A stretch of 64,000 nt of DNA, taken from the IMG/VR virus record IMGVR_UViG_3300044693_000070, positions 1,978 through 65,977 of that record; one strand, given 5' to 3'. This document shows positions 1-64,000 of this stretch, one piece after another. Below the pieces are notes generated by a model. It was not told the origin of the DNA. It did no database searches and saw nothing but the letters and a program-made list of their open reading frames with translations. Made by a program: the position numbers and the translations under genes. Position 1 is the stretch's first letter. Each line of letters opens with the position of its first letter. This DNA is from a virus (lineage: Duplodnaviria; Caudoviricetes).

Positions 1-263
1 AACACTTCCGGCCAGTCAGTCACGGCCAGGTATGACGAGCGCACCACGTACACGCCGGACATATTGGCAACATACAGGCGCGCGCCGCGTTGAACGTTGA
101 TTGCAACGCACGTTTCATATCCGATTTTCGGAAGTGGATACATGCCGCACAGTCCGCGCGCCGTTGCCTTGCTAATTGCCGCTTGGTGCGTCGCGCCGTA
201 GTTCTCGGGCGAATCGGCCGCCAGGTTCAACGGGCCGCTTTCTTTGATGCGAATCTGTTTCAT
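1..263 (-). CDS. hypothetical protein (partial, runs off window edge)
   Basis: ATG at 263 with GAGG RBS; frame stays open to position 1 (MKQIRIKESGPL...). Confidence 0.7.
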   Translation of the reverse strand, partial: MKQIRIKESGPLNLAADSPENYGATHQAAISKATARGLCGMYPLPKIGYETCVAINVQRGARLYVANMSGVYVVRSSYLAVTDWPEV

Positions 264-275
264 CGTGTCCACCTC

Positions 276-950
276 TTAAACTTCAATGTCGGAATAGTCG
301 TTTTTCAGTTCGGCGCGTTTCGAGCGCAGCGATTCAACGGCGGCGGCCAGTTCACGCCGGGCGCGTGCATGGTGGCGCATGGGGAACAGTTCGCGCACGT
401 CGTTTTGCAGCGTGTCGCACTCGTCCGCCAGGTCGCGCGCCGCGCGCCAACGTTCGTTGTATTCGCGTTCATCCTCTGCGATGCGTTCGGCCTCACTGTC
501 CGCCGCGCGGGCCGCTTCGCGCTCGTCGTCGTACACATCACCAAAATAAACGCGCTCGTCATTGTCGGACGAGTGATAGCCCGCAATGAAACGGCCATGT
601 GACAGGCGGCCGACAATGCCGCGCATTTTCGCGTGTTGGTCGTCACTCGTGAACCATCCCGTATGATCCGGCCCGCCGTCGCACTCGTCCGCAAAACGTT
701 CATTGCGGAACTTCGGGCCGGTGTGCGTGTACCAGACAGGCCGCTTAGGTGCGAGCGGCCCACAGTCGGAATCGTTGAACCCTTGCGACAGTTCGCCATA
801 CGCGCCCGCGCCATTGCAGAAAGTCCAGTCACGGACTGCGCGCCAATCGGTTTTGTTCTTAGTTGCGGCGCGTGCGCGCAGTGCGGCCAGGCGGCGCGGC
901 GCGTTGACGGTGCGCGAGATAGTGAGGTAAAGCGGCGGAAAGTGAGACAT
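276..950 (-). CDS. hypothetical early protein with coiled-coil C-terminus
   Basis: Within track ORF 276..1304; start moved to ATG 950 (MSHFPP) because of a GGAG RBS. Confidence 0.75.
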   Translation of the reverse strand: MSHFPPLYLTISRTVNAPRRLAALRARAATKNKTDWRAVRDWTFCNGAGAYGELSQGFNDSDCGPLAPKRPVWYTHTGPKFRNERFADECDGGPDHTGWFTSDDQHAKMRGIVGRLSHGRFIAGYHSSDNDERVYFGDVYDDEREAARAADSEAERIAEDEREYNERWRAARDLADECDTLQNDVRELFPMRHHARARRELAAAVESLRSKRAELKNDYSDIEV

Positions 951-1029
951 GGTTTGCTCCGTTTGAAGGATTGTTTTAAATCGTTTATACCGTTTTGCGG
1001 ACAGGCCGCCAGGCGGCCCGGCCAGGTCG

Positions 1030-1425
1030 TTACAGGTCGCGCTTTCGTTCAACTTCCGCATGCGTGTAATCGACTTTGCACACGTCGCGGAAATAGATCG
1101 TTGGATGTCCGCCGTCATGTGCTGCAAACAGGTCCGGCCGTTGCGCGTGCATGGCGTCGCGCATTGCGTATGACCATGCATCACTTCCCCACGTCGTACC
1201 GGACACGCCGATAATTTTTCGGCCCGTCTCAACTTCGCACAGTTCGGCGCGGAACTCGCCACCGTTGCGCCCGTACCATGTGCGGGCCGTGATGCGGTAC
1301 TCAATCACGCTTGCCGCGTCCGCCAGTGCAGCGCGGGCAATCTCTTGATACACGGCGGGCGCGTGTTCGGCTTTGCTTGCGATGCGTTGCAGTGCGTCGC
1401 GCATGATGTCCTGTTTCGTTTTCAT
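1030..1425 (-). CDS. hypothetical early protein
   Basis: 131-aa ORF with GAGG RBS; overlaps the upstream stop (ATGA coupling). Confidence 0.75.
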   Translation of the reverse strand: MKTKQDIMRDALQRIASKAEHAPAVYQEIARAALADAASVIEYRITARTWYGRNGGEFRAELCEVETGRKIIGVSGTTWGSDAWSYAMRDAMHAQRPDLFAAHDGGHPTIYFRDVCKVDYTHAEVERKRDL

Positions 1426-2546
1426 GCGGCCACCTCATCGCACGCAATCACGGCCTCAACCTGTTCAACGTCCGCGCCATACGATGCGGCCAGGCGGGCG
1501 GCCTCTTGTTCAACGTCCGCGCCAGGCCAAACACGCATGTTTTCCGTGTGCTGGCCGCCCGTCGTTTTGCTGCGCAGCGTGACGCGATAGGACGTGATGA
1601 ATTCGAGCGCAACGGCCATGCGTTCGATTTCCGGCCATGCGATGCTATGGCATCCGACAACGATAGAGCCATCCGCGTTAATCGTCGTGAGCATGTACAC
1701 GCCGACACGGCGCACCAGGCGGGCGGCCTCTTCCGCCGTACGCTGGCCGCACTTCACAGACAGGATGACAGGCCACAATGCGCGGGCATCGCTAACGGGA
1801 ATTTCCGCACCGTGCGACGTTTGCACGACCATGCGCCCGACACTGCCCGAATCCGGCAACAGGCCGCCCGTATGGTACGAACCGCGAGACGGCGCCAGGC
1901 GCAGCGCGGGCGGCAACGACATCATGCCTTGCGTTGCCATCGTGGGATCTTTGCGCCAGTCCGCCAGGTATTCAGCGGCGGCCACGGCGGCGCGGGCCTT
2001 GCGTTGGCGTTCCTCTTCCGCTTTGCGTTCCTCTTCGCGCAGCATGGCCGCGCGCATTTCCTCAAGTCCGCTAACGTCGAATGGTTGCACGTCAATGCGT
2101 TCGTTTTCGGGCAGTGCGGCAAGGTACGAATTGAACTGTTCAGCCAGGTACAGCGCGCGGGCCTTATGGCCGTCTCGCGTTTTCTGTTGGATGCGGCGCT
2201 CCGTTGCCGCGTCGCGCAATTGGGCATTGATGGCCGCTTGTGCTTCGCGTTTGTTCGTGATGGCGCTTGCGGCCGGATCGTAGCAATGGACAACGGTTTT
2301 ATGCGACAGTGCAGAGCGGGCATAGGCCAGATGCTTAGATGTCGCCATGCCGTAAGTGCGCGTAGTGAACGCGAACACATCGCGCGACAGGCGGCGGGCA
2401 ACGCAGAAATGCCGCCCGTACGAAAACAGTTTGCAATCTCCGTCTCTGTCCGTCTCGAAATAAAAATTGCTGGCCTTGCCTTCCGATTGCACCGAATTGG
2501 CGAAATAGTGTGCAACCTCTTGATTGCTGCTTAATACCTTGCGCAT
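1422..2546 (-). CDS. hypothetical early protein (about 374 aa)
   Basis: Start at ATG 2546 (MRKVLSS) after AAGGA RBS; central coiled coil. Confidence 0.8.
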   Translation of the reverse strand: MRKVLSSNQEVAHYFANSVQSEGKASNFYFETDRDGDCKLFSYGRHFCVARRLSRDVFAFTTRTYGMATSKHLAYARSALSHKTVVHCYDPAASAITNKREAQAAINAQLRDAATERRIQQKTRDGHKARALYLAEQFNSYLAALPENERIDVQPFDVSGLEEMRAAMLREEERKAEEERQRKARAAVAAAEYLADWRKDPTMATQGMMSLPPALRLAPSRGSYHTGGLLPDSGSVGRMVVQTSHGAEIPVSDARALWPVILSVKCGQRTAEEAARLVRRVGVYMLTTINADGSIVVGCHSIAWPEIERMAVALEFITSYRVTLRSKTTGGQHTENMRVWPGADVEQEAARLAASYGADVEQVEAVIACDEVAA

Positions 2547-2574
2547 GATGTTTTTCCTTTGATGAGTGAAACGA

Positions 2575-2679
2575 TTAAAACGATTTATACAGATTGACGA
2601 CGGCCACCAGTGCAACGGCCAGGCCACACGCGGCCATAGCGGCGGCCACGTAATCAGCGATGCGGAAAACGGCGGCCAC
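2575..2679 (-). CDS. possible small membrane peptide (34 aa)
   Basis: GTG start just after the previous stop; hydrophobic AAAMAACGLAVALVAVV; weak RBS. Confidence 0.3.
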   Translation of the reverse strand: MAAVFRIADYVAAAMAACGLAVALVAVVNLYKSF

Positions 2680-2681
2680 GA

Positions 2682-3719
2682 CTAGCGGCCTTGCGACATT
2701 TCGCGGGCGGCGGCGGCGCGGGCCTGTTCGGCGTCCAGGGCGCGCGCGTTCTCTTCGTCGCATGACGGCGGCGGCGCGGCCTCAATGTGTTCAACGTCCA
2801 GATACACGACGGCGGGCGGCGCGGGCAGTTCGTCCGGTGCGCGTGCGGCCTGTTCGCCTTCCGCGTCAATGCGGCAATTATCGACAAAGCCGGACCAATG
2901 AAGGAACAGGCGCGTTGCCGTGGTTTGCAGCACGGCCAGGGTATGACGACGAGCGCCGCACCACATGACATAGCGCGCGCCGTTAATCGTGCCGTCACCA
3001 GTGACGACGAGCGCCGCGCCGACTTTCGCGCCAGGGACCATAAGCAAAGTATCCTCAACCACGGCGCGCGCCAGCGTGTAGAAGTCACGAGCGCGGAAAC
3101 GCCATCCGTCCGACTCAATCACGCTTTCACCGTTTAAGATGTCGTCACACTCTTCCGGGCATGGAATCCGGCCGTTGTTCAGTTGCGCGGGCAACGACAT
3201 CACGAAACGGCCGTCCACGCTGTAACCGATGTGCTTACCCTTGCCGTACGATGCGACGGCGCGCACGCCAGCAAAGCGGGCCTTATGTTCTGCATACGTG
3301 CCGCTTACCTCTTCCGCGTCAAGTCGCATTCCGTAAATTGCATCCTCAACGGCATGCACTTGCTTATCGTGGCAAGTCGTTTTGAGGGAAAGCCAGATGT
3401 TGAACTCTTCTTTCGTGAAGTCGCGGGCCTCACGAGAAAGCGTGTCCATCATTTCGGCATGGCGCGCACGGTCCACGACGAAACGCATTTGTTCAGGCGT
3501 GATGGTAAGCGCCGCAATGCGCATGCAATCGTTGTAAAACTGGTCCGTGCTGTAGTCCGCAATGCTGGACGGAGTGAAGAGGATATGCGCCTGTTCAGGC
3601 GTGAAGTTGCGAGCGGCAAGCAACCACATGCGCCCCTTGGCTTGATAGGTGAAAGTGAGGCCGTTTTGTGCGGCAATGTGTTTTGCCGTCGCAGTGTTGC
3701 GAAGAGTGCGTTTCATCAT
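2682..3719 (-). CDS. hypothetical early protein (345 aa), first gene after leftward promoter
   Basis: Long ORF with GGAG RBS, 60 bp downstream of the promoter. Confidence 0.75.
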   Translation of the reverse strand: MMKRTLRNTATAKHIAAQNGLTFTYQAKGRMWLLAARNFTPEQAHILFTPSSIADYSTDQFYNDCMRIAALTITPEQMRFVVDRARHAEMMDTLSREARDFTKEEFNIWLSLKTTCHDKQVHAVEDAIYGMRLDAEEVSGTYAEHKARFAGVRAVASYGKGKHIGYSVDGRFVMSLPAQLNNGRIPCPEECDDILNGESVIESDGWRFRARDFYTLARAVVEDTLLMVPGAKVGAALVVTGDGTINGARYVMWCGARRHTLAVLQTTATRLFLHWSGFVDNCRIDAEGEQAARAPDELPAPPAVVYLDVEHIEAAPPPSCDEENARALDAEQARAAAAREMSQGR

Positions 3720-3782
3720 GTTTTGCTCCGTTGATCGGATTGTTAGAAGTTCACACGGCGCATTACTGGCCGGTGAGATTGA

Positions 3783-3812
3783 ATTCTATTCGACTAGGAA
3801 AAACCCTGTCAA
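3783..3812 (-). promoter_or_regulatory. sigma70 promoter PL with embedded palindromic operator
   Basis: TTGACA-18-TAGAAT on the minus strand; contains GACAGGG-N5-CCTAGTC. Confidence 0.85.
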
Positions 3813-3850
3813 ATACTTTTCTTCACTTCGTCGCATGTCGCGCCACACAT

Positions 3851-4250
3851 ACAGGCCGCACCAGGGGAAACGGCCAGGCGGCGGCCCGCATATATAGGCG
3901 CATCACGACAGGCGCGGCCAGGCCACCAGGGAACGCGGCCAGGCCCGGCCACCAGGCCGCCCGATAGTCCGCCAAAATTCCGCCTAAAAATCAGGCAAAA
4001 CCGCGTCTCTAGCTGGTGAAAATCGGCCCGAAAACAGGCCAGAAAACAGGCGTTTTACTCAACAATATCAACGACTTAGCGCCAGGCCGGCGGCGGGCCT
4101 GTCCGATAGGCCCAAAATCGGCCGGCGGCGGCCCGGCCGGCACGATCCGCGCGATACCTGGCGTTTTGCGCTATGGCGGTTTTGCAGCGCGGCGCGCTCC
4201 ACCGCTACCCCTCGATCTCGGCACGCGGCACCAGGCCAGGCCCACCCAGG
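3851..4250 (+). repeat. non-coding region with many strand-biased (C)CAGG(C) motifs
   Basis: More than a dozen CAGG cores on the + strand, e.g. 3861, 3874, 3918, 3926, 3939, 3952, 4082, 4231, 4236, 4246; AAAACAGGC twice near 4031-4051. Confidence 0.5.
4066..4078 (+). promoter_or_regulatory. putative IHF binding site
   Basis: TATCAACGACTTA matches the WATCAANNNNTTR consensus exactly. Confidence 0.5.
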
Positions 4251-4373
4251 CTTACTTCGGAACCCCGGCCGGTTCCCCAAAAACGAATCCGACACAGAAA
4301 GCCGACCCCCTACCCCCGCTTACTTCGACAACCTGGCCGGTTCCCGCGCGGCGAAACGCGTTCAAGAATTTAG

Positions 4374-4402
4374 TTGACAGGGTATTTCCTTGTCGTCATA
4401 AT
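4374..4402 (+). promoter_or_regulatory. sigma70 promoter PR1 with embedded palindromic operator
   Basis: TTGACA-17-CATAAT; GACAGGG-TATTT-CCTTGTC at 4376-4394. Confidence 0.9.
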
Positions 4403-4445
4403 CACCTCGTCGCACTATTCAATGAATAACTTAGGAGGTAACACA

Positions 4446-4802
4446 ATGGCATCGAAACCGAACACCGAATCGCTGGCGCGCATCACCGCTGCTGCGCTGT
4501 GCCCTGAACCTGATGTCGTCGTTCCGCCGCGTGCCCGCAGCGCGTCGTTTGCATCGGCAGTCGCGGACTTGAAGATCGGCGGCGATCCGGCCGCGAAGGT
4601 GATGCGCATGGACCCGGCCATGACGGTCGCAGAACTCGCCGCTGCACGCTCGTCCCTGGCCGAGAAGCTGCGCAACACCGCGCAGTCGTCCGTCAACCAG
4701 GCAAAGCGTCGCTTGCCGGGCACCGAGTACAGCATCGAGGTCTGCGACCTGGCGTGCAAATCCGGCCTGTACCTGATCGCCCTCGTGTCGCGCAACGCCT
4801 AA
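4446..4802 (+). CDS. hypothetical protein
   Basis: ATG 4446 after AGGAGG RBS; first gene after PR1. Confidence 0.85.
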   Translation: MASKPNTESLARITAAALCPEPDVVVPPRARSASFASAVADLKIGGDPAAKVMRMDPAMTVAELAAARSSLAEKLRNTAQSSVNQAKRRLPGTEYSIEVCDLACKSGLYLIALVSRNA

Positions 4803-4833
4803 CACCACGACCTGATCTTTAACGGAGAAGAAC

Positions 4834-5295
4834 ATGAGCCAAACGAACGAAGATGTCCTGAACAAGCCCGAGCACGCGATCAACTACAGCGCCGCCGTGT
4901 CGGTCCCTGTGCCCACCCTGGACGGCGACAAGCTGGCCTACGCCAAGTGGGGCCACCGCCTCACGACCTGGGGCCGCCGCGAGCGCCGCATCGTCGCCAA
5001 CCTGATCGCCCACCTGAACACCCACGGCTTCATCGTCGTGGCAGTGGATGACGGCGGCGACCAGGATGAGCGGATCACCGACAACAACATGAAGGAAGCG
5101 ATGGAGGCCGCGTTCGCCGTGGACGAGGCCGCGCTGATTTTCGCCTACCACCGCAACATCGAAGGCACGCGCCACTACCGCGTCGAACTCATCTTCAACA
5201 ACGGGAACGACGGCCTGGACGTGATCTCGGATTACACGGATAGCCCGATGTTCTCGGCTGCGATGGACAAGTTCGACGCCGAGGTGTGGGCATGA
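4834..5295 (+). CDS. hypothetical protein
   Basis: 153-aa ORF with GGAG RBS and phage codon bias. Confidence 0.8.
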   Translation: MSQTNEDVLNKPEHAINYSAAVSVPVPTLDGDKLAYAKWGHRLTTWGRRERRIVANLIAHLNTHGFIVVAVDDGGDQDERITDNNMKEAMEAAFAVDEAALIFAYHRNIEGTRHYRVELIFNNGNDGLDVISDYTDSPMFSAAMDKFDAEVWA

Positions 5296-5462
5296 ACACC
5301 ATCCGATTCACACCGACCAAGCTGGCGCAGTTCAAGAAGGCGAAGGCCGACGCCGAAGCGCAGGGCAAGGACAGCTTCACGTTCGAGGGCAAGGAAGTCC
5401 TCTGCTCCTACGCCAAGTACGTGATCGAGTACGTCGAATCGCAAATGGGAGATCGGAAATGA
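5292..5462 (+). CDS. small hypothetical protein (56 aa, MNTIRFTPTK...YAKYVIEYVES)
   Basis: Read by hand; ATGA overlaps with both neighbours. Confidence 0.8.
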   Translation: MNTIRFTPTKLAQFKKAKADAEAQGKDSFTFEGKEVLCSYAKYVIEYVESQMGDRK

Positions 5463-5827
5463 CCATCAAGCCAATCATGCCGGGCGATCCCGACTATCCG
5501 CCCGCCGACATCATCGAAGCTGCGCGCAAGGTCAGCACGTATTTCAGCCAGCGCAATATCAAGGGCTGGCAGATCGACGGATGCGCGGATCGTTTCGTGC
5601 AGGTGCGCGACTTCACCGAACAGGAACGCAAGCACGTCTTGAACGCCCTGTACCAGCGCATGCACATCGCACGTCGGTTCGCAATCGAGGCTGCGCGCGA
5701 ACCCGATGTCGAACGCCGCAGGTTCCCGAAAGGTACGGCGATCAACTACTCGCGCATTGCGAAGGAGATCGAATTGCTGCTCGGCCGACTCGACGCCGAG
5801 TTCTTCCCGGTGGCGCGTGAAGTATGA
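5459..5827 (+). CDS. hypothetical protein
   Basis: 122-aa ORF, coupled to neighbours. Confidence 0.75.
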   Translation: MTIKPIMPGDPDYPPADIIEAARKVSTYFSQRNIKGWQIDGCADRFVQVRDFTEQERKHVLNALYQRMHIARRFAIEAAREPDVERRRFPKGTAINYSRIAKEIELLLGRLDAEFFPVAREV

Positions 5828-6336
5828 AGCGCATCGGCATCAAGAAGCAGCGCGTGAATCATCAGGCGCTCGCGCTGGCGGTCAAGCGGATGATGGAAGG
5901 TCCGACCACCGCGCACAACGTCGTCGAAGTGACCGGCCTGCACATCAACACCGCGTACGAACTGATGCGCACGTTCCACGATAACAAGGTCGTTCACATC
6001 AGCGGTTGGGAGCCGAACGCGCTGGGCGTGGACACGACGCCGATCTTCACGCTGGGCGCCGGTCGTGACGTGAAGCGCAGGAAGGCCAGCAGCAAGGAAC
6101 GTTCGGCCAGGTCGCGCAGGCTCAAGAAGGAAATGCAGGTGCGCGATCCGCTCGTGGCCGCGCTGCACGGTGAGTTCTACGACTATCGCGGCTTCAAGGT
6201 CATCAAGGGCGTGACGGTCATCGTCGATCACCCGGACCCATATTTCAAGACCGAGGGCTACCCATCGCCGCGAGCGGCCCACGGCGTCATCACCCGATTC
6301 ATCAACTCGCGCGGCATCAAGGAGAACCAACAATGA
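5824..6336 (+). CDS. putative winged HTH DNA-binding protein
   Basis: GPTTAHNVVEVTGLHINTAYELMRTF looks HTH-like; basic central helix. Confidence 0.6.
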   Translation: MKRIGIKKQRVNHQALALAVKRMMEGPTTAHNVVEVTGLHINTAYELMRTFHDNKVVHISGWEPNALGVDTTPIFTLGAGRDVKRRKASSKERSARSRRLKKEMQVRDPLVAALHGEFYDYRGFKVIKGVTVIVDHPDPYFKTEGYPSPRAAHGVITRFINSRGIKENQQ

Positions 6337-6959
6337 GCGATACCAACAAAGAGAACCTGCTGCGCATCGCAAACGCGTGCGCCGACGCCCTGGCTGGCGC
6401 GTACAGCAGCATGCTTGTGGCGAAGGACATGGCGGGCATTGGCGATCTTCCGCTCGTCAACCAGATCGATGAACTGTCGGGCCGCATGTATGGGCTGATG
6501 GCCGACGCGAAGCAGATCAGGCAGCAGGTCGAAGACGCCACGCGTTGCCCGACGCAAGAACTGCCGTCTTTCGAGGCCGAACTGTCGCCGCTTGAACGCG
6601 ATCTGTGGGACCGCATGCGGGTCTTTGGCCTGCCGATGCGCATTGATCGCGGAAGCCTGGGATGGAGCGCATCGCGTGTGCTCGTCGCCCGCAACCTGAT
6701 CCACTCGTTGCCGAACGATCCCGAATGGTTCACCGTCACGAAGTACCTGCCCATCGGGGAGGATGGCGAGAGCATCCCGGTCAGCGACGGACTGTACCGC
6801 ATGTATCACACGGCCATGTCCGGCAAGGATATCGTCGTGAATCCGAATGCACCGCATGCCGATTTGTTCCGCAAGACCGCCGAGAAGCTGGTCGCGGCGG
6901 GCGTGATGATGCGGGTTTCGGAGAACGTCTACCGCGCCGTGAAGGAGAAGCAGCAATGA
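6333..6959 (+). CDS. hypothetical protein
   Basis: 208-aa ORF with GGAG RBS and ATGA overlap. Confidence 0.8.
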   Translation: MSDTNKENLLRIANACADALAGAYSSMLVAKDMAGIGDLPLVNQIDELSGRMYGLMADAKQIRQQVEDATRCPTQELPSFEAELSPLERDLWDRMRVFGLPMRIDRGSLGWSASRVLVARNLIHSLPNDPEWFTVTKYLPIGEDGESIPVSDGLYRMYHTAMSGKDIVVNPNAPHADLFRKTAEKLVAAGVMMRVSENVYRAVKEKQQ

Positions 6960-7291
6960 GCATCGAGAACTTGAAGCGGCTGATCCGCGAAGTGGGCGAC
7001 AAGGATGACGGCCGCCAGCGCGACAACCTGTACGACCCGAACGTTCCGCTCGACGACATTTCGGCGCGGCGCCTGGTCACGCTGTTCACGCCAATGCAGC
7101 GCGCCATCGTGGTTCACATCGCAACGCACGGATGGTACGACCCGCGATCCGACTCGCGGCCCGAGATCGCAAAGCGGTCCTGCGGCTTCCTCGTGAACAA
7201 GGCCGTCATCGAACAGCAGGTGAACGGCCGCTACGTGTTCACGAAGCGGGTGATCGACTACAACAACCGCAAGGAAGGGATTGCGCAATGA
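6956..7291 (+). CDS. hypothetical protein
   Basis: Start at ATG 6956 (MSIENLK) with GGAG RBS. Confidence 0.75.
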   Translation: MSIENLKRLIREVGDKDDGRQRDNLYDPNVPLDDISARRLVTLFTPMQRAIVVHIATHGWYDPRSDSRPEIAKRSCGFLVNKAVIEQQVNGRYVFTKRVIDYNNRKEGIAQ

Positions 7292-7749
7292 GCCTGTCTA
7301 ACGAATACCGCGTCGTTGCGCGCAGCGCCGATCTGGTGAACGGCGCACCGACCGCATCAACACCGTTTCACGCACTCATGCCAAACGCCGATGCGACGAT
7401 CTGCGGCCACGTCGATGCGCTCGATGTCAAGTTCGTCAAGCACCCGCTGCCGAACCACAAGTACGCGGTGTCCTGTGGCGCATGCCAGGTCGCATTGCGG
7501 GTCGAACGGCAGCGCAGGGGCCGCGAGGGACGGGAGCGCATGCAGAAGCGCCACGCGGCGGAACTGGAAGAGGCGAGACAGCAGGCCGAGGACGCCGCCG
7601 TTGCGCTGCGCGACCGCGCGTATGCCCTGGCCGATGCGTTGTACAACGTGGCCTACGAGGCAGGCTTCTACGGGACGGGCTCGCAAGACCCGCGCGGCAC
7701 GAAGGAATGGGAAGCAGTAGTGGAAGCGATTACCGGCGAGCCGGTATAA
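7288..7749 (+). CDS. hypothetical protein with H-x-T-x-CG...CxxC putative Zn module
   Basis: Start ATG 7288; FHAL...TICG...VSCGAC motif. Confidence 0.75.
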   Translation: MSLSNEYRVVARSADLVNGAPTASTPFHALMPNADATICGHVDALDVKFVKHPLPNHKYAVSCGACQVALRVERQRRGREGRERMQKRHAAELEEARQQAEDAAVALRDRAYALADALYNVAYEAGFYGTGSQDPRGTKEWEAVVEAITGEPV

Positions 7750-7781
7750 CGGGAAGCACCTACCAACGGAGAACAAGAAGA

Positions 7782-9701
7782 ATGGACTACCTGAAAGTAG
7801 CACTACGCAGCGAACTCGCCGCCGAGGACATCAGCCAGGCCGCGACACGTGCAACGATCCATCTGTACGACGGCCACAACCCGGCATCGACGATGTGCGG
7901 GAAGGTGGACACGATGGACACCGTTGCGGCCAGTACGGACAGGGTGGTGTCGTGTGCCGACTGCCTTTCCGCTTACCGGCGCGAGCGCGACACGCCTCCC
8001 CACAATAACATTCTGCGCGTCCTGTCGCGCGTCGCATTGAGTGGCGTCAGCAGCGAAGAATGTGGCGGCATTGAGCGCCGTCATCGACCCCGATTCATCG
8101 TAGTACCAGCAGCACTTTTTAACGGAGAAGAAACCATGAAGCACTACACGAACGTCCGCGCAAAAGCAGTCGCGCATTCCGAACTGGCGAACCTCGCGTT
8201 GATCCACGCGCTGTTTGAAGGCAGCACGACCACCGCCTGCGGAGCGCTCGGCGGCCACGAGGTCGATGTCGTGGCCGGATCGCCCGTATCCTGCAAAGAC
8301 TGCATGAAGGCGATCATGAACCAGCAGCGCGCGAGCGATCACCGCATGCCGCTCGTGCCGGTGCCCGCGCCGGTCCTGCACCACAACTTCAGCACGCACC
8401 ACAAGGCATGGCGCCGTGGCCTGGAGATCGCAGCCGCGTCGTTCTCGAACGAGGCCGACCGCACGTACTGGCAACACGAACTGGCCGCGTTCGACATGGC
8501 CTACAGGAAGTTCGATCACAGCCTGGCGACGGGAGCCGACGACATGCCCGATGCGATCCACCACGGCGGCCCGGTGCCGAAGCATCGACCGCAGCCACGC
8601 AAGACGACCAGGGACGTGCTTACCGAGTTCAGCAGCATCATCGAAAACTGCGACTCACGCATGATCGGTGACGGCAGCGGCGAGCGCGAGTACATCTTGT
8701 CGGCAGAGGACATCGCCACGTTGCGCAGCCTGCGCGACGCCTTCGTGGCCGAGACGATCATCGACGCACAGAAGGTCGTCAACGACGCCGACCTGCTCGA
8801 CAAGCTGCGTCGCATGTGCGGCTACGTCGAGGACGGCAGCAGCGAATTCGTCACCATCGGCCAGGATGATGCAACCCGCGAGTGGGGCATCAGCGTGGGC
8901 GCCGATCACCGCATGCAGAAGCGTCGCCACTACCACGGCACCAGTTTTCATCAGGCGATCCGCGCGGCCGCCGAAAAGGAACTCGATGTCGAGCCCGAGG
9001 CCGAAGACCTGGCGCAGCCGCGCGACAAGACGTTCGAGATCGCAGTCGTAGCGGTTCCAGCATCGAGTTTCATCGAACAGGCCGACAAGCGCAACGAAAT
9101 GCGCGCACTGCTTCTCAAGGTGAAGGACAGGTTCAGCGCAGTTCACGCGAAGAACATCATCAACGCTGTCGGTAAGGCGCAGAAGATGGACGACATTGAC
9201 CCGGCCAACTACGACAAGGTGATCGAGGCGTGCAATGCGGACTTGAATCCGCCGCCGCGTTTCGGCACCGTGGACGTGAAGATCAAGCGCGTGCATCCCG
9301 GCGCGAAGCTGCCGACGTACGGCACGCCCGATTCCGCGTGCTTCGACTTCTACGCGATCAAGGGCGGCATGGTCGGCTACGGCGATCCGGCCACGTTCGA
9401 TATCGGCATCCAGATCGAGCCCGAGCCTGGTTACGGCCTGCTGGTCTTCCCGCGTAGCGGCCTGGCATTCAACGAGGACGTGCGCCTGGCGAACTGCGTG
9501 GCCGTGATCGACGGCGACTACCGCAAGAACCTCAAGATCAAGCTGACGATGGACATGCCGGGCATGGCGTACACGGTGAAGGACGGCGAGCGCATCGCGC
9601 AAGGCATGTTCGTCCCGATCACGCGGGCCGTGTTCAGCGAAGCATCCGAACTGTCCGTCACGCAGCGCGACGGCGGCATGGGCAGCACCGGAAAATTCTG
9701 A
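7782..9701 (+). CDS. dut: multidomain protein with C-terminal trimeric dUTPase
   Basis: dUTPase motifs SACFD, PRSGLA, VIDGDYR, GERIAQ, RDGGMGSTG in the last ~145 aa; ~490-aa N-terminal extension; start ATG 7782 with GGAG RBS. Confidence 0.88.
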   Translation: MDYLKVALRSELAAEDISQAATRATIHLYDGHNPASTMCGKVDTMDTVAASTDRVVSCADCLSAYRRERDTPPHNNILRVLSRVALSGVSSEECGGIERRHRPRFIVVPAALFNGEETMKHYTNVRAKAVAHSELANLALIHALFEGSTTTACGALGGHEVDVVAGSPVSCKDCMKAIMNQQRASDHRMPLVPVPAPVLHHNFSTHHKAWRRGLEIAAASFSNEADRTYWQHELAAFDMAYRKFDHSLATGADDMPDAIHHGGPVPKHRPQPRKTTRDVLTEFSSIIENCDSRMIGDGSGEREYILSAEDIATLRSLRDAFVAETIIDAQKVVNDADLLDKLRRMCGYVEDGSSEFVTIGQDDATREWGISVGADHRMQKRRHYHGTSFHQAIRAAAEKELDVEPEAEDLAQPRDKTFEIAVVAVPASSFIEQADKRNEMRALLLKVKDRFSAVHAKNIINAVGKAQKMDDIDPANYDKVIEACNADLNPPPRFGTVDVKIKRVHPGAKLPTYGTPDSACFDFYAIKGGMVGYGDPATFDIGIQIEPEPGYGLLVFPRSGLAFNEDVRLANCVAVIDGDYRKNLKIKLTMDMPGMAYTVKDGERIAQGMFVPITRAVFSEASELSVTQRDGGMGSTGKF

Positions 9702-9703
9702 CC

Positions 9704-10069
9704 ATGATGCGAGCGACCTACCCCGCCCCGGCGCTCGCAGTCGTTCATCCGACGTGCGTGTTCATCCCGCCTATCACCAACCCGCTCGGCCAACACTGGC
9801 GCCAGCCGGACCTGTCCGACGTGACGATGGACGACACGCACGTGCTGCTGACACGACGCCAGTTCGACGCGCTGGCTGATTACTCGACCAGTACGCCGAG
9901 CGGCGTGTATGCCGGGAAGTGCTGGAAAGGCGAGCGATTCGAGGTGCGCGACAACCGCATTCACCGCACTGGTCGCTGGTTCCTGCGCTGGTTCAGCGAC
10001 CCGCCAGTGCAGGACGACTTCGCACCGTACTGCGTGAACAATCAACGCGAAATCATTCTCATCGACTGA
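9704..10069 (+). CDS. hypothetical protein
   Basis: 121-aa ORF in the operon. Confidence 0.7.
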   Translation: MMRATYPAPALAVVHPTCVFIPPITNPLGQHWRQPDLSDVTMDDTHVLLTRRQFDALADYSTSTPSGVYAGKCWKGERFEVRDNRIHRTGRWFLRWFSDPPVQDDFAPYCVNNQREIILID

Positions 10070-10080
10070 AAGGAAACACC

Positions 10081-10704
10081 ATGAGCATCACGAACCCATC
10101 ACCCTACCGCAACGCCGTGATGATCGGCGGACCCGCTGATGGCATGCTGTATTCGCTCGACGCGCGCAAGCGCATTTTCAGCGTCGTCGATCCGGTTACG
10201 CGGCAGGACGTGAACTACAGCATCGGCTCTCTGTTCGACACGTTCGGCGTGTTCTACGTCGGCGTGCAGAACCACAACGTCGATCCGATCCTCATGCTGC
10301 TGGCGGGCTACCGTCGCCCGATCACCGACGATAGCGACCTGCGCGAAGCCGCGAACACGGTGACATGCCTCGGCGGCCCGGCCGATGCGATGCGTATCGC
10401 AATGGCGCACACGCAGGAAACCGTCGATCCACCGCTGCGCCGCGCCAGCGATGGGCCGGTGCCCACCTACCACATCGTCCGCCTCGTGGCGAAGGATCAG
10501 ACCCATCACCGCGTCGCCGTCGTGGACCCGAGGAACAGCAGCCCGATTGCAATGCTGATGGAGGGCTACCGCAAGACGCGCGAACAGGACGAGCCGTACG
10601 GCCTGGAATCCTGCACGTTCTGCGGCATGCGCATCGCTGACCCCTGCACGGAGATTCCGGCCGACTACTGCGAAAAGGCGCTGGCCGCGCGGAGGGGCAA
10701 ATGA
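10081..10704 (+). CDS. hypothetical protein with internal duplication and Cys-rich tail
   Basis: ATG 10081 after AAGGA; two GGPAD...PI-ML--GYR units. Confidence 0.8.
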   Translation: MSITNPSPYRNAVMIGGPADGMLYSLDARKRIFSVVDPVTRQDVNYSIGSLFDTFGVFYVGVQNHNVDPILMLLAGYRRPITDDSDLREAANTVTCLGGPADAMRIAMAHTQETVDPPLRRASDGPVPTYHIVRLVAKDQTHHRVAVVDPRNSSPIAMLMEGYRKTREQDEPYGLESCTFCGMRIADPCTEIPADYCEKALAARRGK

Positions 10705-10901
10705 TGGGCACGCACTACCCATCGGGCTATCCTGGCGGCGCCGACACGCCACCTGAACCGCCGCGAAAGATCATCCAGATCGCGGTATGCCCGAGCGATG
10801 AAGGTGATCCGTTTTACTATGTCCTGTGCGACGACGGCACGCACTGGATGCTGCAAACCAGTGGCACGTGGGTTCAAATGCCGCCGATTCCGCAACCCTG
10901 A
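10701..10901 (+). CDS. small hypothetical protein
   Basis: 66 aa with GGAGG RBS; KIIQIA...LCDDGT-W...W-QMPPIP. Confidence 0.75.
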   Translation: MMGTHYPSGYPGGADTPPEPPRKIIQIAVCPSDEGDPFYYVLCDDGTHWMLQTSGTWVQMPPIPQP

Positions 10902-10934
10902 TCCACAACCACCAGAACGAAGGGAATAAAAACC

Positions 10935-11609
10935 ATGATCGCAAAACTCATCGGCCGCGTGCTGCGCAAGCCCCAGGTAAGCAACTATCTGCTGAACCGG
11001 GCGAAGCTCACGCCCGACCAGCACATCATGTCGGCGGACGGAAGCCAGGTCTACATGTATCGCTACTGGCTGTTCAACCCGATTGACCCGAAGACGTACA
11101 AACGGAAGCACCGCTTACTGCCGTTCTCGATCCGCATCCATCACATCGTCCACCCCGACGAGGATCGCCACCTGCACGACCATCCGTTCAACGCGCGGAC
11201 GTGGATCATGCGGGGCGGCTACGAGGAAGTGCGCAGCGAGGTCGCGGGCGCGTCGTGCGCCGATCCGTGGTGGACTGAACGCATCATGGTCGAGCGTCAC
11301 TACCTGGCCGGTGACAGCGCGAAGCTGGGGCACAACCAGTACCACAAGATCACGAAGCTGTACGGCGGCGAAGCGCTGACCTTCTTCGTGTTCGGCCGCT
11401 ACCTTGGGCCGTGGGGCTTCCTCGTCAACGGCGAGAAGATGCTGTTCCGCGAGTACCTGCGGCAGTTCAAGCGGAAGCACCCGAGCGCGTGCCTGGCCGT
11501 GCAGCACGGCGACCTGACCGCGTGCGAGACGTGCGACCTGGCCTGGGACACCAACGATCCCGAGCGGCCGATGTGCAAGCGGCGCGGTTCCGACCAGCGT
11601 GGAGCGTGA
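10935..11609 (+). CDS. cupin-fold-like protein with C-terminal Cys module
   Basis: HLHDHPF...GGYEE...YHKI metal-binding pattern; CETCDLAWDTNDP tail. Confidence 0.6.
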   Translation: MIAKLIGRVLRKPQVSNYLLNRAKLTPDQHIMSADGSQVYMYRYWLFNPIDPKTYKRKHRLLPFSIRIHHIVHPDEDRHLHDHPFNARTWIMRGGYEEVRSEVAGASCADPWWTERIMVERHYLAGDSAKLGHNQYHKITKLYGGEALTFFVFGRYLGPWGFLVNGEKMLFREYLRQFKRKHPSACLAVQHGDLTACETCDLAWDTNDPERPMCKRRGSDQRGA

Positions 11610-11614
11610 GCACC

Positions 11615-12295
11615 ATGCGGGTCAAGAAGCAAGCCCTGAATTACGACTCGCCGCAGTCGCAGGAAACCATCAAGCGGATCATCGCGTTTCTGCTGGGGCG
11701 CCCGATCCACGGCGCCACGCAGCAGCACGTGGCCGACATGCTTGAGGTGAGCCTGCAAACGGCGAATCGCTTCATTCAGCATTTGCTGTTGAAGAACGAA
11801 ATCCACGAGCACATCAAGGCGCAAGCGATGGGCCGCAACTCCCCGGCGTACTACCTGGCCGGGCCGCCCGTTGTCACGCACTTCCCGAAGCGTGGCTACT
11901 CAGACCTGCCGCTGAACTTCTTCGGCGGCGTTGAACGACGTAAGACGAAAAGGACAATCAACATGGACATGATCGAGGAACGCAACCACGTTGCGAATAC
12001 TGAACAGCAGGCCCGCGATAAGATGACGGACTGGTTCGACGTGAATTCCCACCAGCCGCCGTGCGCTGGCCCGTGGCAATGCAAGATCATCAGCGGCATG
12101 ATGGCCGCGAAGCCGGACGAAGAACCCGTTACGCACATGCGCTGGTTCGACGGCGTGCGCTGGTCGTGGCCGTTGCAGCCCGAGCACATGCGCGAAGACG
12201 GGTACAAGAAGCCTGACGAATCTCAGTTTTTGCCGGAAGGTCTGCCGACGAACATCGCGTGGCGCGGATACACGGAAGATCAGGAACCGCTGTAA
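11615..12295 (+). CDS. two-domain protein with N-terminal HTH-like region
   Basis: TQQHVADMLEVSLQTANRFIQHL; possible internal start at 11963 after AAAGGA. Confidence 0.65.
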   Translation: MRVKKQALNYDSPQSQETIKRIIAFLLGRPIHGATQQHVADMLEVSLQTANRFIQHLLLKNEIHEHIKAQAMGRNSPAYYLAGPPVVTHFPKRGYSDLPLNFFGGVERRKTKRTINMDMIEERNHVANTEQQARDKMTDWFDVNSHQPPCAGPWQCKIISGMMAAKPDEEPVTHMRWFDGVRWSWPLQPEHMREDGYKKPDESQFLPEGLPTNIAWRGYTEDQEPL

Positions 12296-12300
12296 ATTGA

Positions 12301-12329
12301 TTGACAGGGATTTTCCCTGTCGTCATACT
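12301..12329 (+). promoter_or_regulatory. sigma70 promoter PR2 with perfect palindromic operator
   Basis: TTGACA-17-CATACT; GACAGGG-ATTTT-CCCTGTC at 12303-12321. Confidence 0.9.
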
Positions 12330-12365
12330 TTCATTTACCTACATCAAACGGAAAGAGACATCATC

Positions 12366-12863
12366 ATGGCAAAAGAATTGAAGGTGAACGGCCTCGCCAA
12401 CATCGGCAGGCTGTTGAACCGCGCCGATCTGCCCACCGCGCCAGCGCCAACACCGAAGCGCGAGCGTCGCACGCGTGACGAGATCGCAGCGCGTACCATC
12501 GAGAAGGTCGTCGCCGCTGTCGGCCTGTCGTCGGACAAGCCGCTCACCAGCGCAGCAGAATCGCAGGTCAGGCTGATCTCGACATTCGTACAGGCGGCGG
12601 TGCGCGACGCCTACAACGGCGGCCACGCGGACGCGCTCGACCAGAACAGCGCCGTCGAAAAGCTGCTCGAACAGCAGTACGAGGCCCGTACGAAAATGAC
12701 GCTGCCCGCCGCCGTCGCCGCGATCATGGAGCAACGCGGCCTGGCGTCGATGACGCTGGACCTGGCAATGCTCGCCACCGTGTTCGACCGTCAGACCATC
12801 GACTTCGACGTGCAGGAAGGCGACATCATCAACTACCGGCTGACCCCGCGTGACGAGGCATGA
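12366..12863 (+). CDS. hypothetical protein
   Basis: ATG 12366 (MAKELK), first gene after PR2. Confidence 0.8.
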   Translation: MAKELKVNGLANIGRLLNRADLPTAPAPTPKRERRTRDEIAARTIEKVVAAVGLSSDKPLTSAAESQVRLISTFVQAAVRDAYNGGHADALDQNSAVEKLLEQQYEARTKMTLPAAVAAIMEQRGLASMTLDLAMLATVFDRQTIDFDVQEGDIINYRLTPRDEA

Positions 12864-12994
12864 CCATGAATCCCGAACTGATCCTTCCCGTCATCAGTGT
12901 CGCGTCGTTCATCTTCGGTGTCGTCGGCCTGGCACTGTGCATCGATTACTATGTCGAGCGCCGCTTCGGCATTCACGCGGAGGACTGGAAATGA
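12860..12994 (+). CDS. small single-pass membrane protein (44 aa)
   Basis: MTMNPELILPVISVASFIFGVVGLALCIDYY...; ATGA overlaps at both ends. Confidence 0.65.
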   Translation: MTMNPELILPVISVASFIFGVVGLALCIDYYVERRFGIHAEDWK

Positions 12995-13158
12995 AGCAGC
13001 CTATCGCGTGGATCATCGAGCCGATGAAGACGGACTCGCCGCCGTACCTTACGTTGAATCCCGAGGTCGCGGAGAAGCGCCGCAGCAAGGGCGACATCGT
13101 GACGGAATACGTGTCGCAAAAACCCACTACCCAAAACCCCGAGGATGACGACCTGTGA
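12991..13158 (+). CDS. small hypothetical protein (55 aa, ends EDDDL)
   Basis: GGAGG RBS; coupled to rdgC. Confidence 0.7.
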   Translation: MKQPIAWIIEPMKTDSPPYLTLNPEVAEKRRSKGDIVTEYVSQKPTTQNPEDDDL

Positions 13159-14129
13159 AAAGTACGAAACTCATTAAAGCGTTCATACCGTTCGGCAGCA
13201 ATGCCGTGCTGTATGACTGGTGCGGCCGCGCCGCGCGCAATCCGGCCAAGACGGCCGAAGCCATCGATCTCTTCATCGCCAAAGACCCGGCCGCGAACGA
13301 ATGGTCGAACCTGGGCCTGATCGAGCCGCTGGAAGAAGGCAGCTACGTCCACGATCTCGACGGCAAGGCGCGCATGCTCAAGCTGCAATTCAGCGAGCGC
13401 AAACTGCCAGCCTCCGTGCGCGACGAAAAGCTGAACGAGCGCTACCGCGAACTGTGCGAGAAGGAAGGCCGCAAGCTGAACAAGAAGGAGTTCGCGCAAC
13501 TGCGGGAGGACGTGGAGGCGTCGCTGCTGCCGAAGGCGTTCATCACGCGCAGCATCGTGCCGGTGTTCGTGTTCAAGGATCGGCTGATGATCTGCACGTC
13601 GAGCGCATCGAAGGCCGAAAAGGTGCTCGGCCACCTCGTTCGACTGACGCAGGCCCGCAACCTCGAATGGACGTTCAACGAGATCGTCACCGCATGCACG
13701 CCGTCGCACCTGCTGGGCCGCGTCGCACGCGAGAATCTGGTCTACGTGGACGAGGACGAGTCGGCCAGGTTGGAAGCGGGCCTGGCCGCCGTGTTCAAGG
13801 GCGAGGACAAGCGCGCGATCCGCGTGAAGGACCGCGACCTGGCCGCCGAGGAAATCCAGAAGGTAATCACCAGCGGCGGATACGGCACGACCGAACTCGC
13901 AATGCAACTGCGCGTGATCGACGACGTGCTGGCCGGTTTCACGATGACCGACAAGTTGATCTTCAAGGGCATCCGGTTATCCGACACGACGGTTGCCAAC
14001 GTTGGCGCCGACGCGGACGATCTGCACGCGACCTACTGGCTGTTCGCCTCGACGCTCAACTCGATCCTGTCGCATGTCGTGACCGCGCTGAACGACGGCG
14101 ACGGCGGCGATGATGGCGACGATCTCTAA
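13155..14129 (+). CDS. rdgC: recombination-associated protein RdgC
   Basis: SERKLPASV...EGRKLNKKEFAQLREDVEASLLPKAF is typical of RdgC; GTG start. Confidence 0.85.
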   Translation: MKSTKLIKAFIPFGSNAVLYDWCGRAARNPAKTAEAIDLFIAKDPAANEWSNLGLIEPLEEGSYVHDLDGKARMLKLQFSERKLPASVRDEKLNERYRELCEKEGRKLNKKEFAQLREDVEASLLPKAFITRSIVPVFVFKDRLMICTSSASKAEKVLGHLVRLTQARNLEWTFNEIVTACTPSHLLGRVARENLVYVDEDESARLEAGLAAVFKGEDKRAIRVKDRDLAAEEIQKVITSGGYGTTELAMQLRVIDDVLAGFTMTDKLIFKGIRLSDTTVANVGADADDLHATYWLFASTLNSILSHVVTALNDGDGGDDGDDL

Positions 14130-14145
14130 CCGAGGGAAGTCACGT

Positions 14146-14385
14146 ATGCCGCGCGATAAAACGTACGCCCAGCAGGTCAAGGTGATCGTCAATAAGTTCA
14201 TTGCGATGAAGCCGGGCGAGTCGTTCTTCATCGCTGACGTGGAGCCGGACGACGTGGAGTTTCTGCGCCGCCCGGCAGTCGCCGCTGGCTGCGGCATCAC
14301 GATCCGCCGCGTCGAACTGGACGAGATTTACCAGCAGCAGGGCGTGCGCATCTGGCGTGAAGAGGGCGAGTATGACGAACTCTGA
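14146..14385 (+). CDS. small hypothetical protein (ends YDEL)
   Basis: ATG 14146 after GAGGGA. Confidence 0.75.
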   Translation: MPRDKTYAQQVKVIVNKFIAMKPGESFFIADVEPDDVEFLRRPAVAAGCGITIRRVELDEIYQQQGVRIWREEGEYDEL

Positions 14386-14686
14386 CGACATCGACCACGC
14401 CGACATGCTGCGCCAAGCCGCCGATCCAGAATGCCAGCTATGCGACGGGTCCGGCGTCTTCTACGGCAACGTGGCCGTGTGCGGCTGCGTGAACTCGCAG
14501 CACCACAAGCGCGTGCTCGATGCGACTGTCGAACATGCGCAGCGCTACAAAGAACTGTTCCACTCCATGCAGGACAAGGTGCTCGACGGCCAGGATGAAC
14601 TGGTTCGTCGCGGGCAGGTGATCGCCCGCCAGCGCGCAGTGATCGACGATCTGGAAAAGCGTCTTGGAATCGATCAAGAGTTGTAA
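14372..14686 (+). CDS. hypothetical protein with CxxCxGxG...CxC and coiled coil
   Basis: CQLCDGSG...CGC; GAGGG RBS. Confidence 0.75.
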   Translation: MTNSDDIDHADMLRQAADPECQLCDGSGVFYGNVAVCGCVNSQHHKRVLDATVEHAQRYKELFHSMQDKVLDGQDELVRRGQVIARQRAVIDDLEKRLGIDQEL

Positions 14687-14692
14687 AAACAG

Positions 14693-14722
14693 TTGACAGG
14701 GAATTTCCTTGTCGAATATTAT
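14693..14722 (+). promoter_or_regulatory. sigma70 promoter PR3 with embedded palindromic operator
   Basis: TTGACA-18-TATTAT; GACAGGG-AATTT-CCTTGTC at 14695-14713. Confidence 0.85.
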
Positions 14723-14768
14723 TCAATCCGCAGTAACCACCTTCAACAACGTAAAAGGAAAAGCCATC

Positions 14769-15221
14769 ATGGCAAAAGAAATCTCCAAAACTTCGGCAAC
14801 CAAGACCACCGGCACCGCGAAACGCGCCAGCAAGGCCGAACTGAAAGTCGCGGTGAAGAAGCCCTCGAAGGCGCCGACCAAGGGCTTGCCGATCAACGCG
14901 TCGCCGCGCGCAATCAAAGCGCTGGCTGACCGCGAAGACGCAGCGAAGAAGCCCGCGAAGAAGCACGTCGTCGGCGCCACGCCGACCACCGCGCGTTCCA
15001 AGGTCGCCGCAGCGAAGAAGGAAGCAGGCCCGCAGAAGCACGAGATCAAGAACCTCAAGGCGCTGCGTGCAGTCCTCGACCAGTACCCCAAGGCCACCGG
15101 CTACACGGTCGCATCGCTGCTCGATCACGAGGCGATCTACCTGACCAACACGCGCGGCCGCGTCATCGCTGACGTGCTGCTGGCGAAGAAGCCCTCTGTC
15201 AAGAAGACCCTGCGCGGTTAA
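14769..15221 (+). CDS. Lys/Ala-rich histone-H1-like basic protein
   Basis: ATG 14769 after AAAGGA; AAKKPAKK/KKPSK repeats. Confidence 0.7.
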   Translation: MAKEISKTSATKTTGTAKRASKAELKVAVKKPSKAPTKGLPINASPRAIKALADREDAAKKPAKKHVVGATPTTARSKVAAAKKEAGPQKHEIKNLKALRAVLDQYPKATGYTVASLLDHEAIYLTNTRGRVIADVLLAKKPSVKKTLRG

Positions 15222-15229
15222 GACGGAAC

Positions 15230-15260
15230 AGCCGGTCGCCACGAGCGGCCGGTTTTCTTT
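15230..15260 (+). terminator. probable rho-independent terminator
   Basis: AGCCGGTCGC-CACGA-GCGGCCGGTT hairpin followed by TTCTTT. Confidence 0.65.
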
Positions 15261-15272
15261 GGAGCGGAACAC

Positions 15273-15638
15273 ATGGCAATCGAAACCATCCGCGTGACCG
15301 TCACACGCGATCAAATGAAGGGGCCGGGGAACGACGCGCAGAACGTCTTCATCGCCGGTATTACCCTGTTGAAAACCCTGCTGCGCGCACGTATCCCGGT
15401 CATGGGCATATCCGGCTTCGTGGTCGTCGCACGCGGCAAGCTGACCGTCGAACACGAAGATGGCCTGGACGGCGACGAGTGGCACTACACGTTCGTTGGT
15501 GAGCCCATCGCGGCCGAACTGATGGATGAACTGCTTCCGTCGCTGGCAAAAGGTGGCGGCCACTTCACCTTCACGAAGCCCCTGGCCGAACGCGAGGCCG
15601 CGATCCGCGCGCGGCAGGCAGAAGACGAGGAACTGTAA
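15273..15638 (+). CDS. hypothetical protein, paralog A
   Basis: Shares VARGKL...EDGLDGDEWHYTFVGEP...LAEREAA with the next gene. Confidence 0.85.
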   Translation: MAIETIRVTVTRDQMKGPGNDAQNVFIAGITLLKTLLRARIPVMGISGFVVVARGKLTVEHEDGLDGDEWHYTFVGEPIAAELMDELLPSLAKGGGHFTFTKPLAEREAAIRARQAEDEEL

Positions 15639-15995
15639 ATGGCCGACACGACTATCAAAATCACGGTTACGCGCGACGAACTGCACCACCGCGACGACCC
15701 CGATCTGCAACTGACGATCAACGGCGGCAAGGTCGTCGAGAAGCTGCGCAATGCGGGCATCCCGGTCATCGGCAGCAGCACGATCCTGGCCGTCGCACGC
15801 GGCAAGCTGGAGATCGAATACGAGGACGGCCTTGACGGCGATGAGTGGCACTACACGTTCGTCGGTGAGCCCGTCATGCCAGAGGCGCGGCGCGGGCCGC
15901 ACGGCCACGTGCAGAGCATCCTGTTGACCGACAACCTGGCCGAGCGCGAAGCCGCAGTGCGCGCCCGCCTCCAAGCCGAAGAGGACGAGCTATGA
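15639..15995 (+). CDS. hypothetical protein, paralog B
   Basis: Tandem paralog of 15273..15638. Confidence 0.85.
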   Translation: MADTTIKITVTRDELHHRDDPDLQLTINGGKVVEKLRNAGIPVIGSSTILAVARGKLEIEYEDGLDGDEWHYTFVGEPVMPEARRGPHGHVQSILLTDNLAEREAAVRARLQAEEDEL

Positions 15996-16375
15996 AACGC
16001 CAGGTTTCATTCACCGTGTTCGACGCGCTAACCGGCGTGCCGAGCCTGCTGCATTACGTGGACATCGAGGCGATCACGTGGCGTATGAACCCCGAACCGC
16101 ACCAGGCCGTCCACAAGGCCACGGTGCGCTACAAGAACGGCGCCATCGTCGAGATCAACCTGCGGCAAGAGGACGCGGCCGATCTGCGCGAATGGATCGT
16201 GGCGAACGGCGCTGTCCACATTCCGGTGTTCTTCGCACCCAGCGCCGCGCCGTCGTTCTACTACCACGTGCCGAAGTTCGTGGAGAAACGCGGCGGCAAC
16301 GAGCGTCGGCGCAAGAAGATCATTTACGGCGGCCAGGAACGCCGCCAGGGCGATAGAAGGAAAGGAGGAAGGTGA
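15992..16375 (+). CDS. hypothetical protein with Arg-rich ERR/DRR tail
   Basis: Ends GGNERRRKKIIYGGQERRQGDRRKGGR. Confidence 0.75.
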   Translation: MKRQVSFTVFDALTGVPSLLHYVDIEAITWRMNPEPHQAVHKATVRYKNGAIVEINLRQEDAADLREWIVANGAVHIPVFFAPSAAPSFYYHVPKFVEKRGGNERRRKKIIYGGQERRQGDRRKGGR

Positions 16376-16758
16376 TGGAACGCGCAGAGGAAATGACGCG
16401 CGCAGCGGCCCGGCTAATCGGTTTGGACGTGAGCGGCTACACGTGGAATGCAAATGTGCTCGGGCTGATCCAGGGCACCGAGTTTTCTGGTGATCCGGCG
16501 AAGGTTTTCTCGCCGCTGACCGATCCGTGCGATGCGTTCATGGTCGAGGCGTCGCTGCCGATGTCCGTGAAGTGCGAGTACAACGGCTTCCGCCTGGCTA
16601 TGCACGTATCGACGCCGCGCCTGGGCCTGGAGAACCTGGGCTACATGACGAGCGCGCGTGCCGATCTGGTCGAGGACATCGTGCGCGGCCGCATGCTGGC
16701 CGTCACGACGTTCGCGCACCTCGTCGCACTTGCGGAGGACGAAGGCAATGGCGGATGA
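16372..16758 (+). CDS. hypothetical protein
   Basis: AGGAGG RBS, GTG/ATG start. Confidence 0.75.
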   Translation: MMERAEEMTRAAARLIGLDVSGYTWNANVLGLIQGTEFSGDPAKVFSPLTDPCDAFMVEASLPMSVKCEYNGFRLAMHVSTPRLGLENLGYMTSARADLVEDIVRGRMLAVTTFAHLVALAEDEGNGG

Positions 16759-17056
16759 CTACCTGATCGACCACGTGGGGAAGGAAATGCGACAGACCAC
16801 AATGCCCGCCGAGATCGTGAAGTCGATCAGGCCCGATAGCACCGGCTACGCGGGTCATGCGATGGCGCTGCAAATCGCGGGCGAAGAAGTAATCGTGATG
16901 GCGCGCAATTTGAACAGCCTCAATATCGTGTTCAATTACATCGAGGCGCACTACTGGAAGGGCAACGCGAATCGAATGGCAACCCTGCGCACCACGGCAT
17001 GTCCCGAGGTCGTGGTCTGCGCAAAGCGCGACGTGCAACTCGACGAAGAACTTTAA
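16748..17056 (+). CDS. hypothetical protein (ends LDEEL)
   Basis: ATG 16748 (MADDYL) after GGAGG/GAAGG. Confidence 0.75.
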   Translation: MADDYLIDHVGKEMRQTTMPAEIVKSIRPDSTGYAGHAMALQIAGEEVIVMARNLNSLNIVFNYIEAHYWKGNANRMATLRTTACPEVVVCAKRDVQLDEEL

Positions 17057-17076
17057 CCAAGGAAAGGAAGAACATC

Positions 17077-17478
17077 ATGGCACGCACAACCAACGCAGCA
17101 CCGGCCGCCGACGCAGCCGCAAAACCTGCCCGCAGCAAGCCGGGCGTCCGCGCACGCAAGGAGCGGGCACGCAAGGCCGCAGCAACGCGCGCAGCGAACA
17201 AGGCGGCAGCGACGAACGGCGCCGACACCACGAGCGCGCCAGCCGCACCGGCCGCGAAGCCCGCAGCACCGACCATGCGCGAACTCGGCACGTTCGCTGT
17301 GATCGAGGAATCGAACGAGCGCGGCAAGATCATCGCCCGCGCCGAGTACCTGCATCACGGCGGCGTCGCACAATACCTGCTGGCCTACACGCGGGCGGAC
17401 GGCTGCTACGATGAACGCTGGTTCGCGGCCGGTCAGTTGATCGATTGGGTCGAGCGTCGCCGGGGTGCACGTCGATGA
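17077..17478 (+). CDS. hypothetical protein with Ala/Lys-rich N-terminus
   Basis: ATG 17077 after AAGGAAG. Confidence 0.8.
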   Translation: MARTTNAAPAADAAAKPARSKPGVRARKERARKAAATRAANKAAATNGADTTSAPAAPAAKPAAPTMRELGTFAVIEESNERGKIIARAEYLHHGGVAQYLLAYTRADGCYDERWFAAGQLIDWVERRRGARR

Positions 17479-17711
17479 GCGAGGACCGCCGCAACATCGA
17501 GCCGGAATTCTACGAGGCCGTGAAATTCGCGCTCGCAAAGATGACGCGGTTCGGGGATCACGTGAGCGCAGCGAAGGTGTTGTGGACGAATCCGCAAATC
17601 ACGGTCATGGAGGAAGGTGGGGCATTGAAGACCATCGATAACCCGCACCACCTGGGCCGCAACGTGGACAAGATCGAATCGACCATTCGCGCAATGTACG
17701 GACGGTCCTAG
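17475..17711 (+). CDS. hypothetical protein
   Basis: ATG 17475, ATGA overlap; last gene of the rightward block. Confidence 0.7.
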   Translation: MSEDRRNIEPEFYEAVKFALAKMTRFGDHVSAAKVLWTNPQITVMEEGGALKTIDNPHHLGRNVDKIESTIRAMYGRS

Positions 17712-17715
17712 ATGC

Positions 17716-17751
17716 AAAAAGGCCCGGCGCAGATTTCTCTATCGCCGGGCC
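17716..17751 (-). terminator. rho-independent terminator between convergent operons
   Basis: GGCCCGGCG...CGCCGGGCC stem with a T5 tract on the minus strand. Confidence 0.75.
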
Positions 17752-17821
17752 AACCTACCTTCTTTTTAACGGAGCGCTCATTCTAACAGGCAGGCGCTAC
17801 GAGATAAAGTCACCTCCTTTC

Positions 17822-17935
17822 TCAACGTTCCCAAAACGCGACGGTCATCTTCCATGCTTCGATGCTCGTGACCATTGCGACCTTCGTGAAGAACTCTGCG
17901 ACGCGCCAGGCGTCCACTGCTTCTTTCGTCCACAT
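17822..17935 (-). CDS. small peptide (37 aa) downstream of spanins
   Basis: Strong AAGGAGG RBS; MWTKEAVDAWRVAEFFTKVAMVTSIEAWKMTVAFWER. Confidence 0.55.
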   Translation of the reverse strand: MWTKEAVDAWRVAEFFTKVAMVTSIEAWKMTVAFWER

Positions 17936-17979
17936 CGCGCTTTTCCTCCTTTCGTTGATAGAGATTTCAGGTTATCGAA

Positions 17980-18222
17980 TCACCAACCACACAGCTTGCG
18001 GCCAGTCAGGTTATGCGCCAGGATCGCGCTCGCCGTTTGATCCGTGATGATGTCGTTCTTGCTCACGTAGATCGGCTTCGCGGTGGCGCAGAAATCAGGT
18101 GCCGTCGCCGCGATGGCCTTCTGCACTGGCGTCGGTGTTGGCGTCACCGTCGCGCATCCAGTCGCGGCGAAGCTGGTCAGCAGCGCCACCAGCAGGCAAC
18201 TTGAGAACTTCGACTTCTGCAT
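17980..18222 (-). CDS. Rz1: o-spanin (Rz1-like lipoprotein)
   Basis: Signal peptide with lipobox AATGC; overlaps the 3' end of the i-spanin in another frame; second Cys near the C-terminus. Confidence 0.85.
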   Translation of the reverse strand: MQKSKFSSCLLVALLTSFAATGCATVTPTPTPVQKAIAATAPDFCATAKPIYVSKNDIITDQTASAILAHNLTGRKLCGW

Positions 18223-18391
18223 CGTGAACCCCTTTCGCGCCAGCGGCGGCCCGCAGCGCATCGTCATAGTTGCGTTTCGATTCGGCCGAGCGGCGAGCCG
18301 CGCGACCACCCATTGCGTACGCACCGATCAGCACCGCCAGAACAGCCAGCGCCAGCAGTGCTTTCGCTTTCAGCCATTCGACGATCATCAT
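18095..18391 (-). CDS. Rz: i-spanin (Rz-like)
   Basis: N-terminal TM (ALLALAVLAVLIGAYAMG) then helical domain; follows the endolysin. Confidence 0.85.
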   Translation of the reverse strand: MMIVEWLKAKALLALAVLAVLIGAYAMGGRAARRSAESKRNYDDALRAAAGAKGVHDAEVEVLKLPAGGAADQLRRDWMRDGDANTDASAEGHRGDGT

Positions 18392-19095
18392 GCGATCACC
18401 CCGGCCTGGTGCTTCTTCACCTGCGCGTACGCCATGAAGACGGCGACGCCGATGGTCAGGATTGCGAACGCGATGCGCACATAGCTGCCGGACGACAGGT
18501 GTTCTTGCTGGCTGTCGATGGCGTTCATGACCTGCGGCGCCACGTCGGCCAGTTGTGCGACGCCGAGCGTTGCGGTGCCGCTGGCGGCCACGGTTTCCTT
18601 CGTCACCGGCACGGCCGCGACAACCGGCGTCGGGCGCGTCACACCGGCACGCAGCAGTGCCGTGTCGATCACTTCGCGGTCGTACCACGTGTTCGGGGTT
18701 GCCTTCGGGCCGATGCCGTTCTCGTGGCGGATGATCGCCTCGACGATGGGGCAGAGGTGCGCGTACGTGTGCAGGTCGAGCGCCTGGTCCGGCTTCACGC
18801 CGACCGCGTTTGCGACGGCGGTGATGTAGGCGCGCGTGTCGTTCTCGTTGGACGGCGCCCACCGGCTGATGATGCCGCGAATCGTGTTGATCGCGTAGCG
18901 GTCCTGGTAGTTGATGAGTGTGACGGCCATCGCGCGCACGCCCCAGGTCGCATCTTTGAACTCACAGAATCGCGGGTCTTTGCGCTCGGAGTCGAGCACG
19001 AGCCCCTGCCATTTCGTCTTGAGGTTGTAGTCGATGTTGCCGGGATTGTTGTTGCGGATGCCGCGCGGGATTGCGGCAGTGGTTTTATCGGCCAT
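18388..19095 (-). CDS. putative endolysin (PRGIRNNNPGNI family) with C-terminal membrane segment
   Basis: RGIRNNNPGNI...WAPSNENDT...AIIRHENG; position in the lysis cassette. Confidence 0.8.
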   Translation of the reverse strand: MADKTTAAIPRGIRNNNPGNIDYNLKTKWQGLVLDSERKDPRFCEFKDATWGVRAMAVTLINYQDRYAINTIRGIISRWAPSNENDTRAYITAVANAVGVKPDQALDLHTYAHLCPIVEAIIRHENGIGPKATPNTWYDREVIDTALLRAGVTRPTPVVAAVPVTKETVAASGTATLGVAQLADVAPQVMNAIDSQQEHLSSGSYVRIAFAILTIGVAVFMAYAQVKKHQAGVIA

Positions 19096-19097
19096 GT

Positions 19098-19490
19098 TTA
19101 GCGGCTCCATTCACGAAGTTGCCGTTGTGTGTTCGGCGGCGGGTTGAAGATCAGGTGTTCGAGTTGCCCCTTGATCTCGGCCAGGTCGGCTTTCATTTCC
19201 GAGCGCAGGCGGTCATTCGATAATGCCTGGTCGGTCTTGATGGAGTTCACGGAGCCTTCGACGCGCTCGACTCGCGTGGTGAGATTCGCTACCGCGTAGT
19301 CGGTCGCGGTCTGTCGTTTGTCGAGGTTGTAGTACAGACCGACGCCCGTAGCTGACGTACTGACGATCAGCACGAGGATGGTAATCATTGTCGGAATGTT
19401 TATCGTCAGGTCTACGCCAAAACGCGGGGTGCGTCGTTCAGGCCCGACGTAGGGTGCGGCTTGCTGCGTGGAGTTGTCGGAGTCTTGCAT
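19098..19490 (-). CDS. putative holin/antiholin-like single-TM protein
   Basis: One TM (IPTMITILVLIVSTSATGVGLYY) and a coiled coil; directly upstream of the endolysin. Confidence 0.55.
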   Translation of the reverse strand: MQDSDNSTQQAAPYVGPERRTPRFGVDLTINIPTMITILVLIVSTSATGVGLYYNLDKRQTATDYAVANLTTRVERVEGSVNSIKTDQALSNDRLRSEMKADLAEIKGQLEHLIFNPPPNTQRQLREWSR

Positions 19491-19514
19491 GTGTCGATCC
19501 AGTTAATGAAAGTT

Positions 19515-19541
19515 GAGCCGGGGAAATTATACCCCCGGCTC
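19515..19541 (-). terminator. hairpin between tail and lysis genes; loop contains GTATAA on the minus strand
   Basis: GAGCCGGGG/CCCCGGCTC 9-bp stem with a weak U tract. Confidence 0.55.
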
Positions 19542-19552
19542 GTTCATCAACT

Positions 19553-21511
19553 TCACGACATCGAGATCGATACCACAGGACGCGGGCCGCCGCGCTTCGG
19601 AATACCGGACAGGGATCGATCGGTCACGACCACGAACTCGGCCAGGTTCATCGCCTGAATCTCCGACATGCCGAACCGGCCTGTCAGGGATGCGTCGCCA
19701 AGGGCCAGGACAGCCCCTACAAACGACGAACGCGCTTCGGACAAGGGAATCAGCGGGTTCGGGAACTGCGCGTCTCCTACGGCCGCAGATTCGATCACGG
19801 CGGCCACCTGCACGACCGACTGCGGGATGGTCGGATCAGGTAGCGACGTGTCACCCACGGCCAACGCCTCGACGACGGATGCCGCCGACACGACAGCCTG
19901 CGGAACGGTCGAACCGGGGAAGGTGTCACCCACGGCCAGCGCTTCCAACACGTTGATCGCGGTGAGATCGGACTGCGGAACAGTAGGATCGATCCAGCCC
20001 TGGTTGTCGCCCAGCGCCACGTGACCGACCACCTGCTGCGCCTGCACTGCGGATACCGGCGCCCATCCGTCCACGTCCGCGAAGGCCGCCTGCTGCGTCA
20101 CGGAATACACGTCAGTCTCATGCGGTTCGACCGGATACGGTGGCGGCGGGAATGCGTCACCGACCGTAACCTGGCCGACCACGTTGAACACGAAGCGGCT
20201 TTGCGTGCTGATCGTGTCAGGCGGTAGCGTGACGCGGTGCTGCAACGCCTGCATCACCAGCGTGGCCGCGTGCCGACCGATGGCCGGGTCGATCACGTCC
20301 CACGGCGCGGGAACGGTGCGGCCCAGCACGAAGCCGAGGCGCAGCGAGCCGACGCGTGTGATCGAGTGCGGAGCCACCTTGCCGCTCGCCTGCACGATCT
20401 GCTGTCGCAGCGTGCGCGCGTGCCGACCCATCGCGTAGGCCGGGGCGTAGGTGTCGCGGTGGATTGCGGACAACTGCACCAGGCCGCTCACGATGTCGTA
20501 GGAGCGCTGCGGCGAATAGTCGCGCACCTGCACGACCTGCTGGCCGAGCGTGGCCGCCCAATCGGGACCGTGTGCTGGCGTCGGGACGCGGTGCTGCACG
20601 ACCTGCTGGCCGAGCGTCATTGCGTTCTCGCCGCTGTTCGGCGGCACCACGTCGCGGCGCTGCACGGTCATCGACGACAGCGCGGCCGCGTCGATCTCCG
20701 AATGCGGCGCGGGCCTGCCGGTGGCCTGCACGGTCTGCTGAACGAACTCACCGACGTGCGCCTCGGTCGTGATGACGATGACCTTCTGCGCGCGCGATGC
20801 GATGTACTGCTGCACGAGAGTGGCCGCCGTGATCGCGGTACGGACTTGCGGCGCTGGCGTGACGTTCCGGTGCTGCGCGACCTGCTGAACTTCGGTCTTC
20901 GCGCGCAGTTCCGACACTGGCGTGTAGACGATGCCGCGTGAAAGCGCCGTCAACGTGGTCAGCGTCTTCACCGAAGTCATCGAGTGCATGATCGGCGCGG
21001 CCGTCGTGATCCGATGCATGACGGTCTGCTGGCGCAGCGTCGCCGCGTAATCCGTGCTGCGCGCCCATGACCGCGACACATGCATCGTGACCTGCTCGCG
21101 CAGCGTCGCCGCGTAGCGCGGTGAATGCACGGTTGACGGCACGGCCGTCGTCGGCCGCAGCATTGCGACAGACTGGCGATACCCATTGATCGTGCGCGCC
21201 ACCGACAGCGACTCGTTCGACATGCTGACCAGCGCCTCGCGGGTGACGACAGCGGCACGCAGCGGTGGGTCTTTCAGCAGCACCTCGCGGACCACGCTAA
21301 TCACGTCGCCGTAGATCGTTTGACCCACGCGGTCGCCGGTCAGGACTTCCCGGCCGACCCCCAGCACGTCGTTGTACCAGTCGTGACCAACGCGGTCGCC
21401 AGTCAGGATTTCGCGCGTGACCCCGCCACCAATATCGGCCACGGTGTTGACGCCGATCCTGTCGCTGGTCAGCACATCGCGCGATACGTTTATGGTGTCA
21501 ATTTGAGCCAC
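19553..21511 (-). CDS. repetitive virion structural (fibre-associated) protein
   Basis: 652 aa; V-RE-LTGDRVG, TL-QQ-V-HR and AVGD--FP-P repeat blocks; last gene of the tail operon. Confidence 0.7.
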   Translation of the reverse strand: MAQIDTINVSRDVLTSDRIGVNTVADIGGGVTREILTGDRVGHDWYNDVLGVGREVLTGDRVGQTIYGDVISVVREVLLKDPPLRAAVVTREALVSMSNESLSVARTINGYRQSVAMLRPTTAVPSTVHSPRYAATLREQVTMHVSRSWARSTDYAATLRQQTVMHRITTAAPIMHSMTSVKTLTTLTALSRGIVYTPVSELRAKTEVQQVAQHRNVTPAPQVRTAITAATLVQQYIASRAQKVIVITTEAHVGEFVQQTVQATGRPAPHSEIDAAALSSMTVQRRDVVPPNSGENAMTLGQQVVQHRVPTPAHGPDWAATLGQQVVQVRDYSPQRSYDIVSGLVQLSAIHRDTYAPAYAMGRHARTLRQQIVQASGKVAPHSITRVGSLRLGFVLGRTVPAPWDVIDPAIGRHAATLVMQALQHRVTLPPDTISTQSRFVFNVVGQVTVGDAFPPPPYPVEPHETDVYSVTQQAAFADVDGWAPVSAVQAQQVVGHVALGDNQGWIDPTVPQSDLTAINVLEALAVGDTFPGSTVPQAVVSAASVVEALAVGDTSLPDPTIPQSVVQVAAVIESAAVGDAQFPNPLIPLSEARSSFVGAVLALGDASLTGRFGMSEIQAMNLAEFVVVTDRSLSGIPKRGGPRPVVSISMS

Positions 21512-21520
21512 GTGTCACCA

Positions 21521-23668
21521 TCATGAAGTGATGCGCATACCGAACTTCGTTGCGGCCGCATCGCTCGGCGTCCATGCCGCGTTCGTGTCGGGGTTCGTCG
21601 TCGCCACGTTGTAGGTCATCTGGTAGCCAGCCAGCGGGACCAGCGGCGCATCGATCTGCGCGGACGTGTAGGCGTAGAGTCCTCCACCGTTGCCGACCAT
21701 GAACCAGTCACCGTTCGGCAGTTCGCAGGCGGCATAAATTGCGCCCGATGTGAACACGCTTTGGTTTCGCCAGTTGCCGCCACCGTCAACGGACGAAAGC
21801 ATGCTGGCGGTGTTGGCGGCCAGCGTGACGCCCGTAACCTGGCCCGCGAACATGAAGTTGATGACGCCGCCTGTGCTGCTGTTCGTGTTGTAGGTCATGG
21901 CGTTCCATGCGATGCCGTCCGAAGAACGCTTGATGTAGCTCAAGCTGGTAGTGTTTTGTATCATCATCGTGAACCACGTACCGTCGAACGACAACTGAGT
22001 CTGTCCGGCTGAGTTGACGACGACTGACGTTGCCATACCTGCCGCGCGAAGCGTCCACGTAGCGCCTTTGTCGTCGCTCGTGTACGTGCCGGTCGTGCCG
22101 CCGACACACGCCACCACGCGATTAAGGGCGGCGCTGTACACAAGGCCGCCAATCGCGCCAGAGGACACGGTGATGAGTGACCAGTTGGCGGTAACGCTCG
22201 GATCGCTCGCGGCGGGGCAACGCCAAACTCGACCGCCCGCGCATCCGACGAGGATCGTGTCGTCAGGCAGAACGGTGATGCAGTACGGAATGTAAGTAGC
22301 CGATGCCGGACCGTTGAACACCGCGCCCGGCGTGTCGGAGCCGACCGGAATGATTTGCAGCTTGAAGTCGTTGCGCGCAATGATGCCGAGGCCGTTGGAT
22401 CGGAATCCGACCACGCCGTAGACGGTCGAACTGCCTTCGTCCGTAATCTGGTTCCACGTCGCGTTCGCGTTCGCATTTCCGGTCGAAGTGGCGAACAGGC
22501 ATGGCCCGTAACCGGACGCGAACACCTTGCCGTCGGTCGGACGCCGCGCGACGCCATACATGTTCTTCGTGAATGGCGACGTGAGCGTGACAAACTGCCT
22601 CGGCTTCAAATCTTCACGCTCGACGCCACCGGAAGAAACGATGAGCGGGCGGATCGTGTGCGCGTTCGATTCGAGGTTCGAGGCCAGAACCTTCGTCGTG
22701 ACGGCGTGGATCAGCGCACCGCTCGCCGTGGCCGAGTCGCTGGTCGTCGAGTAGATATCCTGATCGCCCACGGTGGAACTTTGCAGGCTATACGTGGGCG
22801 CGTCCACCAAGTCCTGCCCGGCCACTGCGGCGTTGCTCGGCGGACCCGATGGGCGCGAGAAATGAACGTCAACGTCGGTCGTCGGTCGCACGCCGATCAC
22901 ACGCGTCGTCGGGCCGAGACGCACGTTCGGCGCTTGCGTATCTTCCGCCAGGTTGTACCAGTTCGAGATAGCCCAGCGTCCGGCCGCGCCTTGCAAGAAC
23001 GTGTTCGGCGCTGTTACCGCATTCTGCGTAATGAGGAAGCCGAGTTGATCGAGCGTGAGCGATACGGTGTTCTGGAGAACCAGCACGTCGTCGATCCAGA
23101 CCTTAACCTCGTTGTCAGCGATGCGGTATTCGATGTACGACTGGCGACCTGGGACAAGCGCCTTCGTGCTTTGCGCCACTCCACCTGCACCACGCACAAC
23201 TAGGTCTGAACTGATGTAGAACCCGATGGCGCCACTGCTCGGCGTCGAAGTCGAAGTGTATGACGCGGCGGTGCCCATGAAATAGAGAACCGGCTGCTGG
23301 CTCGTGTTGTACGCGTTCGGCACGTATTCGGGCGGCACGTACAGGCTGAACCCGCCGATGACCGGCTTGCCATGCTGCGGGATCGGCTTACGCAACATCG
23401 CAAAGTTCGTCATGGCGCCAGCGCTAGTGCCACCAGAATTGCCGTTCGAGAAGACGAGGGCATTGCGATCCGGGTAGATCGGATCGGGGCGAATGACGAA
23501 CGCGCCGCTACGCTGTGCCGACGTTTGATCCGATGCGCTGGCGTAGTATCCGGCGCGCTTGAAAGCGGCCAGGAACGCGTTGCGGGTGGTCGTGTTGTCG
23601 GTGGAATAGGAGTCGTCGCCTGTGGTCTTGGCGAAAGCGATAAACGATTCAGTATTCAGAAGAGACAT
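21521..23668 (-). CDS. tail fibre/receptor-binding paralog D with C-proximal beta-propeller-like insertion
   Basis: Shares RLGP, YIE-I and terminal FG motifs with neighbours; S-D-G-TW (Asp-box) repeats. Confidence 0.7.
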   Translation of the reverse strand: MSLLNTESFIAFAKTTGDDSYSTDNTTTRNAFLAAFKRAGYYASASDQTSAQRSGAFVIRPDPIYPDRNALVFSNGNSGGTSAGAMTNFAMLRKPIPQHGKPVIGGFSLYVPPEYVPNAYNTSQQPVLYFMGTAASYTSTSTPSSGAIGFYISSDLVVRGAGGVAQSTKALVPGRQSYIEYRIADNEVKVWIDDVLVLQNTVSLTLDQLGFLITQNAVTAPNTFLQGAAGRWAISNWYNLAEDTQAPNVRLGPTTRVIGVRPTTDVDVHFSRPSGPPSNAAVAGQDLVDAPTYSLQSSTVGDQDIYSTTSDSATASGALIHAVTTKVLASNLESNAHTIRPLIVSSGGVEREDLKPRQFVTLTSPFTKNMYGVARRPTDGKVFASGYGPCLFATSTGNANANATWNQITDEGSSTVYGVVGFRSNGLGIIARNDFKLQIIPVGSDTPGAVFNGPASATYIPYCITVLPDDTILVGCAGGRVWRCPAASDPSVTANWSLITVSSGAIGGLVYSAALNRVVACVGGTTGTYTSDDKGATWTLRAAGMATSVVVNSAGQTQLSFDGTWFTMMIQNTTSLSYIKRSSDGIAWNAMTYNTNSSTGGVINFMFAGQVTGVTLAANTASMLSSVDGGGNWRNQSVFTSGAIYAACELPNGDWFMVGNGGGLYAYTSAQIDAPLVPLAGYQMTYNVATTNPDTNAAWTPSDAAATKFGMRITS

Positions 23669-23677
23669 GCGTTCCCC

Positions 23678-24688
23678 TTATCGCGCGATGATGCCAAAGT
23701 TCGACGACTCGACGAGGTTCTGCGTCCAGGCCACGCCGCCCGGCGCCTGCTCGTAGATGACTTGGTTGTAGGCGAAACTCGTGCCGAGCGAAACCTGCGT
23801 CTCGACATCGCCGCCCGCCGTGCCGATGGTCATGCCCAGCTTGCGGTCGTCGAGGTCGCCCTTGCGCGAGTATGACACCAGGGACACGCCGAAGATCGTG
23901 TTCGAGTTCGGGAGCACAACGTTCGAGGTGAACTTGTCGGTCTTGCCGTCCACGTTGGCTTGCAGGTACGGCGCATTCGCGGCGCCCGGCGAAAGCTGGG
24001 CCAGGATCGAATAGTGCGAGCCGGTCGAGCCTACCGGCGTCCACTGCGTCGTCACGTCGGCGGTCGGCGCGCGCGTGATGATCTGGATCGGGCCGAGGCG
24101 CGCATTGTTCTGGCCGCCGCTGTTGTCCAGCACGTAGAAGTCGTCGATCTCGATGGTGCCGGTGTTGGACGAGGTAGAGGTCATGCCCCAGGTGATCGTG
24201 TACACGGTGCCGACGCCGCCCGGCAATGCGATGCTCAGTTGCAGCGTGTCGTTTGCGTAGACATTGACCGTGTTCGCGGTCTTGTCGATCTCGATCTCGA
24301 TGTACCAGAACGCGTTCATGATAATCACGTCCTGGCCCAGCGTCGCGCCGACCATCATCTTGCCGGTGGTCGAGTCCCAATCGAGATCGATCACGCCCGC
24401 GATGCGGCAGAAGCGCAGGCGCGACTGCGTGCCACGGAACGAAAAGCCGAATACGACTTTCGTTGCGGCCGACGTTACGCTGCGCGAGAACGACGGCGGC
24501 GTGGACGCGGCGGCCTGGATGGTCATCTTCAAACCGAGCGAGCCGGTATCCTGGCCGTCCGCGATCTGGAATGTCGTGTTGGTCGCATTCGTCACAGTGT
24601 AGCCAGCGGCTTGCAGGTACGTCGTGATGTCAGCGGCGAGTGCCGTCTTTGCGGCGTAGTGGTCGTAACCGTCAGTGAAGAGAAGCAT
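23678..24688 (-). CDS. tail fibre paralog C (no insertion)
   Basis: Start ATG 24688 (MLLFTDGYD); WYIEIEIDK, DDFY, RLGPI, FGI. Confidence 0.8.
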   Translation of the reverse strand: MLLFTDGYDHYAAKTALAADITTYLQAAGYTVTNATNTTFQIADGQDTGSLGLKMTIQAAASTPPSFSRSVTSAATKVVFGFSFRGTQSRLRFCRIAGVIDLDWDSTTGKMMVGATLGQDVIIMNAFWYIEIEIDKTANTVNVYANDTLQLSIALPGGVGTVYTITWGMTSTSSNTGTIEIDDFYVLDNSGGQNNARLGPIQIITRAPTADVTTQWTPVGSTGSHYSILAQLSPGAANAPYLQANVDGKTDKFTSNVVLPNSNTIFGVSLVSYSRKGDLDDRKLGMTIGTAGGDVETQVSLGTSFAYNQVIYEQAPGGVAWTQNLVESSNFGIIAR

Positions 24689-24704
24689 TTCAGGATTCCT
24701 TTTG

Positions 24705-26576
24705 TTATGGGCGAACGGCGATGCCGAACGGGAGCGATTGTACGTTGTCGGCAGTCCACGCCTGGTTGCCGGGCGCCGTCTCAAAGATGCCGTAGCTGTA
24801 CTCGGACGTGATGGAAAGCTGCGTGTCGATCACTTCCGACTGGTTGCCGACCGGGCCGATCACCAGGCCGAGTTGCCGGTTATCGAGGTCGGATTTCTGC
24901 GCGAGCGCGACGACGCCGACCGCGATGATCGGCGCAGCGGAAGTGCCCGCGCCGTCAGGCAACGGCGTATTCGACGAGTACAGGTCTTGCTCGCCCGACG
25001 TGGACGAACGCACGTAGCTGGCGGTGGATGGCGGCAGCAGGCCGACCAGCGGATAGTGCGGGCCAGGATCGGATGCGTCCCAATCCGCGAGCACGTCGGC
25101 GGTCGGCAGGCGCAGGCCGATGCTGATCGGCTTCAAGCGCGAGGTGAGAGTCGATCCCCCGGTAGTCGTGGCGTCCAGCATGTACAGGTCATCGACGCGC
25201 GCGACGGCCCCGTTCTCGGCCGTCCACGTGCACACGTAGTCGGTCATGGTCAGTCCGGCGCTCGGCAGATCAACGGTGATGTCGAGCGTGTCGTTCACAT
25301 ACAGGTAGACCTTGTTCGCTTCCTTGTCGATCACGACCTCGTAGTAGTACCACGTGTTGCGGATCGGGACGCTCGCCCCGGCCGTGCCGAGAATCTGGAT
25401 GCCCGCAGGCCAATCCATGTCGAGAAGGCCCGCGATGCTGAAAATGCGGCCGCGCGCGGTGGCCTCGTGAGCGAAGCCGATGACCACCTTGTTCGAGGTC
25501 GTCGAGAACGTCCGCGAGAAGGTCGTCGGCGGCGCCATCGACACGTAGATCGTCGCGGTGCTGTTCGTTTGACCTGTGCGGCCGCCGACCAGGCACCAGC
25601 CGACTTGCGCGCCGCTCGACGTGTTGATGTCGTTGATCGGCACGTTGCCCGCACCAGTGAATGCCGGTGGCGTCCACGTCGTCGTGTCGTCGCTCATGAA
25701 CAGCTTCGCGCCATCGCCGCCAGCGACCCACCGACCATCGCTGACTGCCAGGCAGCGCAGGATTTGCGTCGTCAGGCTCACCGTGGCGGCCGCCCAGCTT
25801 ACGCCGCTGTCCGTGCTGCGCCGCACGTCCGTGCTGCTCACCGCGCACCACGTACCGTTGAAATACGCGATGTCGTTGACGCTGCTCGTCACGCCGAACG
25901 CGCGGTTCGTGAACGTCAGGCCATCGGGAGACGTGAGCAACTGCCCCTGGTTGCCGCCGACCATCCACACATCGCCGTAGTAGACGCACAAGTTCGGATA
26001 CGTGCCGGGGTTGTTGACGACCGTGCTCCACGTCATGCCGTCGTCGTCCGACACGATGATCGCACCGGCCGCGCCGTTCGCGCCGACAGCCAGCCAGCGG
26101 GAGCCGCTGCATGCCACGTCGTACAGGTTCACCGCACCATTCGGCGCGCTGCGCTGGCTCCACGCCTGGCCGTCCGTCGAGCGCAGGATCGTGCCGCCGT
26201 CACCGACCGCGATGAACGTGCCCGCCTTGCACTCGATGCCGCGCAGCGTGTTGTTGACGCCCATGACCAGTGCCGACCACGTGATGCCATCGACAGACGT
26301 TGTTGCAACGCCGCCGTCACCGACCGCAACGAAGCGGCCCTGCGAATTGGCGGCCACCGCGTTCAGGTTCGCCTTGATGGTGTTGACGCGCGACGACCAC
26401 GATGCGCCGCCTGCACCGGCCGACACTTGAAGTTCGAGCGCGAACGTGCCCGACTTGCGCCCGGCCGCGACGCCGAGGCCGTTACTGACCGCGTAGCCTG
26501 CGGACTGGAGTGAGGACAGAAGCGCCTGCCCCGATTGACCTTGGAACTGGTCGAAGCCGTCGATATGACGAAGCAT
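24705..26576 (-). CDS. tail fibre paralog B with N-proximal beta-propeller-like insertion
   Basis: MLRHIDGFD; repeated AVG-GG...S-DG-TW units; WYYYEVVIDK; FGI. Confidence 0.8.
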   Translation of the reverse strand: MLRHIDGFDQFQGQSGQALLSSLQSAGYAVSNGLGVAAGRKSGTFALELQVSAGAGGASWSSRVNTIKANLNAVAANSQGRFVAVGDGGVATTSVDGITWSALVMGVNNTLRGIECKAGTFIAVGDGGTILRSTDGQAWSQRSAPNGAVNLYDVACSGSRWLAVGANGAAGAIIVSDDDGMTWSTVVNNPGTYPNLCVYYGDVWMVGGNQGQLLTSPDGLTFTNRAFGVTSSVNDIAYFNGTWCAVSSTDVRRSTDSGVSWAAATVSLTTQILRCLAVSDGRWVAGGDGAKLFMSDDTTTWTPPAFTGAGNVPINDINTSSGAQVGWCLVGGRTGQTNSTATIYVSMAPPTTFSRTFSTTSNKVVIGFAHEATARGRIFSIAGLLDMDWPAGIQILGTAGASVPIRNTWYYYEVVIDKEANKVYLYVNDTLDITVDLPSAGLTMTDYVCTWTAENGAVARVDDLYMLDATTTGGSTLTSRLKPISIGLRLPTADVLADWDASDPGPHYPLVGLLPPSTASYVRSSTSGEQDLYSSNTPLPDGAGTSAAPIIAVGVVALAQKSDLDNRQLGLVIGPVGNQSEVIDTQLSITSEYSYGIFETAPGNQAWTADNVQSLPFGIAVRP

Positions 26577-26587
26577 GGATTTCCCTT

Positions 26588-27574
26588 TCAGTTGGATTGG
26601 ACGGTGATGCCGAAATCCGCAGCCTCGATACCGGCCACGGTGTCAGCGTTGTTTTTGTCGAAGAAGACGAACTGCGTTTTCCAGTCGTTGCCGACATCGC
26701 GCGTTGCAGATCGCAGATCGGCGCCAGGCTGGCCGCCGATGAACACGCCCAGCTTTGCCGCAAGCTGCGGCGACTTGCGCGCCAGGACGACGATCCCGGT
26801 GGCGATGATCGCGTTGTCGTTGGCGAGCGTTTGCCCGGACGTGAAGCGATCCTCTGCGCCGATGTCGTTCGACGCAACGTACTTGTCGAGCGGCTGCGGC
26901 GGATGCGACGACAGCGCCGCCGAATGATTGATGCTCGGGTCGGCCGCGAACCACTCCACGTTCTTGTCGGCGTTCGGGAAGCGCGTCGTGACCGCGATGG
27001 GGCCGAGCCGCGCGCCGTCGATCATGTAGAAGTCGTCGTAGCTCTTGGCCGCGTTGTCGGTCGTGCTCGGGTCGATGCCGGTCCGGTACGACAACGGGTT
27101 CAGGTAGCCGAGCGTGACCGTCACAGCCTGGTCTGCCGGTGCGCCGCCCAGCGCGAGCACCGTGTCCTGCCGGTTGTTGATGAACAGAGTCGCGGTAGCG
27201 GCCGCGCGGTCGATCTCGACCTCGTAGTAGTACCAGCGATTCATCGTCGGCAGCGCGCCGCCCGCCTGATCGTTCAGGTACGGCAGGCCGTTATCTGGAT
27301 TCGTCCACAGCACGATCCGCGTCGAGCCGATGTCGAGGAATGCGGCCGATCCGCGCCCGTTGAACTGATGCGCGAAACCGACCGCGAACTTGTTGCCGGT
27401 CCAGGCCAGCGCGCGCGACATGATCGCGTTCTGCGCCGACACGCCAGCACCGCCGAGGCGCCCCATAATCAGCGCCCACTGGCCTGTGCTGGAATACTCG
27501 GCACGCGCGAACGCGCTGGCGGGATTCTGCTCGCCTGCGAATTCCTCGAAGCCGTCGATATGAATGGTGGTCAT
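26588..27574 (-). CDS. tail fibre paralog A (no insertion)
   Basis: MTTIHIDGFE; WYYYEVEIDR; DDFY; RLGPI; FGI. Confidence 0.8.
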   Translation of the reverse strand: MTTIHIDGFEEFAGEQNPASAFARAEYSSTGQWALIMGRLGGAGVSAQNAIMSRALAWTGNKFAVGFAHQFNGRGSAAFLDIGSTRIVLWTNPDNGLPYLNDQAGGALPTMNRWYYYEVEIDRAAATATLFINNRQDTVLALGGAPADQAVTVTLGYLNPLSYRTGIDPSTTDNAAKSYDDFYMIDGARLGPIAVTTRFPNADKNVEWFAADPSINHSAALSSHPPQPLDKYVASNDIGAEDRFTSGQTLANDNAIIATGIVVLARKSPQLAAKLGVFIGGQPGADLRSATRDVGNDWKTQFVFFDKNNADTVAGIEAADFGITVQSN

Positions 27575-27585
27575 TGATCCCCCGG

Positions 27586-28305
27586 TTAGTTGAGAAGCAG
27601 CCGAATCGTGACCGCGTAGTTCTCGAAGCCATCGGGCGGGGAATCAGGTACGTGGACCGTCAGAAGATCACCGGCCGCGAACGACACGTTGCTGGCGACG
27701 CTGAACGATGCGATCACGCTGTTCGGATTGAAGGTGATTGTACCAACCTCGGCACCGTTCCTTTTCACCGACAACCGCATGATGCCGTTCGGTGACGCGA
27801 GCGCGCGGCCACTCGATCCGAACGCGTTGGTCGGCCATGTCATCGCCTGCGGCACCGAGAACGCCAGCAGCACGTCCTCGGGCTCGGGCTCGAAGCCGAC
27901 CGACACGGCCACGTCGTAGCGCGTGCCCTGCGGCGCTGGCGGCTGTCCTTCGCCCTGTGATTCGTCCACCCAAAATTCGCCGTTCCACCATATCCACTGC
28001 GACGGATTGGCGAGCCTGGCGCGCACGCCCTTCGTCGGCGTAGCGAACACCCAGGCCGTGCCGTCGTACACGGCAAGCCGGTTCTCGTGACCCTCCCATG
28101 CGAGCACGGCGCCGGTCGGCACGATATACATGTCGCCCACCGCCAGGCCGTTCACTGGCGGCACCGTCTCCGTCATCGACAAGATGTACGGATGCAGCAG
28201 CATGTCGATCTGGAGGAAGTTGGTCGATACCGGATCGCCCCACCAGTCCTCGCCGCGCAGCCAGCCGTATGAGAGTTTCAGTCGTGATGTTTCGTGTCGT
28301 GGCAT
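27586..28305 (-). CDS. DUF2793-like tail protein
   Basis: PP---AVGD-YIVPTGA--AW-G-----AVYDGTAW-F--P--G pattern; start ATG 28305. Confidence 0.75.
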   Translation of the reverse strand: MPRHETSRLKLSYGWLRGEDWWGDPVSTNFLQIDMLLHPYILSMTETVPPVNGLAVGDMYIVPTGAVLAWEGHENRLAVYDGTAWVFATPTKGVRARLANPSQWIWWNGEFWVDESQGEGQPPAPQGTRYDVAVSVGFEPEPEDVLLAFSVPQAMTWPTNAFGSSGRALASPNGIMRLSVKRNGAEVGTITFNPNSVIASFSVASNVSFAAGDLLTVHVPDSPPDGFENYAVTIRLLLN

Positions 28306-28307
28306 GT

Positions 28308-30746
28308 TTAAGTTCCCTGGTTGTCCTTCGTGTACGCGTCCCAATGACGATCCCAATTCGTATCCCAATGTCCGGCCAGTTCGGGGTTTGGATCATCGGG
28401 GTCAGGTTCGGGTGGCGGGTCCACCGGGTCCGGCCAATCGGGCGGCACCTCGGGCGGTGGCGGTCCACCTGATCCGTCATCACCTCCGCCATTATCGCCG
28501 GGGTCAGGATCGCCGCTGTTGTCGCCGCCGCCGCCCGGTGGTGGCGTCTCGCCGCCTGGCGTTGGCCCGGTGCTGCCGTTACCGCCGCCATCCTGCGGTG
28601 GAAGTTGGCCGCCGCCTGGTGGCTGATTGACCGGGCACGTGTACGACGGCAGCGCCAGCGGGATCACGTAGTTCTGCCACGAGACGAGATCGCCGCGAAT
28701 GGTTTCCAGCTTCATGCCGACCGTGACGCGGCCGCAGGCTTTCAGCAGCGTGCCCGCGCGGTAGCCGTCCGTCTTCGCCATGCCGTAGCTGTACAAGAAC
28801 TCCGTGCCGTCCACGATGGTCGTGCGCACGTTGACCGTGTACGACTTCTTCGTGGCCGAATCGAACAGCGACAGCGTGATCGACAGGCGGTACTTCTGAC
28901 CGTCCTCGGGCGCGCGTGTCGGCGCATGGTGATCGACGGCCTGGCCGCCTTGCGTGTCGCGGTTGCGATGGTTCCACGTGATGCGCGTGTCGGCGTTCAG
29001 TGCGATCACGCAGCCACGATACCAGGGCTGACCGTTCACCAGCACTTCGCCTGGCGGATACGGGCGCTCGACGCGGTGCGCCATCGCCACGCGGTCGGTC
29101 GGCACCTGATCGAGATCGAGCGGCGGACCGTAGACGGCCGGGACCATCTTTACCTGGGCGGCGCTGCCAAGTTGATTGAAGGTGTCGAGCGTGTACGGGT
29201 ATTCGGTCGGATCATTGCCAGCCGCCGCCTCGCAGAACCACACGCGCGCACCGACATTGTGTTTCGTCGGCACGGTGTCGTAGCAGCCGCGCGCAATGGT
29301 GAACGACGTGTCGCCATCACGGCCGTCGATGCGGATGAATTCGGCGTCCACCAGCGCGACCTGGCCGACCTGCACGTTCGACAGCGAGACGCCATCGAGG
29401 AACGAGGTCTTGCCGATCACCAGCGTCGTGTCGAGATAGTCGAGCGTTGCGCCGACCGTCACCCAGGGCGTGAACGCCGGATCGACGCGCTTCTGGTACG
29501 GCACGAGATCGCCGCTGTTCGCGGGCCAGTCGTAGCGCGTCCAGATCGAGTGCGCATCGGTCAGTCGGTCGGACGGGCGAGCCGCGACGGTCACGACCTT
29601 CGGCGCAACTGACGTGCCGCGCTTCTTCAACAACGCGTACGGCGCCTCGAACAGATTGCGGTTCAACGGCGTGTAGAAGTTCGTCTCTTGACCGACGCCC
29701 TGGTGCAGATTCGCCACGAACAGACCGTGCACCGGGCCGCTCGCGTCGTTCTGCGCATCGGTGAGGTTCTGCGCCGCCAGTGCGGCAAGCTGGCCTGCCG
29801 TCACGCCGTCCTGCGGCGGGAAGTCGTTATTCATTGCGTCGGTGAGGTTCTGCGCGGCCAGGGCGGCAAGCTGGCTCGCCTTGATGAAGTAGCCCTGCGT
29901 GTTCACGCGGAACGGGATCAGGTAGCCCTGCCACGAGTCCAGGCCGTTGCGCGTGGCGAACAGGGTCAGGTAGCCCTGCACGAACGACCCGATCTCGGCT
30001 TCCACGGCATCCAGATCGGCCATCCCTTGAAGCCACTGGTACGTCCACGACGCGGCGATCTTCTGCCCGCGCGCATCCGTGTTCTGCGCCATGATCCCGG
30101 TGTACGTTCGCTTGAGGTTCAGGTTCACGTCGTAGACGCGCACCGTGTACGTCGTGCCGGGCTCGGGGCCGATATCGCCGTCGTCATGGTCGATAAGCTG
30201 GTCCGCCTCGATGGTACGGTCGCGGTACGCCCAGGTGAGCACGAGGTTCGCGGCGTCGGCCGACAGGGTTTGCAGGTTATACCAGCGTGCCCCGTTGGCG
30301 TACACGCGGCCGGGCGGATACGGACGGGCGAAGCGCTGCTGGTACTTCACCTCGTCGATGGCCGACGACTGATTGATGTCGAGGCGGCCGCTGGTCGTGA
30401 ACGGGGAATACTTGATCGCGTTGACCTCGCCCGCCGTGTGCTCCTTCGCATCGGTGCCGACCACGCTGTTGTCGATGAACCAGGCCAGCGCGTTCGCGGC
30501 GTGCTTGCGTGGCACCGTGTCGGCGCAGCCGCGCTTCACGCTGACCGTTCCCTGCCCGATGGCCGTCACTGCCATCCACTCGTCATCGACCAGCACGGCC
30601 ATCCCGACCTTCAACGAGTCCGTGCGTGGGAAGTTCGCCTCGCCCAGCACCAGCGTGCGGTCGAGGTAGTCAAGCGCGTCGTGCAGCGTCGCCAGCGGCG
30701 TGAACTGCGCCTGTGTGCTGCTCGGCTTGTATTCGCTATTTGCCAT
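28308..30746 (-). CDS. tail-tip accessory module 2 (812 aa, internally duplicated, Pro/Gly-rich tail)
   Basis: Two RG-C-DT-P..RPYPP..NG units; ends HWDTNWDRHWDAY. Confidence 0.8.
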   Translation of the reverse strand: MANSEYKPSSTQAQFTPLATLHDALDYLDRTLVLGEANFPRTDSLKVGMAVLVDDEWMAVTAIGQGTVSVKRGCADTVPRKHAANALAWFIDNSVVGTDAKEHTAGEVNAIKYSPFTTSGRLDINQSSAIDEVKYQQRFARPYPPGRVYANGARWYNLQTLSADAANLVLTWAYRDRTIEADQLIDHDDGDIGPEPGTTYTVRVYDVNLNLKRTYTGIMAQNTDARGQKIAASWTYQWLQGMADLDAVEAEIGSFVQGYLTLFATRNGLDSWQGYLIPFRVNTQGYFIKASQLAALAAQNLTDAMNNDFPPQDGVTAGQLAALAAQNLTDAQNDASGPVHGLFVANLHQGVGQETNFYTPLNRNLFEAPYALLKKRGTSVAPKVVTVAARPSDRLTDAHSIWTRYDWPANSGDLVPYQKRVDPAFTPWVTVGATLDYLDTTLVIGKTSFLDGVSLSNVQVGQVALVDAEFIRIDGRDGDTSFTIARGCYDTVPTKHNVGARVWFCEAAAGNDPTEYPYTLDTFNQLGSAAQVKMVPAVYGPPLDLDQVPTDRVAMAHRVERPYPPGEVLVNGQPWYRGCVIALNADTRITWNHRNRDTQGGQAVDHHAPTRAPEDGQKYRLSITLSLFDSATKKSYTVNVRTTIVDGTEFLYSYGMAKTDGYRAGTLLKACGRVTVGMKLETIRGDLVSWQNYVIPLALPSYTCPVNQPPGGGQLPPQDGGGNGSTGPTPGGETPPPGGGGDNSGDPDPGDNGGGDDGSGGPPPPEVPPDWPDPVDPPPEPDPDDPNPELAGHWDTNWDRHWDAYTKDNQGT

Positions 30747-30814
30747 AAATCGTTTATACCGTTTATTTGGTTTGGTTCGTTTATACGGTTTATTCCGTCT
30801 AAATCGTTTATACG
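30746..30814 (-). repeat. AT-rich intergenic triple repeat GTATAAACG
   Basis: CGTTTATAC at 30751, 30778 and 30805 on the + strand; TAAATCGTTTATAC twice. Confidence 0.8.
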
Positions 30815-30815
30815 A

Positions 30816-32624
30816 TTAGCACGGATATGACGGGACGCGGATCGGCACGATGTACGAGTTGTACGACTCTACGCCATCGCGCACGGCGTTGATGCGGCAG
30901 TAGATGACCACCGTGCCGCAGATACCCAGCGCGTGCCCGGCCGTGTCGCCGTCAGCCTGTGCCCAATTGTAGAAGTAGCCGAACGTCGTCAGGTCGGTGT
31001 CCACGGTGCGCAGCACGTTCTTGACGGGCGGATCACCGGCCACTGCGGGCGGCGTCTCGTAGTAGAACTGGAGCCGCGTCAACTGGTTCGCCTCGGGCGC
31101 CACGTCCGGTTCCACGTGACCCACGAGTTGCGATCCCTGCGTCAGCCGGTTGCGTCGAGCCCACGAGAACACCATTGCCGATCCGCTGACGGCCTGCGCT
31201 TCCTCGAACCAGGGGCGCCCGTTGACGACGATCTGGCCCGGCGCGTACGGCCGCAGCGCGCGGTCCACGTGCGTGACCGGATTCTCGGGCAGATCGGCCA
31301 ACGGGATCGCCGGGCCGTACACGGTGGGCTGGAACTTGTAGACGACGGTTTCGCTCGACGTGCGGGCGGTCGGGTCGAACGAGACGGTCAGCGGATCGAA
31401 GAACCAGGCCAGCGTGCCAGCGATGTGCGGGACCGGCACGGTGTCTGCGCAGCCGCGTGCGATCTCGATCTGCCTGTCGCTTATGATGCGCACGACGCGC
31501 GCGATCTCGCCCTCGATCATGCACGCCTTGCCGACCAGCGAGGACGGCAGCGGCACGCCGTCGTACAGCGACGACGAACGCACGTTGATGATCGTTTCAA
31601 GTTCCGGCAGGCGGAAGTCCAGCGTGACCCAGGCGACGTATTGCCCGGCCTGCGGGCTCGCGCCGTTGGCGTACAGCGAGAACGAATCGGACATGCGATC
31701 TGCCGGGCGCGCGGCCACGCCGAACGCGTAGTTGCCGCTGGCCGTCACGCCGCGAACCGCATTGATGACGTACGGCGACTCGAATGCCTGCGCAGCGAAC
31801 GCCAGGTAGTTCGAGTCGAGCGGATACGCTGGCGTGACGCTGAACGTGCCGCTGTAGGTCTGCCAGGCTTCCAGGCCATCCCGCGCGGCCGTGATCTCGA
31901 ACGTGGGGTTGACCACCTCGTTCGGGTTGCCCTGGTCGTGCACTGCCTGCGCGCGCCGATACGTGAACGTGTTCGCATTGATGCCGACTTCCTCGCGCAC
32001 CAGGGCTTTCGTGACGGAGTGGTAGACGCGCATCGTGTACGTCGTTCCTTCCTCGGGTCCAATCGTCGCATCGTCGTGGCCGATAAGCTGGTCGGCTTGA
32101 AGCAGACGGTCGCGGTGGACCCACGTGAAGGTGAGCGCGGGCGTCGTGTCGTCGATGGCCGGATTCGCGTGCCAGCGGGCGCCGTTGACCATCAGCTTCG
32201 CGGGCGGATACGGCCGCGCGAATCGGAAGTCGAACGGCAGTGCAATGGGAATGACCGTCTCGGTCGGCACGCCGCCTGCCGGGGTGAACGGTGACAGCTT
32301 CAATCCAATCGTCTCGCCCGCGCTCCACTCCTTCCGGTCCGAACCGACCATGCTGTTGTCGAATATCCAGCAGATCAGACCAGCGACGTGCGGCGCAGGG
32401 ATCGTGTCGGCGCAGCCGCGCTTCACGGTGATGCTGCCCTCGGCCACGGCCACGAGCGACATGATTTCCTCTTCCACCATAACGAACATGCCCGGCGCGA
32501 CAGGCCGGGCGAAGTTGAATGTGGTGAACGGGATCACGGTCGTTTCGTAGTCCATCGCCGCGTCGAGTTTCAGGACGTTGGCGAAGGCGCCGATGCCTGT
32601 TTTCTTGTAGTCGCTATTTGCCAT
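30816..32624 (-). CDS. tail-tip accessory module 1 (602 aa, internally duplicated)
   Basis: Paralog of 28308..30746; both start MANS(D/E)YK. Confidence 0.8.
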   Translation of the reverse strand: MANSDYKKTGIGAFANVLKLDAAMDYETTVIPFTTFNFARPVAPGMFVMVEEEIMSLVAVAEGSITVKRGCADTIPAPHVAGLICWIFDNSMVGSDRKEWSAGETIGLKLSPFTPAGGVPTETVIPIALPFDFRFARPYPPAKLMVNGARWHANPAIDDTTPALTFTWVHRDRLLQADQLIGHDDATIGPEEGTTYTMRVYHSVTKALVREEVGINANTFTYRRAQAVHDQGNPNEVVNPTFEITAARDGLEAWQTYSGTFSVTPAYPLDSNYLAFAAQAFESPYVINAVRGVTASGNYAFGVAARPADRMSDSFSLYANGASPQAGQYVAWVTLDFRLPELETIINVRSSSLYDGVPLPSSLVGKACMIEGEIARVVRIISDRQIEIARGCADTVPVPHIAGTLAWFFDPLTVSFDPTARTSSETVVYKFQPTVYGPAIPLADLPENPVTHVDRALRPYAPGQIVVNGRPWFEEAQAVSGSAMVFSWARRNRLTQGSQLVGHVEPDVAPEANQLTRLQFYYETPPAVAGDPPVKNVLRTVDTDLTTFGYFYNWAQADGDTAGHALGICGTVVIYCRINAVRDGVESYNSYIVPIRVPSYPC

Positions 32625-32625
32625 A

Positions 32626-34203
32626 TCAGGGAGTCGTCGGAGGAAGATCGTCGGGTGTCGGTTCGCTCGGCTTCACGTAGATGTTGTACCCCAGCGAAAG
32701 GTCGGTCGGCTTCTCGGCCACGGTGCCCAGGTATCCGGCGTCGTCGGTGACGTACGCGAAGTCGGCGGGCTTCATCGATCCTTTCAACAGGAAGTACGGA
32801 ACCTCGAACGCGCGGTGACGACCGAGTTTCGGCTGCGTGGCCGGGCCGGTTCCGTTCGGCGGCTGGTTGCCCACGAACGATGTCAGCGGCAGGCCGAACA
32901 CGTCTTGAACTGCGGTGAGCGTGATGGTCCCGTTTTGCAGGGTGCCGTCCTCGACGCGGCCGACGCGCAGGATCATGCTGTTGATGCCGCGCACAGTATC
33001 GCGGATACGCATCACGTCGCCAGGTGCGATCTTCCACGCGTTGCGGTCCATCGTGATCGAGAAGCGGCGCAGCGCGATTGCGTTCATGCGCAGTTCCCGC
33101 TGTGCGACACGCGCGGCCAGGGCGACGGTCGGCAGGCCGTGATACGCCTTCTTCGTCGAATTGAAGACGCCCCGCGATGCCTGGAGCGACGCGAGGTTCT
33201 GTGCGTTCTTCGTGCGCGTCTCGTTGGTGATCGGGTCCACGTATTCGACGACCACCTCGTTGATCGCCGGACCCATCGCGCTCACCTCGTTTTCGTTGAT
33301 GGCGAGGATGCCGCTGTCGGTGTCGTAGATCGGAAGTGCGTTCGGATCGTAGTCGAAGCGGATCAGCTTCAACGTGATGAGGGCCGTCGCGCGGTCGGAG
33401 TAGATCACGGCGCCGATGTGGTCGATGACGGTCTGCACGAACGATTCGAGCGAGTCGCGGCGGGTCCAGCGCATGCACAGGCCGAACCCTTCGTCGTACA
33501 GCGCGTCGGCCGCCTTCGTGAACGATGCGATGTCGAGCGCGGATGCGGGCAGGCCACGGCCCCACTCGCGGTTCGTCATGCACTCGTAAATCATGTGCGC
33601 CGGATTCATCGCATGGATTTCCGGCGTCGTGACGACCACCGTTGCGTCGTACTGCTCTTGCTCGTATGGCTGCGTGCCCTGGTCGTACGCGTCGGTGATG
33701 CCGCCACCACTCGGATCATCGGGATCGACGGCGCGCGGCACATAGACCGTTTGGCTCGTCGTTACGCCGTGCAGCAGGATCATCGCCTTTTCGGGATACC
33801 ACGGATCGCCGTCCCAGCCCTTCGTCGAGCGGCGCACGCGGAAGTCCCACTTCTTCGGGTAAGCGGAGTTCGACGAAATCTGTCCGTCGTAGAAGCACGT
33901 GAACATGCGGCGGAAGCCCGGCAGTGCGTGACCAAGCATCGACACCAGCGCGCTCGGCGCGGTCTGCGTGATCTCGCCCATGAGAAGTTTCAGCGTGCCG
34001 ACGATGCCGCCTTCCGACTTGTCGCCGCCGAACAGTTCCGGCTGATTGATGCTGATGTCGCTACTGTCCGTAACGCTGCCTTCCCAGGCTTTCTTGTCGC
34101 CCACCTTGATCGCTACAAGTTCGTTCACAGGGCCGCGCGAAATGCCCATGTGGATACCGAAGCTGTACTTGTAGCCTGTGACTGGATTACTGCCCTTGCC
34201 CAT
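32626..34203 (-). CDS. tail tip/baseplate hub protein (gpJ-like N-terminal part)
   Basis: Y-FGIHMGI-RGPV...MNPAHMIYEC-T...WGRG...EGFGL pattern of phage tail-tip proteins. Confidence 0.85.
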   Translation of the reverse strand: MGKGSNPVTGYKYSFGIHMGISRGPVNELVAIKVGDKKAWEGSVTDSSDISINQPELFGGDKSEGGIVGTLKLLMGEITQTAPSALVSMLGHALPGFRRMFTCFYDGQISSNSAYPKKWDFRVRRSTKGWDGDPWYPEKAMILLHGVTTSQTVYVPRAVDPDDPSGGGITDAYDQGTQPYEQEQYDATVVVTTPEIHAMNPAHMIYECMTNREWGRGLPASALDIASFTKAADALYDEGFGLCMRWTRRDSLESFVQTVIDHIGAVIYSDRATALITLKLIRFDYDPNALPIYDTDSGILAINENEVSAMGPAINEVVVEYVDPITNETRTKNAQNLASLQASRGVFNSTKKAYHGLPTVALAARVAQRELRMNAIALRRFSITMDRNAWKIAPGDVMRIRDTVRGINSMILRVGRVEDGTLQNGTITLTAVQDVFGLPLTSFVGNQPPNGTGPATQPKLGRHRAFEVPYFLLKGSMKPADFAYVTDDAGYLGTVAEKPTDLSLGYNIYVKPSEPTPDDLPPTTP

Positions 34204-34411
34204 TGGCCGCCTCTTTCAGTTGTTGTTCTTCCCGCTTCGCACATTCGACGACCACGCTCCCCAGGTGATCGCCAATCGCAAGGATGCGCTCGGCGTCGAT
34301 GCCGTTTTTCAGGAAGTCGGGATAGTCGATGCCGTGACGCTGGAACCAGGCGCGCGCACCGCTCGCGCAGTAGCCCGCCTGGCGGATATGCTTGACTCGA
34401 ACGATGGTCAT
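34187..34411 (-). CDS. small tail assembly protein
   Basis: HIR--GYC-SGAR-WF--HGID...F---GI motif; position. Confidence 0.75.
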   Translation of the reverse strand: MTIVRVKHIRQAGYCASGARAWFQRHGIDYPDFLKNGIDAERILAIGDHLGSVVVECAKREEQQLKEAANGQGQ

Positions 34412-34644
34412 TTCTTCCCGCCGCCCGCGTGAATCTCATCGACGCGATAGTTGCCGACCGCGAGCACCATCCAGTCGCTCGACCAGCAATCCCCGAAGAT
34501 CACGGCTTGCGGCGTGCCCTCGTCGGCCTGCGGAAAGTCGATATCCTTGAATGCGGTCGGCTGCGCGTCCTGCGGCTTCGGCGCAGTCGCGGTGCTGATG
34601 ATGTACGACGCGATTAGATAGAAAATCGCCCAATAGATATTCAC
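34408..34644 (-). CDS. small tail assembly protein
   Basis: Hydrophobic N-terminus, P-ADEG-P--VIFG; GTG start. Confidence 0.75.
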   Translation of the reverse strand: MNIYWAIFYLIASYIISTATAPKPQDAQPTAFKDIDFPQADEGTPQAVIFGDCWSSDWMVLAVGNYRVDEIHAGGGKK

Positions 34645-34656
34645 GTTCAGGACTCC

Positions 34657-35472
34657 CTAGAAGACTGGATCACCGTCGAACGGCGACTTGCCGGGAAGGT
34701 CAGGAACGCCGCCGAAGTTGTCCAGATTGTTGAACTTGCCCGCGCAATCTCCGGTGGTGCGGTTGCAGCCGGGATACGCGGTTACTTTGAGGCCGTAGTA
34801 TAGCCCGTCAGTAATGCCGAACATGGCGCAGGTGCCGCCGACCTGCTGCTCGATGCCGAGGAATTCAGTGCCGCGCGACGGGTGTTCCCACTGGATGAAT
34901 CCGCCGTCGAACGTCCCATCGGCGCCGCTCAATCCCTGGAATACGACGGTGCTGCCGGACACGTCGGACACGACCACATCCTGCGCGAAAAGCGTCTTAT
35001 CGACCTTGCAGTTCAATTCGTCGTACAGGGCGTAAGGGCACGTGCGTTGCCACGCCAGGCGCAGGCCGTCGCGCTGCATCGACGCGCTGATCGTTGCGCA
35101 CGTGATCGTCGCCGTGCCCGGCTGCGGCTGGTTCACCTGCGTCAGTTCGCCCATGTAGCCGAGCACGGATTGCGTGTCACCCTCGTGGTAGTGGAAGACG
35201 CGAACCACGATGGTCTGCGACGGCGGGGCGCCGAAGAACATCTGAACCGGCGCGATGGTGTTCGGTGCGGTGATCGTCAGGTTGTCGGTGGCCGCGTCGC
35301 CTGTGATCTTCACGCCGTCGTCGCTGATCGCAACGGCCTTCCACACGTAACCGTCCACGGCGATATCCGCGTCGGCCGACGTGTAGCGCCAGGTCGCGGA
35401 ACCCAGCGTGAAGGAGTACAGGTAAATCGGGCGGCCGTCTTCGTTGCTCGTCTCGATTGCTGCAAACGTCAT
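34657..35472 (-). CDS. tail protein, DUF2163/BR0599 family
   Basis: WQR-CPY-LYD--C...YPGC-RT---C--KF-N--NFGG-P--P Fe-S-type Cys pattern. Confidence 0.85.
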   Translation of the reverse strand: MTFAAIETSNEDGRPIYLYSFTLGSATWRYTSADADIAVDGYVWKAVAISDDGVKITGDAATDNLTITAPNTIAPVQMFFGAPPSQTIVVRVFHYHEGDTQSVLGYMGELTQVNQPQPGTATITCATISASMQRDGLRLAWQRTCPYALYDELNCKVDKTLFAQDVVVSDVSGSTVVFQGLSGADGTFDGGFIQWEHPSRGTEFLGIEQQVGGTCAMFGITDGLYYGLKVTAYPGCNRTTGDCAGKFNNLDNFGGVPDLPGKSPFDGDPVF

Positions 35473-37133
35473 TTAGGAATCCTCTTGTCGGTGAATTGGT
35501 GGAGCACCACAGCCACGTCGATGCTCACCTGATTGCTCGACGGGTGGTGGATTTCAAACTGGTCTTGATCGAAGCGCGTCTCGGTCACGAACGAGATACG
35601 TTTCAGGTCCGACAGTTTAATCGTCGGCAGTGCCGCATCCAGGGTCAGGGACTCACCAACGGGCTGCAATCCGTCCCACACCGTCACCGCATCGGTGATC
35701 GTGCGGTACAGCGTCGGGGCGCCGTTGTAGAACTGAAAGGCGAGTTGAATTCGTAGCGGCTGCGGCGTAGACATCGCGGCGCGGAACCCCTGGCTTTGGA
35801 TCAGCAGCGTGTCGCCCGCAATCTCGTCGCCAATCGGATAGATGTCGTTCGTGAAGGTCGGGCACATGAACTTCTTGGCCCGCCCGCGCGCAGCCTGGAT
35901 GAACTGGCGGAAGCTGTACGCCTGCGCGCGGCCGTACAGTCGCAGCTTCGCCTGCACGCCGCTCGTCGTGTACTTGCCGTGATCGGTGACGCTCGGTGCG
36001 CCCGTCGTGTTGTCGAGCACGAAGGACTTGCGCGAGTAGTCCCAGGTGATCCCGTCCGTCCAGTCCGGCGAGAAGTGGAAAAGCGGATTGCCCGACACGT
36101 TCGCGCCGAACGATCCGACGATCTCGTAGGGCTCGGACAGGTCGAAAAGAATCTGCGCGGTCGATACTGTGTCGGTGATATTCGTGACGTTCGGCGGCTG
36201 CGAATAGATGCGGGCCTCGCGCATCGGATAGATGCGTGTGCCGACCGGCCATGCGCGCGGCGGCGGGAACGCCCACGAGAATCGCGTCGCCTCCATGTCA
36301 CCGACTTGCAAGATGTCGTACACGTCGGGATCGCCGTTGTTCACGAATACCAGATCGCCGGTACGGAACTCGCGCAGCGCCAGGTTGTCCAGCGTCACGC
36401 CGGTCGCCTCCATGTCGATGCCATCGGCCATGCGCACCTGCTCGTGCCACAGCGGCAGCATGAACGTCCCTGCGCCAATCCCGACGAGGAAGTTGTCGAT
36501 GCGGTTGCGTTGCGTGCGCTGACGCAGGAATGACGCCTCGAACTGACGCCGCGCGTTGCGGCGAATCGAACGGCGCTGCTCGGCGTCGGTTTCGCTCGCC
36601 AGAATGTCGGTCATCCAGATCAGCCGCTCGGTGACGCCATCCTGCCAGTTCGGCAGCACGGAGAACACCGGCAGGCTGAAACGCACGTCGTCACCCTGCG
36701 GCAGATCGTCGTCGCTGATCGCCACGTCGTCCAGCAGCCAGCCGTCCTTGCCCGAGGCGTAGACGACCGCGCCGCTCGCGTCGAGGATCGTCAGGCCGAA
36801 GTAGCAGGGCGTCGGCGCGGTCGGCAGGTTTTGCAGGATCACGTCGATCCTGTAGTCGCCCTGCGGGATATACATGACGGCCACCTGCGGCGAGCCGAGC
36901 ACGCACGACATGACTATGCGGCTGTCGAATTGCGTGGTGCCGAGCCACAGCGTCGCCGCGTCGTCCGCGTTCAGCATGAAGGTGTATTCGCCCTCGGTGA
37001 AGCTGAATCGACGCGCCAGGTAATAGGTGCGAGCACCCCCTGCCGAGCCGAGTGGGCTTGCGACCGATACCATCTTCGATCCGTTGACATCGGGCGGGTC
37101 GTAGTCGAATTCGTAAGGGGTGCGGAGTGCCAC
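35469..37133 (-). CDS. distal tail-like protein with N-terminal PA14-like domain
   Basis: G-YTF-L-ADD-A-LWLG; PNW--GV-E-L-W-TDIL-SE---EQRR; follows the tape measure. Confidence 0.75.
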   Translation of the reverse strand: MALRTPYEFDYDPPDVNGSKMVSVASPLGSAGGARTYYLARRFSFTEGEYTFMLNADDAATLWLGTTQFDSRIVMSCVLGSPQVAVMYIPQGDYRIDVILQNLPTAPTPCYFGLTILDASGAVVYASGKDGWLLDDVAISDDDLPQGDDVRFSLPVFSVLPNWQDGVTERLIWMTDILASETDAEQRRSIRRNARRQFEASFLRQRTQRNRIDNFLVGIGAGTFMLPLWHEQVRMADGIDMEATGVTLDNLALREFRTGDLVFVNNGDPDVYDILQVGDMEATRFSWAFPPPRAWPVGTRIYPMREARIYSQPPNVTNITDTVSTAQILFDLSEPYEIVGSFGANVSGNPLFHFSPDWTDGITWDYSRKSFVLDNTTGAPSVTDHGKYTTSGVQAKLRLYGRAQAYSFRQFIQAARGRAKKFMCPTFTNDIYPIGDEIAGDTLLIQSQGFRAAMSTPQPLRIQLAFQFYNGAPTLYRTITDAVTVWDGLQPVGESLTLDAALPTIKLSDLKRISFVTETRFDQDQFEIHHPSSNQVSIDVAVVLHQFTDKRIPK

Positions 37134-37137
37134 GGTT

Positions 37138-40100
37138 TTATCGTCCTTTCAGCCATTGTTTGATTGTGGGCAGGTTGTTTTTGAGGTGAACCAGCGTCAC
37201 CTTTTCGCCTTCCGAGGAAGCCATCGCCTGCGGCACTTGCGAGCGGTCGTCAACCAGCACGAAGCGTTGCGGAGTAGCGGCCTGGCCTGCGGCGTTCGCC
37301 ACCGTCGATCCCAGGTTCAGGATATGACGCGGATCGTCGCGGGTCAGCACCTCTTCGCCGCGTTGCAGGACTGCGGGAACCTCGTTTGGCGCGAAGCCTG
37401 CGATGCCGCCCGTATGGTAGCGGAAGGCGCCAGCGAAGGAGCTAATCGGCACCTGGCGCGAGAACGTCGCCTGACCGCCGACGATGCCGCCTGTGTGGTG
37501 GCCCATTGCAGCCGTCGCGGCCGCGCCGATGCCGCCGCCCATGTTCTGCAACGCCTTGAGGATTTGCATGCGCAGGATCGCCATCGCAATGTCCTTCAAC
37601 AGCGAAGCGAAGAACTGCGCCGACGCGGCCAGCATTCCACGGAAGCCCTCACCGATGCCCTGCTGTCCGGTGATGACCTTGCCGATGGATTCGGCCATCT
37701 GGTCGAACGCGTTGACGCCGTTCTGCGCGATGGACTGCACCAGCGTGGTTTCCCATTCCTTCGCCTGCACGATCCCGGCCTGCGACGTTTGCAGCACCTT
37801 CTCGGCGGCCGCCTGCATCACGGCCAACTGTTCCGGCGTCATGCCGCCGCTCTGCTTCACGATGGCGATGAACGACAGCAGTTGTTGCGCGAGCATCTGG
37901 ATACTCGACGCATATTTGAACGTGACCGCGTTGACCTGATCCACTTCCTGATTCGCGTCGATCAGGCCGAGTTGCCGTTTCAGGTTGATCGCGTCGATCT
38001 CGCGCTGCTGCTGCGCCAGCAGTTCGTTCAATTGCCGCTGCGCGTCGTTCATGGTGTTCACGGCCACTTGCTGATCGACGTTGTTCTTCGCCATGCCCTG
38101 ACGGATCGTGGTGACGATCTCGGCAAAGCGCGTCGGGTCCAGCATGTTCGCGGCCAGTGCGGTGAACTTCAACGCCTCTTGCCCTGCCTCGTCGATGCCG
38201 GGGCCAAGCAATTTGATCTGGTCGTTGATCTTCTTGGTCGCTTCCTCTTGCGTGATGTTGCCAGCGGCCGCGTCGGCGTTGATGCCCGCGATGACGCCTT
38301 GCAGTACGCCCTGCTTCTTGTTGTACTCGTCCAGCAGGCGGTTCGCCTCGTCGCGGTAGGCGTTCTGCGTTTCGAGTTCCTTGCGCTGCTTGATAAGGCC
38401 GTCCAGTTTGATCTGGTCAGCTTTCGCGGCTTTCGGGTCAAGCTGCATTTCGCGGTTGATCTTGTCCTGCAACGACTTGTACGCGTTGCCCACGGCGTCC
38501 ACGCGCTTCTGCATGCGAGTCTCGAACGGCAGGTCAACGTCGGACTTCGCTGCGCTGTCGGCCAGGTCGTCTTCGATTTTCTTGATATCCGTGCGGATTT
38601 CGTTCGCCAGGTTGATGCGACGCTTCGCCAGCGACTCGCCTTGCTTGTTCTGCTCGTTGGCGTACTTCTCGCGCTCGGCTTTTGCGGCCTTCGCATACGA
38701 CGCGTCGATCATGGCTATGGCCTTGTTGCGGGCGTCGTCGTCCTTGATGCTGTCGGCGTACTGCTTCTTCAACTCGTCGAACGGCTCGCGGATGATTTCG
38801 AGGCGTTCGGCCAGGTCGCCCTTCTCGGCTTTCAGGCGGGCCAGGCGCGACTGCCGTTCGTTCTTCGCGTCTTCGGTTTGCAGCTTTTGACGCAGCGTGC
38901 GCATCACCGATTCCGCGTTGCTCGGGTTGCCGGGGTCAGGCGTCGCCGCGCTCGCGGCATCGACCGGACGTGTGGCGCGCGCCTGCTGCCCGCTCGCATA
39001 CGCAACCTTCGCGTCGAAGTTCACGCCCTTCGCGTTGGCCTCGGCCAGCAGGCGTGCCTGCTCCTTGGTCTTGTCCACGGCGATCTTCGACAGGCGATCA
39101 TATTCTGCTTTCAGACGGGCCTCGTCGCGCGTGCCCTTCGCTTCCTGATACTTGACCTGTGCGGCCTCGGCGTCCTTCATCGCCTGCGTCGCGGCTTCGA
39201 TGGATTGCGTGACGCGCTCGCGGATGCCGTTGTCGGCCATGTCCATCAGCGCGCTCGTGGCCTGGTATGCGGCGTATCCGGCCGCCAGCACGACGGTCGA
39301 TTTGCCGAGGAAGATCATCGCGCGGGCCAGATTCATCACGAGCGGCGTGAGACGCGCCACGACGCCAGCGACGCCACCAGTGCCCAGCGCGGCGGTCAGC
39401 GCGGCCGCGCCCTCGGTGCGCAGCATCCACGCGTTCAGCGCGGCCAGTTCGGCGTTCAGCAGAACCACCGCGCCCTGCACCGTGCGGAACAGACCGGGCA
39501 GCGAAAGCAGCCATCCGATGATCTTCACCGCGACCAGTGCCTCGACGATCTTCTTCAACGCGTCGAAGTTGTCCACGCAGAATTGCAGCACGTTGATGAC
39601 GGCCTCGAATGCTGCGGAAAGCTGCGATGCGAACTTGTCGGCGGTGCCGTCGTTCAGGATCGTCGTCAGCTTGTCCAGAAGACGCTGGTACGCCTGCACG
39701 AAGCCGCCGTTCGCGGTATCGGTCAGGAAGCGATTCAGCGCGTTCTGGAAGCGCGCCTGCGCGGTCAGCAGCGTTTCGGTCCCGGCCTGCGCCGCGCCGT
39801 ACGTCTTGCCCAATTCGCGCGCGATGGCGATGACCTGCTCGGAACCGATCTTGCCTTCGCTCATGGCCTTCGTGAAGTCGGCCACGGTCATGTTTGCAGC
39901 CTTCGCCGCGATCTCGAAAGCGCCCGGCAAACGGTCGCCCAACTGGCCGCGCAATTCTTCGGCCTGGATGGTGCCCTTGCTCATCATCTGCTCGAACGCC
40001 TTCATCACGCCTTCGAGTTCGTCGGTGGACAGTTTGGCCTTCGTCGCGGCGCCCGCGATCTGCTCGAACGCGAAGCGGGTCTGCTGCGTCGTGAAGCCAG

Positions 40101-42009
40101 CCGTCGATGCCGCGATGGCGAACTTCGTGTAGGCCGGGGCGATCTTCTGGAACACGAAGCCGATGCGGTCGGCCTGCGCTTGCAGGTACTTGAAGTCATC
40201 GGCCGCCTTGCGCGTGTCGCCGCCGTTGGCGATAGTCAGGCGGGACATGATGGCCTGGTTGTCGTTGTAGGCTTGCAGCGCGTCCTTGCCGACTTGGATC
40301 GCGGCGTTCAGGCCGACGAAGCCAGCAGCCAGTGACAGCAGTTCGCCGCGCATGCGCTGCATGTACGACAGCGTAGTGCGACCGTTGCCGCCACCGAACC
40401 AATCGAACACGCTGCGGCCGGATTGCTCGGCTGCGGCGCCGTGCCGCTGGTATGCGCGGTTCAACGTGTTGAGCGCGGCGGTCGCGCGCTGCGCCTGGCT
40501 GACAAGCTGCTGTTCGGCGCCGGTCAGGTCGGCGGTGTTCACGCCAGCGGCGCGCAGGGCTTCCTGTTGTGCGCGTGCGGCCGTGGTGAGATCGCCCAGG
40601 CGTGCGGCGGCCTGCTGCATCGTGCGCTGCGCGGCGGCCATGCGCGTCGTGATGTCGTCGCCCGCGTTCCCGCTACGCATTTCAGCCACCAGGCGATTCA
40701 CCGCGAGGCGGGCCTGACCGAATTCCGCGCGTGCGGCGCGAACGGCGGCCACCTGGCGATCATAGGCGTCGATCTGGCCCGCGATCTGCGTCAGCGCGCG
40801 CTGCGCCAGCGTGGCTTCGTTCAGCGCGTCGCGGTAGCCGCGCACAGGCCCACGGATCGCGGCCACGCGCGTTTCCAGGCCAGCGATTGCGGCTTCGAGG
40901 CCGTTCACGTTGCGCACGGCGGCCGCAGCCGGGTTCTGGATATCCGCGATCTGCCCGGCCAGGTTCGGTTGCGAAACCGGCGTCGATCCGCGCGCGGTGA
41001 CGAGCGCGCTGCGGGTGCCCTGCTCGGCGGCATTGGCGGCCTGCTGCAACGCGAGTTGCTGCTGCCGGATCGCGGCCGTCTTGCGGTTGATCGCCTCGGT
41101 CGCGGCGCGCTGCGCGTTCGTGAAAATGATGTCGGCTTCGGCCTGCACGGCCGCCTGGTTCATCGCGGCCACTTCGTTCGCTTCCTGCTGCGCGCGGCGC
41201 TCGGCGTCGATGGCTTTCGCCAGATCGCGCTGGGCCTGTGCGAACAGGTTATCGACCATGATCTGTTTCTCGCGCTGCACCACGGCCTCTTCGGCTGCGC
41301 GGCGCTGCGCGTTCCAGCCGCCCACGTTTTCGAGGGCCGCTTCCTGCCGCGTGATTGCCGATGTGGCGGCATTGAACGATGTGATGATGCGCTGCTGTTC
41401 GGCGGCCGCGTTGTCGGTCGTGATGCCAAATTCGGCAAGTTTGTTCTTCGTCGTCTCGATGCGGCCCTCGGCACGCGCCAGTTCCTTTTCGGCGGCGGCG
41501 ACAGCAGCGGCCAGCTTCTTCGCTTCGGCGGCCGCCTGCGCTTCCGACACGCCACCGGCATCGAGCGATTCCTTGTACGCGGCCCACTCGCGCGACATGC
41601 GAGCCATAGCGGCGGCGTGCGATCCCTCGGCCTTCGTGTACTCGGCCAGGTTCTTCGACTTGAACTCGTTGTACGTCATGCCCTGCGCGCGCGTCGCTGT
41701 CGCGGCGTAGTCGGCTTGAGCCTTGCGTGCTTTTTCGAGGTTGCTTTGCAGTTGCGCTATCGCGTCGGACTGACCTTTGAATTGCAGGATCAGCGCGTTC
41801 TGCCCAGCCAGGGCGTTTGCTGCCTGCTGGAGTTGCGTGTATGCGGTCTTGAGGTCATCGACGGTGGCGGCCCCGTTCTTCGCTGCCTCTATCTGTGCGC
41901 CTTGCGCGCTGATGATCTTGTTGAGGCCCGCCACCACCTGATCGGTAGTCTGCTTCGTTTGATTAGAAGCCTTGATGCGAAGTTCGACTTCTTGGATTTG
42001 ATTAGCCAT
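37138..42009 (-). CDS. tape measure protein
   Basis: 1623 aa, Ala-rich helical; QMMSKGTIQAEELRGQLGDRLPGA and HTGG...GEEVLT motifs. Confidence 0.95.
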   Translation of the reverse strand: MANQIQEVELRIKASNQTKQTTDQVVAGLNKIISAQGAQIEAAKNGAATVDDLKTAYTQLQQAANALAGQNALILQFKGQSDAIAQLQSNLEKARKAQADYAATATRAQGMTYNEFKSKNLAEYTKAEGSHAAAMARMSREWAAYKESLDAGGVSEAQAAAEAKKLAAAVAAAEKELARAEGRIETTKNKLAEFGITTDNAAAEQQRIITSFNAATSAITRQEAALENVGGWNAQRRAAEEAVVQREKQIMVDNLFAQAQRDLAKAIDAERRAQQEANEVAAMNQAAVQAEADIIFTNAQRAATEAINRKTAAIRQQQLALQQAANAAEQGTRSALVTARGSTPVSQPNLAGQIADIQNPAAAAVRNVNGLEAAIAGLETRVAAIRGPVRGYRDALNEATLAQRALTQIAGQIDAYDRQVAAVRAARAEFGQARLAVNRLVAEMRSGNAGDDITTRMAAAQRTMQQAAARLGDLTTAARAQQEALRAAGVNTADLTGAEQQLVSQAQRATAALNTLNRAYQRHGAAAEQSGRSVFDWFGGGNGRTTLSYMQRMRGELLSLAAGFVGLNAAIQVGKDALQAYNDNQAIMSRLTIANGGDTRKAADDFKYLQAQADRIGFVFQKIAPAYTKFAIAASTAGFTTQQTRFAFEQIAGAATKAKLSTDELEGVMKAFEQMMSKGTIQAEELRGQLGDRLPGAFEIAAKAANMTVADFTKAMSEGKIGSEQVIAIARELGKTYGAAQAGTETLLTAQARFQNALNRFLTDTANGGFVQAYQRLLDKLTTILNDGTADKFASQLSAAFEAVINVLQFCVDNFDALKKIVEALVAVKIIGWLLSLPGLFRTVQGAVVLLNAELAALNAWMLRTEGAAALTAALGTGGVAGVVARLTPLVMNLARAMIFLGKSTVVLAAGYAAYQATSALMDMADNGIRERVTQSIEAATQAMKDAEAAQVKYQEAKGTRDEARLKAEYDRLSKIAVDKTKEQARLLAEANAKGVNFDAKVAYASGQQARATRPVDAASAATPDPGNPSNAESVMRTLRQKLQTEDAKNERQSRLARLKAEKGDLAERLEIIREPFDELKKQYADSIKDDDARNKAIAMIDASYAKAAKAEREKYANEQNKQGESLAKRRINLANEIRTDIKKIEDDLADSAAKSDVDLPFETRMQKRVDAVGNAYKSLQDKINREMQLDPKAAKADQIKLDGLIKQRKELETQNAYRDEANRLLDEYNKKQGVLQGVIAGINADAAAGNITQEEATKKINDQIKLLGPGIDEAGQEALKFTALAANMLDPTRFAEIVTTIRQGMAKNNVDQQVAVNTMNDAQRQLNELLAQQQREIDAINLKRQLGLIDANQEVDQVNAVTFKYASSIQMLAQQLLSFIAIVKQSGGMTPEQLAVMQAAAEKVLQTSQAGIVQAKEWETTLVQSIAQNGVNAFDQMAESIGKVITGQQGIGEGFRGMLAASAQFFASLLKDIAMAILRMQILKALQNMGGGIGAAATAAMGHHTGGIVGGQATFSRQVPISSFAGAFRYHTGGIAGFAPNEVPAVLQRGEEVLTRDDPRHILNLGSTVANAAGQAATPQRFVLVDDRSQVPQAMASSEGEKVTLVHLKNNLPTIKQWLKGR

Positions 42010-42331
42010 CGCTGAGTGCTTTCAGTTGTCGGTTCAAATTTTCCACGCCCTTGCCACCGGGCGCGAGAACCGCAACGATGGCTGAGTGAATTAGCGTCGC
42101 TTCCGTCGCCAATCGAGCATTAATTCGCTCGCGTGCTATCTCGGTTTCTATCCACAGTTTCGACAGCGGATATCGGCTTGCATGCGGGTGTCCCTCGGAC
42201 ATCAGCAGGCTCACCTGCGAACGAAGCGACCTGTGGAATCGCTCGGCTCGCGTCAGGTGCGCTAGGCCGTCGTGAGATTCGCCGGGATCATTCCGCCCAC
42301 CAGGCTCATTACGCTGTCGAGGAACTTTTTT
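42002..42331 (-). CDS. tail assembly chaperone -1 frameshift extension (gpT-like)
   Basis: A_AAA_AAG slippery heptamer at 42331-42325; the -1 frame is open to 42002. Confidence 0.8.
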   Translation of the reverse strand, partial: KKVPRQRNEPGGRNDPGESHDGLAHLTRAERFHRSLRSQVSLLMSEGHPHASRYPLSKLWIETEIARERINARLATEATLIHSAIVAVLAPGGKGVENLNRQLKALSDG

Positions 42332-42687
42332 GCGCCGCCCGCTTCCTCGAACGTGAGTTCGATGATCTTGCGTACGCACTCGACCTGCACCGGCAGCGGC
42401 AGGCGCGCGGCCACGTCCACGGCCTGCGGCTCGTCGGCGGCCAGGGCGATCATCTTCGCCACCATGATCGGCGTCTCGCGGACGATGGTGATTGCGAAGC
42501 GCGCGGATTCGGCCAGGGCGTTTTCGCGCGTCTCTTCGTTGTCGTACAGTTGGAACAGCTTGTTGAGTTCGGGAAGGTGGTTGCGCACCAGTTCCGATAC
42601 GTCGTTCAGGGCAAGGCCGCGCAGCGCAAAGCGGCCGCCCCGAAACGACACTTCTTCCGTTACCACCATGAAGTCGTGCAGTGCCAT
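42262..42687 (-). CDS. tail assembly chaperone (gpG-like)
   Basis: Between major tail and tape measure genes; carries the slippery site. Confidence 0.85.
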   Translation of the reverse strand: MALHDFMVVTEEVSFRGGRFALRGLALNDVSELVRNHLPELNKLFQLYDNEETRENALAESARFAITIVRETPIMVAKMIALAADEPQAVDVAARLPLPVQVECVRKIIELTFEEAGGAKKFLDSVMSLVGGMIPANLTTA

Positions 42688-42701
42688 TTCGGGGCTCCTT
42701 G

Positions 42702-43517
42702 TTAAGCGGCGGCCACGCCGTCGATGTAAGCGCGCTCGGTCGCGGCGTCCTTCTTCAACACCTCGAAGTTGAACGACATCTTGAGCCAGTCGTCGCCCTT
42801 CAACGCATAGTCGCCGTTCGAGGTGATCTTCACGTACGGGTAGAAGTAGTCGCGGTTCGTGCCGTGCGGGTTGTCGGCCAGGAAGCGCAGCGCGCCCGAA
42901 ACCTGCTGACCCTTGGCGATCACGATCTCGCGCGAATAGGCTTCTTGGTCGTACGTGAATTGCAGCACGTCGCCATCGGCCACGTCCGGCGCATCGACCT
43001 CGATGTAGACGCGGGCCTTTTCAAGATCGACCTCGAAGTTGCCCGTCAGCGTAACCGGCGTCAGGGTCGGCGTGGTTGCCGGGGGAACCGGGGCAGTGAC
43101 CTTGTTGACCACCACGTTCGTCACCTTCTTCGTACCCATCGGGGTAGCTTCGTCGGTGCCGAGTTGGTAGGTGCGGCCGCGCATGACGGTCACGTTCGCA
43201 TCGACGACGGCGGTTGCTGCGGCCACGGTCAGCGGCGAAGAATCACCGCCGAAGAACATGGCGATGTTATCGACGCTGATGTTGTCCGTCTCGAACGAGC
43301 CGGTCAGGTCGTTCTTGATGACGATAGATTCGTCTTTGATGTTCAGACCTTGATCCGCGTCGATGTGATCGAGCGAGTCTTGCGAGATCGATTGCGTGAA
43401 CGCCGGGGTGTTGCCCAGGTAGCGTTCGCCGGTCGTCAGCTTCGTGCCCGGTTTGAATTGGTCGAAAAATACTCGACCCTTACCGATTGTGTACTGCTTG
43501 CCGCTGGTATCAGCCAT
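42702..43517 (-). CDS. major tail tube protein
   Basis: Y-IGKG-VFF...RYLGN-P-F; position; GGAG RBS. Confidence 0.85.
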   Translation of the reverse strand: MADTSGKQYTIGKGRVFFDQFKPGTKLTTGERYLGNTPAFTQSISQDSLDHIDADQGLNIKDESIVIKNDLTGSFETDNISVDNIAMFFGGDSSPLTVAAATAVVDANVTVMRGRTYQLGTDEATPMGTKKVTNVVVNKVTAPVPPATTPTLTPVTLTGNFEVDLEKARVYIEVDAPDVADGDVLQFTYDQEAYSREIVIAKGQQVSGALRFLADNPHGTNRDYFYPYVKITSNGDYALKGDDWLKMSFNFEVLKKDAATERAYIDGVAAA

Positions 43518-43568
43518 TTCATTTCTCCAGTTTTGGAAAGGTTGGAAGTAGTGCTATTTGCGAGCCGT

Positions 43569-44099
43569 TCACTCGCCAATCTCTACCGCGATCCCTACGC
43601 GAATCGGGAGGTAGAAGAAAACGTGATCCGACACACCTGCTTCTGGCGGTCGAACGACGGGTGGTGCGATCTCGACGCCCGAGATCATATCACCCAGCAT
43701 GTAGTCGCCAGGAAATTTAGCCATGCCCGAACCCCTGCTGACATCGATAATCCGCAGCAGTCGGCGCTCAACGTCCTGCACGAGATAGTAGGCGCCATCC
43801 TGATCGCTATCGCGCTTCGTGTCGGCCACGATCCCCTGGATCATGAGTGTCCACTTGTCGCTGCGATTCGATCCGTCTTCACCTGCAAAGAACGCCACGT
43901 CGGAACGCGGCGCTTCGACGATGGACAGCGCGGGCGGCGTGCCCGTTACGTCCTGGCCGAACAGCAGGCGGTTGTAGTAGACCTTTCCGGCAAGGTCGTA
44001 GGCATCGCCGTTGGCGGTGCTGATCCCGGCGAGAAGTGCCTGCAATTTCTGGATTACGGCCAGGCGCTTCGGTGCCGGGCGTGTAGTGGGGAAGTTCAT
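43569..44099 (-). CDS. tail terminator-like protein
   Basis: Position just upstream of the major tail gene; 176 aa. Confidence 0.65.
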   Translation of the reverse strand: MNFPTTRPAPKRLAVIQKLQALLAGISTANGDAYDLAGKVYYNRLLFGQDVTGTPPALSIVEAPRSDVAFFAGEDGSNRSDKWTLMIQGIVADTKRDSDQDGAYYLVQDVERRLLRIIDVSRGSGMAKFPGDYMLGDMISGVEIAPPVVRPPEAGVSDHVFFYLPIRVGIAVEIGE

Positions 44100-44680
44100 G
44101 CGAGCCTCGCAAATTGTCGAAGGAATTCATTGTTCACCATACGTCCAATCGGCGCCGCCGTCTTCTCGGACACCTCGCGGAATACCTGATCGACGGACGG
44201 GCCGTACAGCAGCGCGACGCGGCCAGGGACCAGCCAGTTCGTGATCGGATCGTGGCGGCCTGCGAACGCCTGCCCAGGCTTGATGCGCACGGCCAGGCCG
44301 ACGTTGCCGTTGCGGAGTTTCGTGAGCCACGCGTTCTTGAGAAGCGTCGAGCCGTTGGCGGCCTTCACGTGCACCTTCACGCCGATGCGTGCACGCGAGC
44401 CGAGCGGCGTCCCTGGTGCTGCGAATCGTGCCAGGCTGGTAGCGCGCTGGCGGGCCTTGATGACGGCTTCGAGATCGCCGGGCTTGGCCTTCTTCGATAC
44501 GCCGATGCGGTCGCTGGTGAGGTAGTCTTTGGGGAAGGCGATATCGTCGAGAATCGAGCGGCGGATCAGGGTCATGCCACCCCGTTCCGCCACCGAGTTG
44601 ATCGCCAGTTGTGCAGCCTTGTCGGCTACGTTTGGAAGCTGCCGAAAGAAGTCCGCAGCATCAAGGAGTGTCTGAGCCAT
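44096..44680 (-). CDS. tail completion protein (lambda gpZ-like)
   Basis: A-QLAIN...LYGPSVDQVF; basic; start ATG 44680. Confidence 0.7.
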   Translation of the reverse strand: MAQTLLDAADFFRQLPNVADKAAQLAINSVAERGGMTLIRRSILDDIAFPKDYLTSDRIGVSKKAKPGDLEAVIKARQRATSLARFAAPGTPLGSRARIGVKVHVKAANGSTLLKNAWLTKLRNGNVGLAVRIKPGQAFAGRHDPITNWLVPGRVALLYGPSVDQVFREVSEKTAAPIGRMVNNEFLRQFARLA

Positions 44681-45041
44681 TGTCGATCTTCGCAACGTAC
44701 CAGACCTGATCGGTCGGGCCGCAACGCGGATCGCGCGTGTCGATGGCGAGGACTTGACCGCCGAAGGCCGGGTGAAGGATTTTCACACGACCACCGCGAG
44801 CGACGACAACGGTTTTAGCGGCCAGTTCTTCGATGTCGAAGATCACCTTGTCGATAGTGTCGATGGTGACTGGATAGCCTTCGTTGTTCGGATCGCCCAC
44901 GTTGGTCAACTTGTTGTGCCAGCGGACCCGCAGCGCAACCGGCACGTCGCCATCGTTGTACCAGTATTCCGCATCCAGGGCGAAAGTCTGGTGAACGATG
45001 CGGCGTGCCGCCTGCTTCACTGCTGCGAAGTCGAACGCCAT
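44661..45041 (-). CDS. head-tail joining/closure protein
   Basis: 126 aa beta-rich; position. Confidence 0.65.
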   Translation of the reverse strand: MAFDFAAVKQAARRIVHQTFALDAEYWYNDGDVPVALRVRWHNKLTNVGDPNNEGYPVTIDTIDKVIFDIEELAAKTVVVARGGRVKILHPAFGGQVLAIDTRDPRCGPTDQVWYVAKIDNGSDTP

Positions 45042-45044
45042 GAT

Positions 45045-45320
45045 TTAGATATCGTCGTCGCTGGCGGCCGGGGCGCCTGCCGGTTGTTCGGCGGGCTTCT
45101 CGTCCTTCTTGCTCTTACCGCCCTTCGGCGTGTCGGCGGGTGGCAGCTTCATTTCGACCGGCGCGTTATCGACGACGACCTTGCGCAGCGCGTCCTTGTT
45201 GGCGGCATTGATGTCGGCCAGTTCGGCGTCGGTCAGATCGACTTCGGTGTTCGGCTTGACGAGGACGCGCTTGCCCGCGCGGTGCAGGACGATGCTGTGA
45301 TTGGTGATGCGTTTTGCCAT
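45045..45320 (-). CDS. small protein after capsid gene (gpFI position), ends SDDDI
   Basis: GGAG RBS; disordered C-terminal half. Confidence 0.75.
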   Translation of the reverse strand: MAKRITNHSIVLHRAGKRVLVKPNTEVDLTDAELADINAANKDALRKVVVDNAPVEMKLPPADTPKGGKSKKDEKPAEQPAGAPAASDDDI

Positions 45321-45355
45321 GATGGTGTTTCTCCAGTTATGCGGGAATAAGGGAA

Positions 45356-45373
45356 GGCCGGGTTTCCCCGGCC
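45356..45373 (-). terminator. GAAA-loop hairpin after major capsid gene
   Basis: GGCCGGG-GAAA-CCCGGCC; weak U tract. Confidence 0.55.
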
Positions 45374-45384
45374 CGCGTTACGAC

Positions 45385-46437
45385 TTAGGCGACCTTGATG
45401 CTGAACGTCGCGTTCGGCTCGGCCGGGACCATCAGCGGCGCCGACTGCGACAGCAGGTACTCGACGCTCGGATCGTTCTCGCGCCAGTTCTTGAAGAACG
45501 TATCGAGCGGACGATAGCCAGCGTCAGCGTCCATGATCGCGCCGAAGCAGCGCACACCGGCCATCATGTCGGACACGCCGACGACGGTGTTCTGGTCGAG
45601 GTAGTAAGCCTCGTCGCCGGTATCCGGGTCGATGAAGCGGGTCGTATCGACGAAGAATTCCATGCGACCCTGACCGTTCAGGCCAGCCATCGAGCCCATG
45701 TATTCGATGGTGTCGCCGTAGCCGTCGTTAATCAGGGTGATGCTGGTTTGCTGACCGGCGCCACGGTTGATCGAGTTCTGGAGGTCTTTCAGATCGACGC
45801 GCTGGCAGAACAGTTCCCAGGCGTTCGCGCCGAAGAAGTAACGCGAGATACGCGCGCCGCACAGTTCGTTCACGGCGATGCGCGAATCTTTCAGGTCGGC
45901 CAGCGGATCGGCGGTGGTCTGGTCCCACTTGGCGCCACCGGCCAGCACTTTCGTCAGGGCGGCGTCGCGGCGGAAGTCCACGACCACTTCGGGGTAGTCC
46001 TCGCCCTTGATGGTCACTTTGCCGTCGATGGTGGCGCGAGCGGCCAGCCAGTTCCAGGTGTTGTTGATCTTGACCTTCTGGCGGCGCAGCAGTTCCGCGA
46101 TCACGGCGTTGCGGCGCTGGTCGATGGTCAGGGTGCCGCCGATGGCTTCACCAGCCAGGCGTTCGAGGTGCATGGTCACGTCCACCACGTCCTTTTGCTT
46201 GATGTAAGCCGGACGGAAGGTGTCCATTTCAAAGCCGTCCAGCTTTTGCGGGCGGCCTTGTGCGGTCGGCACGACGAACGGTGCCAGCTTACGGTCGTCG
46301 CCGTACACACGCTCGAACAGGATGTTCTTGCCGTCGAAGTTGATCTGGCGCTTGTAGAAGTTGTCGAGCCAGAAGGTCGGCGCGGTCTTGATGCGGCGCT
46401 GGATACCGGCCAGGGTGAACAGATCGAAGATATTCAT
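45385..46437 (-). CDS. major capsid protein (lambda gpE family)
   Basis: 350 aa; LAPFV-P...F-PAYIK-K...QSAPL-VP. Confidence 0.93.
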   Translation of the reverse strand: MNIFDLFTLAGIQRRIKTAPTFWLDNFYKRQINFDGKNILFERVYGDDRKLAPFVVPTAQGRPQKLDGFEMDTFRPAYIKQKDVVDVTMHLERLAGEAIGGTLTIDQRRNAVIAELLRRQKVKINNTWNWLAARATIDGKVTIKGEDYPEVVVDFRRDAALTKVLAGGAKWDQTTADPLADLKDSRIAVNELCGARISRYFFGANAWELFCQRVDLKDLQNSINRGAGQQTSITLINDGYGDTIEYMGSMAGLNGQGRMEFFVDTTRFIDPDTGDEAYYLDQNTVVGVSDMMAGVRCFGAIMDADAGYRPLDTFFKNWRENDPSVEYLLSQSAPLMVPAEPNATFSIKVA

Positions 46438-46479
46438 TTCAGGGTTCCTAGTTGGAGTTGTTGGATGCGAACCGCACGA

Positions 46480-46872
46480 TTAGATCGTGTGGCCGACGCG
46501 GATCGGCGTGCCGGTGAAGAACGACTTGCGTTCCACGTAGGTGTCCAGGGCGGTGCCAGCGGGCCACACCAGGGCTTCGTGGTTGAAGTAGCCTTCGTTC
46601 CAGTACGGGCATTGCTGGCCGGTGACGACCGGGACCGAGACGATCACGGCGCGCGCGGCTTCGCTCGTGCCGACGACGAACTTCTCGATGCCCGAGCCGT
46701 CCGCTTTCAGGTGGCCGATCTCGTAGATGGCGAAGTCGGCCAGGGCCGGGGCCGAGTCAGCGATGACCTGGGCGGCGCCGATGAACAGGGGTGCGACACC
46801 GCCGCGCGTGCCGACAGTCGTACGACCAGCGGCGAGCATCAGGTCGTCGGGTGCGTTGTTAATGTTGCTCAT
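46480..46872 (-). CDS. head decoration protein (gpD-like)
   Basis: G-FN-EAL-WP; position between protease and capsid. Confidence 0.85.
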   Translation of the reverse strand: MSNINNAPDDLMLAAGRTTVGTRGGVAPLFIGAAQVIADSAPALADFAIYEIGHLKADGSGIEKFVVGTSEAARAVIVSVPVVTGQQCPYWNEGYFNHEALVWPAGTALDTYVERKSFFTGTPIRVGHTI

Positions 46873-46904
46873 TTGGTTCTCCGATTATGGGTTGAATTGG
46901 TCGA

Positions 46905-47312
46905 TTACTTCTCGGCCGACTTGTAGCCGGTCGCACGCTCGAAGTCGCCCAGGACAGCGGCGATCTGCTGTTCGCTGGTCATCTTGCCATCGGCGGACGG
47001 TGCGCCACCAGCAGCGGCATCGGCGCCGACGTTCGGCTGCGCGGTGTTCGCCATCGCCTGATGCAGCATGTTGGTCGTGGCGGCCGGTGCGGCGGCTTGC
47101 GGCGCTGCGCTCGGTGCTGCGGCCAGGATTGCTTTCGCGGCGTCGGCCGACATGTCGGTGTTGAACGCCAGGTGGTTCGCCAGATCGGTGCGGCCTTTGG
47201 CTTCTTCGCACGACAGGATGCCCTGCACGCGTGCGCGCTCGGCTTTCTGTGCGTCCTGATTCACGGCCGCAGCCGGTTGGCCTTGTGCCGGGGTGTTTGC
47301 TTCGTTGCTCAT
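46905..47312 (-). CDS. nested scaffold protein (Nu3-like internal start)
   Basis: In-frame ATG 47312 (MSNEANT) preceded by GAGGA; ERARV-GIL...A-HLAFNT-MS. Confidence 0.65.
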   Translation of the reverse strand: MSNEANTPAQGQPAAAVNQDAQKAERARVQGILSCEEAKGRTDLANHLAFNTDMSADAAKAILAAAPSAAPQAAAPAATTNMLHQAMANTAQPNVGADAAAGGAPSADGKMTSEQQIAAVLGDFERATGYKSAEK

Positions 47313-48281
47313 CTTCGGTTCCTCGGTAATGGGTTGGGTTTCGGGTTTAGCGGCCTGCTCGTCATCCGTGTTGTCGTCGGCCGGGGCCGGATCGGGTTGA
47401 TCCTGTTCTTCCTCGTCGTCGTCAATGGCTGCTTGCAGCGCCGCCGATGGTACTGCAATCTTCGTTATCAGGCCGAGTTTCAATGCGTCGTCGGCCCGGT
47501 AAGTTCGAGCCTGCGTATCATAAATGATCTGCGGTTCGAGCCCCAGGTTGCGGGCGACCAGTGCCACGAATTTCGCGCGCGACTTGTCCACGCTTTTCTG
47601 GATATCGGCCTTCACTTCCGGCGACAACTTCTCGTACGGATTGCCATCGACTTTGTGATCGCCGGAATAGATGAACGTGACCTTCACGCCGTAGTTGTCC
47701 AGTGCTTTCGACATGTCCACGTGCATCGACACGACACCCACGGAGCCGACGCCAGCGGACGGAATGGCGATGATCTTGTCGGCCGCCGTGGCGAGCGCGA
47801 ACGATGCGCTGTAGCAGTTGGAATCGACCACGGCGATGATCGGCTTCTGGCCGCGCGACGCGTAGATTTCGTCGCTCAACTCGAAGCAGCCTGCGGCCTC
47901 GCCGCCGAAGCTGTTGTGGTCGTGGACGATGTACTTCACGTCCGGGTCCATCAGCGCCGCGTTGTGCTGCGCGCGGATGAAGTTGTAGCCGGTGACGAAG
48001 CTGTACGACCAGCCGAATCGATTGATAAGCGATCCGTGGACCGGGATGATCGCAATACCTTCCGCGAACGCGAACGGCTTGCTCTGCGTCGGGCGACCGA
48101 GGCCGTACGCTTCGCACAGTTCAAGGCGCGTCTCGTTCATGAATTTCTGCTGCGCTTCTTCCGGCACGGTCCGGGCCATCTGCGCCAGGTCGGCCGCGAA
48201 GCCTTCCTGATACTCACGCGCGATCAACGCCTCGCGCATGTTCATGCGTGTAAGCGCTGCGCGTGCAACGATGTCGCTCAT
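46905..48281 (-). CDS. prohead protease, S49 family, with C-terminal scaffold
   Basis: NS-GG, SASFALATAAD, GSVGVV, SG-HK-DGNPYE. Confidence 0.92.
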   Translation of the reverse strand: MSDIVARAALTRMNMREALIAREYQEGFAADLAQMARTVPEEAQQKFMNETRLELCEAYGLGRPTQSKPFAFAEGIAIIPVHGSLINRFGWSYSFVTGYNFIRAQHNAALMDPDVKYIVHDHNSFGGEAAGCFELSDEIYASRGQKPIIAVVDSNCYSASFALATAADKIIAIPSAGVGSVGVVSMHVDMSKALDNYGVKVTFIYSGDHKVDGNPYEKLSPEVKADIQKSVDKSRAKFVALVARNLGLEPQIIYDTQARTYRADDALKLGLITKIAVPSAALQAAIDDDEEEQDQPDPAPADDNTDDEQAAKPETQPITEEPKMSNEANTPAQGQPAAAVNQDAQKAERARVQGILSCEEAKGRTDLANHLAFNTDMSADAAKAILAAAPSAAPQAAAPAATTNMLHQAMANTAQPNVGADAAAGGAPSADGKMTSEQQIAAVLGDFERATGYKSAEK

Positions 48282-49999
48282 TATTTGGTTCCTTTCTTGC
48301 CACTGTTGTTTTTCGGCTGCGACTGAGATTCGTCGCCGTTATCGCCACCGTTATCGGTCATGGTCTGCTGCGCGTCGTTCGCGCCGGGTTGCGTCGCATC
48401 GGCGTTGAACGACAGGCCCAGCTTGCCCATCATCTTCTGCTCGCGCGCCTGCTGCATGAAGATGCGGCGGAAGTCTTCACCGAGTCGTGCGCACTCAATC
48501 TGGTACGTGGACAGACCCGACTTGATGCGCATGATAGCCGCTTGCGTCTCCTTCATTTCGTCGATCTGGCCGCGCGACGCGCCGATCCACTGGCATGCTG
48601 TCATCGCTTCGCGCATCACCGGGTCGTAGAACATCGTGCGGAACTGCGCGCGCGTCATGCCCTTCGGAATCGGGACTTGGCTGTTCGGCTCGTTGATGAT
48701 CTCTTCGAGCCACAGCACGAACGTCATCGTCGCCTGGCGGTCGGCCACGGTCTTCTTCCGCGACTGCATGTACTTCCATGTCTCGGCCATCGACGCGCGC
48801 GCGCTGCTGTAATTCGTGCGCGTGTAGTCCTTCGTGAACTGCTCGTACGACAGGCCCAGCGGCGCGGCGATGTGGCGCAGCAGGGATTGCTCGAAGTCCG
48901 TGCCGACGCCGCCAGGCGTGCCAGCCGGTTTCAGGTTCAGCTTCGTGCCGGGGAACAGGTGCGGCATCTTCACGCCGTCGATGGCGATGTTCTTCGAGCC
49001 TTCGACGTATGCGTTCAGCGCCGACATGTACTGTCCCAGCGCATCGGCCAGGCCGCCTTGTCCTGCACCCATCGACGCGAACACCACGTCGCTCGGCAGT
49101 TCGGATTCGATGGCGGCCGCGTACGTCGCGTTCACGACGGCGCTTTGCAGCGTCACGTCTTGGAACTTCTTCGTCATGCGCATCTGCTTCAACACGGCCA
49201 CCATGTCGCTGATACCGCGCGACTGATCCGGCAACTGGCGTTCGAGGATATGTATCACCTGGCGGCGACCCCAATTCGTCGCGGCCGGGACTTCCTTCCA
49301 GTACGGGATCGTGTCGTCGGAATACAGGTCGCCAGGGTGCGCGGATCGGATGAAGTAGCTGACCGGCTTGCCGTACAGATTGCGCTTGATGCCGCCACGG
49401 ATATCGCGCGTGTCCATCTGCCCGTCAGGGTTCGACAGGCGCGTTGGCGAAACCATCTGAATCGCGGTATAGAACGGACGGGCCTTGTCCTGTTGCAGCC
49501 ACTCAGCCGTCGCCAGCACCTCGCCGGAAACGACGAAGCCGCCCACGCCCAGGCGGATCATGTCGGTCAGCGTCATCGTGCCGCTGGCGTCGAACCAGCA
49601 TTCGGTGGAATCGGCCAGCAGGTTGAACCGCGATTCGACGTATTCGACCCACTCGGCCGCCCACGATTCATCTGCGCCGAGCGTCACGAAATCCGGCGTC
49701 AGAATCAGGCGGAATTGCGAGCCCACGATGCTGTCCTTGTGCGTGTGGACTGCGCCGTTAATCAGACCGTCGTTTTGCATCGAGTCGCGGCCGCGCGCGT
49801 CCATGATGTCCTTCACGCCGTTCATCTGCATGTCCGGCGAAATGATCGGCGGTTGCCACGTTGCGAGTTCGCGGCTGTGACGGCTCGCGCCTTCGAGGCC
49901 GCCCACCATCGCCTTTTCGCGCGGTCGGCCCACCTCGATCACTTCAACCTGCCCGGCGCTTACGGCGGCCGGGACGCTCTTTGGTTTGCGTGTCGCCAT
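48281..49999 (-). CDS. portal protein (lambda family)
   Basis: R-RD---ND, LGLSYEQ-T-DY---NYSSARAS motifs. Confidence 0.93.
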   Translation of the reverse strand: MATRKPKSVPAAVSAGQVEVIEVGRPREKAMVGGLEGASRHSRELATWQPPIISPDMQMNGVKDIMDARGRDSMQNDGLINGAVHTHKDSIVGSQFRLILTPDFVTLGADESWAAEWVEYVESRFNLLADSTECWFDASGTMTLTDMIRLGVGGFVVSGEVLATAEWLQQDKARPFYTAIQMVSPTRLSNPDGQMDTRDIRGGIKRNLYGKPVSYFIRSAHPGDLYSDDTIPYWKEVPAATNWGRRQVIHILERQLPDQSRGISDMVAVLKQMRMTKKFQDVTLQSAVVNATYAAAIESELPSDVVFASMGAGQGGLADALGQYMSALNAYVEGSKNIAIDGVKMPHLFPGTKLNLKPAGTPGGVGTDFEQSLLRHIAAPLGLSYEQFTKDYTRTNYSSARASMAETWKYMQSRKKTVADRQATMTFVLWLEEIINEPNSQVPIPKGMTRAQFRTMFYDPVMREAMTACQWIGASRGQIDEMKETQAAIMRIKSGLSTYQIECARLGEDFRRIFMQQAREQKMMGKLGLSFNADATQPGANDAQQTMTDNGGDNGDESQSQPKNNSGKKGTK

Positions 50000-50002
50000 G
50001 AT

Positions 50003-50257
50003 TTAGAAGATGAATTGAGCCGGTGCCAGCGCGCGCAGACCGCAACCGCCGAGCGGTGCAAGCTGCATGCGCAGGCTGGTGATATACGACGCGAGTTTCG
50101 CGCTGTTCGCTGCGACGAATTCGACGCGCTCGCCGTTCTGATCGACGACCACGCGCGCAGCCTGGCCCGTCGTGAGTTGGTGGTATGCGGCCACAGCTTC
50201 GTTAAGCTGCACTTCGAGCGCCGCGCGCTGCTCGGGTGTCAAAGGTTGCTGATTCAT
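50003..50257 (-). CDS. head-tail connector gpW-like
   Basis: AYH-L-TG-----V-D-NGERVEF; between terL and portal. Confidence 0.85.
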   Translation of the reverse strand: MNQQPLTPEQRAALEVQLNEAVAAYHQLTTGQAARVVVDQNGERVEFVAANSAKLASYITSLRMQLAPLGGCGLRALAPAQFIF

Positions 50258-50278
50258 TTCGGTTCCCTAGTTGTGGTG

Positions 50279-52342
50279 TTAAGCGAGCGCACTCGCCATC
50301 TTGCCAAAGTCAAATTTTACAGCACCGCTAAACGGCTTTTCCTGCTCTGGTGTCCGTACGAGATCGTTCTTGTCCCACTCGTCGGCCCACGACGGCGGGT
50401 TATTCCAATCGATGCTTTCGACCTTCACGAACGACGACACGGCCACGCCAATGCAGTAGTACGACAAGTCCCACGCCTCGTTGCGGACGTTCGTGTTGTG
50501 CTCCCATCCTTTCGGCGTTCGCACCTCGGCGCACAGTTCGGCGTAGAACGTGTCGTCGAGCCAGTCCGGCATGCGGTACATGCCCTTGCCCGGTTCGACG
50601 CAATCCAGGCGGCCATCAAGGTCGTCTTTCAGGATCGTCGGGTTCAGCATCAGCACTGGAATGTCGCCGCGTGCGCCCGACTTGGAATCCTTGCGGCTGC
50701 TGTCGGGGAAGCTGACGCGCGTGCGCGGCTGGCCCGGCGTCGAGTCGCCTTTCAGCAGCGTGAAGCGGCGATGCTTGTTCATCTTCACCAGCTTGCGATA
50801 GAACTCGTATGCCTTCGTCGTCGCACCTTTCTTACCGCCCGAGTCGCAGCCGGTCATCTTGATCGACATGAGGCGGCCGGACCCGTCAGCGAGCGGGTAT
50901 TCCTTCTCCATGACCTGTTCGATCAGCAGTTCCCAATCCTCGGCGTAGGCGTGCGGCTTGATCTCTTCCGGGTGCCCGTCTTCGTCCAGGCGCTTCGACT
51001 TCTTCACGAGGAAGCGGTCGATCACGGCGATGTCGAACGGATAGCCCGGCATGATGCCGAAGACCTGCACGACGAACGAAGACTTCTGCACGTCCACGGT
51101 GGCGATCAGGAAGCGCACGCCCTCGGGAACGACCTTCTCGCCAAGCGTGAATTCGGCGCGGGCCTTGATCGTTTCCGGCAGGCGAATTTCCATGCGCGCG
51201 CGGCTGTAGTACGGCTCGCCCAGGTCGTTGTTGTAGAACTTTTTCAGCGTCTCTTCCGTGCCGGTGCGCTCGAAGTCGTCCATCGCGTCGAGGTACGTCA
51301 CGGTCAGCTTCTTCCATGTCGTGAACGCAGCGGCCACGCCGCGCAGCCAGAACGACGCGATCAGCGAGCGCACCGACTTGCCGAAGCGCTGACCGAACTT
51401 GTTGATGGCCTCGCCGTCCTTCACCCACATGCCCCACAGGTTCATTTCGTAGCGGTCGTCCGGCATGATCTTCTGCGCGCACTTCGGACATTCCATGTAG
51501 ACCGTCTCGGCCACTTCGAGATTCGACATGCCCTCTTTGCGGTCCCACTTGAGCATTTCAAACTTACCCTCGAAATAGTGGTCGCAGTGCGGGCAAGGCC
51601 AGTACCAGCGGCGCCGGTCGCCACGGTTATACAGGCCGATAATCCCGTCGCACGGCGGCGCCTCGTGCGGGGTGCGCGGAATCCATTTGATGTCTTTCAC
51701 CTCGCGCGATGGCGACGATTCGGCCACGCACATCGCGTTCGATCCGAAGGTCGTGGTTCGCTTCGCAGCCAGGTCGTACGGCTCGCCCTCGCCGTCCACG
51801 TCGTCCACCATACGATCCCGGTCGGTCAGCACAACGCGGCCGATTGGCTTACCGGCCAGTTCGGTCGGCGTCGGCCAGGACAGCGACAGCATCATGCCGG
51901 TGTTATAGAGCTTGTCGAACTTGTTGTCGTTGTCCGCGCCCGGCAGCAGCATTTTGCCGATCTCGGGCGAATAGCGGTTCAGGCGGTCGATACGGCGCAT
52001 GGAGAAGTCGCGCGCGGCCGTGTTGGTCGGGCACACGATCATCATGTCCATCGGATCGACCTTGATGCTGTAGGCCGTGCAGTTCACGACCAGGGCATCG
52101 GTCTTTGCCGACTGCGCCGGGCCGACGAAGATCATGCCGTTGTACGTCGTGGACGCGAACACGTTCATCGGTTCGACCATGTACGGCGTCGTTGCGTTGT
52201 ACCAGGGGCCGACGTACGCGCCCGGCGAGTTCACGATCCTGTATTTCGCTGCGGCTTCGGCCACGGTGGTGCGCTCGGGCGGCCGCAGCATTTCGGCGCA
52301 CGAGATCACCAGTGCTTCGATACTGTCAAAGTTCATCGTCAT
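50279..52342 (-). CDS. terL: terminase large subunit (GpA family)
   Basis: Walker A GPAQSAKT; SSP, CPHC/CPKC; TVDVQ and DSGG nuclease motifs; NEAWD-YY. Confidence 0.95.
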   Translation of the reverse strand: MTMNFDSIEALVISCAEMLRPPERTTVAEAAAKYRIVNSPGAYVGPWYNATTPYMVEPMNVFASTTYNGMIFVGPAQSAKTDALVVNCTAYSIKVDPMDMMIVCPTNTAARDFSMRRIDRLNRYSPEIGKMLLPGADNDNKFDKLYNTGMMLSLSWPTPTELAGKPIGRVVLTDRDRMVDDVDGEGEPYDLAAKRTTTFGSNAMCVAESSPSREVKDIKWIPRTPHEAPPCDGIIGLYNRGDRRRWYWPCPHCDHYFEGKFEMLKWDRKEGMSNLEVAETVYMECPKCAQKIMPDDRYEMNLWGMWVKDGEAINKFGQRFGKSVRSLIASFWLRGVAAAFTTWKKLTVTYLDAMDDFERTGTEETLKKFYNNDLGEPYYSRARMEIRLPETIKARAEFTLGEKVVPEGVRFLIATVDVQKSSFVVQVFGIMPGYPFDIAVIDRFLVKKSKRLDEDGHPEEIKPHAYAEDWELLIEQVMEKEYPLADGSGRLMSIKMTGCDSGGKKGATTKAYEFYRKLVKMNKHRRFTLLKGDSTPGQPRTRVSFPDSSRKDSKSGARGDIPVLMLNPTILKDDLDGRLDCVEPGKGMYRMPDWLDDTFYAELCAEVRTPKGWEHNTNVRNEAWDLSYYCIGVAVSSFVKVESIDWNNPPSWADEWDKNDLVRTPEQEKPFSGAVKFDFGKMASALA

Positions 52343-52919
52343 CCTCTTCTTGTGCTTTGGCGACGACCGCCTCGGCCTTTTCGATCACAGCCGGATTCGT
52401 CGGCTGCTTGCCGAATTCGTCGAGCACATTGCGATACAGTTCTTCCAGCATGCCGTCGCCCAACGCCTTCACGATGCTGCGCTGGCGGTCGGTCAGTTCG
52501 GCCTGGCGATCCACCGCATCGGACATCAGGCGCACGCTCATCTTCACCAGCTTCATGAGGCCACCGATGACGCCGACGACGCGTTCCGTGGGCCACAGGT
52601 TGCCCTCGCGCTGCTCGAACTCTTGGCGCGAGCGCTGGCCCGCCCAAAACTCCTTTGTCAGCATCTTCGGCAGGTCGTTGTGGTGCATCTTCTTGATGTA
52701 CGTCTCGATGTCGTACGCGGGCTTCACGAGATACGGGGCCACCTCATGCACCGCGTAGATATCGACGCCGTTGCGCGTGCCGCAGGGCTTGCACTTGTGG
52801 ATTTTCGCAACGATGCTGCGGTGATCCATGCGGAACAACTCGCCAAGCTGGGACAGGTTCGCGCCGTCGTACAGGATCGCGCGCGTGGTGTCATCGGTTC
52901 CCTCAGTTCTTTTCGCCAT
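52326..52919 (-). CDS. terS: terminase small subunit (Nu1/DUF1441-like)
   Basis: N-terminal HTH-like region, K-FW---R-R--FE---G-LW; overlaps the terL start. Confidence 0.85.
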   Translation of the reverse strand: MAKRTEGTDDTTRAILYDGANLSQLGELFRMDHRSIVAKIHKCKPCGTRNGVDIYAVHEVAPYLVKPAYDIETYIKKMHHNDLPKMLTKEFWAGQRSRQEFEQREGNLWPTERVVGVIGGLMKLVKMSVRLMSDAVDRQAELTDRQRSIVKALGDGMLEELYRNVLDEFGKQPTNPAVIEKAEAVVAKAQEEDDDEL

Positions 52920-53130
52920 TTGTTCGCTCGTCGATAAGTTGTGACAAGGCCCGGCGCGACAGTCGGCCGATTACCTCGATGTGATTGCGGTGGTAGGGTT
53001 GGAGCGGGCGGCCGCCGTTGCGGTACGCCGCGTATGTGGAATAAGCGATGCCGAGGACTTGGCATGCTTGCGTCGGGCCGAGGCCGACCAGCGCCTCGAA
53101 CTCGACTAACAATTTATACGGTTTATCCAT
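52903..53130 (-). CDS. small XRE/Cro-like HTH protein
   Basis: GPTQACQVLGIAYSTYAAYRNGGR HTH pattern. Confidence 0.75.
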   Translation of the reverse strand: MDKPYKLLVEFEALVGLGPTQACQVLGIAYSTYAAYRNGGRPLQPYHRNHIEVIGRLSRRALSQLIDERTNGEKN

Positions 53131-53193
53131 TTACCGACCTATCCATTGAATAGGTCGGCATCTTACATGCTTGTCGGCAACGTCAGAACGAAT

Positions 53194-55134
53194 TCAAAGT
53201 TCGTCGTCCTCGTAGCAGTCGGAGCCCGGACCACACGGCCCGCCAGCATCGCCGCAGCGCGGACAGTGCTCGTGTTGCAGATACTCGTCGGGCACGTCCA
53301 GTTCGTCCACCTCGACCAGATTCCCAGCCTCGGTGCAGTTCAGGAATTCCTCGCCGGTCATCTTCGCGTAGCTGTCGCTTTCGGGATGGTAGTACCAGCG
53401 CTGTTCGCTGGTCAGCGGGAACTCTTCGATGGCCTGCGTCGGCGCGTCGTGATCCGTCAGCACTTCGACCACCTTATCCCACTCGGCATCGCCCGGCTTC
53501 ACCTTGCGTCCTTTCAGCAGCTTTTTCAACTTGCGGGCCATGCGCTTCATGATCGTGAATAGCATGTCCTGCGCGTCGTTCTTCGCCGTCAGCGCTTCGA
53601 CCACGGCCTCGTCGAGCGTGCCAACGCAGATCAGCAGGAACACGGTGACGCGGTGCTTCTGCCCCTGGCGTGCCAGGCGGCCGATGAATTGAAGGTACAG
53701 TTCGAGCGACCACGGAATGTCGAAGAACACGATGATGTGCCCACCGGCTTGCAGGTTCAGGCCGTGCCCGCCCGACTGCGGGTGCATCAGCAGCATCGGG
53801 ATTTTCCCCTGGTTCCACTTCTTGATGCACTTGCCCTCGCGGTCCATCAGCGTCGCCTGCGGGAACGCCTTCATCAGCCGGTCTTTCGACGCGCGGTGGT
53901 GATAGCCGACGAGGATCGGCTTACCCTGCGACTCTTCGACGATCTGCTTCAACTCTTCGATCTTGTGCTCGTGAATCTTGTGAATCTTCGTGATCTTCAC
54001 GTGCTCGTCTTCGTCTGTCTGACCTGGCTCCAGCTTCGTTTCGTACAGCACGCCGGATGCCATTTGCAGCAGCTTCGCGGACAGTGCTGCGGCGGTGTCG
54101 GCCACCACTTCGCTGCCGTCGTCGAGCGTCACTACCATGTCGCGTTCGAGCGTCAGGTACAACTCGCGCTGTGCTGGTGTCATGACCACCTTCCTCTGCA
54201 CGAACAGCGGCGGCGTGCGCGGCAAGTAGTCCTCTTCCTTCATGACCAGGCAGATATCGCTGATCTTCGCCAGGATTTCCTTCTCGGCGCCTGGCCGCAG
54301 CTTCCATTTCCGCGTGTAGCGGTTCTCGGTGAAGTAGCGCTCGCGGAAGTCGGTGATGCCGCGACCGAAGCGCTTGCCGCGATCCAGCAGGTAAATCTGC
54401 GCGAACAGGTGTTCGTACGATTCGGCGGCCGGTGTCGCGGTGAGAATGTGCAGGCGCTTGATGAAGCCCGGCTGATCGCGCACGGTTTGCAGCGCCTTGA
54501 AGCGGGCCGAGTTGTGATCCTTGAAGCCGCTCGACTCGTCGATGATGATCGTCTTGTACGGCCAGCGACGGCGGGCCTTCCAGTACGACACCAGCCATTC
54601 GATCCAGTCGCGCGAAATGATGTGGACCGACGCCTTGCTGTTCGTCGCGGCCTCGCGCAGTTCCTCGCGCTTCTGCGCGGCCATGCGGGTCGCGTGCGCG
54701 CGGGCTTCCTTGTCGCGCTCGGATGCGAACAGCGCGTTGCTGTTGGCGCGGCCAGCGGCCATGCCCTCGCGGTACGCCTGCTTCACGCGATCATCGTCGT
54801 CATCGACGTGGATGACCGACACGCCCAGGTGCGCCAGGTGGCTCCACTTCCTGAACTCGTTCGGCCAGGTCTGCGTGGCGACGCGCAGCGGGCCGATGAT
54901 GAGCACAGGATCGTCGTCCGCGAACTCGTTCACCAGATCGGCAACGAGCGTCGCGCATGTCACCGTCTTGCCCAGGCCCATGTCGATGAACAGCCCGGAG
55001 AACGGGTTATCGTGCAGGAACTTGAGGCCGGTGTTCTGGTATCCGTGCATCTGCTCGCGGTGCAGTTCTACCTCGGCAAACTGCGCGCGGATGGCCTCGC
55101 GGACGGCTTCGATTGTGCGGTTCTCGCGCATCAT
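53194..55134 (-). CDS. SNF2-family helicase
   Basis: DMGLGKT, IIDESS, LTATP, G-GLNLQ, QFIGRLARQGQ; start ATG 55134. Confidence 0.92.
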   Translation of the reverse strand: MMRENRTIEAVREAIRAQFAEVELHREQMHGYQNTGLKFLHDNPFSGLFIDMGLGKTVTCATLVADLVNEFADDDPVLIIGPLRVATQTWPNEFRKWSHLAHLGVSVIHVDDDDDRVKQAYREGMAAGRANSNALFASERDKEARAHATRMAAQKREELREAATNSKASVHIISRDWIEWLVSYWKARRRWPYKTIIIDESSGFKDHNSARFKALQTVRDQPGFIKRLHILTATPAAESYEHLFAQIYLLDRGKRFGRGITDFRERYFTENRYTRKWKLRPGAEKEILAKISDICLVMKEEDYLPRTPPLFVQRKVVMTPAQRELYLTLERDMVVTLDDGSEVVADTAAALSAKLLQMASGVLYETKLEPGQTDEDEHVKITKIHKIHEHKIEELKQIVEESQGKPILVGYHHRASKDRLMKAFPQATLMDREGKCIKKWNQGKIPMLLMHPQSGGHGLNLQAGGHIIVFFDIPWSLELYLQFIGRLARQGQKHRVTVFLLICVGTLDEAVVEALTAKNDAQDMLFTIMKRMARKLKKLLKGRKVKPGDAEWDKVVEVLTDHDAPTQAIEEFPLTSEQRWYYHPESDSYAKMTGEEFLNCTEAGNLVEVDELDVPDEYLQHEHCPRCGDAGGPCGPGSDCYEDDEL

Positions 55135-55421
55135 TTCATGATCTCCTTGAATTGCTCCATGTCGTCCAGCACGTAGACTTCGGCGCCGTGCTCGCGCATT
55201 TCCTTGATCCGCACGACCTGAATCGGCGCCAGGCCCGATTCGCCGCGTCCCGGCCGCTTCCACTCGACCCACACGTAGCGGCCGCGCCGCAGGTACAGGC
55301 GATCCGGTACGCCGTTGCAGGTCGGCGTCTCGACCTTGATCGTCCACCAGCCGCGCCGCTGCGCATACTCGTGCGCGTCGCTGGTGTTGTCGCTTTCGAT
55401 GCGCGGGCGATTACTCTTCAT
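55131..55421 (-). CDS. VRR-NUC domain nuclease
   Basis: GVPDRL...VEWKRPG...L---Q---I; start ATG 55421. Confidence 0.88.
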   Translation of the reverse strand: MKSNRPRIESDNTSDAHEYAQRRGWWTIKVETPTCNGVPDRLYLRRGRYVWVEWKRPGRGESGLAPIQVVRIKEMREHGAEVYVLDDMEQFKEIMK

Positions 55422-57603
55422 CGTCGTCCTCTTCTTCCGGCAGTGCTCGCTCGTCCTGGCACGCACGGCACACGCGCATGTCGTCGGGCACGTGGCGCAG
55501 TTCTTCCCACGGCTCGCGCACGACCTTCGCCTGGCGGCCGCACAGCGCCGTCATGGTTTGCAGGTCGATGATGTGCGCGGTCTTCTGCTTCGGCAGCACG
55601 GCCACGCGGTAGCCCTGGCGTCCGGCCAGGCGCGGGTTCTGCACGCTCAGGCCGATGTCGTCCAGGCGCGCATACGCCTCACGCACGTACCAGGCGTAAT
55701 CGATGTCGTCGGGCATTTCGTCGGGCAGGTCCATGCATGGGAATGCGCCCGTCGTGCCCGCGACGCGCTGGCCGTTGGCCTTCTTGATGTATCCGCGCTC
55801 GCCCTCGGCGTAGTACCACCGGACCATCTTGCCCAGGTAGTTGCCGTGCATGTCGTATCCGCCGCCGACCATCTTGCCGTCGATCTTCACGTTGCCGACC
55901 TGCTTGACGCCGATGAACTGCGTGAAGTCCTGGCACGCCCTGATCGTGTCTTCGATGTCGGCGCCGTTCGTCAGGTATTCGACCACGGCAGTCGAGCAAA
56001 TGTCGAACGTCGGATCGTGCTTGGCTTGTAGGCCCGCTTTTGCGAACAGCCCCTTGCGCTTCACCTCGGGCACGAGCGTCCCGGCCTTCTTGTCTTCGAT
56101 CATGGCGATCTCGCCGGGCTTCTTCACGTCTTCGACCAGGGCGATGTAGCTGTTCACGTCGCGCGAGAACACGCCCAGGTAGCGCACAGCTTCGGTCTGG
56201 AACGAGGTCGCGCATTCCCACTCGAACACGATGGCGTTGAACAGCCAGTAGCGATCACGCGGGATCACGGTAACGATGCCGTCCGTGTTCGCAGAGATCA
56301 CGGTGAAGCCGTTCAATTCCAGTTCCTCGATCAGCATCAGCAGCGAAAGCTGTCCGGTGATCGTCGTGGAGATCAGCAGGCGCGGCGAGTACACGACGGC
56401 GTACGGCGATCCGGTCTTGCCGAACGTGCCGTTATTAACGATCTTGAAGGAGTCGGAGCGCTTCTTGTACTTCATCGACTGCTGCATGTCGCCCGCCTTC
56501 TTCAACTTGGCGGCCTTTTCCTTGTAGCTGTCGCGCAGGTTCACGAACTTGCTGAACACGCCCAGGAAGTTCTGGCCCAGCGCGGCCGGGACGTAGCCGC
56601 AGGCGAGCATCAGGCGCGGGTAGTAGGCGCGCACGTCGCGGTCTTCGATAATCGTGTCTTCGTCCGCGCGGTACGAGCGGCGCTTCTCCTTGCTGTGCAG
56701 GCCACCGATGCCCATCTTGTAGTCGGTGAAGCCGATGCGAATCTGGAGTTCCTTGATCTCTTGTGGCAGGCGCACGACGCCGTAGCTGCGCTTCTTCGCG
56801 CCTGGCGGGTCCGGCTCGGCGCTGACGAAGAAGCGGGTCGAGGTGATGACGCGCAGGACGTTTTGCAGCAGCGGCGTTTGAAACTTGATGAACGCGGGCG
56901 GCTCGTACTTGAACGAGAACGTCTTCACGACCGGCTTCTCGACCTTCTGGCCGGTGACGCGCTCGACCTCGAACTTGATGAGCGTTTCCGCGATCTGCGC
57001 GTCCGACTTCGAGCGCACGTCGATGCCGTATTCGGCGCTGATCTCGTTGCGGATTTCGATCTCTTCGCGCAGGTTCAGCACGAGCGAACGCGTCGTGTCC
57101 AGATCATTGCCGAGGTACATGCGCATCAGCGGCCGCCGCTTCTCGCCCACGGCTTCACTCGGGTCGATGGGGAGTTCCTGCAACTTCTTCATGTTCATCC
57201 GCGCGCCGTACTTTTTCAGCGACAGCTTGACGCCGGGCGCCACGTCGAACAGGTCGATGTGATCCAGCCACTCGGGCGGCTTCACGTTGTACTTCTCATA
57301 GAACTGGTACGGCCGCATGCGGTACTGGATCAGGTCATCGCTGGCCTTCTTCAACAGCGCATTGCTCGCACCGGCCATCGCCAGCGCGATCATCGGAATG
57401 TCGTACGTGTTGCCGTTGAACGTGTATATGCGGAAGTTGCGCATGATGCGCGCGATCTTCGGGCGGTCGAGTTCGAGGCCGTCGTACTTTTCGATGATGA
57501 CCTTCTTGCCCGTCTCGATGTTGATGAACCCGATGCTCCAGTAGTCACGATAGCACTCGGTATCGCTGCCCGCTTCCTGCTTCTCTTCGAGGAATTTAAT
57601 CAT
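55411..57603 (-). CDS. family B DNA polymerase with 3'-5' exonuclease
   Basis: Exo DTEC, FNG--YD, YL-ND; pol DV-AYYP, K---NGTFGK, NTDG. Confidence 0.9.
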   Translation of the reverse strand: MIKFLEEKQEAGSDTECYRDYWSIGFINIETGKKVIIEKYDGLELDRPKIARIMRNFRIYTFNGNTYDIPMIALAMAGASNALLKKASDDLIQYRMRPYQFYEKYNVKPPEWLDHIDLFDVAPGVKLSLKKYGARMNMKKLQELPIDPSEAVGEKRRPLMRMYLGNDLDTTRSLVLNLREEIEIRNEISAEYGIDVRSKSDAQIAETLIKFEVERVTGQKVEKPVVKTFSFKYEPPAFIKFQTPLLQNVLRVITSTRFFVSAEPDPPGAKKRSYGVVRLPQEIKELQIRIGFTDYKMGIGGLHSKEKRRSYRADEDTIIEDRDVRAYYPRLMLACGYVPAALGQNFLGVFSKFVNLRDSYKEKAAKLKKAGDMQQSMKYKKRSDSFKIVNNGTFGKTGSPYAVVYSPRLLISTTITGQLSLLMLIEELELNGFTVISANTDGIVTVIPRDRYWLFNAIVFEWECATSFQTEAVRYLGVFSRDVNSYIALVEDVKKPGEIAMIEDKKAGTLVPEVKRKGLFAKAGLQAKHDPTFDICSTAVVEYLTNGADIEDTIRACQDFTQFIGVKQVGNVKIDGKMVGGGYDMHGNYLGKMVRWYYAEGERGYIKKANGQRVAGTTGAFPCMDLPDEMPDDIDYAWYVREAYARLDDIGLSVQNPRLAGRQGYRVAVLPKQKTAHIIDLQTMTALCGRQAKVVREPWEELRHVPDDMRVCRACQDERALPEEEDDDEE

Positions 57604-57623
57604 GTGCTCTTTCAGAACGAAAC

Positions 57624-57652
57624 AACGCCGCAGGTTGTGAGGCTGCGGCGTT
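57624..57652 (-). terminator. hairpin after SSB gene
   Basis: AACGCCGCAG/CTGCGGCGTT 10-bp stem then TTGTTTC. Confidence 0.55.
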
Positions 57653-57672
57653 GCGGGTACTGCATTGAGGTG

Positions 57673-58311
57673 TTACAGGTCGTCTTCGTCGCCGTCACCA
57701 CCGGAGCCTGCGCCCTCGGTTGCAACATCGTCCCATGCATCGGAATCGTCGATACGACCCTGGCCGAACGGGGTGTCGTCCTTCGAGAACATCACGCCAA
57801 CCAGGCCAGCGTTGAGGCGCTTGCCGTGCTTGTTGTTCTGCACCCACGGACGCAGCAGCACGTGACCCCATGCGCCGCCGTAGAACAGTTCCTTGATCTT
57901 TTCGAGGTCTTCGACCGGATCAAGTTTTGCACCAGACTGATCGCGGAGCGTCGGGCGATTCGTCTCGCGGGCGTTGACGAACCAGTGACCGGCGTAGCTG
58001 TTCACGTTCTCGTCATCGTCGTCCGAGGCGTTGGCATCGCCGTCGCGCAGGAACTTCTTGTCGGCCGGGACGCTGATCTTCGCTTCGGCCAGGATGCGCT
58101 TCATTTCTGCGGCGATCACGGTCTTGGCTTCTTCGTGCGTACCCTTCGGCATCATGCCGGTGATGCTGAATTTGGCCTCGCCTGCATCGCCCTCCTTCTT
58201 CCACGCCTTATCGACGTGGGGATAGGAGAAGCGCACGTTATCGACACGGATCATGCCGTTCTCGTACAGGACGAAGTTCTTGCCACGTTTTTTGACTACC
58301 AGTGCGGACAT
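57673..58311 (-). CDS. single-stranded DNA-binding protein (DUF2815/gp2.5-like)
   Basis: VRFSYPH...KFSIT...Y-G-W...GKR-NAGL-GV-F-KD--PFG; acidic tail. Confidence 0.88.
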   Translation of the reverse strand: MSALVVKKRGKNFVLYENGMIRVDNVRFSYPHVDKAWKKEGDAGEAKFSITGMMPKGTHEEAKTVIAAEMKRILAEAKISVPADKKFLRDGDANASDDDDENVNSYAGHWFVNARETNRPTLRDQSGAKLDPVEDLEKIKELFYGGAWGHVLLRPWVQNNKHGKRLNAGLVGVMFSKDDTPFGQGRIDDSDAWDDVATEGAGSGGDGDEDDL

Positions 58312-58361
58312 ACCTAGTTTCCTTCCATTTCAGATTTCACGAATTAACGATCTCACGATTT

Positions 58362-59660
58362 TCACGATTGAACGTCGCTAAAAGCATCGTCATACATGTC
58401 GGCCAGGGCTGGCCTACCATCACGAACCGACGCCAAAGTTGCTTTACCGGGCGGCTTGAACACCAAGTCTTTCAGCAGACCGGGAATGTCCTTGCTCTTG
58501 TACTTCGCCTTTATCAGCAGCTTTTCGACCTCTGCCGGGGATGCCATTTCTTCCTTAATGAGATCATCCCTGTCGAGGCCAAGACCGATCAATACTTCGA
58601 CGGCCTTTTCTTTGTCGCGGAACACCCTGAACGAGCGGCCTTCCACGAGTTTTTGCAGCTTCAATTTCTCGCCTGCCTTCGCACGGTGTTCGAGTTCTTC
58701 GCCTACCGACTTGAAGAACTTCTCGACCGTGCCACGCCAGTCGTACAGCTTTTCCAACTCGTATGTTGTCAGCGTCGCCGCCTCCAACACGTTCGGCGCA
58801 TCCGTGTCGTGCAGCACCTCCTTGAAGTACCGCATTTCCACGTCGGTGACTGGCTTGCCGAGGTCGTCGAAAGCACCTTCGGCCAGGTCGATCACCACCT
58901 TCGCCTTCGCGGCGCACGTCCGCTGGACGCGACACCACTGGCACGATTCGGCGCTCGGCGTGCGCGGCGCATTTTGCTGCCAGGCCGCCGCTGCGCGTTC
59001 ACGCACGTACTCTGCAAAGTTCAGCAGGTACTCACGGTCCACGATCCATTCCTCGAACACGTCGAGGCGCGGCTGCGCGATCCGAATCACGATTTCGCGG
59101 AAGTCGTACAGCCAGTCCCACGCGTAGAAGAACCCGAGGGCGTACAGCAATGCCTGCGTGTTCTCTTTCGCATAGACCCTGACGCCCTTGCCCATCTTGA
59201 GATCGGTGATGACCATGCGCTGATACGTGCATGCGCAGTGGTCGGCCGTTCCGCCCTGGTTCGGGATCGGGGTAAGCTGCGAGAAATCCACTCGCGTTTC
59301 AACGAAGTGATCGCCGGGCAGGTTTTTGCACCAGTCCACGTATCGCTTCACGAAGTCCATCATCACATCGTCAACCGTGATGAAGAACCCGAAGCCCTCA
59401 CCGTCAACCCAATACGTTTTGTTCAGTAAGTGCTTCGGACGCTTCCCTTCTTTCAGCCACGTCTCACCGACCATGTGGGCCACTGTGCCGTAGGCTGCGT
59501 CCTCGCCGGATTCGTCCGGCGCGAACAGGTTTGGGATCAGTGATCCCGCGCAACCGAGCCACATTTTCGAGCCGGACGGGGAGAAGACGGAGTGGCCGCC
59601 TTCTTCCACCAGCCGGATCGCCTCGCGCATTTGCGAGACGGTGAAACGCTGCTCGGTCAC
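58362..59660 (-). CDS. Cas4-like/PD-(D/E)xK exonuclease (DUF2800)
   Basis: SPSGS--W--C-GS, GT-AH, GTAD, DLK-GKGV-V, Q-LLYALG. Confidence 0.88.
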   Translation of the reverse strand: MTEQRFTVSQMREAIRLVEEGGHSVFSPSGSKMWLGCAGSLIPNLFAPDESGEDAAYGTVAHMVGETWLKEGKRPKHLLNKTYWVDGEGFGFFITVDDVMMDFVKRYVDWCKNLPGDHFVETRVDFSQLTPIPNQGGTADHCACTYQRMVITDLKMGKGVRVYAKENTQALLYALGFFYAWDWLYDFREIVIRIAQPRLDVFEEWIVDREYLLNFAEYVRERAAAAWQQNAPRTPSAESCQWCRVQRTCAAKAKVVIDLAEGAFDDLGKPVTDVEMRYFKEVLHDTDAPNVLEAATLTTYELEKLYDWRGTVEKFFKSVGEELEHRAKAGEKLKLQKLVEGRSFRVFRDKEKAVEVLIGLGLDRDDLIKEEMASPAEVEKLLIKAKYKSKDIPGLLKDLVFKPPGKATLASVRDGRPALADMYDDAFSDVQS

Positions 59661-59666
59661 GGACGA

Positions 59667-60047
59667 TTAGATGTCGTCGTCGCCTTCTTCGACGGTTTCG
59701 CCGGCCAGGGCTTTCGTCGCGGCGTCGAACACGGCCTTCACCTTGTCGGCCGGGATTTCCGCCATCTTGGCGACACCAGCGACATCGCTGATGATCTTCT
59801 TGGCGACGGCGGCGCCCTGTTCTTCCTTCACCTTCGACAGCGCGGCCTGCATTTCTTCGACGGTCGGACCTTTCGGCTCGTCCTTCTTCACGTCGGTCTT
59901 CGCGGTGCCGGTCTTGCCGCCCTTGCCTGCTGCCGGTGCCTTCGTTTCAGCGGCGGTTGCGGTCGATGCGGCGCCCGATTCACCCAGGCGTGCGGCGGTG
60001 TTGGCGTTCAGGGCAGCGATCAGGTCAGCAATCAGTTTTTCCAGCAT
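59667..60047 (-). CDS. replication-module protein with helical C-terminal domain (ends GDDDI)
   Basis: LEKLIADL--AL--NT N-terminus, Ala/Lys linker; typical of genes upstream of DUF2800. Confidence 0.8.
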   Translation of the reverse strand: MLEKLIADLIAALNANTAARLGESGAASTATAAETKAPAAGKGGKTGTAKTDVKKDEPKGPTVEEMQAALSKVKEEQGAAVAKKIISDVAGVAKMAEIPADKVKAVFDAATKALAGETVEEGDDDI

Positions 60048-60133
60048 TTTGTGTTACTCCGTTTAAGTGAGGTTGGCGGGACAATTTTGTGCGCTGACGT
60101 ACCGCCGAAATCCGTCAACGCATTTTGCAAAAA

Positions 60134-60523
60134 CTACTCTTTCAGGACACCCGACAGGTCGATGCCTTCACCACCTTCACCGAACAGCGCGAACGCTGCA
60201 TTCGGGTCGGTGGATTGAGCGACTACTAGACCGACGCTGTAGCGTGCTAACTCCACATCGGCGGTGAGAAGCGCAGTTCGATCCGCTTCGCTGATCGCCT
60301 GGTCAAGATCGCCGCGTTGTACAGTGAGGATCAGACCTTGCATCACATCGCACGCATCGAGCAACGATTCACGCTGCCTTGCACCCTGTAACGCGTACCG
60401 CAACATGTGCAGTTTCGTCATCAACAGGGTGATCTGCTTGACCGTCAGTTCAGCGACTTCACGTGGATCGAATTCCACCGATTCGTGTAGCCGATTCGCT
60501 GCGATCAGGTCGTAGTTCTTCAT
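60134..60523 (-). CDS. hypothetical helical protein
   Basis: Start ATG 60523; first gene of the leftward replication operon. Confidence 0.65.
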   Translation of the reverse strand: MKNYDLIAANRLHESVEFDPREVAELTVKQITLLMTKLHMLRYALQGARQRESLLDACDVMQGLILTVQRGDLDQAISEADRTALLTADVELARYSVGLVVAQSTDPNAAFALFGEGGEGIDLSGVLKE

Positions 60524-60562
60524 TCGTTTCGCCCTGTCGTTGTTGGTCAGTGCATGGATTGA

Positions 60563-60608
60563 ATCATCGCATGGATTCTTGCTGCGTGTCAAGCGTTTGT
60601 GGGATAAT
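60563..60608. promoter_or_regulatory. overlapping divergent sigma70-like promoters
   Basis: Minus: TTGACA (60592-60587)-18-GATGAT; plus: TTGCTG (60579)-18-GATAAT (60603). Confidence 0.55.
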
Positions 60609-60656
60609 TCTCACGTCTTTTTGAGATATCTACTTACACAACGAATGGAGGTTATT

Positions 60657-60947
60657 TTGTCGGTCAATTTTCCGGCCTGGGTGAAGGCCAAAGATGGTGA
60701 AGGTACGCTGGAGTCACGACGCCTGCGCTACCTTGTTTTGACAGCCGCGATCAACAGCACACCGAACGGTAGCGTCGCGGCACTGGCGGACCTGTGCGGC
60801 ATCGACCGCCCGCAGGTTCATGCATCAATTCGGGAAGGTCGTTGCTCACCGCAGATGGCGAAGAAGATCGAGGCAGCATGTGGTCGAAAAATCGTACGTC
60901 GTGAGTGGCTGATGTTCCCGCTCGATATCGAAGAACTGACGCAATGA
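60657..60947 (+). CDS. Cro-like HTH regulator
   Basis: SVAALADLCGIDRPQVHASIREG--S---AKKIE; TTG start after GGAGG. Confidence 0.75.
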   Translation: MSVNFPAWVKAKDGEGTLESRRLRYLVLTAAINSTPNGSVAALADLCGIDRPQVHASIREGRCSPQMAKKIEAACGRKIVRREWLMFPLDIEELTQ

Positions 60948-63508
60948 AGAACGAAGAATATACGTCCAAAAATTCAGGCCCGTTGGCCTACCTGGGATCG
61001 CAACTGATAGACAACGCCTACGACATCATCCCGATTGCCGTGGGTAAGAAAGCGCCAGGCTTCGATAACTGGAGTAAGGCCCGCTCGACCAAGCCGCAAC
61101 TGACGGAATGGATCGAGTCGGGCCATCGTCATTCCGGCGTCGGCATCCTGACGAAGCGTACGCCCGCCGTTGACCTCGACATTCGTGACGAGCGGATCGC
61201 GCTCGAAGCCGAGGCGAAGGCGCGCGAGATTTTCGGTGACGCACCGCTGCGCATCGGCATGCCGCCGAAACGCCTGCTCGTGTATCGCACCGACACACCG
61301 TTCCGCAAGATGCGCTCGAACCGCTATCAGGATGAATGGGGCGAACTGCACCAGATCGAAATCCTGTGCGACGGCCAGCAGTTCGTGGCGTACCACATTC
61401 ACCCCGACACCGGCAGGCCGTATTCCTGGCCGAGCGAGAAGATCGACGATGACGGCGACGTGATCGAGGCCGGTGGTCCGCTGTCGATTCCGCAGAACGC
61501 GCTTACAGCGATCACACCCGACCAGTGCCAGGAACTCATCGACTGGTTCCACGAACGCGCGGCGAAAGAGGCCGACTGGAAGCTGGTGAAGAAGCAGCGC
61601 GACAGCAACCTCTCGAACATCGACATCGACGACCCGTTCATCGAAGACACGCAGGCCGTGGACATCAGCGACACGGAATTGCGCTCGCGCCTGATGATGG
61701 TCCCGAACCCCGACGATTACGACACGTGGATTCAGGTCGGCATGGCCCTGTACCACCAGTACGACGGCGAGGAAACCGGCATCGAACTGTGGAAGGAGTG
61801 GAGCGAGACGGCAGACAACTACGATCAGGACGCGCTCGAACGCCGCTGGGACGATTTCGGCATCGACGGCAAGAAGCGTGCGCCGATCACCGCGCGATTC
61901 ATCCTGAAACTGTCGAAGGAAGCTGCGGCGGAAGGCGCGGCCGCGCTCGCGGTCAAGCTGCGCGATATGTTCAACGAGGCGAAGGACATCATCGGCTGGA
62001 ACAAGGCGCGCGACGCGGCACGCGAAGCCGAGATCGACGGCATGACCCGCGCGACGCTCGCCAGTTTGGCGAAGGATCGCATCGACATCATCACTGGCGC
62101 TAAGACCCCGCTTTCCGAGGTGAAGAAGGCCATCGCTTTCGCGCCGTCCAAGGGCGAGAAAATCCCCGGCTGGTGCGAGAATTGGGTCTACGACACGAGC
62201 GATGACCGCTTCTACGACACCGGCCGCAATATCTCGACCACGAAGCAGGGCTTCGACGCGATGTTCGACCGCTACGCGATGACGAAGAAGGACATCTTGG
62301 ACGGCAAAACGTCGCCGTCGAATTCCGCGTCGAACCTGGCGCTGAATCTCTACAAGATCAAGGTCGTGAACGGTCGCCGGTACGAGCCGGGCGCCGATCC
62401 GGTGTTCTATCGCACCGATGGCGTCTTCGCCAACACGTACGCGGCGCACGAGATTCCCGAACTGCCGGAAAAGCTGCTGCCACGCGACAAGGCGGCCATC
62501 AAGCGCGTGAAGAATCACCTGAAACACCTACTCGTGAAGCAGGAAGAACGCCGCATTCTGCTCGATTGGCTGTCGTGGATCGTGCAGAACCCAGGCAAGC
62601 ACGCGAATTGGGCGATCCTGTTGCAAGGCGTCGAGGGCGACGGCAAATCGTTCTTCGGTTTCCTCATGCGTGCGGTGATGGGCGTGTCGAACGTCCAGAT
62701 GCTCAACGCGCACATCCTCGAATCGTCGTTCACCGATTGGGTCGTCGGCCAGTGCCTCACGTGTATCGAGGAAGTCCGCCTCATCAACGCGAACAACAAG
62801 TACGAACTGCTCAACCGGATCAAGCCGTACATCACGAACAACGTGATCGAGGTTCACCCGAAAGGCAAGTCGCAGTACAACGCGGTGAACACCACGTCGT
62901 ATCTGCTGTTCTCGAACTACCGCGACGCGCTGCCGCTGGACGACGACGGCCGCCGTTACTGCGTGCTGTTCAGCCAGTGGCAGCGCAAGGACAAACTCGA
63001 CGCGTTCAAGGCCGAGAACCCGGACTACTACGAGGAACTGTACGAGACGATCCAGACTTCGGCCCCGGCTCTGCGGAAATGGCTGCTGGAGTGGGAGCAA
63101 TCGGAATCGTTCAAGCCGTACGGCGACGCACCGACCACGGAGGCGAAGCGCTTCATGATCCGCCAGGCGCAGCCGCAATTCATTCAGGACGTGCTCGACC
63201 TGATCGAAGACGGCGCCGATCCGCTGATTTCGCTCGAATTGATCGACAGCGGCCGACTGCTGGAAGTGATGCAGGACCGCTTTCTGGATATCCCGGCGAA
63301 CAAGGCCATCGGCTCGATGTTCTCGCGCTACCGCTTCGAGTCGCTTGGAAAAGTGCGAATCGGGGAATCGGTTCACTCGTTTTACTCGCGCGAACCGGAA
63401 AAATTTCAGTCCGTGGATGACGACGGGACGGTTCGCACCGATCCGCAGAAGGTCCGCGATCACGTGAAGCGGGTGAAAGCTGGCGCCGAGGACGACGATG
63501 AACTCTGA
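60944..63508 (+). CDS. primase-helicase (Prim-Pol, PriCT-2-like and SF3/DUF5906 helicase)
   Basis: GKKAP...GVGI...AVDLD; YD-W--VGMAL...W--WS; LLQGVEGDGKS Walker A. Confidence 0.9.
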   Translation: MKNEEYTSKNSGPLAYLGSQLIDNAYDIIPIAVGKKAPGFDNWSKARSTKPQLTEWIESGHRHSGVGILTKRTPAVDLDIRDERIALEAEAKAREIFGDAPLRIGMPPKRLLVYRTDTPFRKMRSNRYQDEWGELHQIEILCDGQQFVAYHIHPDTGRPYSWPSEKIDDDGDVIEAGGPLSIPQNALTAITPDQCQELIDWFHERAAKEADWKLVKKQRDSNLSNIDIDDPFIEDTQAVDISDTELRSRLMMVPNPDDYDTWIQVGMALYHQYDGEETGIELWKEWSETADNYDQDALERRWDDFGIDGKKRAPITARFILKLSKEAAAEGAAALAVKLRDMFNEAKDIIGWNKARDAAREAEIDGMTRATLASLAKDRIDIITGAKTPLSEVKKAIAFAPSKGEKIPGWCENWVYDTSDDRFYDTGRNISTTKQGFDAMFDRYAMTKKDILDGKTSPSNSASNLALNLYKIKVVNGRRYEPGADPVFYRTDGVFANTYAAHEIPELPEKLLPRDKAAIKRVKNHLKHLLVKQEERRILLDWLSWIVQNPGKHANWAILLQGVEGDGKSFFGFLMRAVMGVSNVQMLNAHILESSFTDWVVGQCLTCIEEVRLINANNKYELLNRIKPYITNNVIEVHPKGKSQYNAVNTTSYLLFSNYRDALPLDDDGRRYCVLFSQWQRKDKLDAFKAENPDYYEELYETIQTSAPALRKWLLEWEQSESFKPYGDAPTTEAKRFMIRQAQPQFIQDVLDLIEDGADPLISLELIDSGRLLEVMQDRFLDIPANKAIGSMFSRYRFESLGKVRIGESVHSFYSREPEKFQSVDDDGTVRTDPQKVRDHVKRVKAGAEDDDEL

Positions 63509-63603
63509 TTTTCGTCATCACCTCACGCACGCACACGTGAGATTCTGATCCTGCGGGCGGTTTCGCGGCCGTCCCGCTCCATCTACTCCTAGCCGAGTAT
63601 TCG

Positions 63604-63630
63604 ACCCGCCCTCGTGGCGGGTTTTTTTTT
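63604..63630 (+). terminator. rho-independent terminator
   Basis: ACCCGCC-CTCGT-GGCGGGT then T-run. Confidence 0.85.
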
Positions 63631-63988
63631 CGTCGGCGCTCCCGATGATCCCTATTTCGGCCACTTCGACCACGGCACTGCGCCTGGTTGAAAAAATATC
63701 CGTTCTGCCGACCGACTCGAAAACTGGTGTTATAGGGAACATACAGTACAAAAACGACAACGAAATGCCGATTTTCTGCCCTTTTGTATCTCAATGTTCT
63801 CTATTTCCTTGTTTCTGACTATGCGTAACGAGATAAAAATAAAAAAAATAGGAATAGCAGCTAATAGCGATACCCCCATTTTGGGGAACATTGGGTTACA
63901 AGATGCCGAGCCTGGGGAACAAGTGGCCGGGAAAAACCGTGTCACGACTTGGTGCTATGACGATTTCGATAAATTTTCGGACACCGGG

Positions 63989-64000
63989 GCTCTGCGGACC
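63989..64000 (-). other. probable 12-nt cohesive end (cos)
   Basis: Last 12 nt read GGTCCGCAGAGC on the minus strand, one mismatch from the phage chi cos as I recall it (GGTGCGCAGAGC). Confidence 0.75.

Follow-up and report, generated by a model that had tools for sequence, protein, structure and literature searches.

Why should about 14 otherwise unrelated DNA-handling proteins of a 66-kb phage, seen here through a window of 64,000 nucleotides, end in what looks like a common five-residue C-terminal tail, made up of acidic residues followed by a single Leu or Ile? The first-pass annotation had listed 13 such endings, all of which were found at the genes it named (Table 1): 12 follow the strict [DE][DE][LI]-COOH pattern (10 tipped with L, 2 with I), and the thirteenth, IDQEL, seems to be a real, slightly degenerate copy, because its orthologs read GIDDEL or GVDQDL. 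Together with a variant absent from that list (EDQEPL), the carriers in this phage comprise 12 strict copies and 2 variants, the largest set among the tag-bearing phages examined. Calling the listed proteins unrelated, however, went somewhat too far, as two of them (15273..15638 and 15639..15995) are paralogs, and the tagged set therefore does not represent 13 independent families, even though the endings themselves are all present. The accompanying estimate of well under one such ending by chance held, but for ~71 rather than ~80 genes (the calls come from a codon-usage caller, for which the C-termini are set by stop codons alone, and the small-gene list may hold a few errors): the internal tripeptide rate of the proteome gives an expectation of 0.20 strict endings versus the 12 observed (binomial p 2e-18), and in 2000 trials in which the 10 C-terminal residues of each protein were shuffled, strict endings numbered 0.6 on average and at most 5, which places the observed number above every shuffle.

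Table 1. Carriers of the acidic C-terminal tail and the DNA polymerase, with window coordinates
Protein	Coordinates	Strand	C-terminal tail	Matches	Orthologs and relatives
240-aa protein	11573..12295	+	EDQEPL (variant)		EDQEPL, DDQEPL, EDQDEL (two relatives), QDQDEL, EDPDPL, EDQDPL
Early protein of unknown family, 55 aa	12991..13158	+	EDDDL	No match in Pfam and PHROG searches	EEDDEL, TEDDEL, DEEEEL, ETEEEL, ETEDEL, EEEDEL
RdgC homolog	13155..14129	+	DGDDL, past the RdgC domain	PF04381 E 2e-30, residues 16-313 of 324	DDDL, DGEL, EWEL, DDEV
phrog_7200 protein (function not known), 91 aa	14110..14385	+	EYDEL	phrog_7200	7 orthologs end [YF]D[DE]L
109-aa protein	14357..14686	+	IDQEL (degenerate)		see text; EEDDEL in phiAxp-2
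121-aa protein	15273..15638	+	EDEEL		Same orthologs matched as by its paralog
phrog_31589 protein, 118 aa	15639..15995	+	EEDEL	phrog_31589	
108-aa protein	16730..17056	+	LDEEL		[LFY]D[DE]EL
DUF7443 protein	45045..45320	-	SDDDI, after Pro/Ala-rich linker	PF24227 E 2e-18	GDEDL (SS2019XI), AEDEV (YSD1)
Small terminase subunit (TerS)	52326..52919	-	DDDEL	phrog_141 E 6e-44; Pfam DUF1441	Tips track lineage: EEDDEL, YDDEEL, VDDDEV, LDDEEI, EEEAEF
SNF2-family helicase	53194..55347	-	EDDEL, after Cys-rich segment	Pfam SNF2-rel_dom and Helicase_C	Tag gained/lost between lineages
DNA polymerase	55411..57603	-	EDDDEE (no hydrophobic tip)	phrog_1252 E 6e-170	DEEDED, EDDEDE, EDDDDD in close relatives
Enc34/T7-type SSB (DUF2815)	57673..58311	-	DEDDL, end of disordered acidic tail	PF10991 E 1e-21	Tipped in all but one of 88 genomes (exception L109, NPEAG)
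phrog_7721 protein, 126 aa	59667..60047	-	GDDDI	phrog_7721	Tagged in most; tips by lineage I, L, M, V
Primase-helicase	60905..63508	+	DDDEL, right after basic helix	Prim-Pol, PriCT-2, DUF5906	Tips by lineage L, V, I, F, GL

Might such a pattern be a mere by-product of DNA or translation, with the tails encoding a termination context or the Shine-Dalgarno site of the gene that follows? Of the 13 tagged genes, ten touch or overlap their downstream neighbour, and their GAG/GGA-rich codons do look Shine-Dalgarno-like; the codons for Asp and for the terminal Leu/Ile, however, do not, the 60 nt downstream of the primase, SSB and SNF2 genes are free of any other gene, and the structural operon, although equally tightly packed, is without acidic tails. 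Since the codons (GAC/GAT, GAA/GAG and CTG/CTC/CTT/CTA/ATC) as well as the stops (TAA/TGA) vary among the copies, the signal lies at the level of the protein rather than the DNA, and a DNA-level motif, being scarcely credible given the varied codons and the tagged genes without a close downstream neighbour, was rejected.

Comparison with other phages points in the direction of selection on the tails. For each of the tagged early proteins, 5-7 orthologs that are 34-81% identical to it have the tag as well, whereas the tails of untagged neighbours drift; RdgC, TerS, SSB, exonuclease, primase and the DUF7443 protein retain it across ten named phages; and in a set of 88 related genomes of Casjensviridae type the tag is found repeatedly, its tip (L, V, I, F, M or GL) depending on the lineage. 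The unrelated control phages D3, YuA, Xp10 and phiE125, three of which are GC-rich, have only 0-2 such endings each, and the tag is not family-wide either, as Sano, a phage of the same family, is almost without it (0 such endings). To judge from the residues themselves, the tag is a short motif and not a polyanion, the acidity being restricted to the last 4-6 residues in most of the tagged proteins and the primase-helicase tail being partly basic (5 basic residues among the last 20).

The tips, furthermore, change in step. Val is found at the end of 5 protein families in Chi-like phages, Ile in BUCT551-like phages (6 families), L059/L062 (4) and L119 (4), Phe in L124 (4), and GL in Nazgul (5), and the SSB and primase tips agree in most of the 78 genomes having both proteins. 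When 12 phylogenetically independent genome pairs differing in their SSB tip were drawn from the 88 genomes (on a tree from a quick LG+G4 search), the other proteins matched the tip of their own genome (cis) 43 times and that of the partner (trans) 10 times, which at the level of pairs amounts to 9 cis, 0 trans and 3 ties (p=0.004), or to 6 vs 0 under a stricter both-sides count (p 0.03). This pooled contrast replaced binary tree tests on single protein pairs, which were underpowered (2-3 concordant vs 0, p 0.25-0.5). The 12 contrasts could be less independent than they look, owing to phage mosaicism. Part of the tip pattern could also be tolerated drift, because a single mutation separates L, I, V and M, which are also similar in their chemistry; tips are mixed in some genomes, phiAxp-2 having both L and M, and the phage described here both L and I. 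The last residue nevertheless demonstrably covaries among different proteins within one genome in these alignments, and the first-pass proposal of a short linear motif spread over the genome can be upheld, with selection acting on it at the protein level: the tails are conserved in orthologs next to diverging flanks, occupy a terminal and, in the SSB, disordered site, and measure 4-6 residues.

Does each tail, then, have no common reader and simply serve the protein that carries it, inhibiting or solubilising that protein as a DNA mimic, with a hydrophobic end that imitates a stacked base, as has been suggested for T7 gp2.5 and its own cleft? Every identifiable carrier binds or processes DNA, and removal of the Enc34 SSB tail alters DNA selectivity (PMC5686142), both of which would fit; most tags, however, are only 4-6 residues long and sit behind neutral or basic segments, and it is hard to see ten separate DNA-binding surfaces demanding, and jointly switching, the same last residue, which makes this explanation unlikely.

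Nor does the host genus set the tip, as Salmonella phages differ in it (V in YSD1 vs I in a 97% match to BAU.Micro_SLP-22), and so do the Burkholderia phages AH2 and Nazgul. This bears on two explanations in which the reader could lie in the host; the first-pass annotation had put forward the anti-degron version of one and, as a possibility, the other. Acidic C-terminal residues block recognition by ClpXP and Tsp, and the tags might accordingly govern stability through a protease or adaptor that recognises them, either as a degron timing the removal of the proteins or as an anti-degron shielding floppy C-termini; a protease pocket, being a shared reader as well, could even account for the concerted tips. 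Tips differing within one host genus are a poor fit with a conserved host protease, though, and the structural proteins are without the tag. The anti-degron version is further disfavoured because acidic residues alone would suffice (the tipless polymerase tail would do), which leaves a conserved and covarying hydrophobic last residue unpredicted, and we hold a stability signal of either kind to be improbable.

The other would have the tags mimic the C-terminus of host SSB, plugging into or blocking the chi, PriA, RecQ, ExoI and DnaG pockets. The general form is indeed in common (acidic residues in a row, then a hydrophobic end with its carboxylate free, acting in bacteria as a docking peg on a disordered tail), some of the relatives read DDDIGL or DDDIDI, which is near DDDIPF, and one relative, R22L, encodes a protein ending in DDDIPF itself. 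The host SSB C-terminus, on the other hand, is nearly invariant in proteobacteria, whereas the phage tips are lineage-specific within a host genus, and an IPF ending is absent from the proteins of this genome (its Enc34-type SSB has GDEDDL); mimicry is disfavoured for these reasons and seems improbable. The architecture is also reversed, bacteria having one carrier of the peg and many pockets, and this phage many carriers.

The reading we favour, to which we would assign a probability of roughly 0.5, is that the tail [E/D]-D-D-[E/D]-[L/I]-COOH constitutes a short linear motif read by one shared putative site, since the concerted tip changes point to a shared reader. The candidate site would recognise three features, namely the run of acidic residues, the aliphatic side chain at the end and the free carboxylate, and the reading of the tag by it might gather the tagged proteins, or hand them over, at replicating and packaging DNA; the presumed clients, which make up the majority of the phage's DNA-transaction proteins, would be the SSB, the primase-helicase, the SNF2 helicase, RdgC, TerS, the capsid-adjacent small protein and 7-8 small early proteins. 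Phage-encoded readers are judged the most plausible: the Enc34-type SSB's own groove might be one, the tail competing with ssDNA and thereby helping to evict or hand off the SSB, or else some other conserved replication or packaging protein might serve. More tentatively, and with less than even odds, one may imagine a lineage-private address code, in which either one phage reader, its pocket co-evolving with the tip, would admit the ~14 proteins to the DNA factory, or the tails would displace the phage SSB from ssDNA; related phages would then be insulated from one another, or from host defences that sense their SSB, by the divergence of the tips (L, V, I, F, GL).

A covariation scan of the SSB, exonuclease, primase, SNF2, TerL and TerS alignments between I- and L-tip clades gave no clean reader, and in the SSB core no column tracks the tip. 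The top covarying column, primase position 719 (S vs H), fails in L059, L066, L069 and L101, and TerL position 590 (R vs H) follows the phylogeny, H being present in two L-tip genomes, L116 and L120, as well; both break down when read in tree order. The complete genome had no match to the beta clamp family PF00712, which was matched in control genomes, and none to the gp45 family PF09116, for which the control genomes were without a match as well. An Rfam search returned no family at gathering score and no DUF2815-associated RNA.

How does the shared-site reading compare with what has been described for other phages? In T7, the tails of gp2.5 and gp4 bind the front basic patch of the polymerase gp5 (PMC12339929), and the likeness is considerable: the phage SSB here shares its structural type with that of T7 (T7/Enc34 OB fold) and has a disordered tail, and both it and the primase-helicase finish in the same short run of acidic residues closed by a hydrophobic one. 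Crystals of Enc34 SSB show the tail lying in a neighbouring OB fold's groove, with 842 A2 buried (PMC5686142). Unlike in T7, at least 13-14 proteins (rather than two) carry the tail here, including ones for recombination, packaging and early proteins without known function, and the tip is aliphatic (L/I) instead of Phe and varies by lineage; moreover, a polymerase is argued against as the universal hub, because the tag-bearing phages use two unrelated polymerase types. The T4 C-termini acting on the clamp gp45 (those of gp43, gp33 and gp55) are interchangeable (PMC2988020), which likewise represents one epitope on different proteins serving one hub, but the T4 motif is mainly hydrophobic, the client proteins here are far more numerous and, as mentioned, no beta-clamp family gene was detected.

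The first-pass annotation knew of no description of a tag at this scale, and our literature search also found no paper on a tag spread over the genome of Casjensviridae or Chi-like phages, although the principle as such has been published for T7 and T4. If one site does read the tag, replication, recombination and DNA packaging would be organised through a single five-residue handle in the large family formed by Chi-like and Nazgul-like phages and their relatives (with Salmonella, Klebsiella, Pseudomonas, Burkholderia, Xanthomonas and Aeromonas hosts), and the precedents of T7, with two clients, and T4, with three, would be extended to a code spanning the proteome. Many small proteins to which no function has been assigned would gain a role as clients of the same hub, the peptide itself would be a handle that should pull down that hub or poison infection, and the lineage-specific tips would constitute a natural specificity experiment.

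Some features of individual proteins deserve mention. In an AF2 model of the full-length SSB (41 homologs in the alignment), the core has pLDDT >90, and residues 181-212, at 42-66, form a disordered, undocked tail. The 59667..60047 protein consists of an N-terminal helix, a T/K/A-rich linker, a conserved C-terminal domain of ~50 aa and the tail. For the polymerase, the acidic ending reported at first stands, but the name PolB goes back only to a sub-threshold Pfam match. The claim that portal, capsid, tail and lysis proteins are without the tag, lastly, is true of this genome, though the DUF7443 gene belongs to the head module, adjoining the major capsid gene on its downstream side, and it does not extend to the relatives: unlike the portal here, those of FoX4, L077 and L091 are tagged.

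All 13 acidic C-termini listed in the first-pass annotation are present at the genes named there, with 12 of them fitting a strict [DE][DE][LI]-COOH pattern, and the remaining one (IDQEL) being degenerate in the window, while four of its five detected orthologs end in DDEL. A 14th protein had been overlooked, the tail of which, EDQEPL, is kept in seven relatives (EDQEPL, EDQDEL, EDPDPL and similar; EDQDEL in two of them) and has the appearance of a tag variant containing proline. The carriers comprise RdgC (PF04381), the small terminase (phrog_141), an SNF2 helicase, an SSB of the Enc34/T7 type (PF10991), a Prim-Pol/PriCT-2/DUF5906 primase-helicase, a DUF7443 protein adjoining the capsid gene and seven or eight small proteins without a known family; two of these small proteins, starting at 15273 and 15639, are paralogs and so depart from the description as mutually unrelated. 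The polymerase tail is indeed EDDDEE, acidic without a hydrophobic tip, and the polymerases of close relatives also lack such a tip.

Features discussed, with coordinates in the window unless a locus of the comparison set is named
Feature	Position	Strand	C-terminus or remark
Early-operon protein matching phrog_4786	10935-11609	+	
Overlooked tagged protein, 240 aa	11573-12295	+	EDQEPL
Protein with degenerate tail	14357-14686		IDQEL
Small terminase gene end overlapping large terminase gene start	52326-52342		17 nt, including the tag codons
DNA polymerase of the window phage	55411-57603	-	EDDDEE
Tagged protein with conserved C-terminal domain	59667-60047	-	
Erythrobacter phage R22L protein, 137 aa	L035:4028-4441	-	DDLDDDIPF
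Xylella phage Sano SSB	L041:11319-12128	-	DDDIGL

Gene calling by a self-trained codon-usage score gave ~71 genes, the calls of the C-termini resting solely on stop codons, and the internal tripeptide frequency of these 71 proteins predicts 0.20 strict endings, in agreement with the earlier estimate of well under one, against the 12 found (binomial p 2e-18); shuffling the last 10 residues of every protein (2000 trials) yielded 0.6 such endings on average and 5 at most. Only one of the 12 strict copies falls within the block of structural and lysis genes (Fisher p 0.02), and the acidic stretch does not reach beyond the final 4-6 residues; in the primase, for instance, it is preceded by a basic helix. 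As the Asp, Glu and Leu/Ile codons, as well as the stop codons, differ among the tag copies, the signal is to be sought in the protein rather than in the DNA; an origin as a by-product of Shine-Dalgarno or termination context is contradicted by this codon variety and by tagged genes that have no close downstream gene.

The window (GC ~62%) takes up 64,000 bases of a virus record that consists of one contig of 65,977 bases and is rated complete by CheckV. The primase-helicase of the window shares 52% identity with its counterpart in Pseudomonas phage vB_Pae-SS2019XI and 30-44% with those in Xanthomonas FoX4, Achromobacter phiAxp-2, the Burkholderia phages AH2 and BcepNazgul, Serratia JS26, Xylella Sano and YSD1, a Chi-like Salmonella phage, because of which the phage is, as judged from this protein, a member or a close neighbour of the Casjensviridae. 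In a set of seven IMG/VR relatives with 34-81% identity in early-operon proteins, the acidic tail with a final Leu is retained by all tagged proteins apart from one RdgC, in which the final residue is Ile, and the tails of untagged neighbours in the same relatives are unrelated to each other. Across ten named phages, the tails of RdgC, TerS, SSB, exonuclease, primase, DUF7443 and the 59667-family protein are kept, and endings of the broader [DE][DE][LIVM] form number 8 in SS2019XI, 7 in FoX4, 10 in phiAxp-2 and 9 in YSD1 (0.25-0.35 expected each), against only 0-2 in the unrelated control phages D3, YuA, Xp10 and phiE125 (GC 52-64%), even when a broader pattern is applied. The relatives add a DUF2800 exonuclease, a ParB-HTH protein, Rv2179c-like 3'-5' exonucleases, a Dam methylase and some portals to the carriers, so that the remark that no portal has the tag does not extend to them. 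The tag is not family-wide, as only the SSB and one other protein keep the tail in Sano. On these comparative grounds, the tag is evidently under selection.

The tip of the tag is nearly uniform inside one genome and different between lineages: V in eight YSD1 proteins, L in the window phage, SS2019XI and FoX4, a mixture of L and M in phiAxp-2, GL in about ten Nazgul proteins, and I or F in other lineages. For a tree of 88 genomes (a quick LG+G4 search), 80 IMG/VR loci around the SSB were retrieved, the cores of exonuclease, SNF2 and SSB were used with their last 15 residues cut off, and the tips were then read in tree order. Concerted tip sets occur at separate places on this tree (L-numbers being handles of its genomes): I is shared by six protein families in the Aeromonas BUCT551 clade, by four each in L059/L062 and L119 and by three in the L058-L069 clade, V by five families in the Chi-like clade and two in L122, F by four in L124 and GL by five in Nazgul. 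Binary tests of tip co-change in single protein pairs were underpowered, and a contrast was therefore pooled over 12 phylogenetically independent genome pairs differing in SSB tip, the tips of the other proteins being scored against the SSB tip of their own or of the other genome. They matched their own genome's SSB tip 43 times and the other's 10 times, with nine pairs for the own genome, none against and three ties (sign test p 0.004), or six for and none against (p 0.03) when only families switching on both sides are counted, all of which is to be read bearing in mind that phage mosaicism could lower the independence of the pairs and that a single mutation suffices to interchange L, I, V and M. 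A selected, co-evolving motif shared by these proteins is the reading to which we give a probability of roughly 0.9. Were the tails instead private to each protein, as DNA mimics or solubility aids, their carriers being DNA-binding proteins would be explained, but neither the short length nor the concerted tips would.

For many proteins to change in concert, some selective agent must act on all of them, most simply a single binding site that would recognise the acidic residues together with the terminal side chain and its free carboxylate; whether the tag works as a docking tag for such a common reader seems to us an even bet. A protease reading the tag as a stability signal would likewise be a shared reader, yet an anti-degron does not need a hydrophobic tip, and a host protease leads one to expect no difference within one host genus. 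Such differences are seen: YSD1 has V and another Salmonella phage clade (97% identical to BAU.Micro_SLP-22) has I, and among Burkholderia phages AH2 and Nazgul have different tips too, which speaks for a reader encoded by the phage rather than a conserved one of the host. Mimicry of the host SSB-Ct fits the tag in its general form, but the I-P-F tip is missing and the tips are lineage-specific. As for phage candidates, tag-bearing phages have two polymerase types without mutual similarity detectable by BLAST in the same replication-module slot across the family, namely that of the window phage, with acidic tails, and one ending F-Y-[RM]-K-D (FYRKD in Chi, Nazgul and SS2019XI), the window polymerase having been compared with those of YSD1, Nazgul, SS2019XI and Sano; this argues against the polymerase as a universal reader. 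A search of the complete phage genome for the beta-clamp family (PF00712) detected no gene, and when tip class was compared with the alignment columns of six conserved proteins, no covarying column survived inspection.

The docking-tail principle is already known from T7, where the gp2.5 and gp4 tails bind to a basic patch at the polymerase front (PMC12339929), from T4, where the interchangeable C-termini of gp43, gp33 and gp55 bind the clamp gp45 (PMC2988020), and from the bacterial SSB-Ct. Crystals of the Enc34 SSB, a homologue of the window SSB, show its acidic tail placed in the groove of the OB fold of an adjacent molecule, with 842 A2 buried (PMC5686142). What is new is the scale (~14 clients, packaging and unknown early proteins among them), together with a tip that co-varies and is specific to the lineage; literature searches for a genome-wide tag found no description at this scale, as had been supposed.

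An AlphaFold2 model of the window SSB (41 homologs) has a core pLDDT of >90 and values of 42-66 for residues 181-212, so that this tail is predicted to be disordered. In the SSB of Sano, and also of AH2, basic repeats (SRRS, KKPS) alternating with acidic ones lengthen the tail ahead of a final DDDIGL, and charged tandem repeats of a similar kind are described for the Bas17 SSB tail (2026 preprint on DRT4). The R22L protein carries the exact bacterial SSB-Ct tip, and the Enc34-type SSB of that phage ends DDDIDI. In the Chi-like clade (L042-L044, YSD1) and the neighbouring L058-L069 clade, several acidic tails contain Trp and lack an aliphatic tip (VWDDEE in SNF2, GAWDDE in exonucleases), and may constitute a second tail class.

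In its family alignment, the 59667-60047 protein has a short N-terminal helix, a T/K/A/G-rich low-complexity linker and a conserved ~50-aa C-terminal domain followed by the tag, the domain having looked like a putative small helical DNA-binding module. In an Rfam search of the whole window, no family attained its gathering score, and this applies also to the RNA motif that is reported to lie upstream of SSB genes of the DUF2815 type. The terminase overlap, by the codon-usage gene call, is in another frame. The phrog_4786 match (E 3e-30) is annotated as cysteine dioxygenase, which is unusual for a phage early gene.
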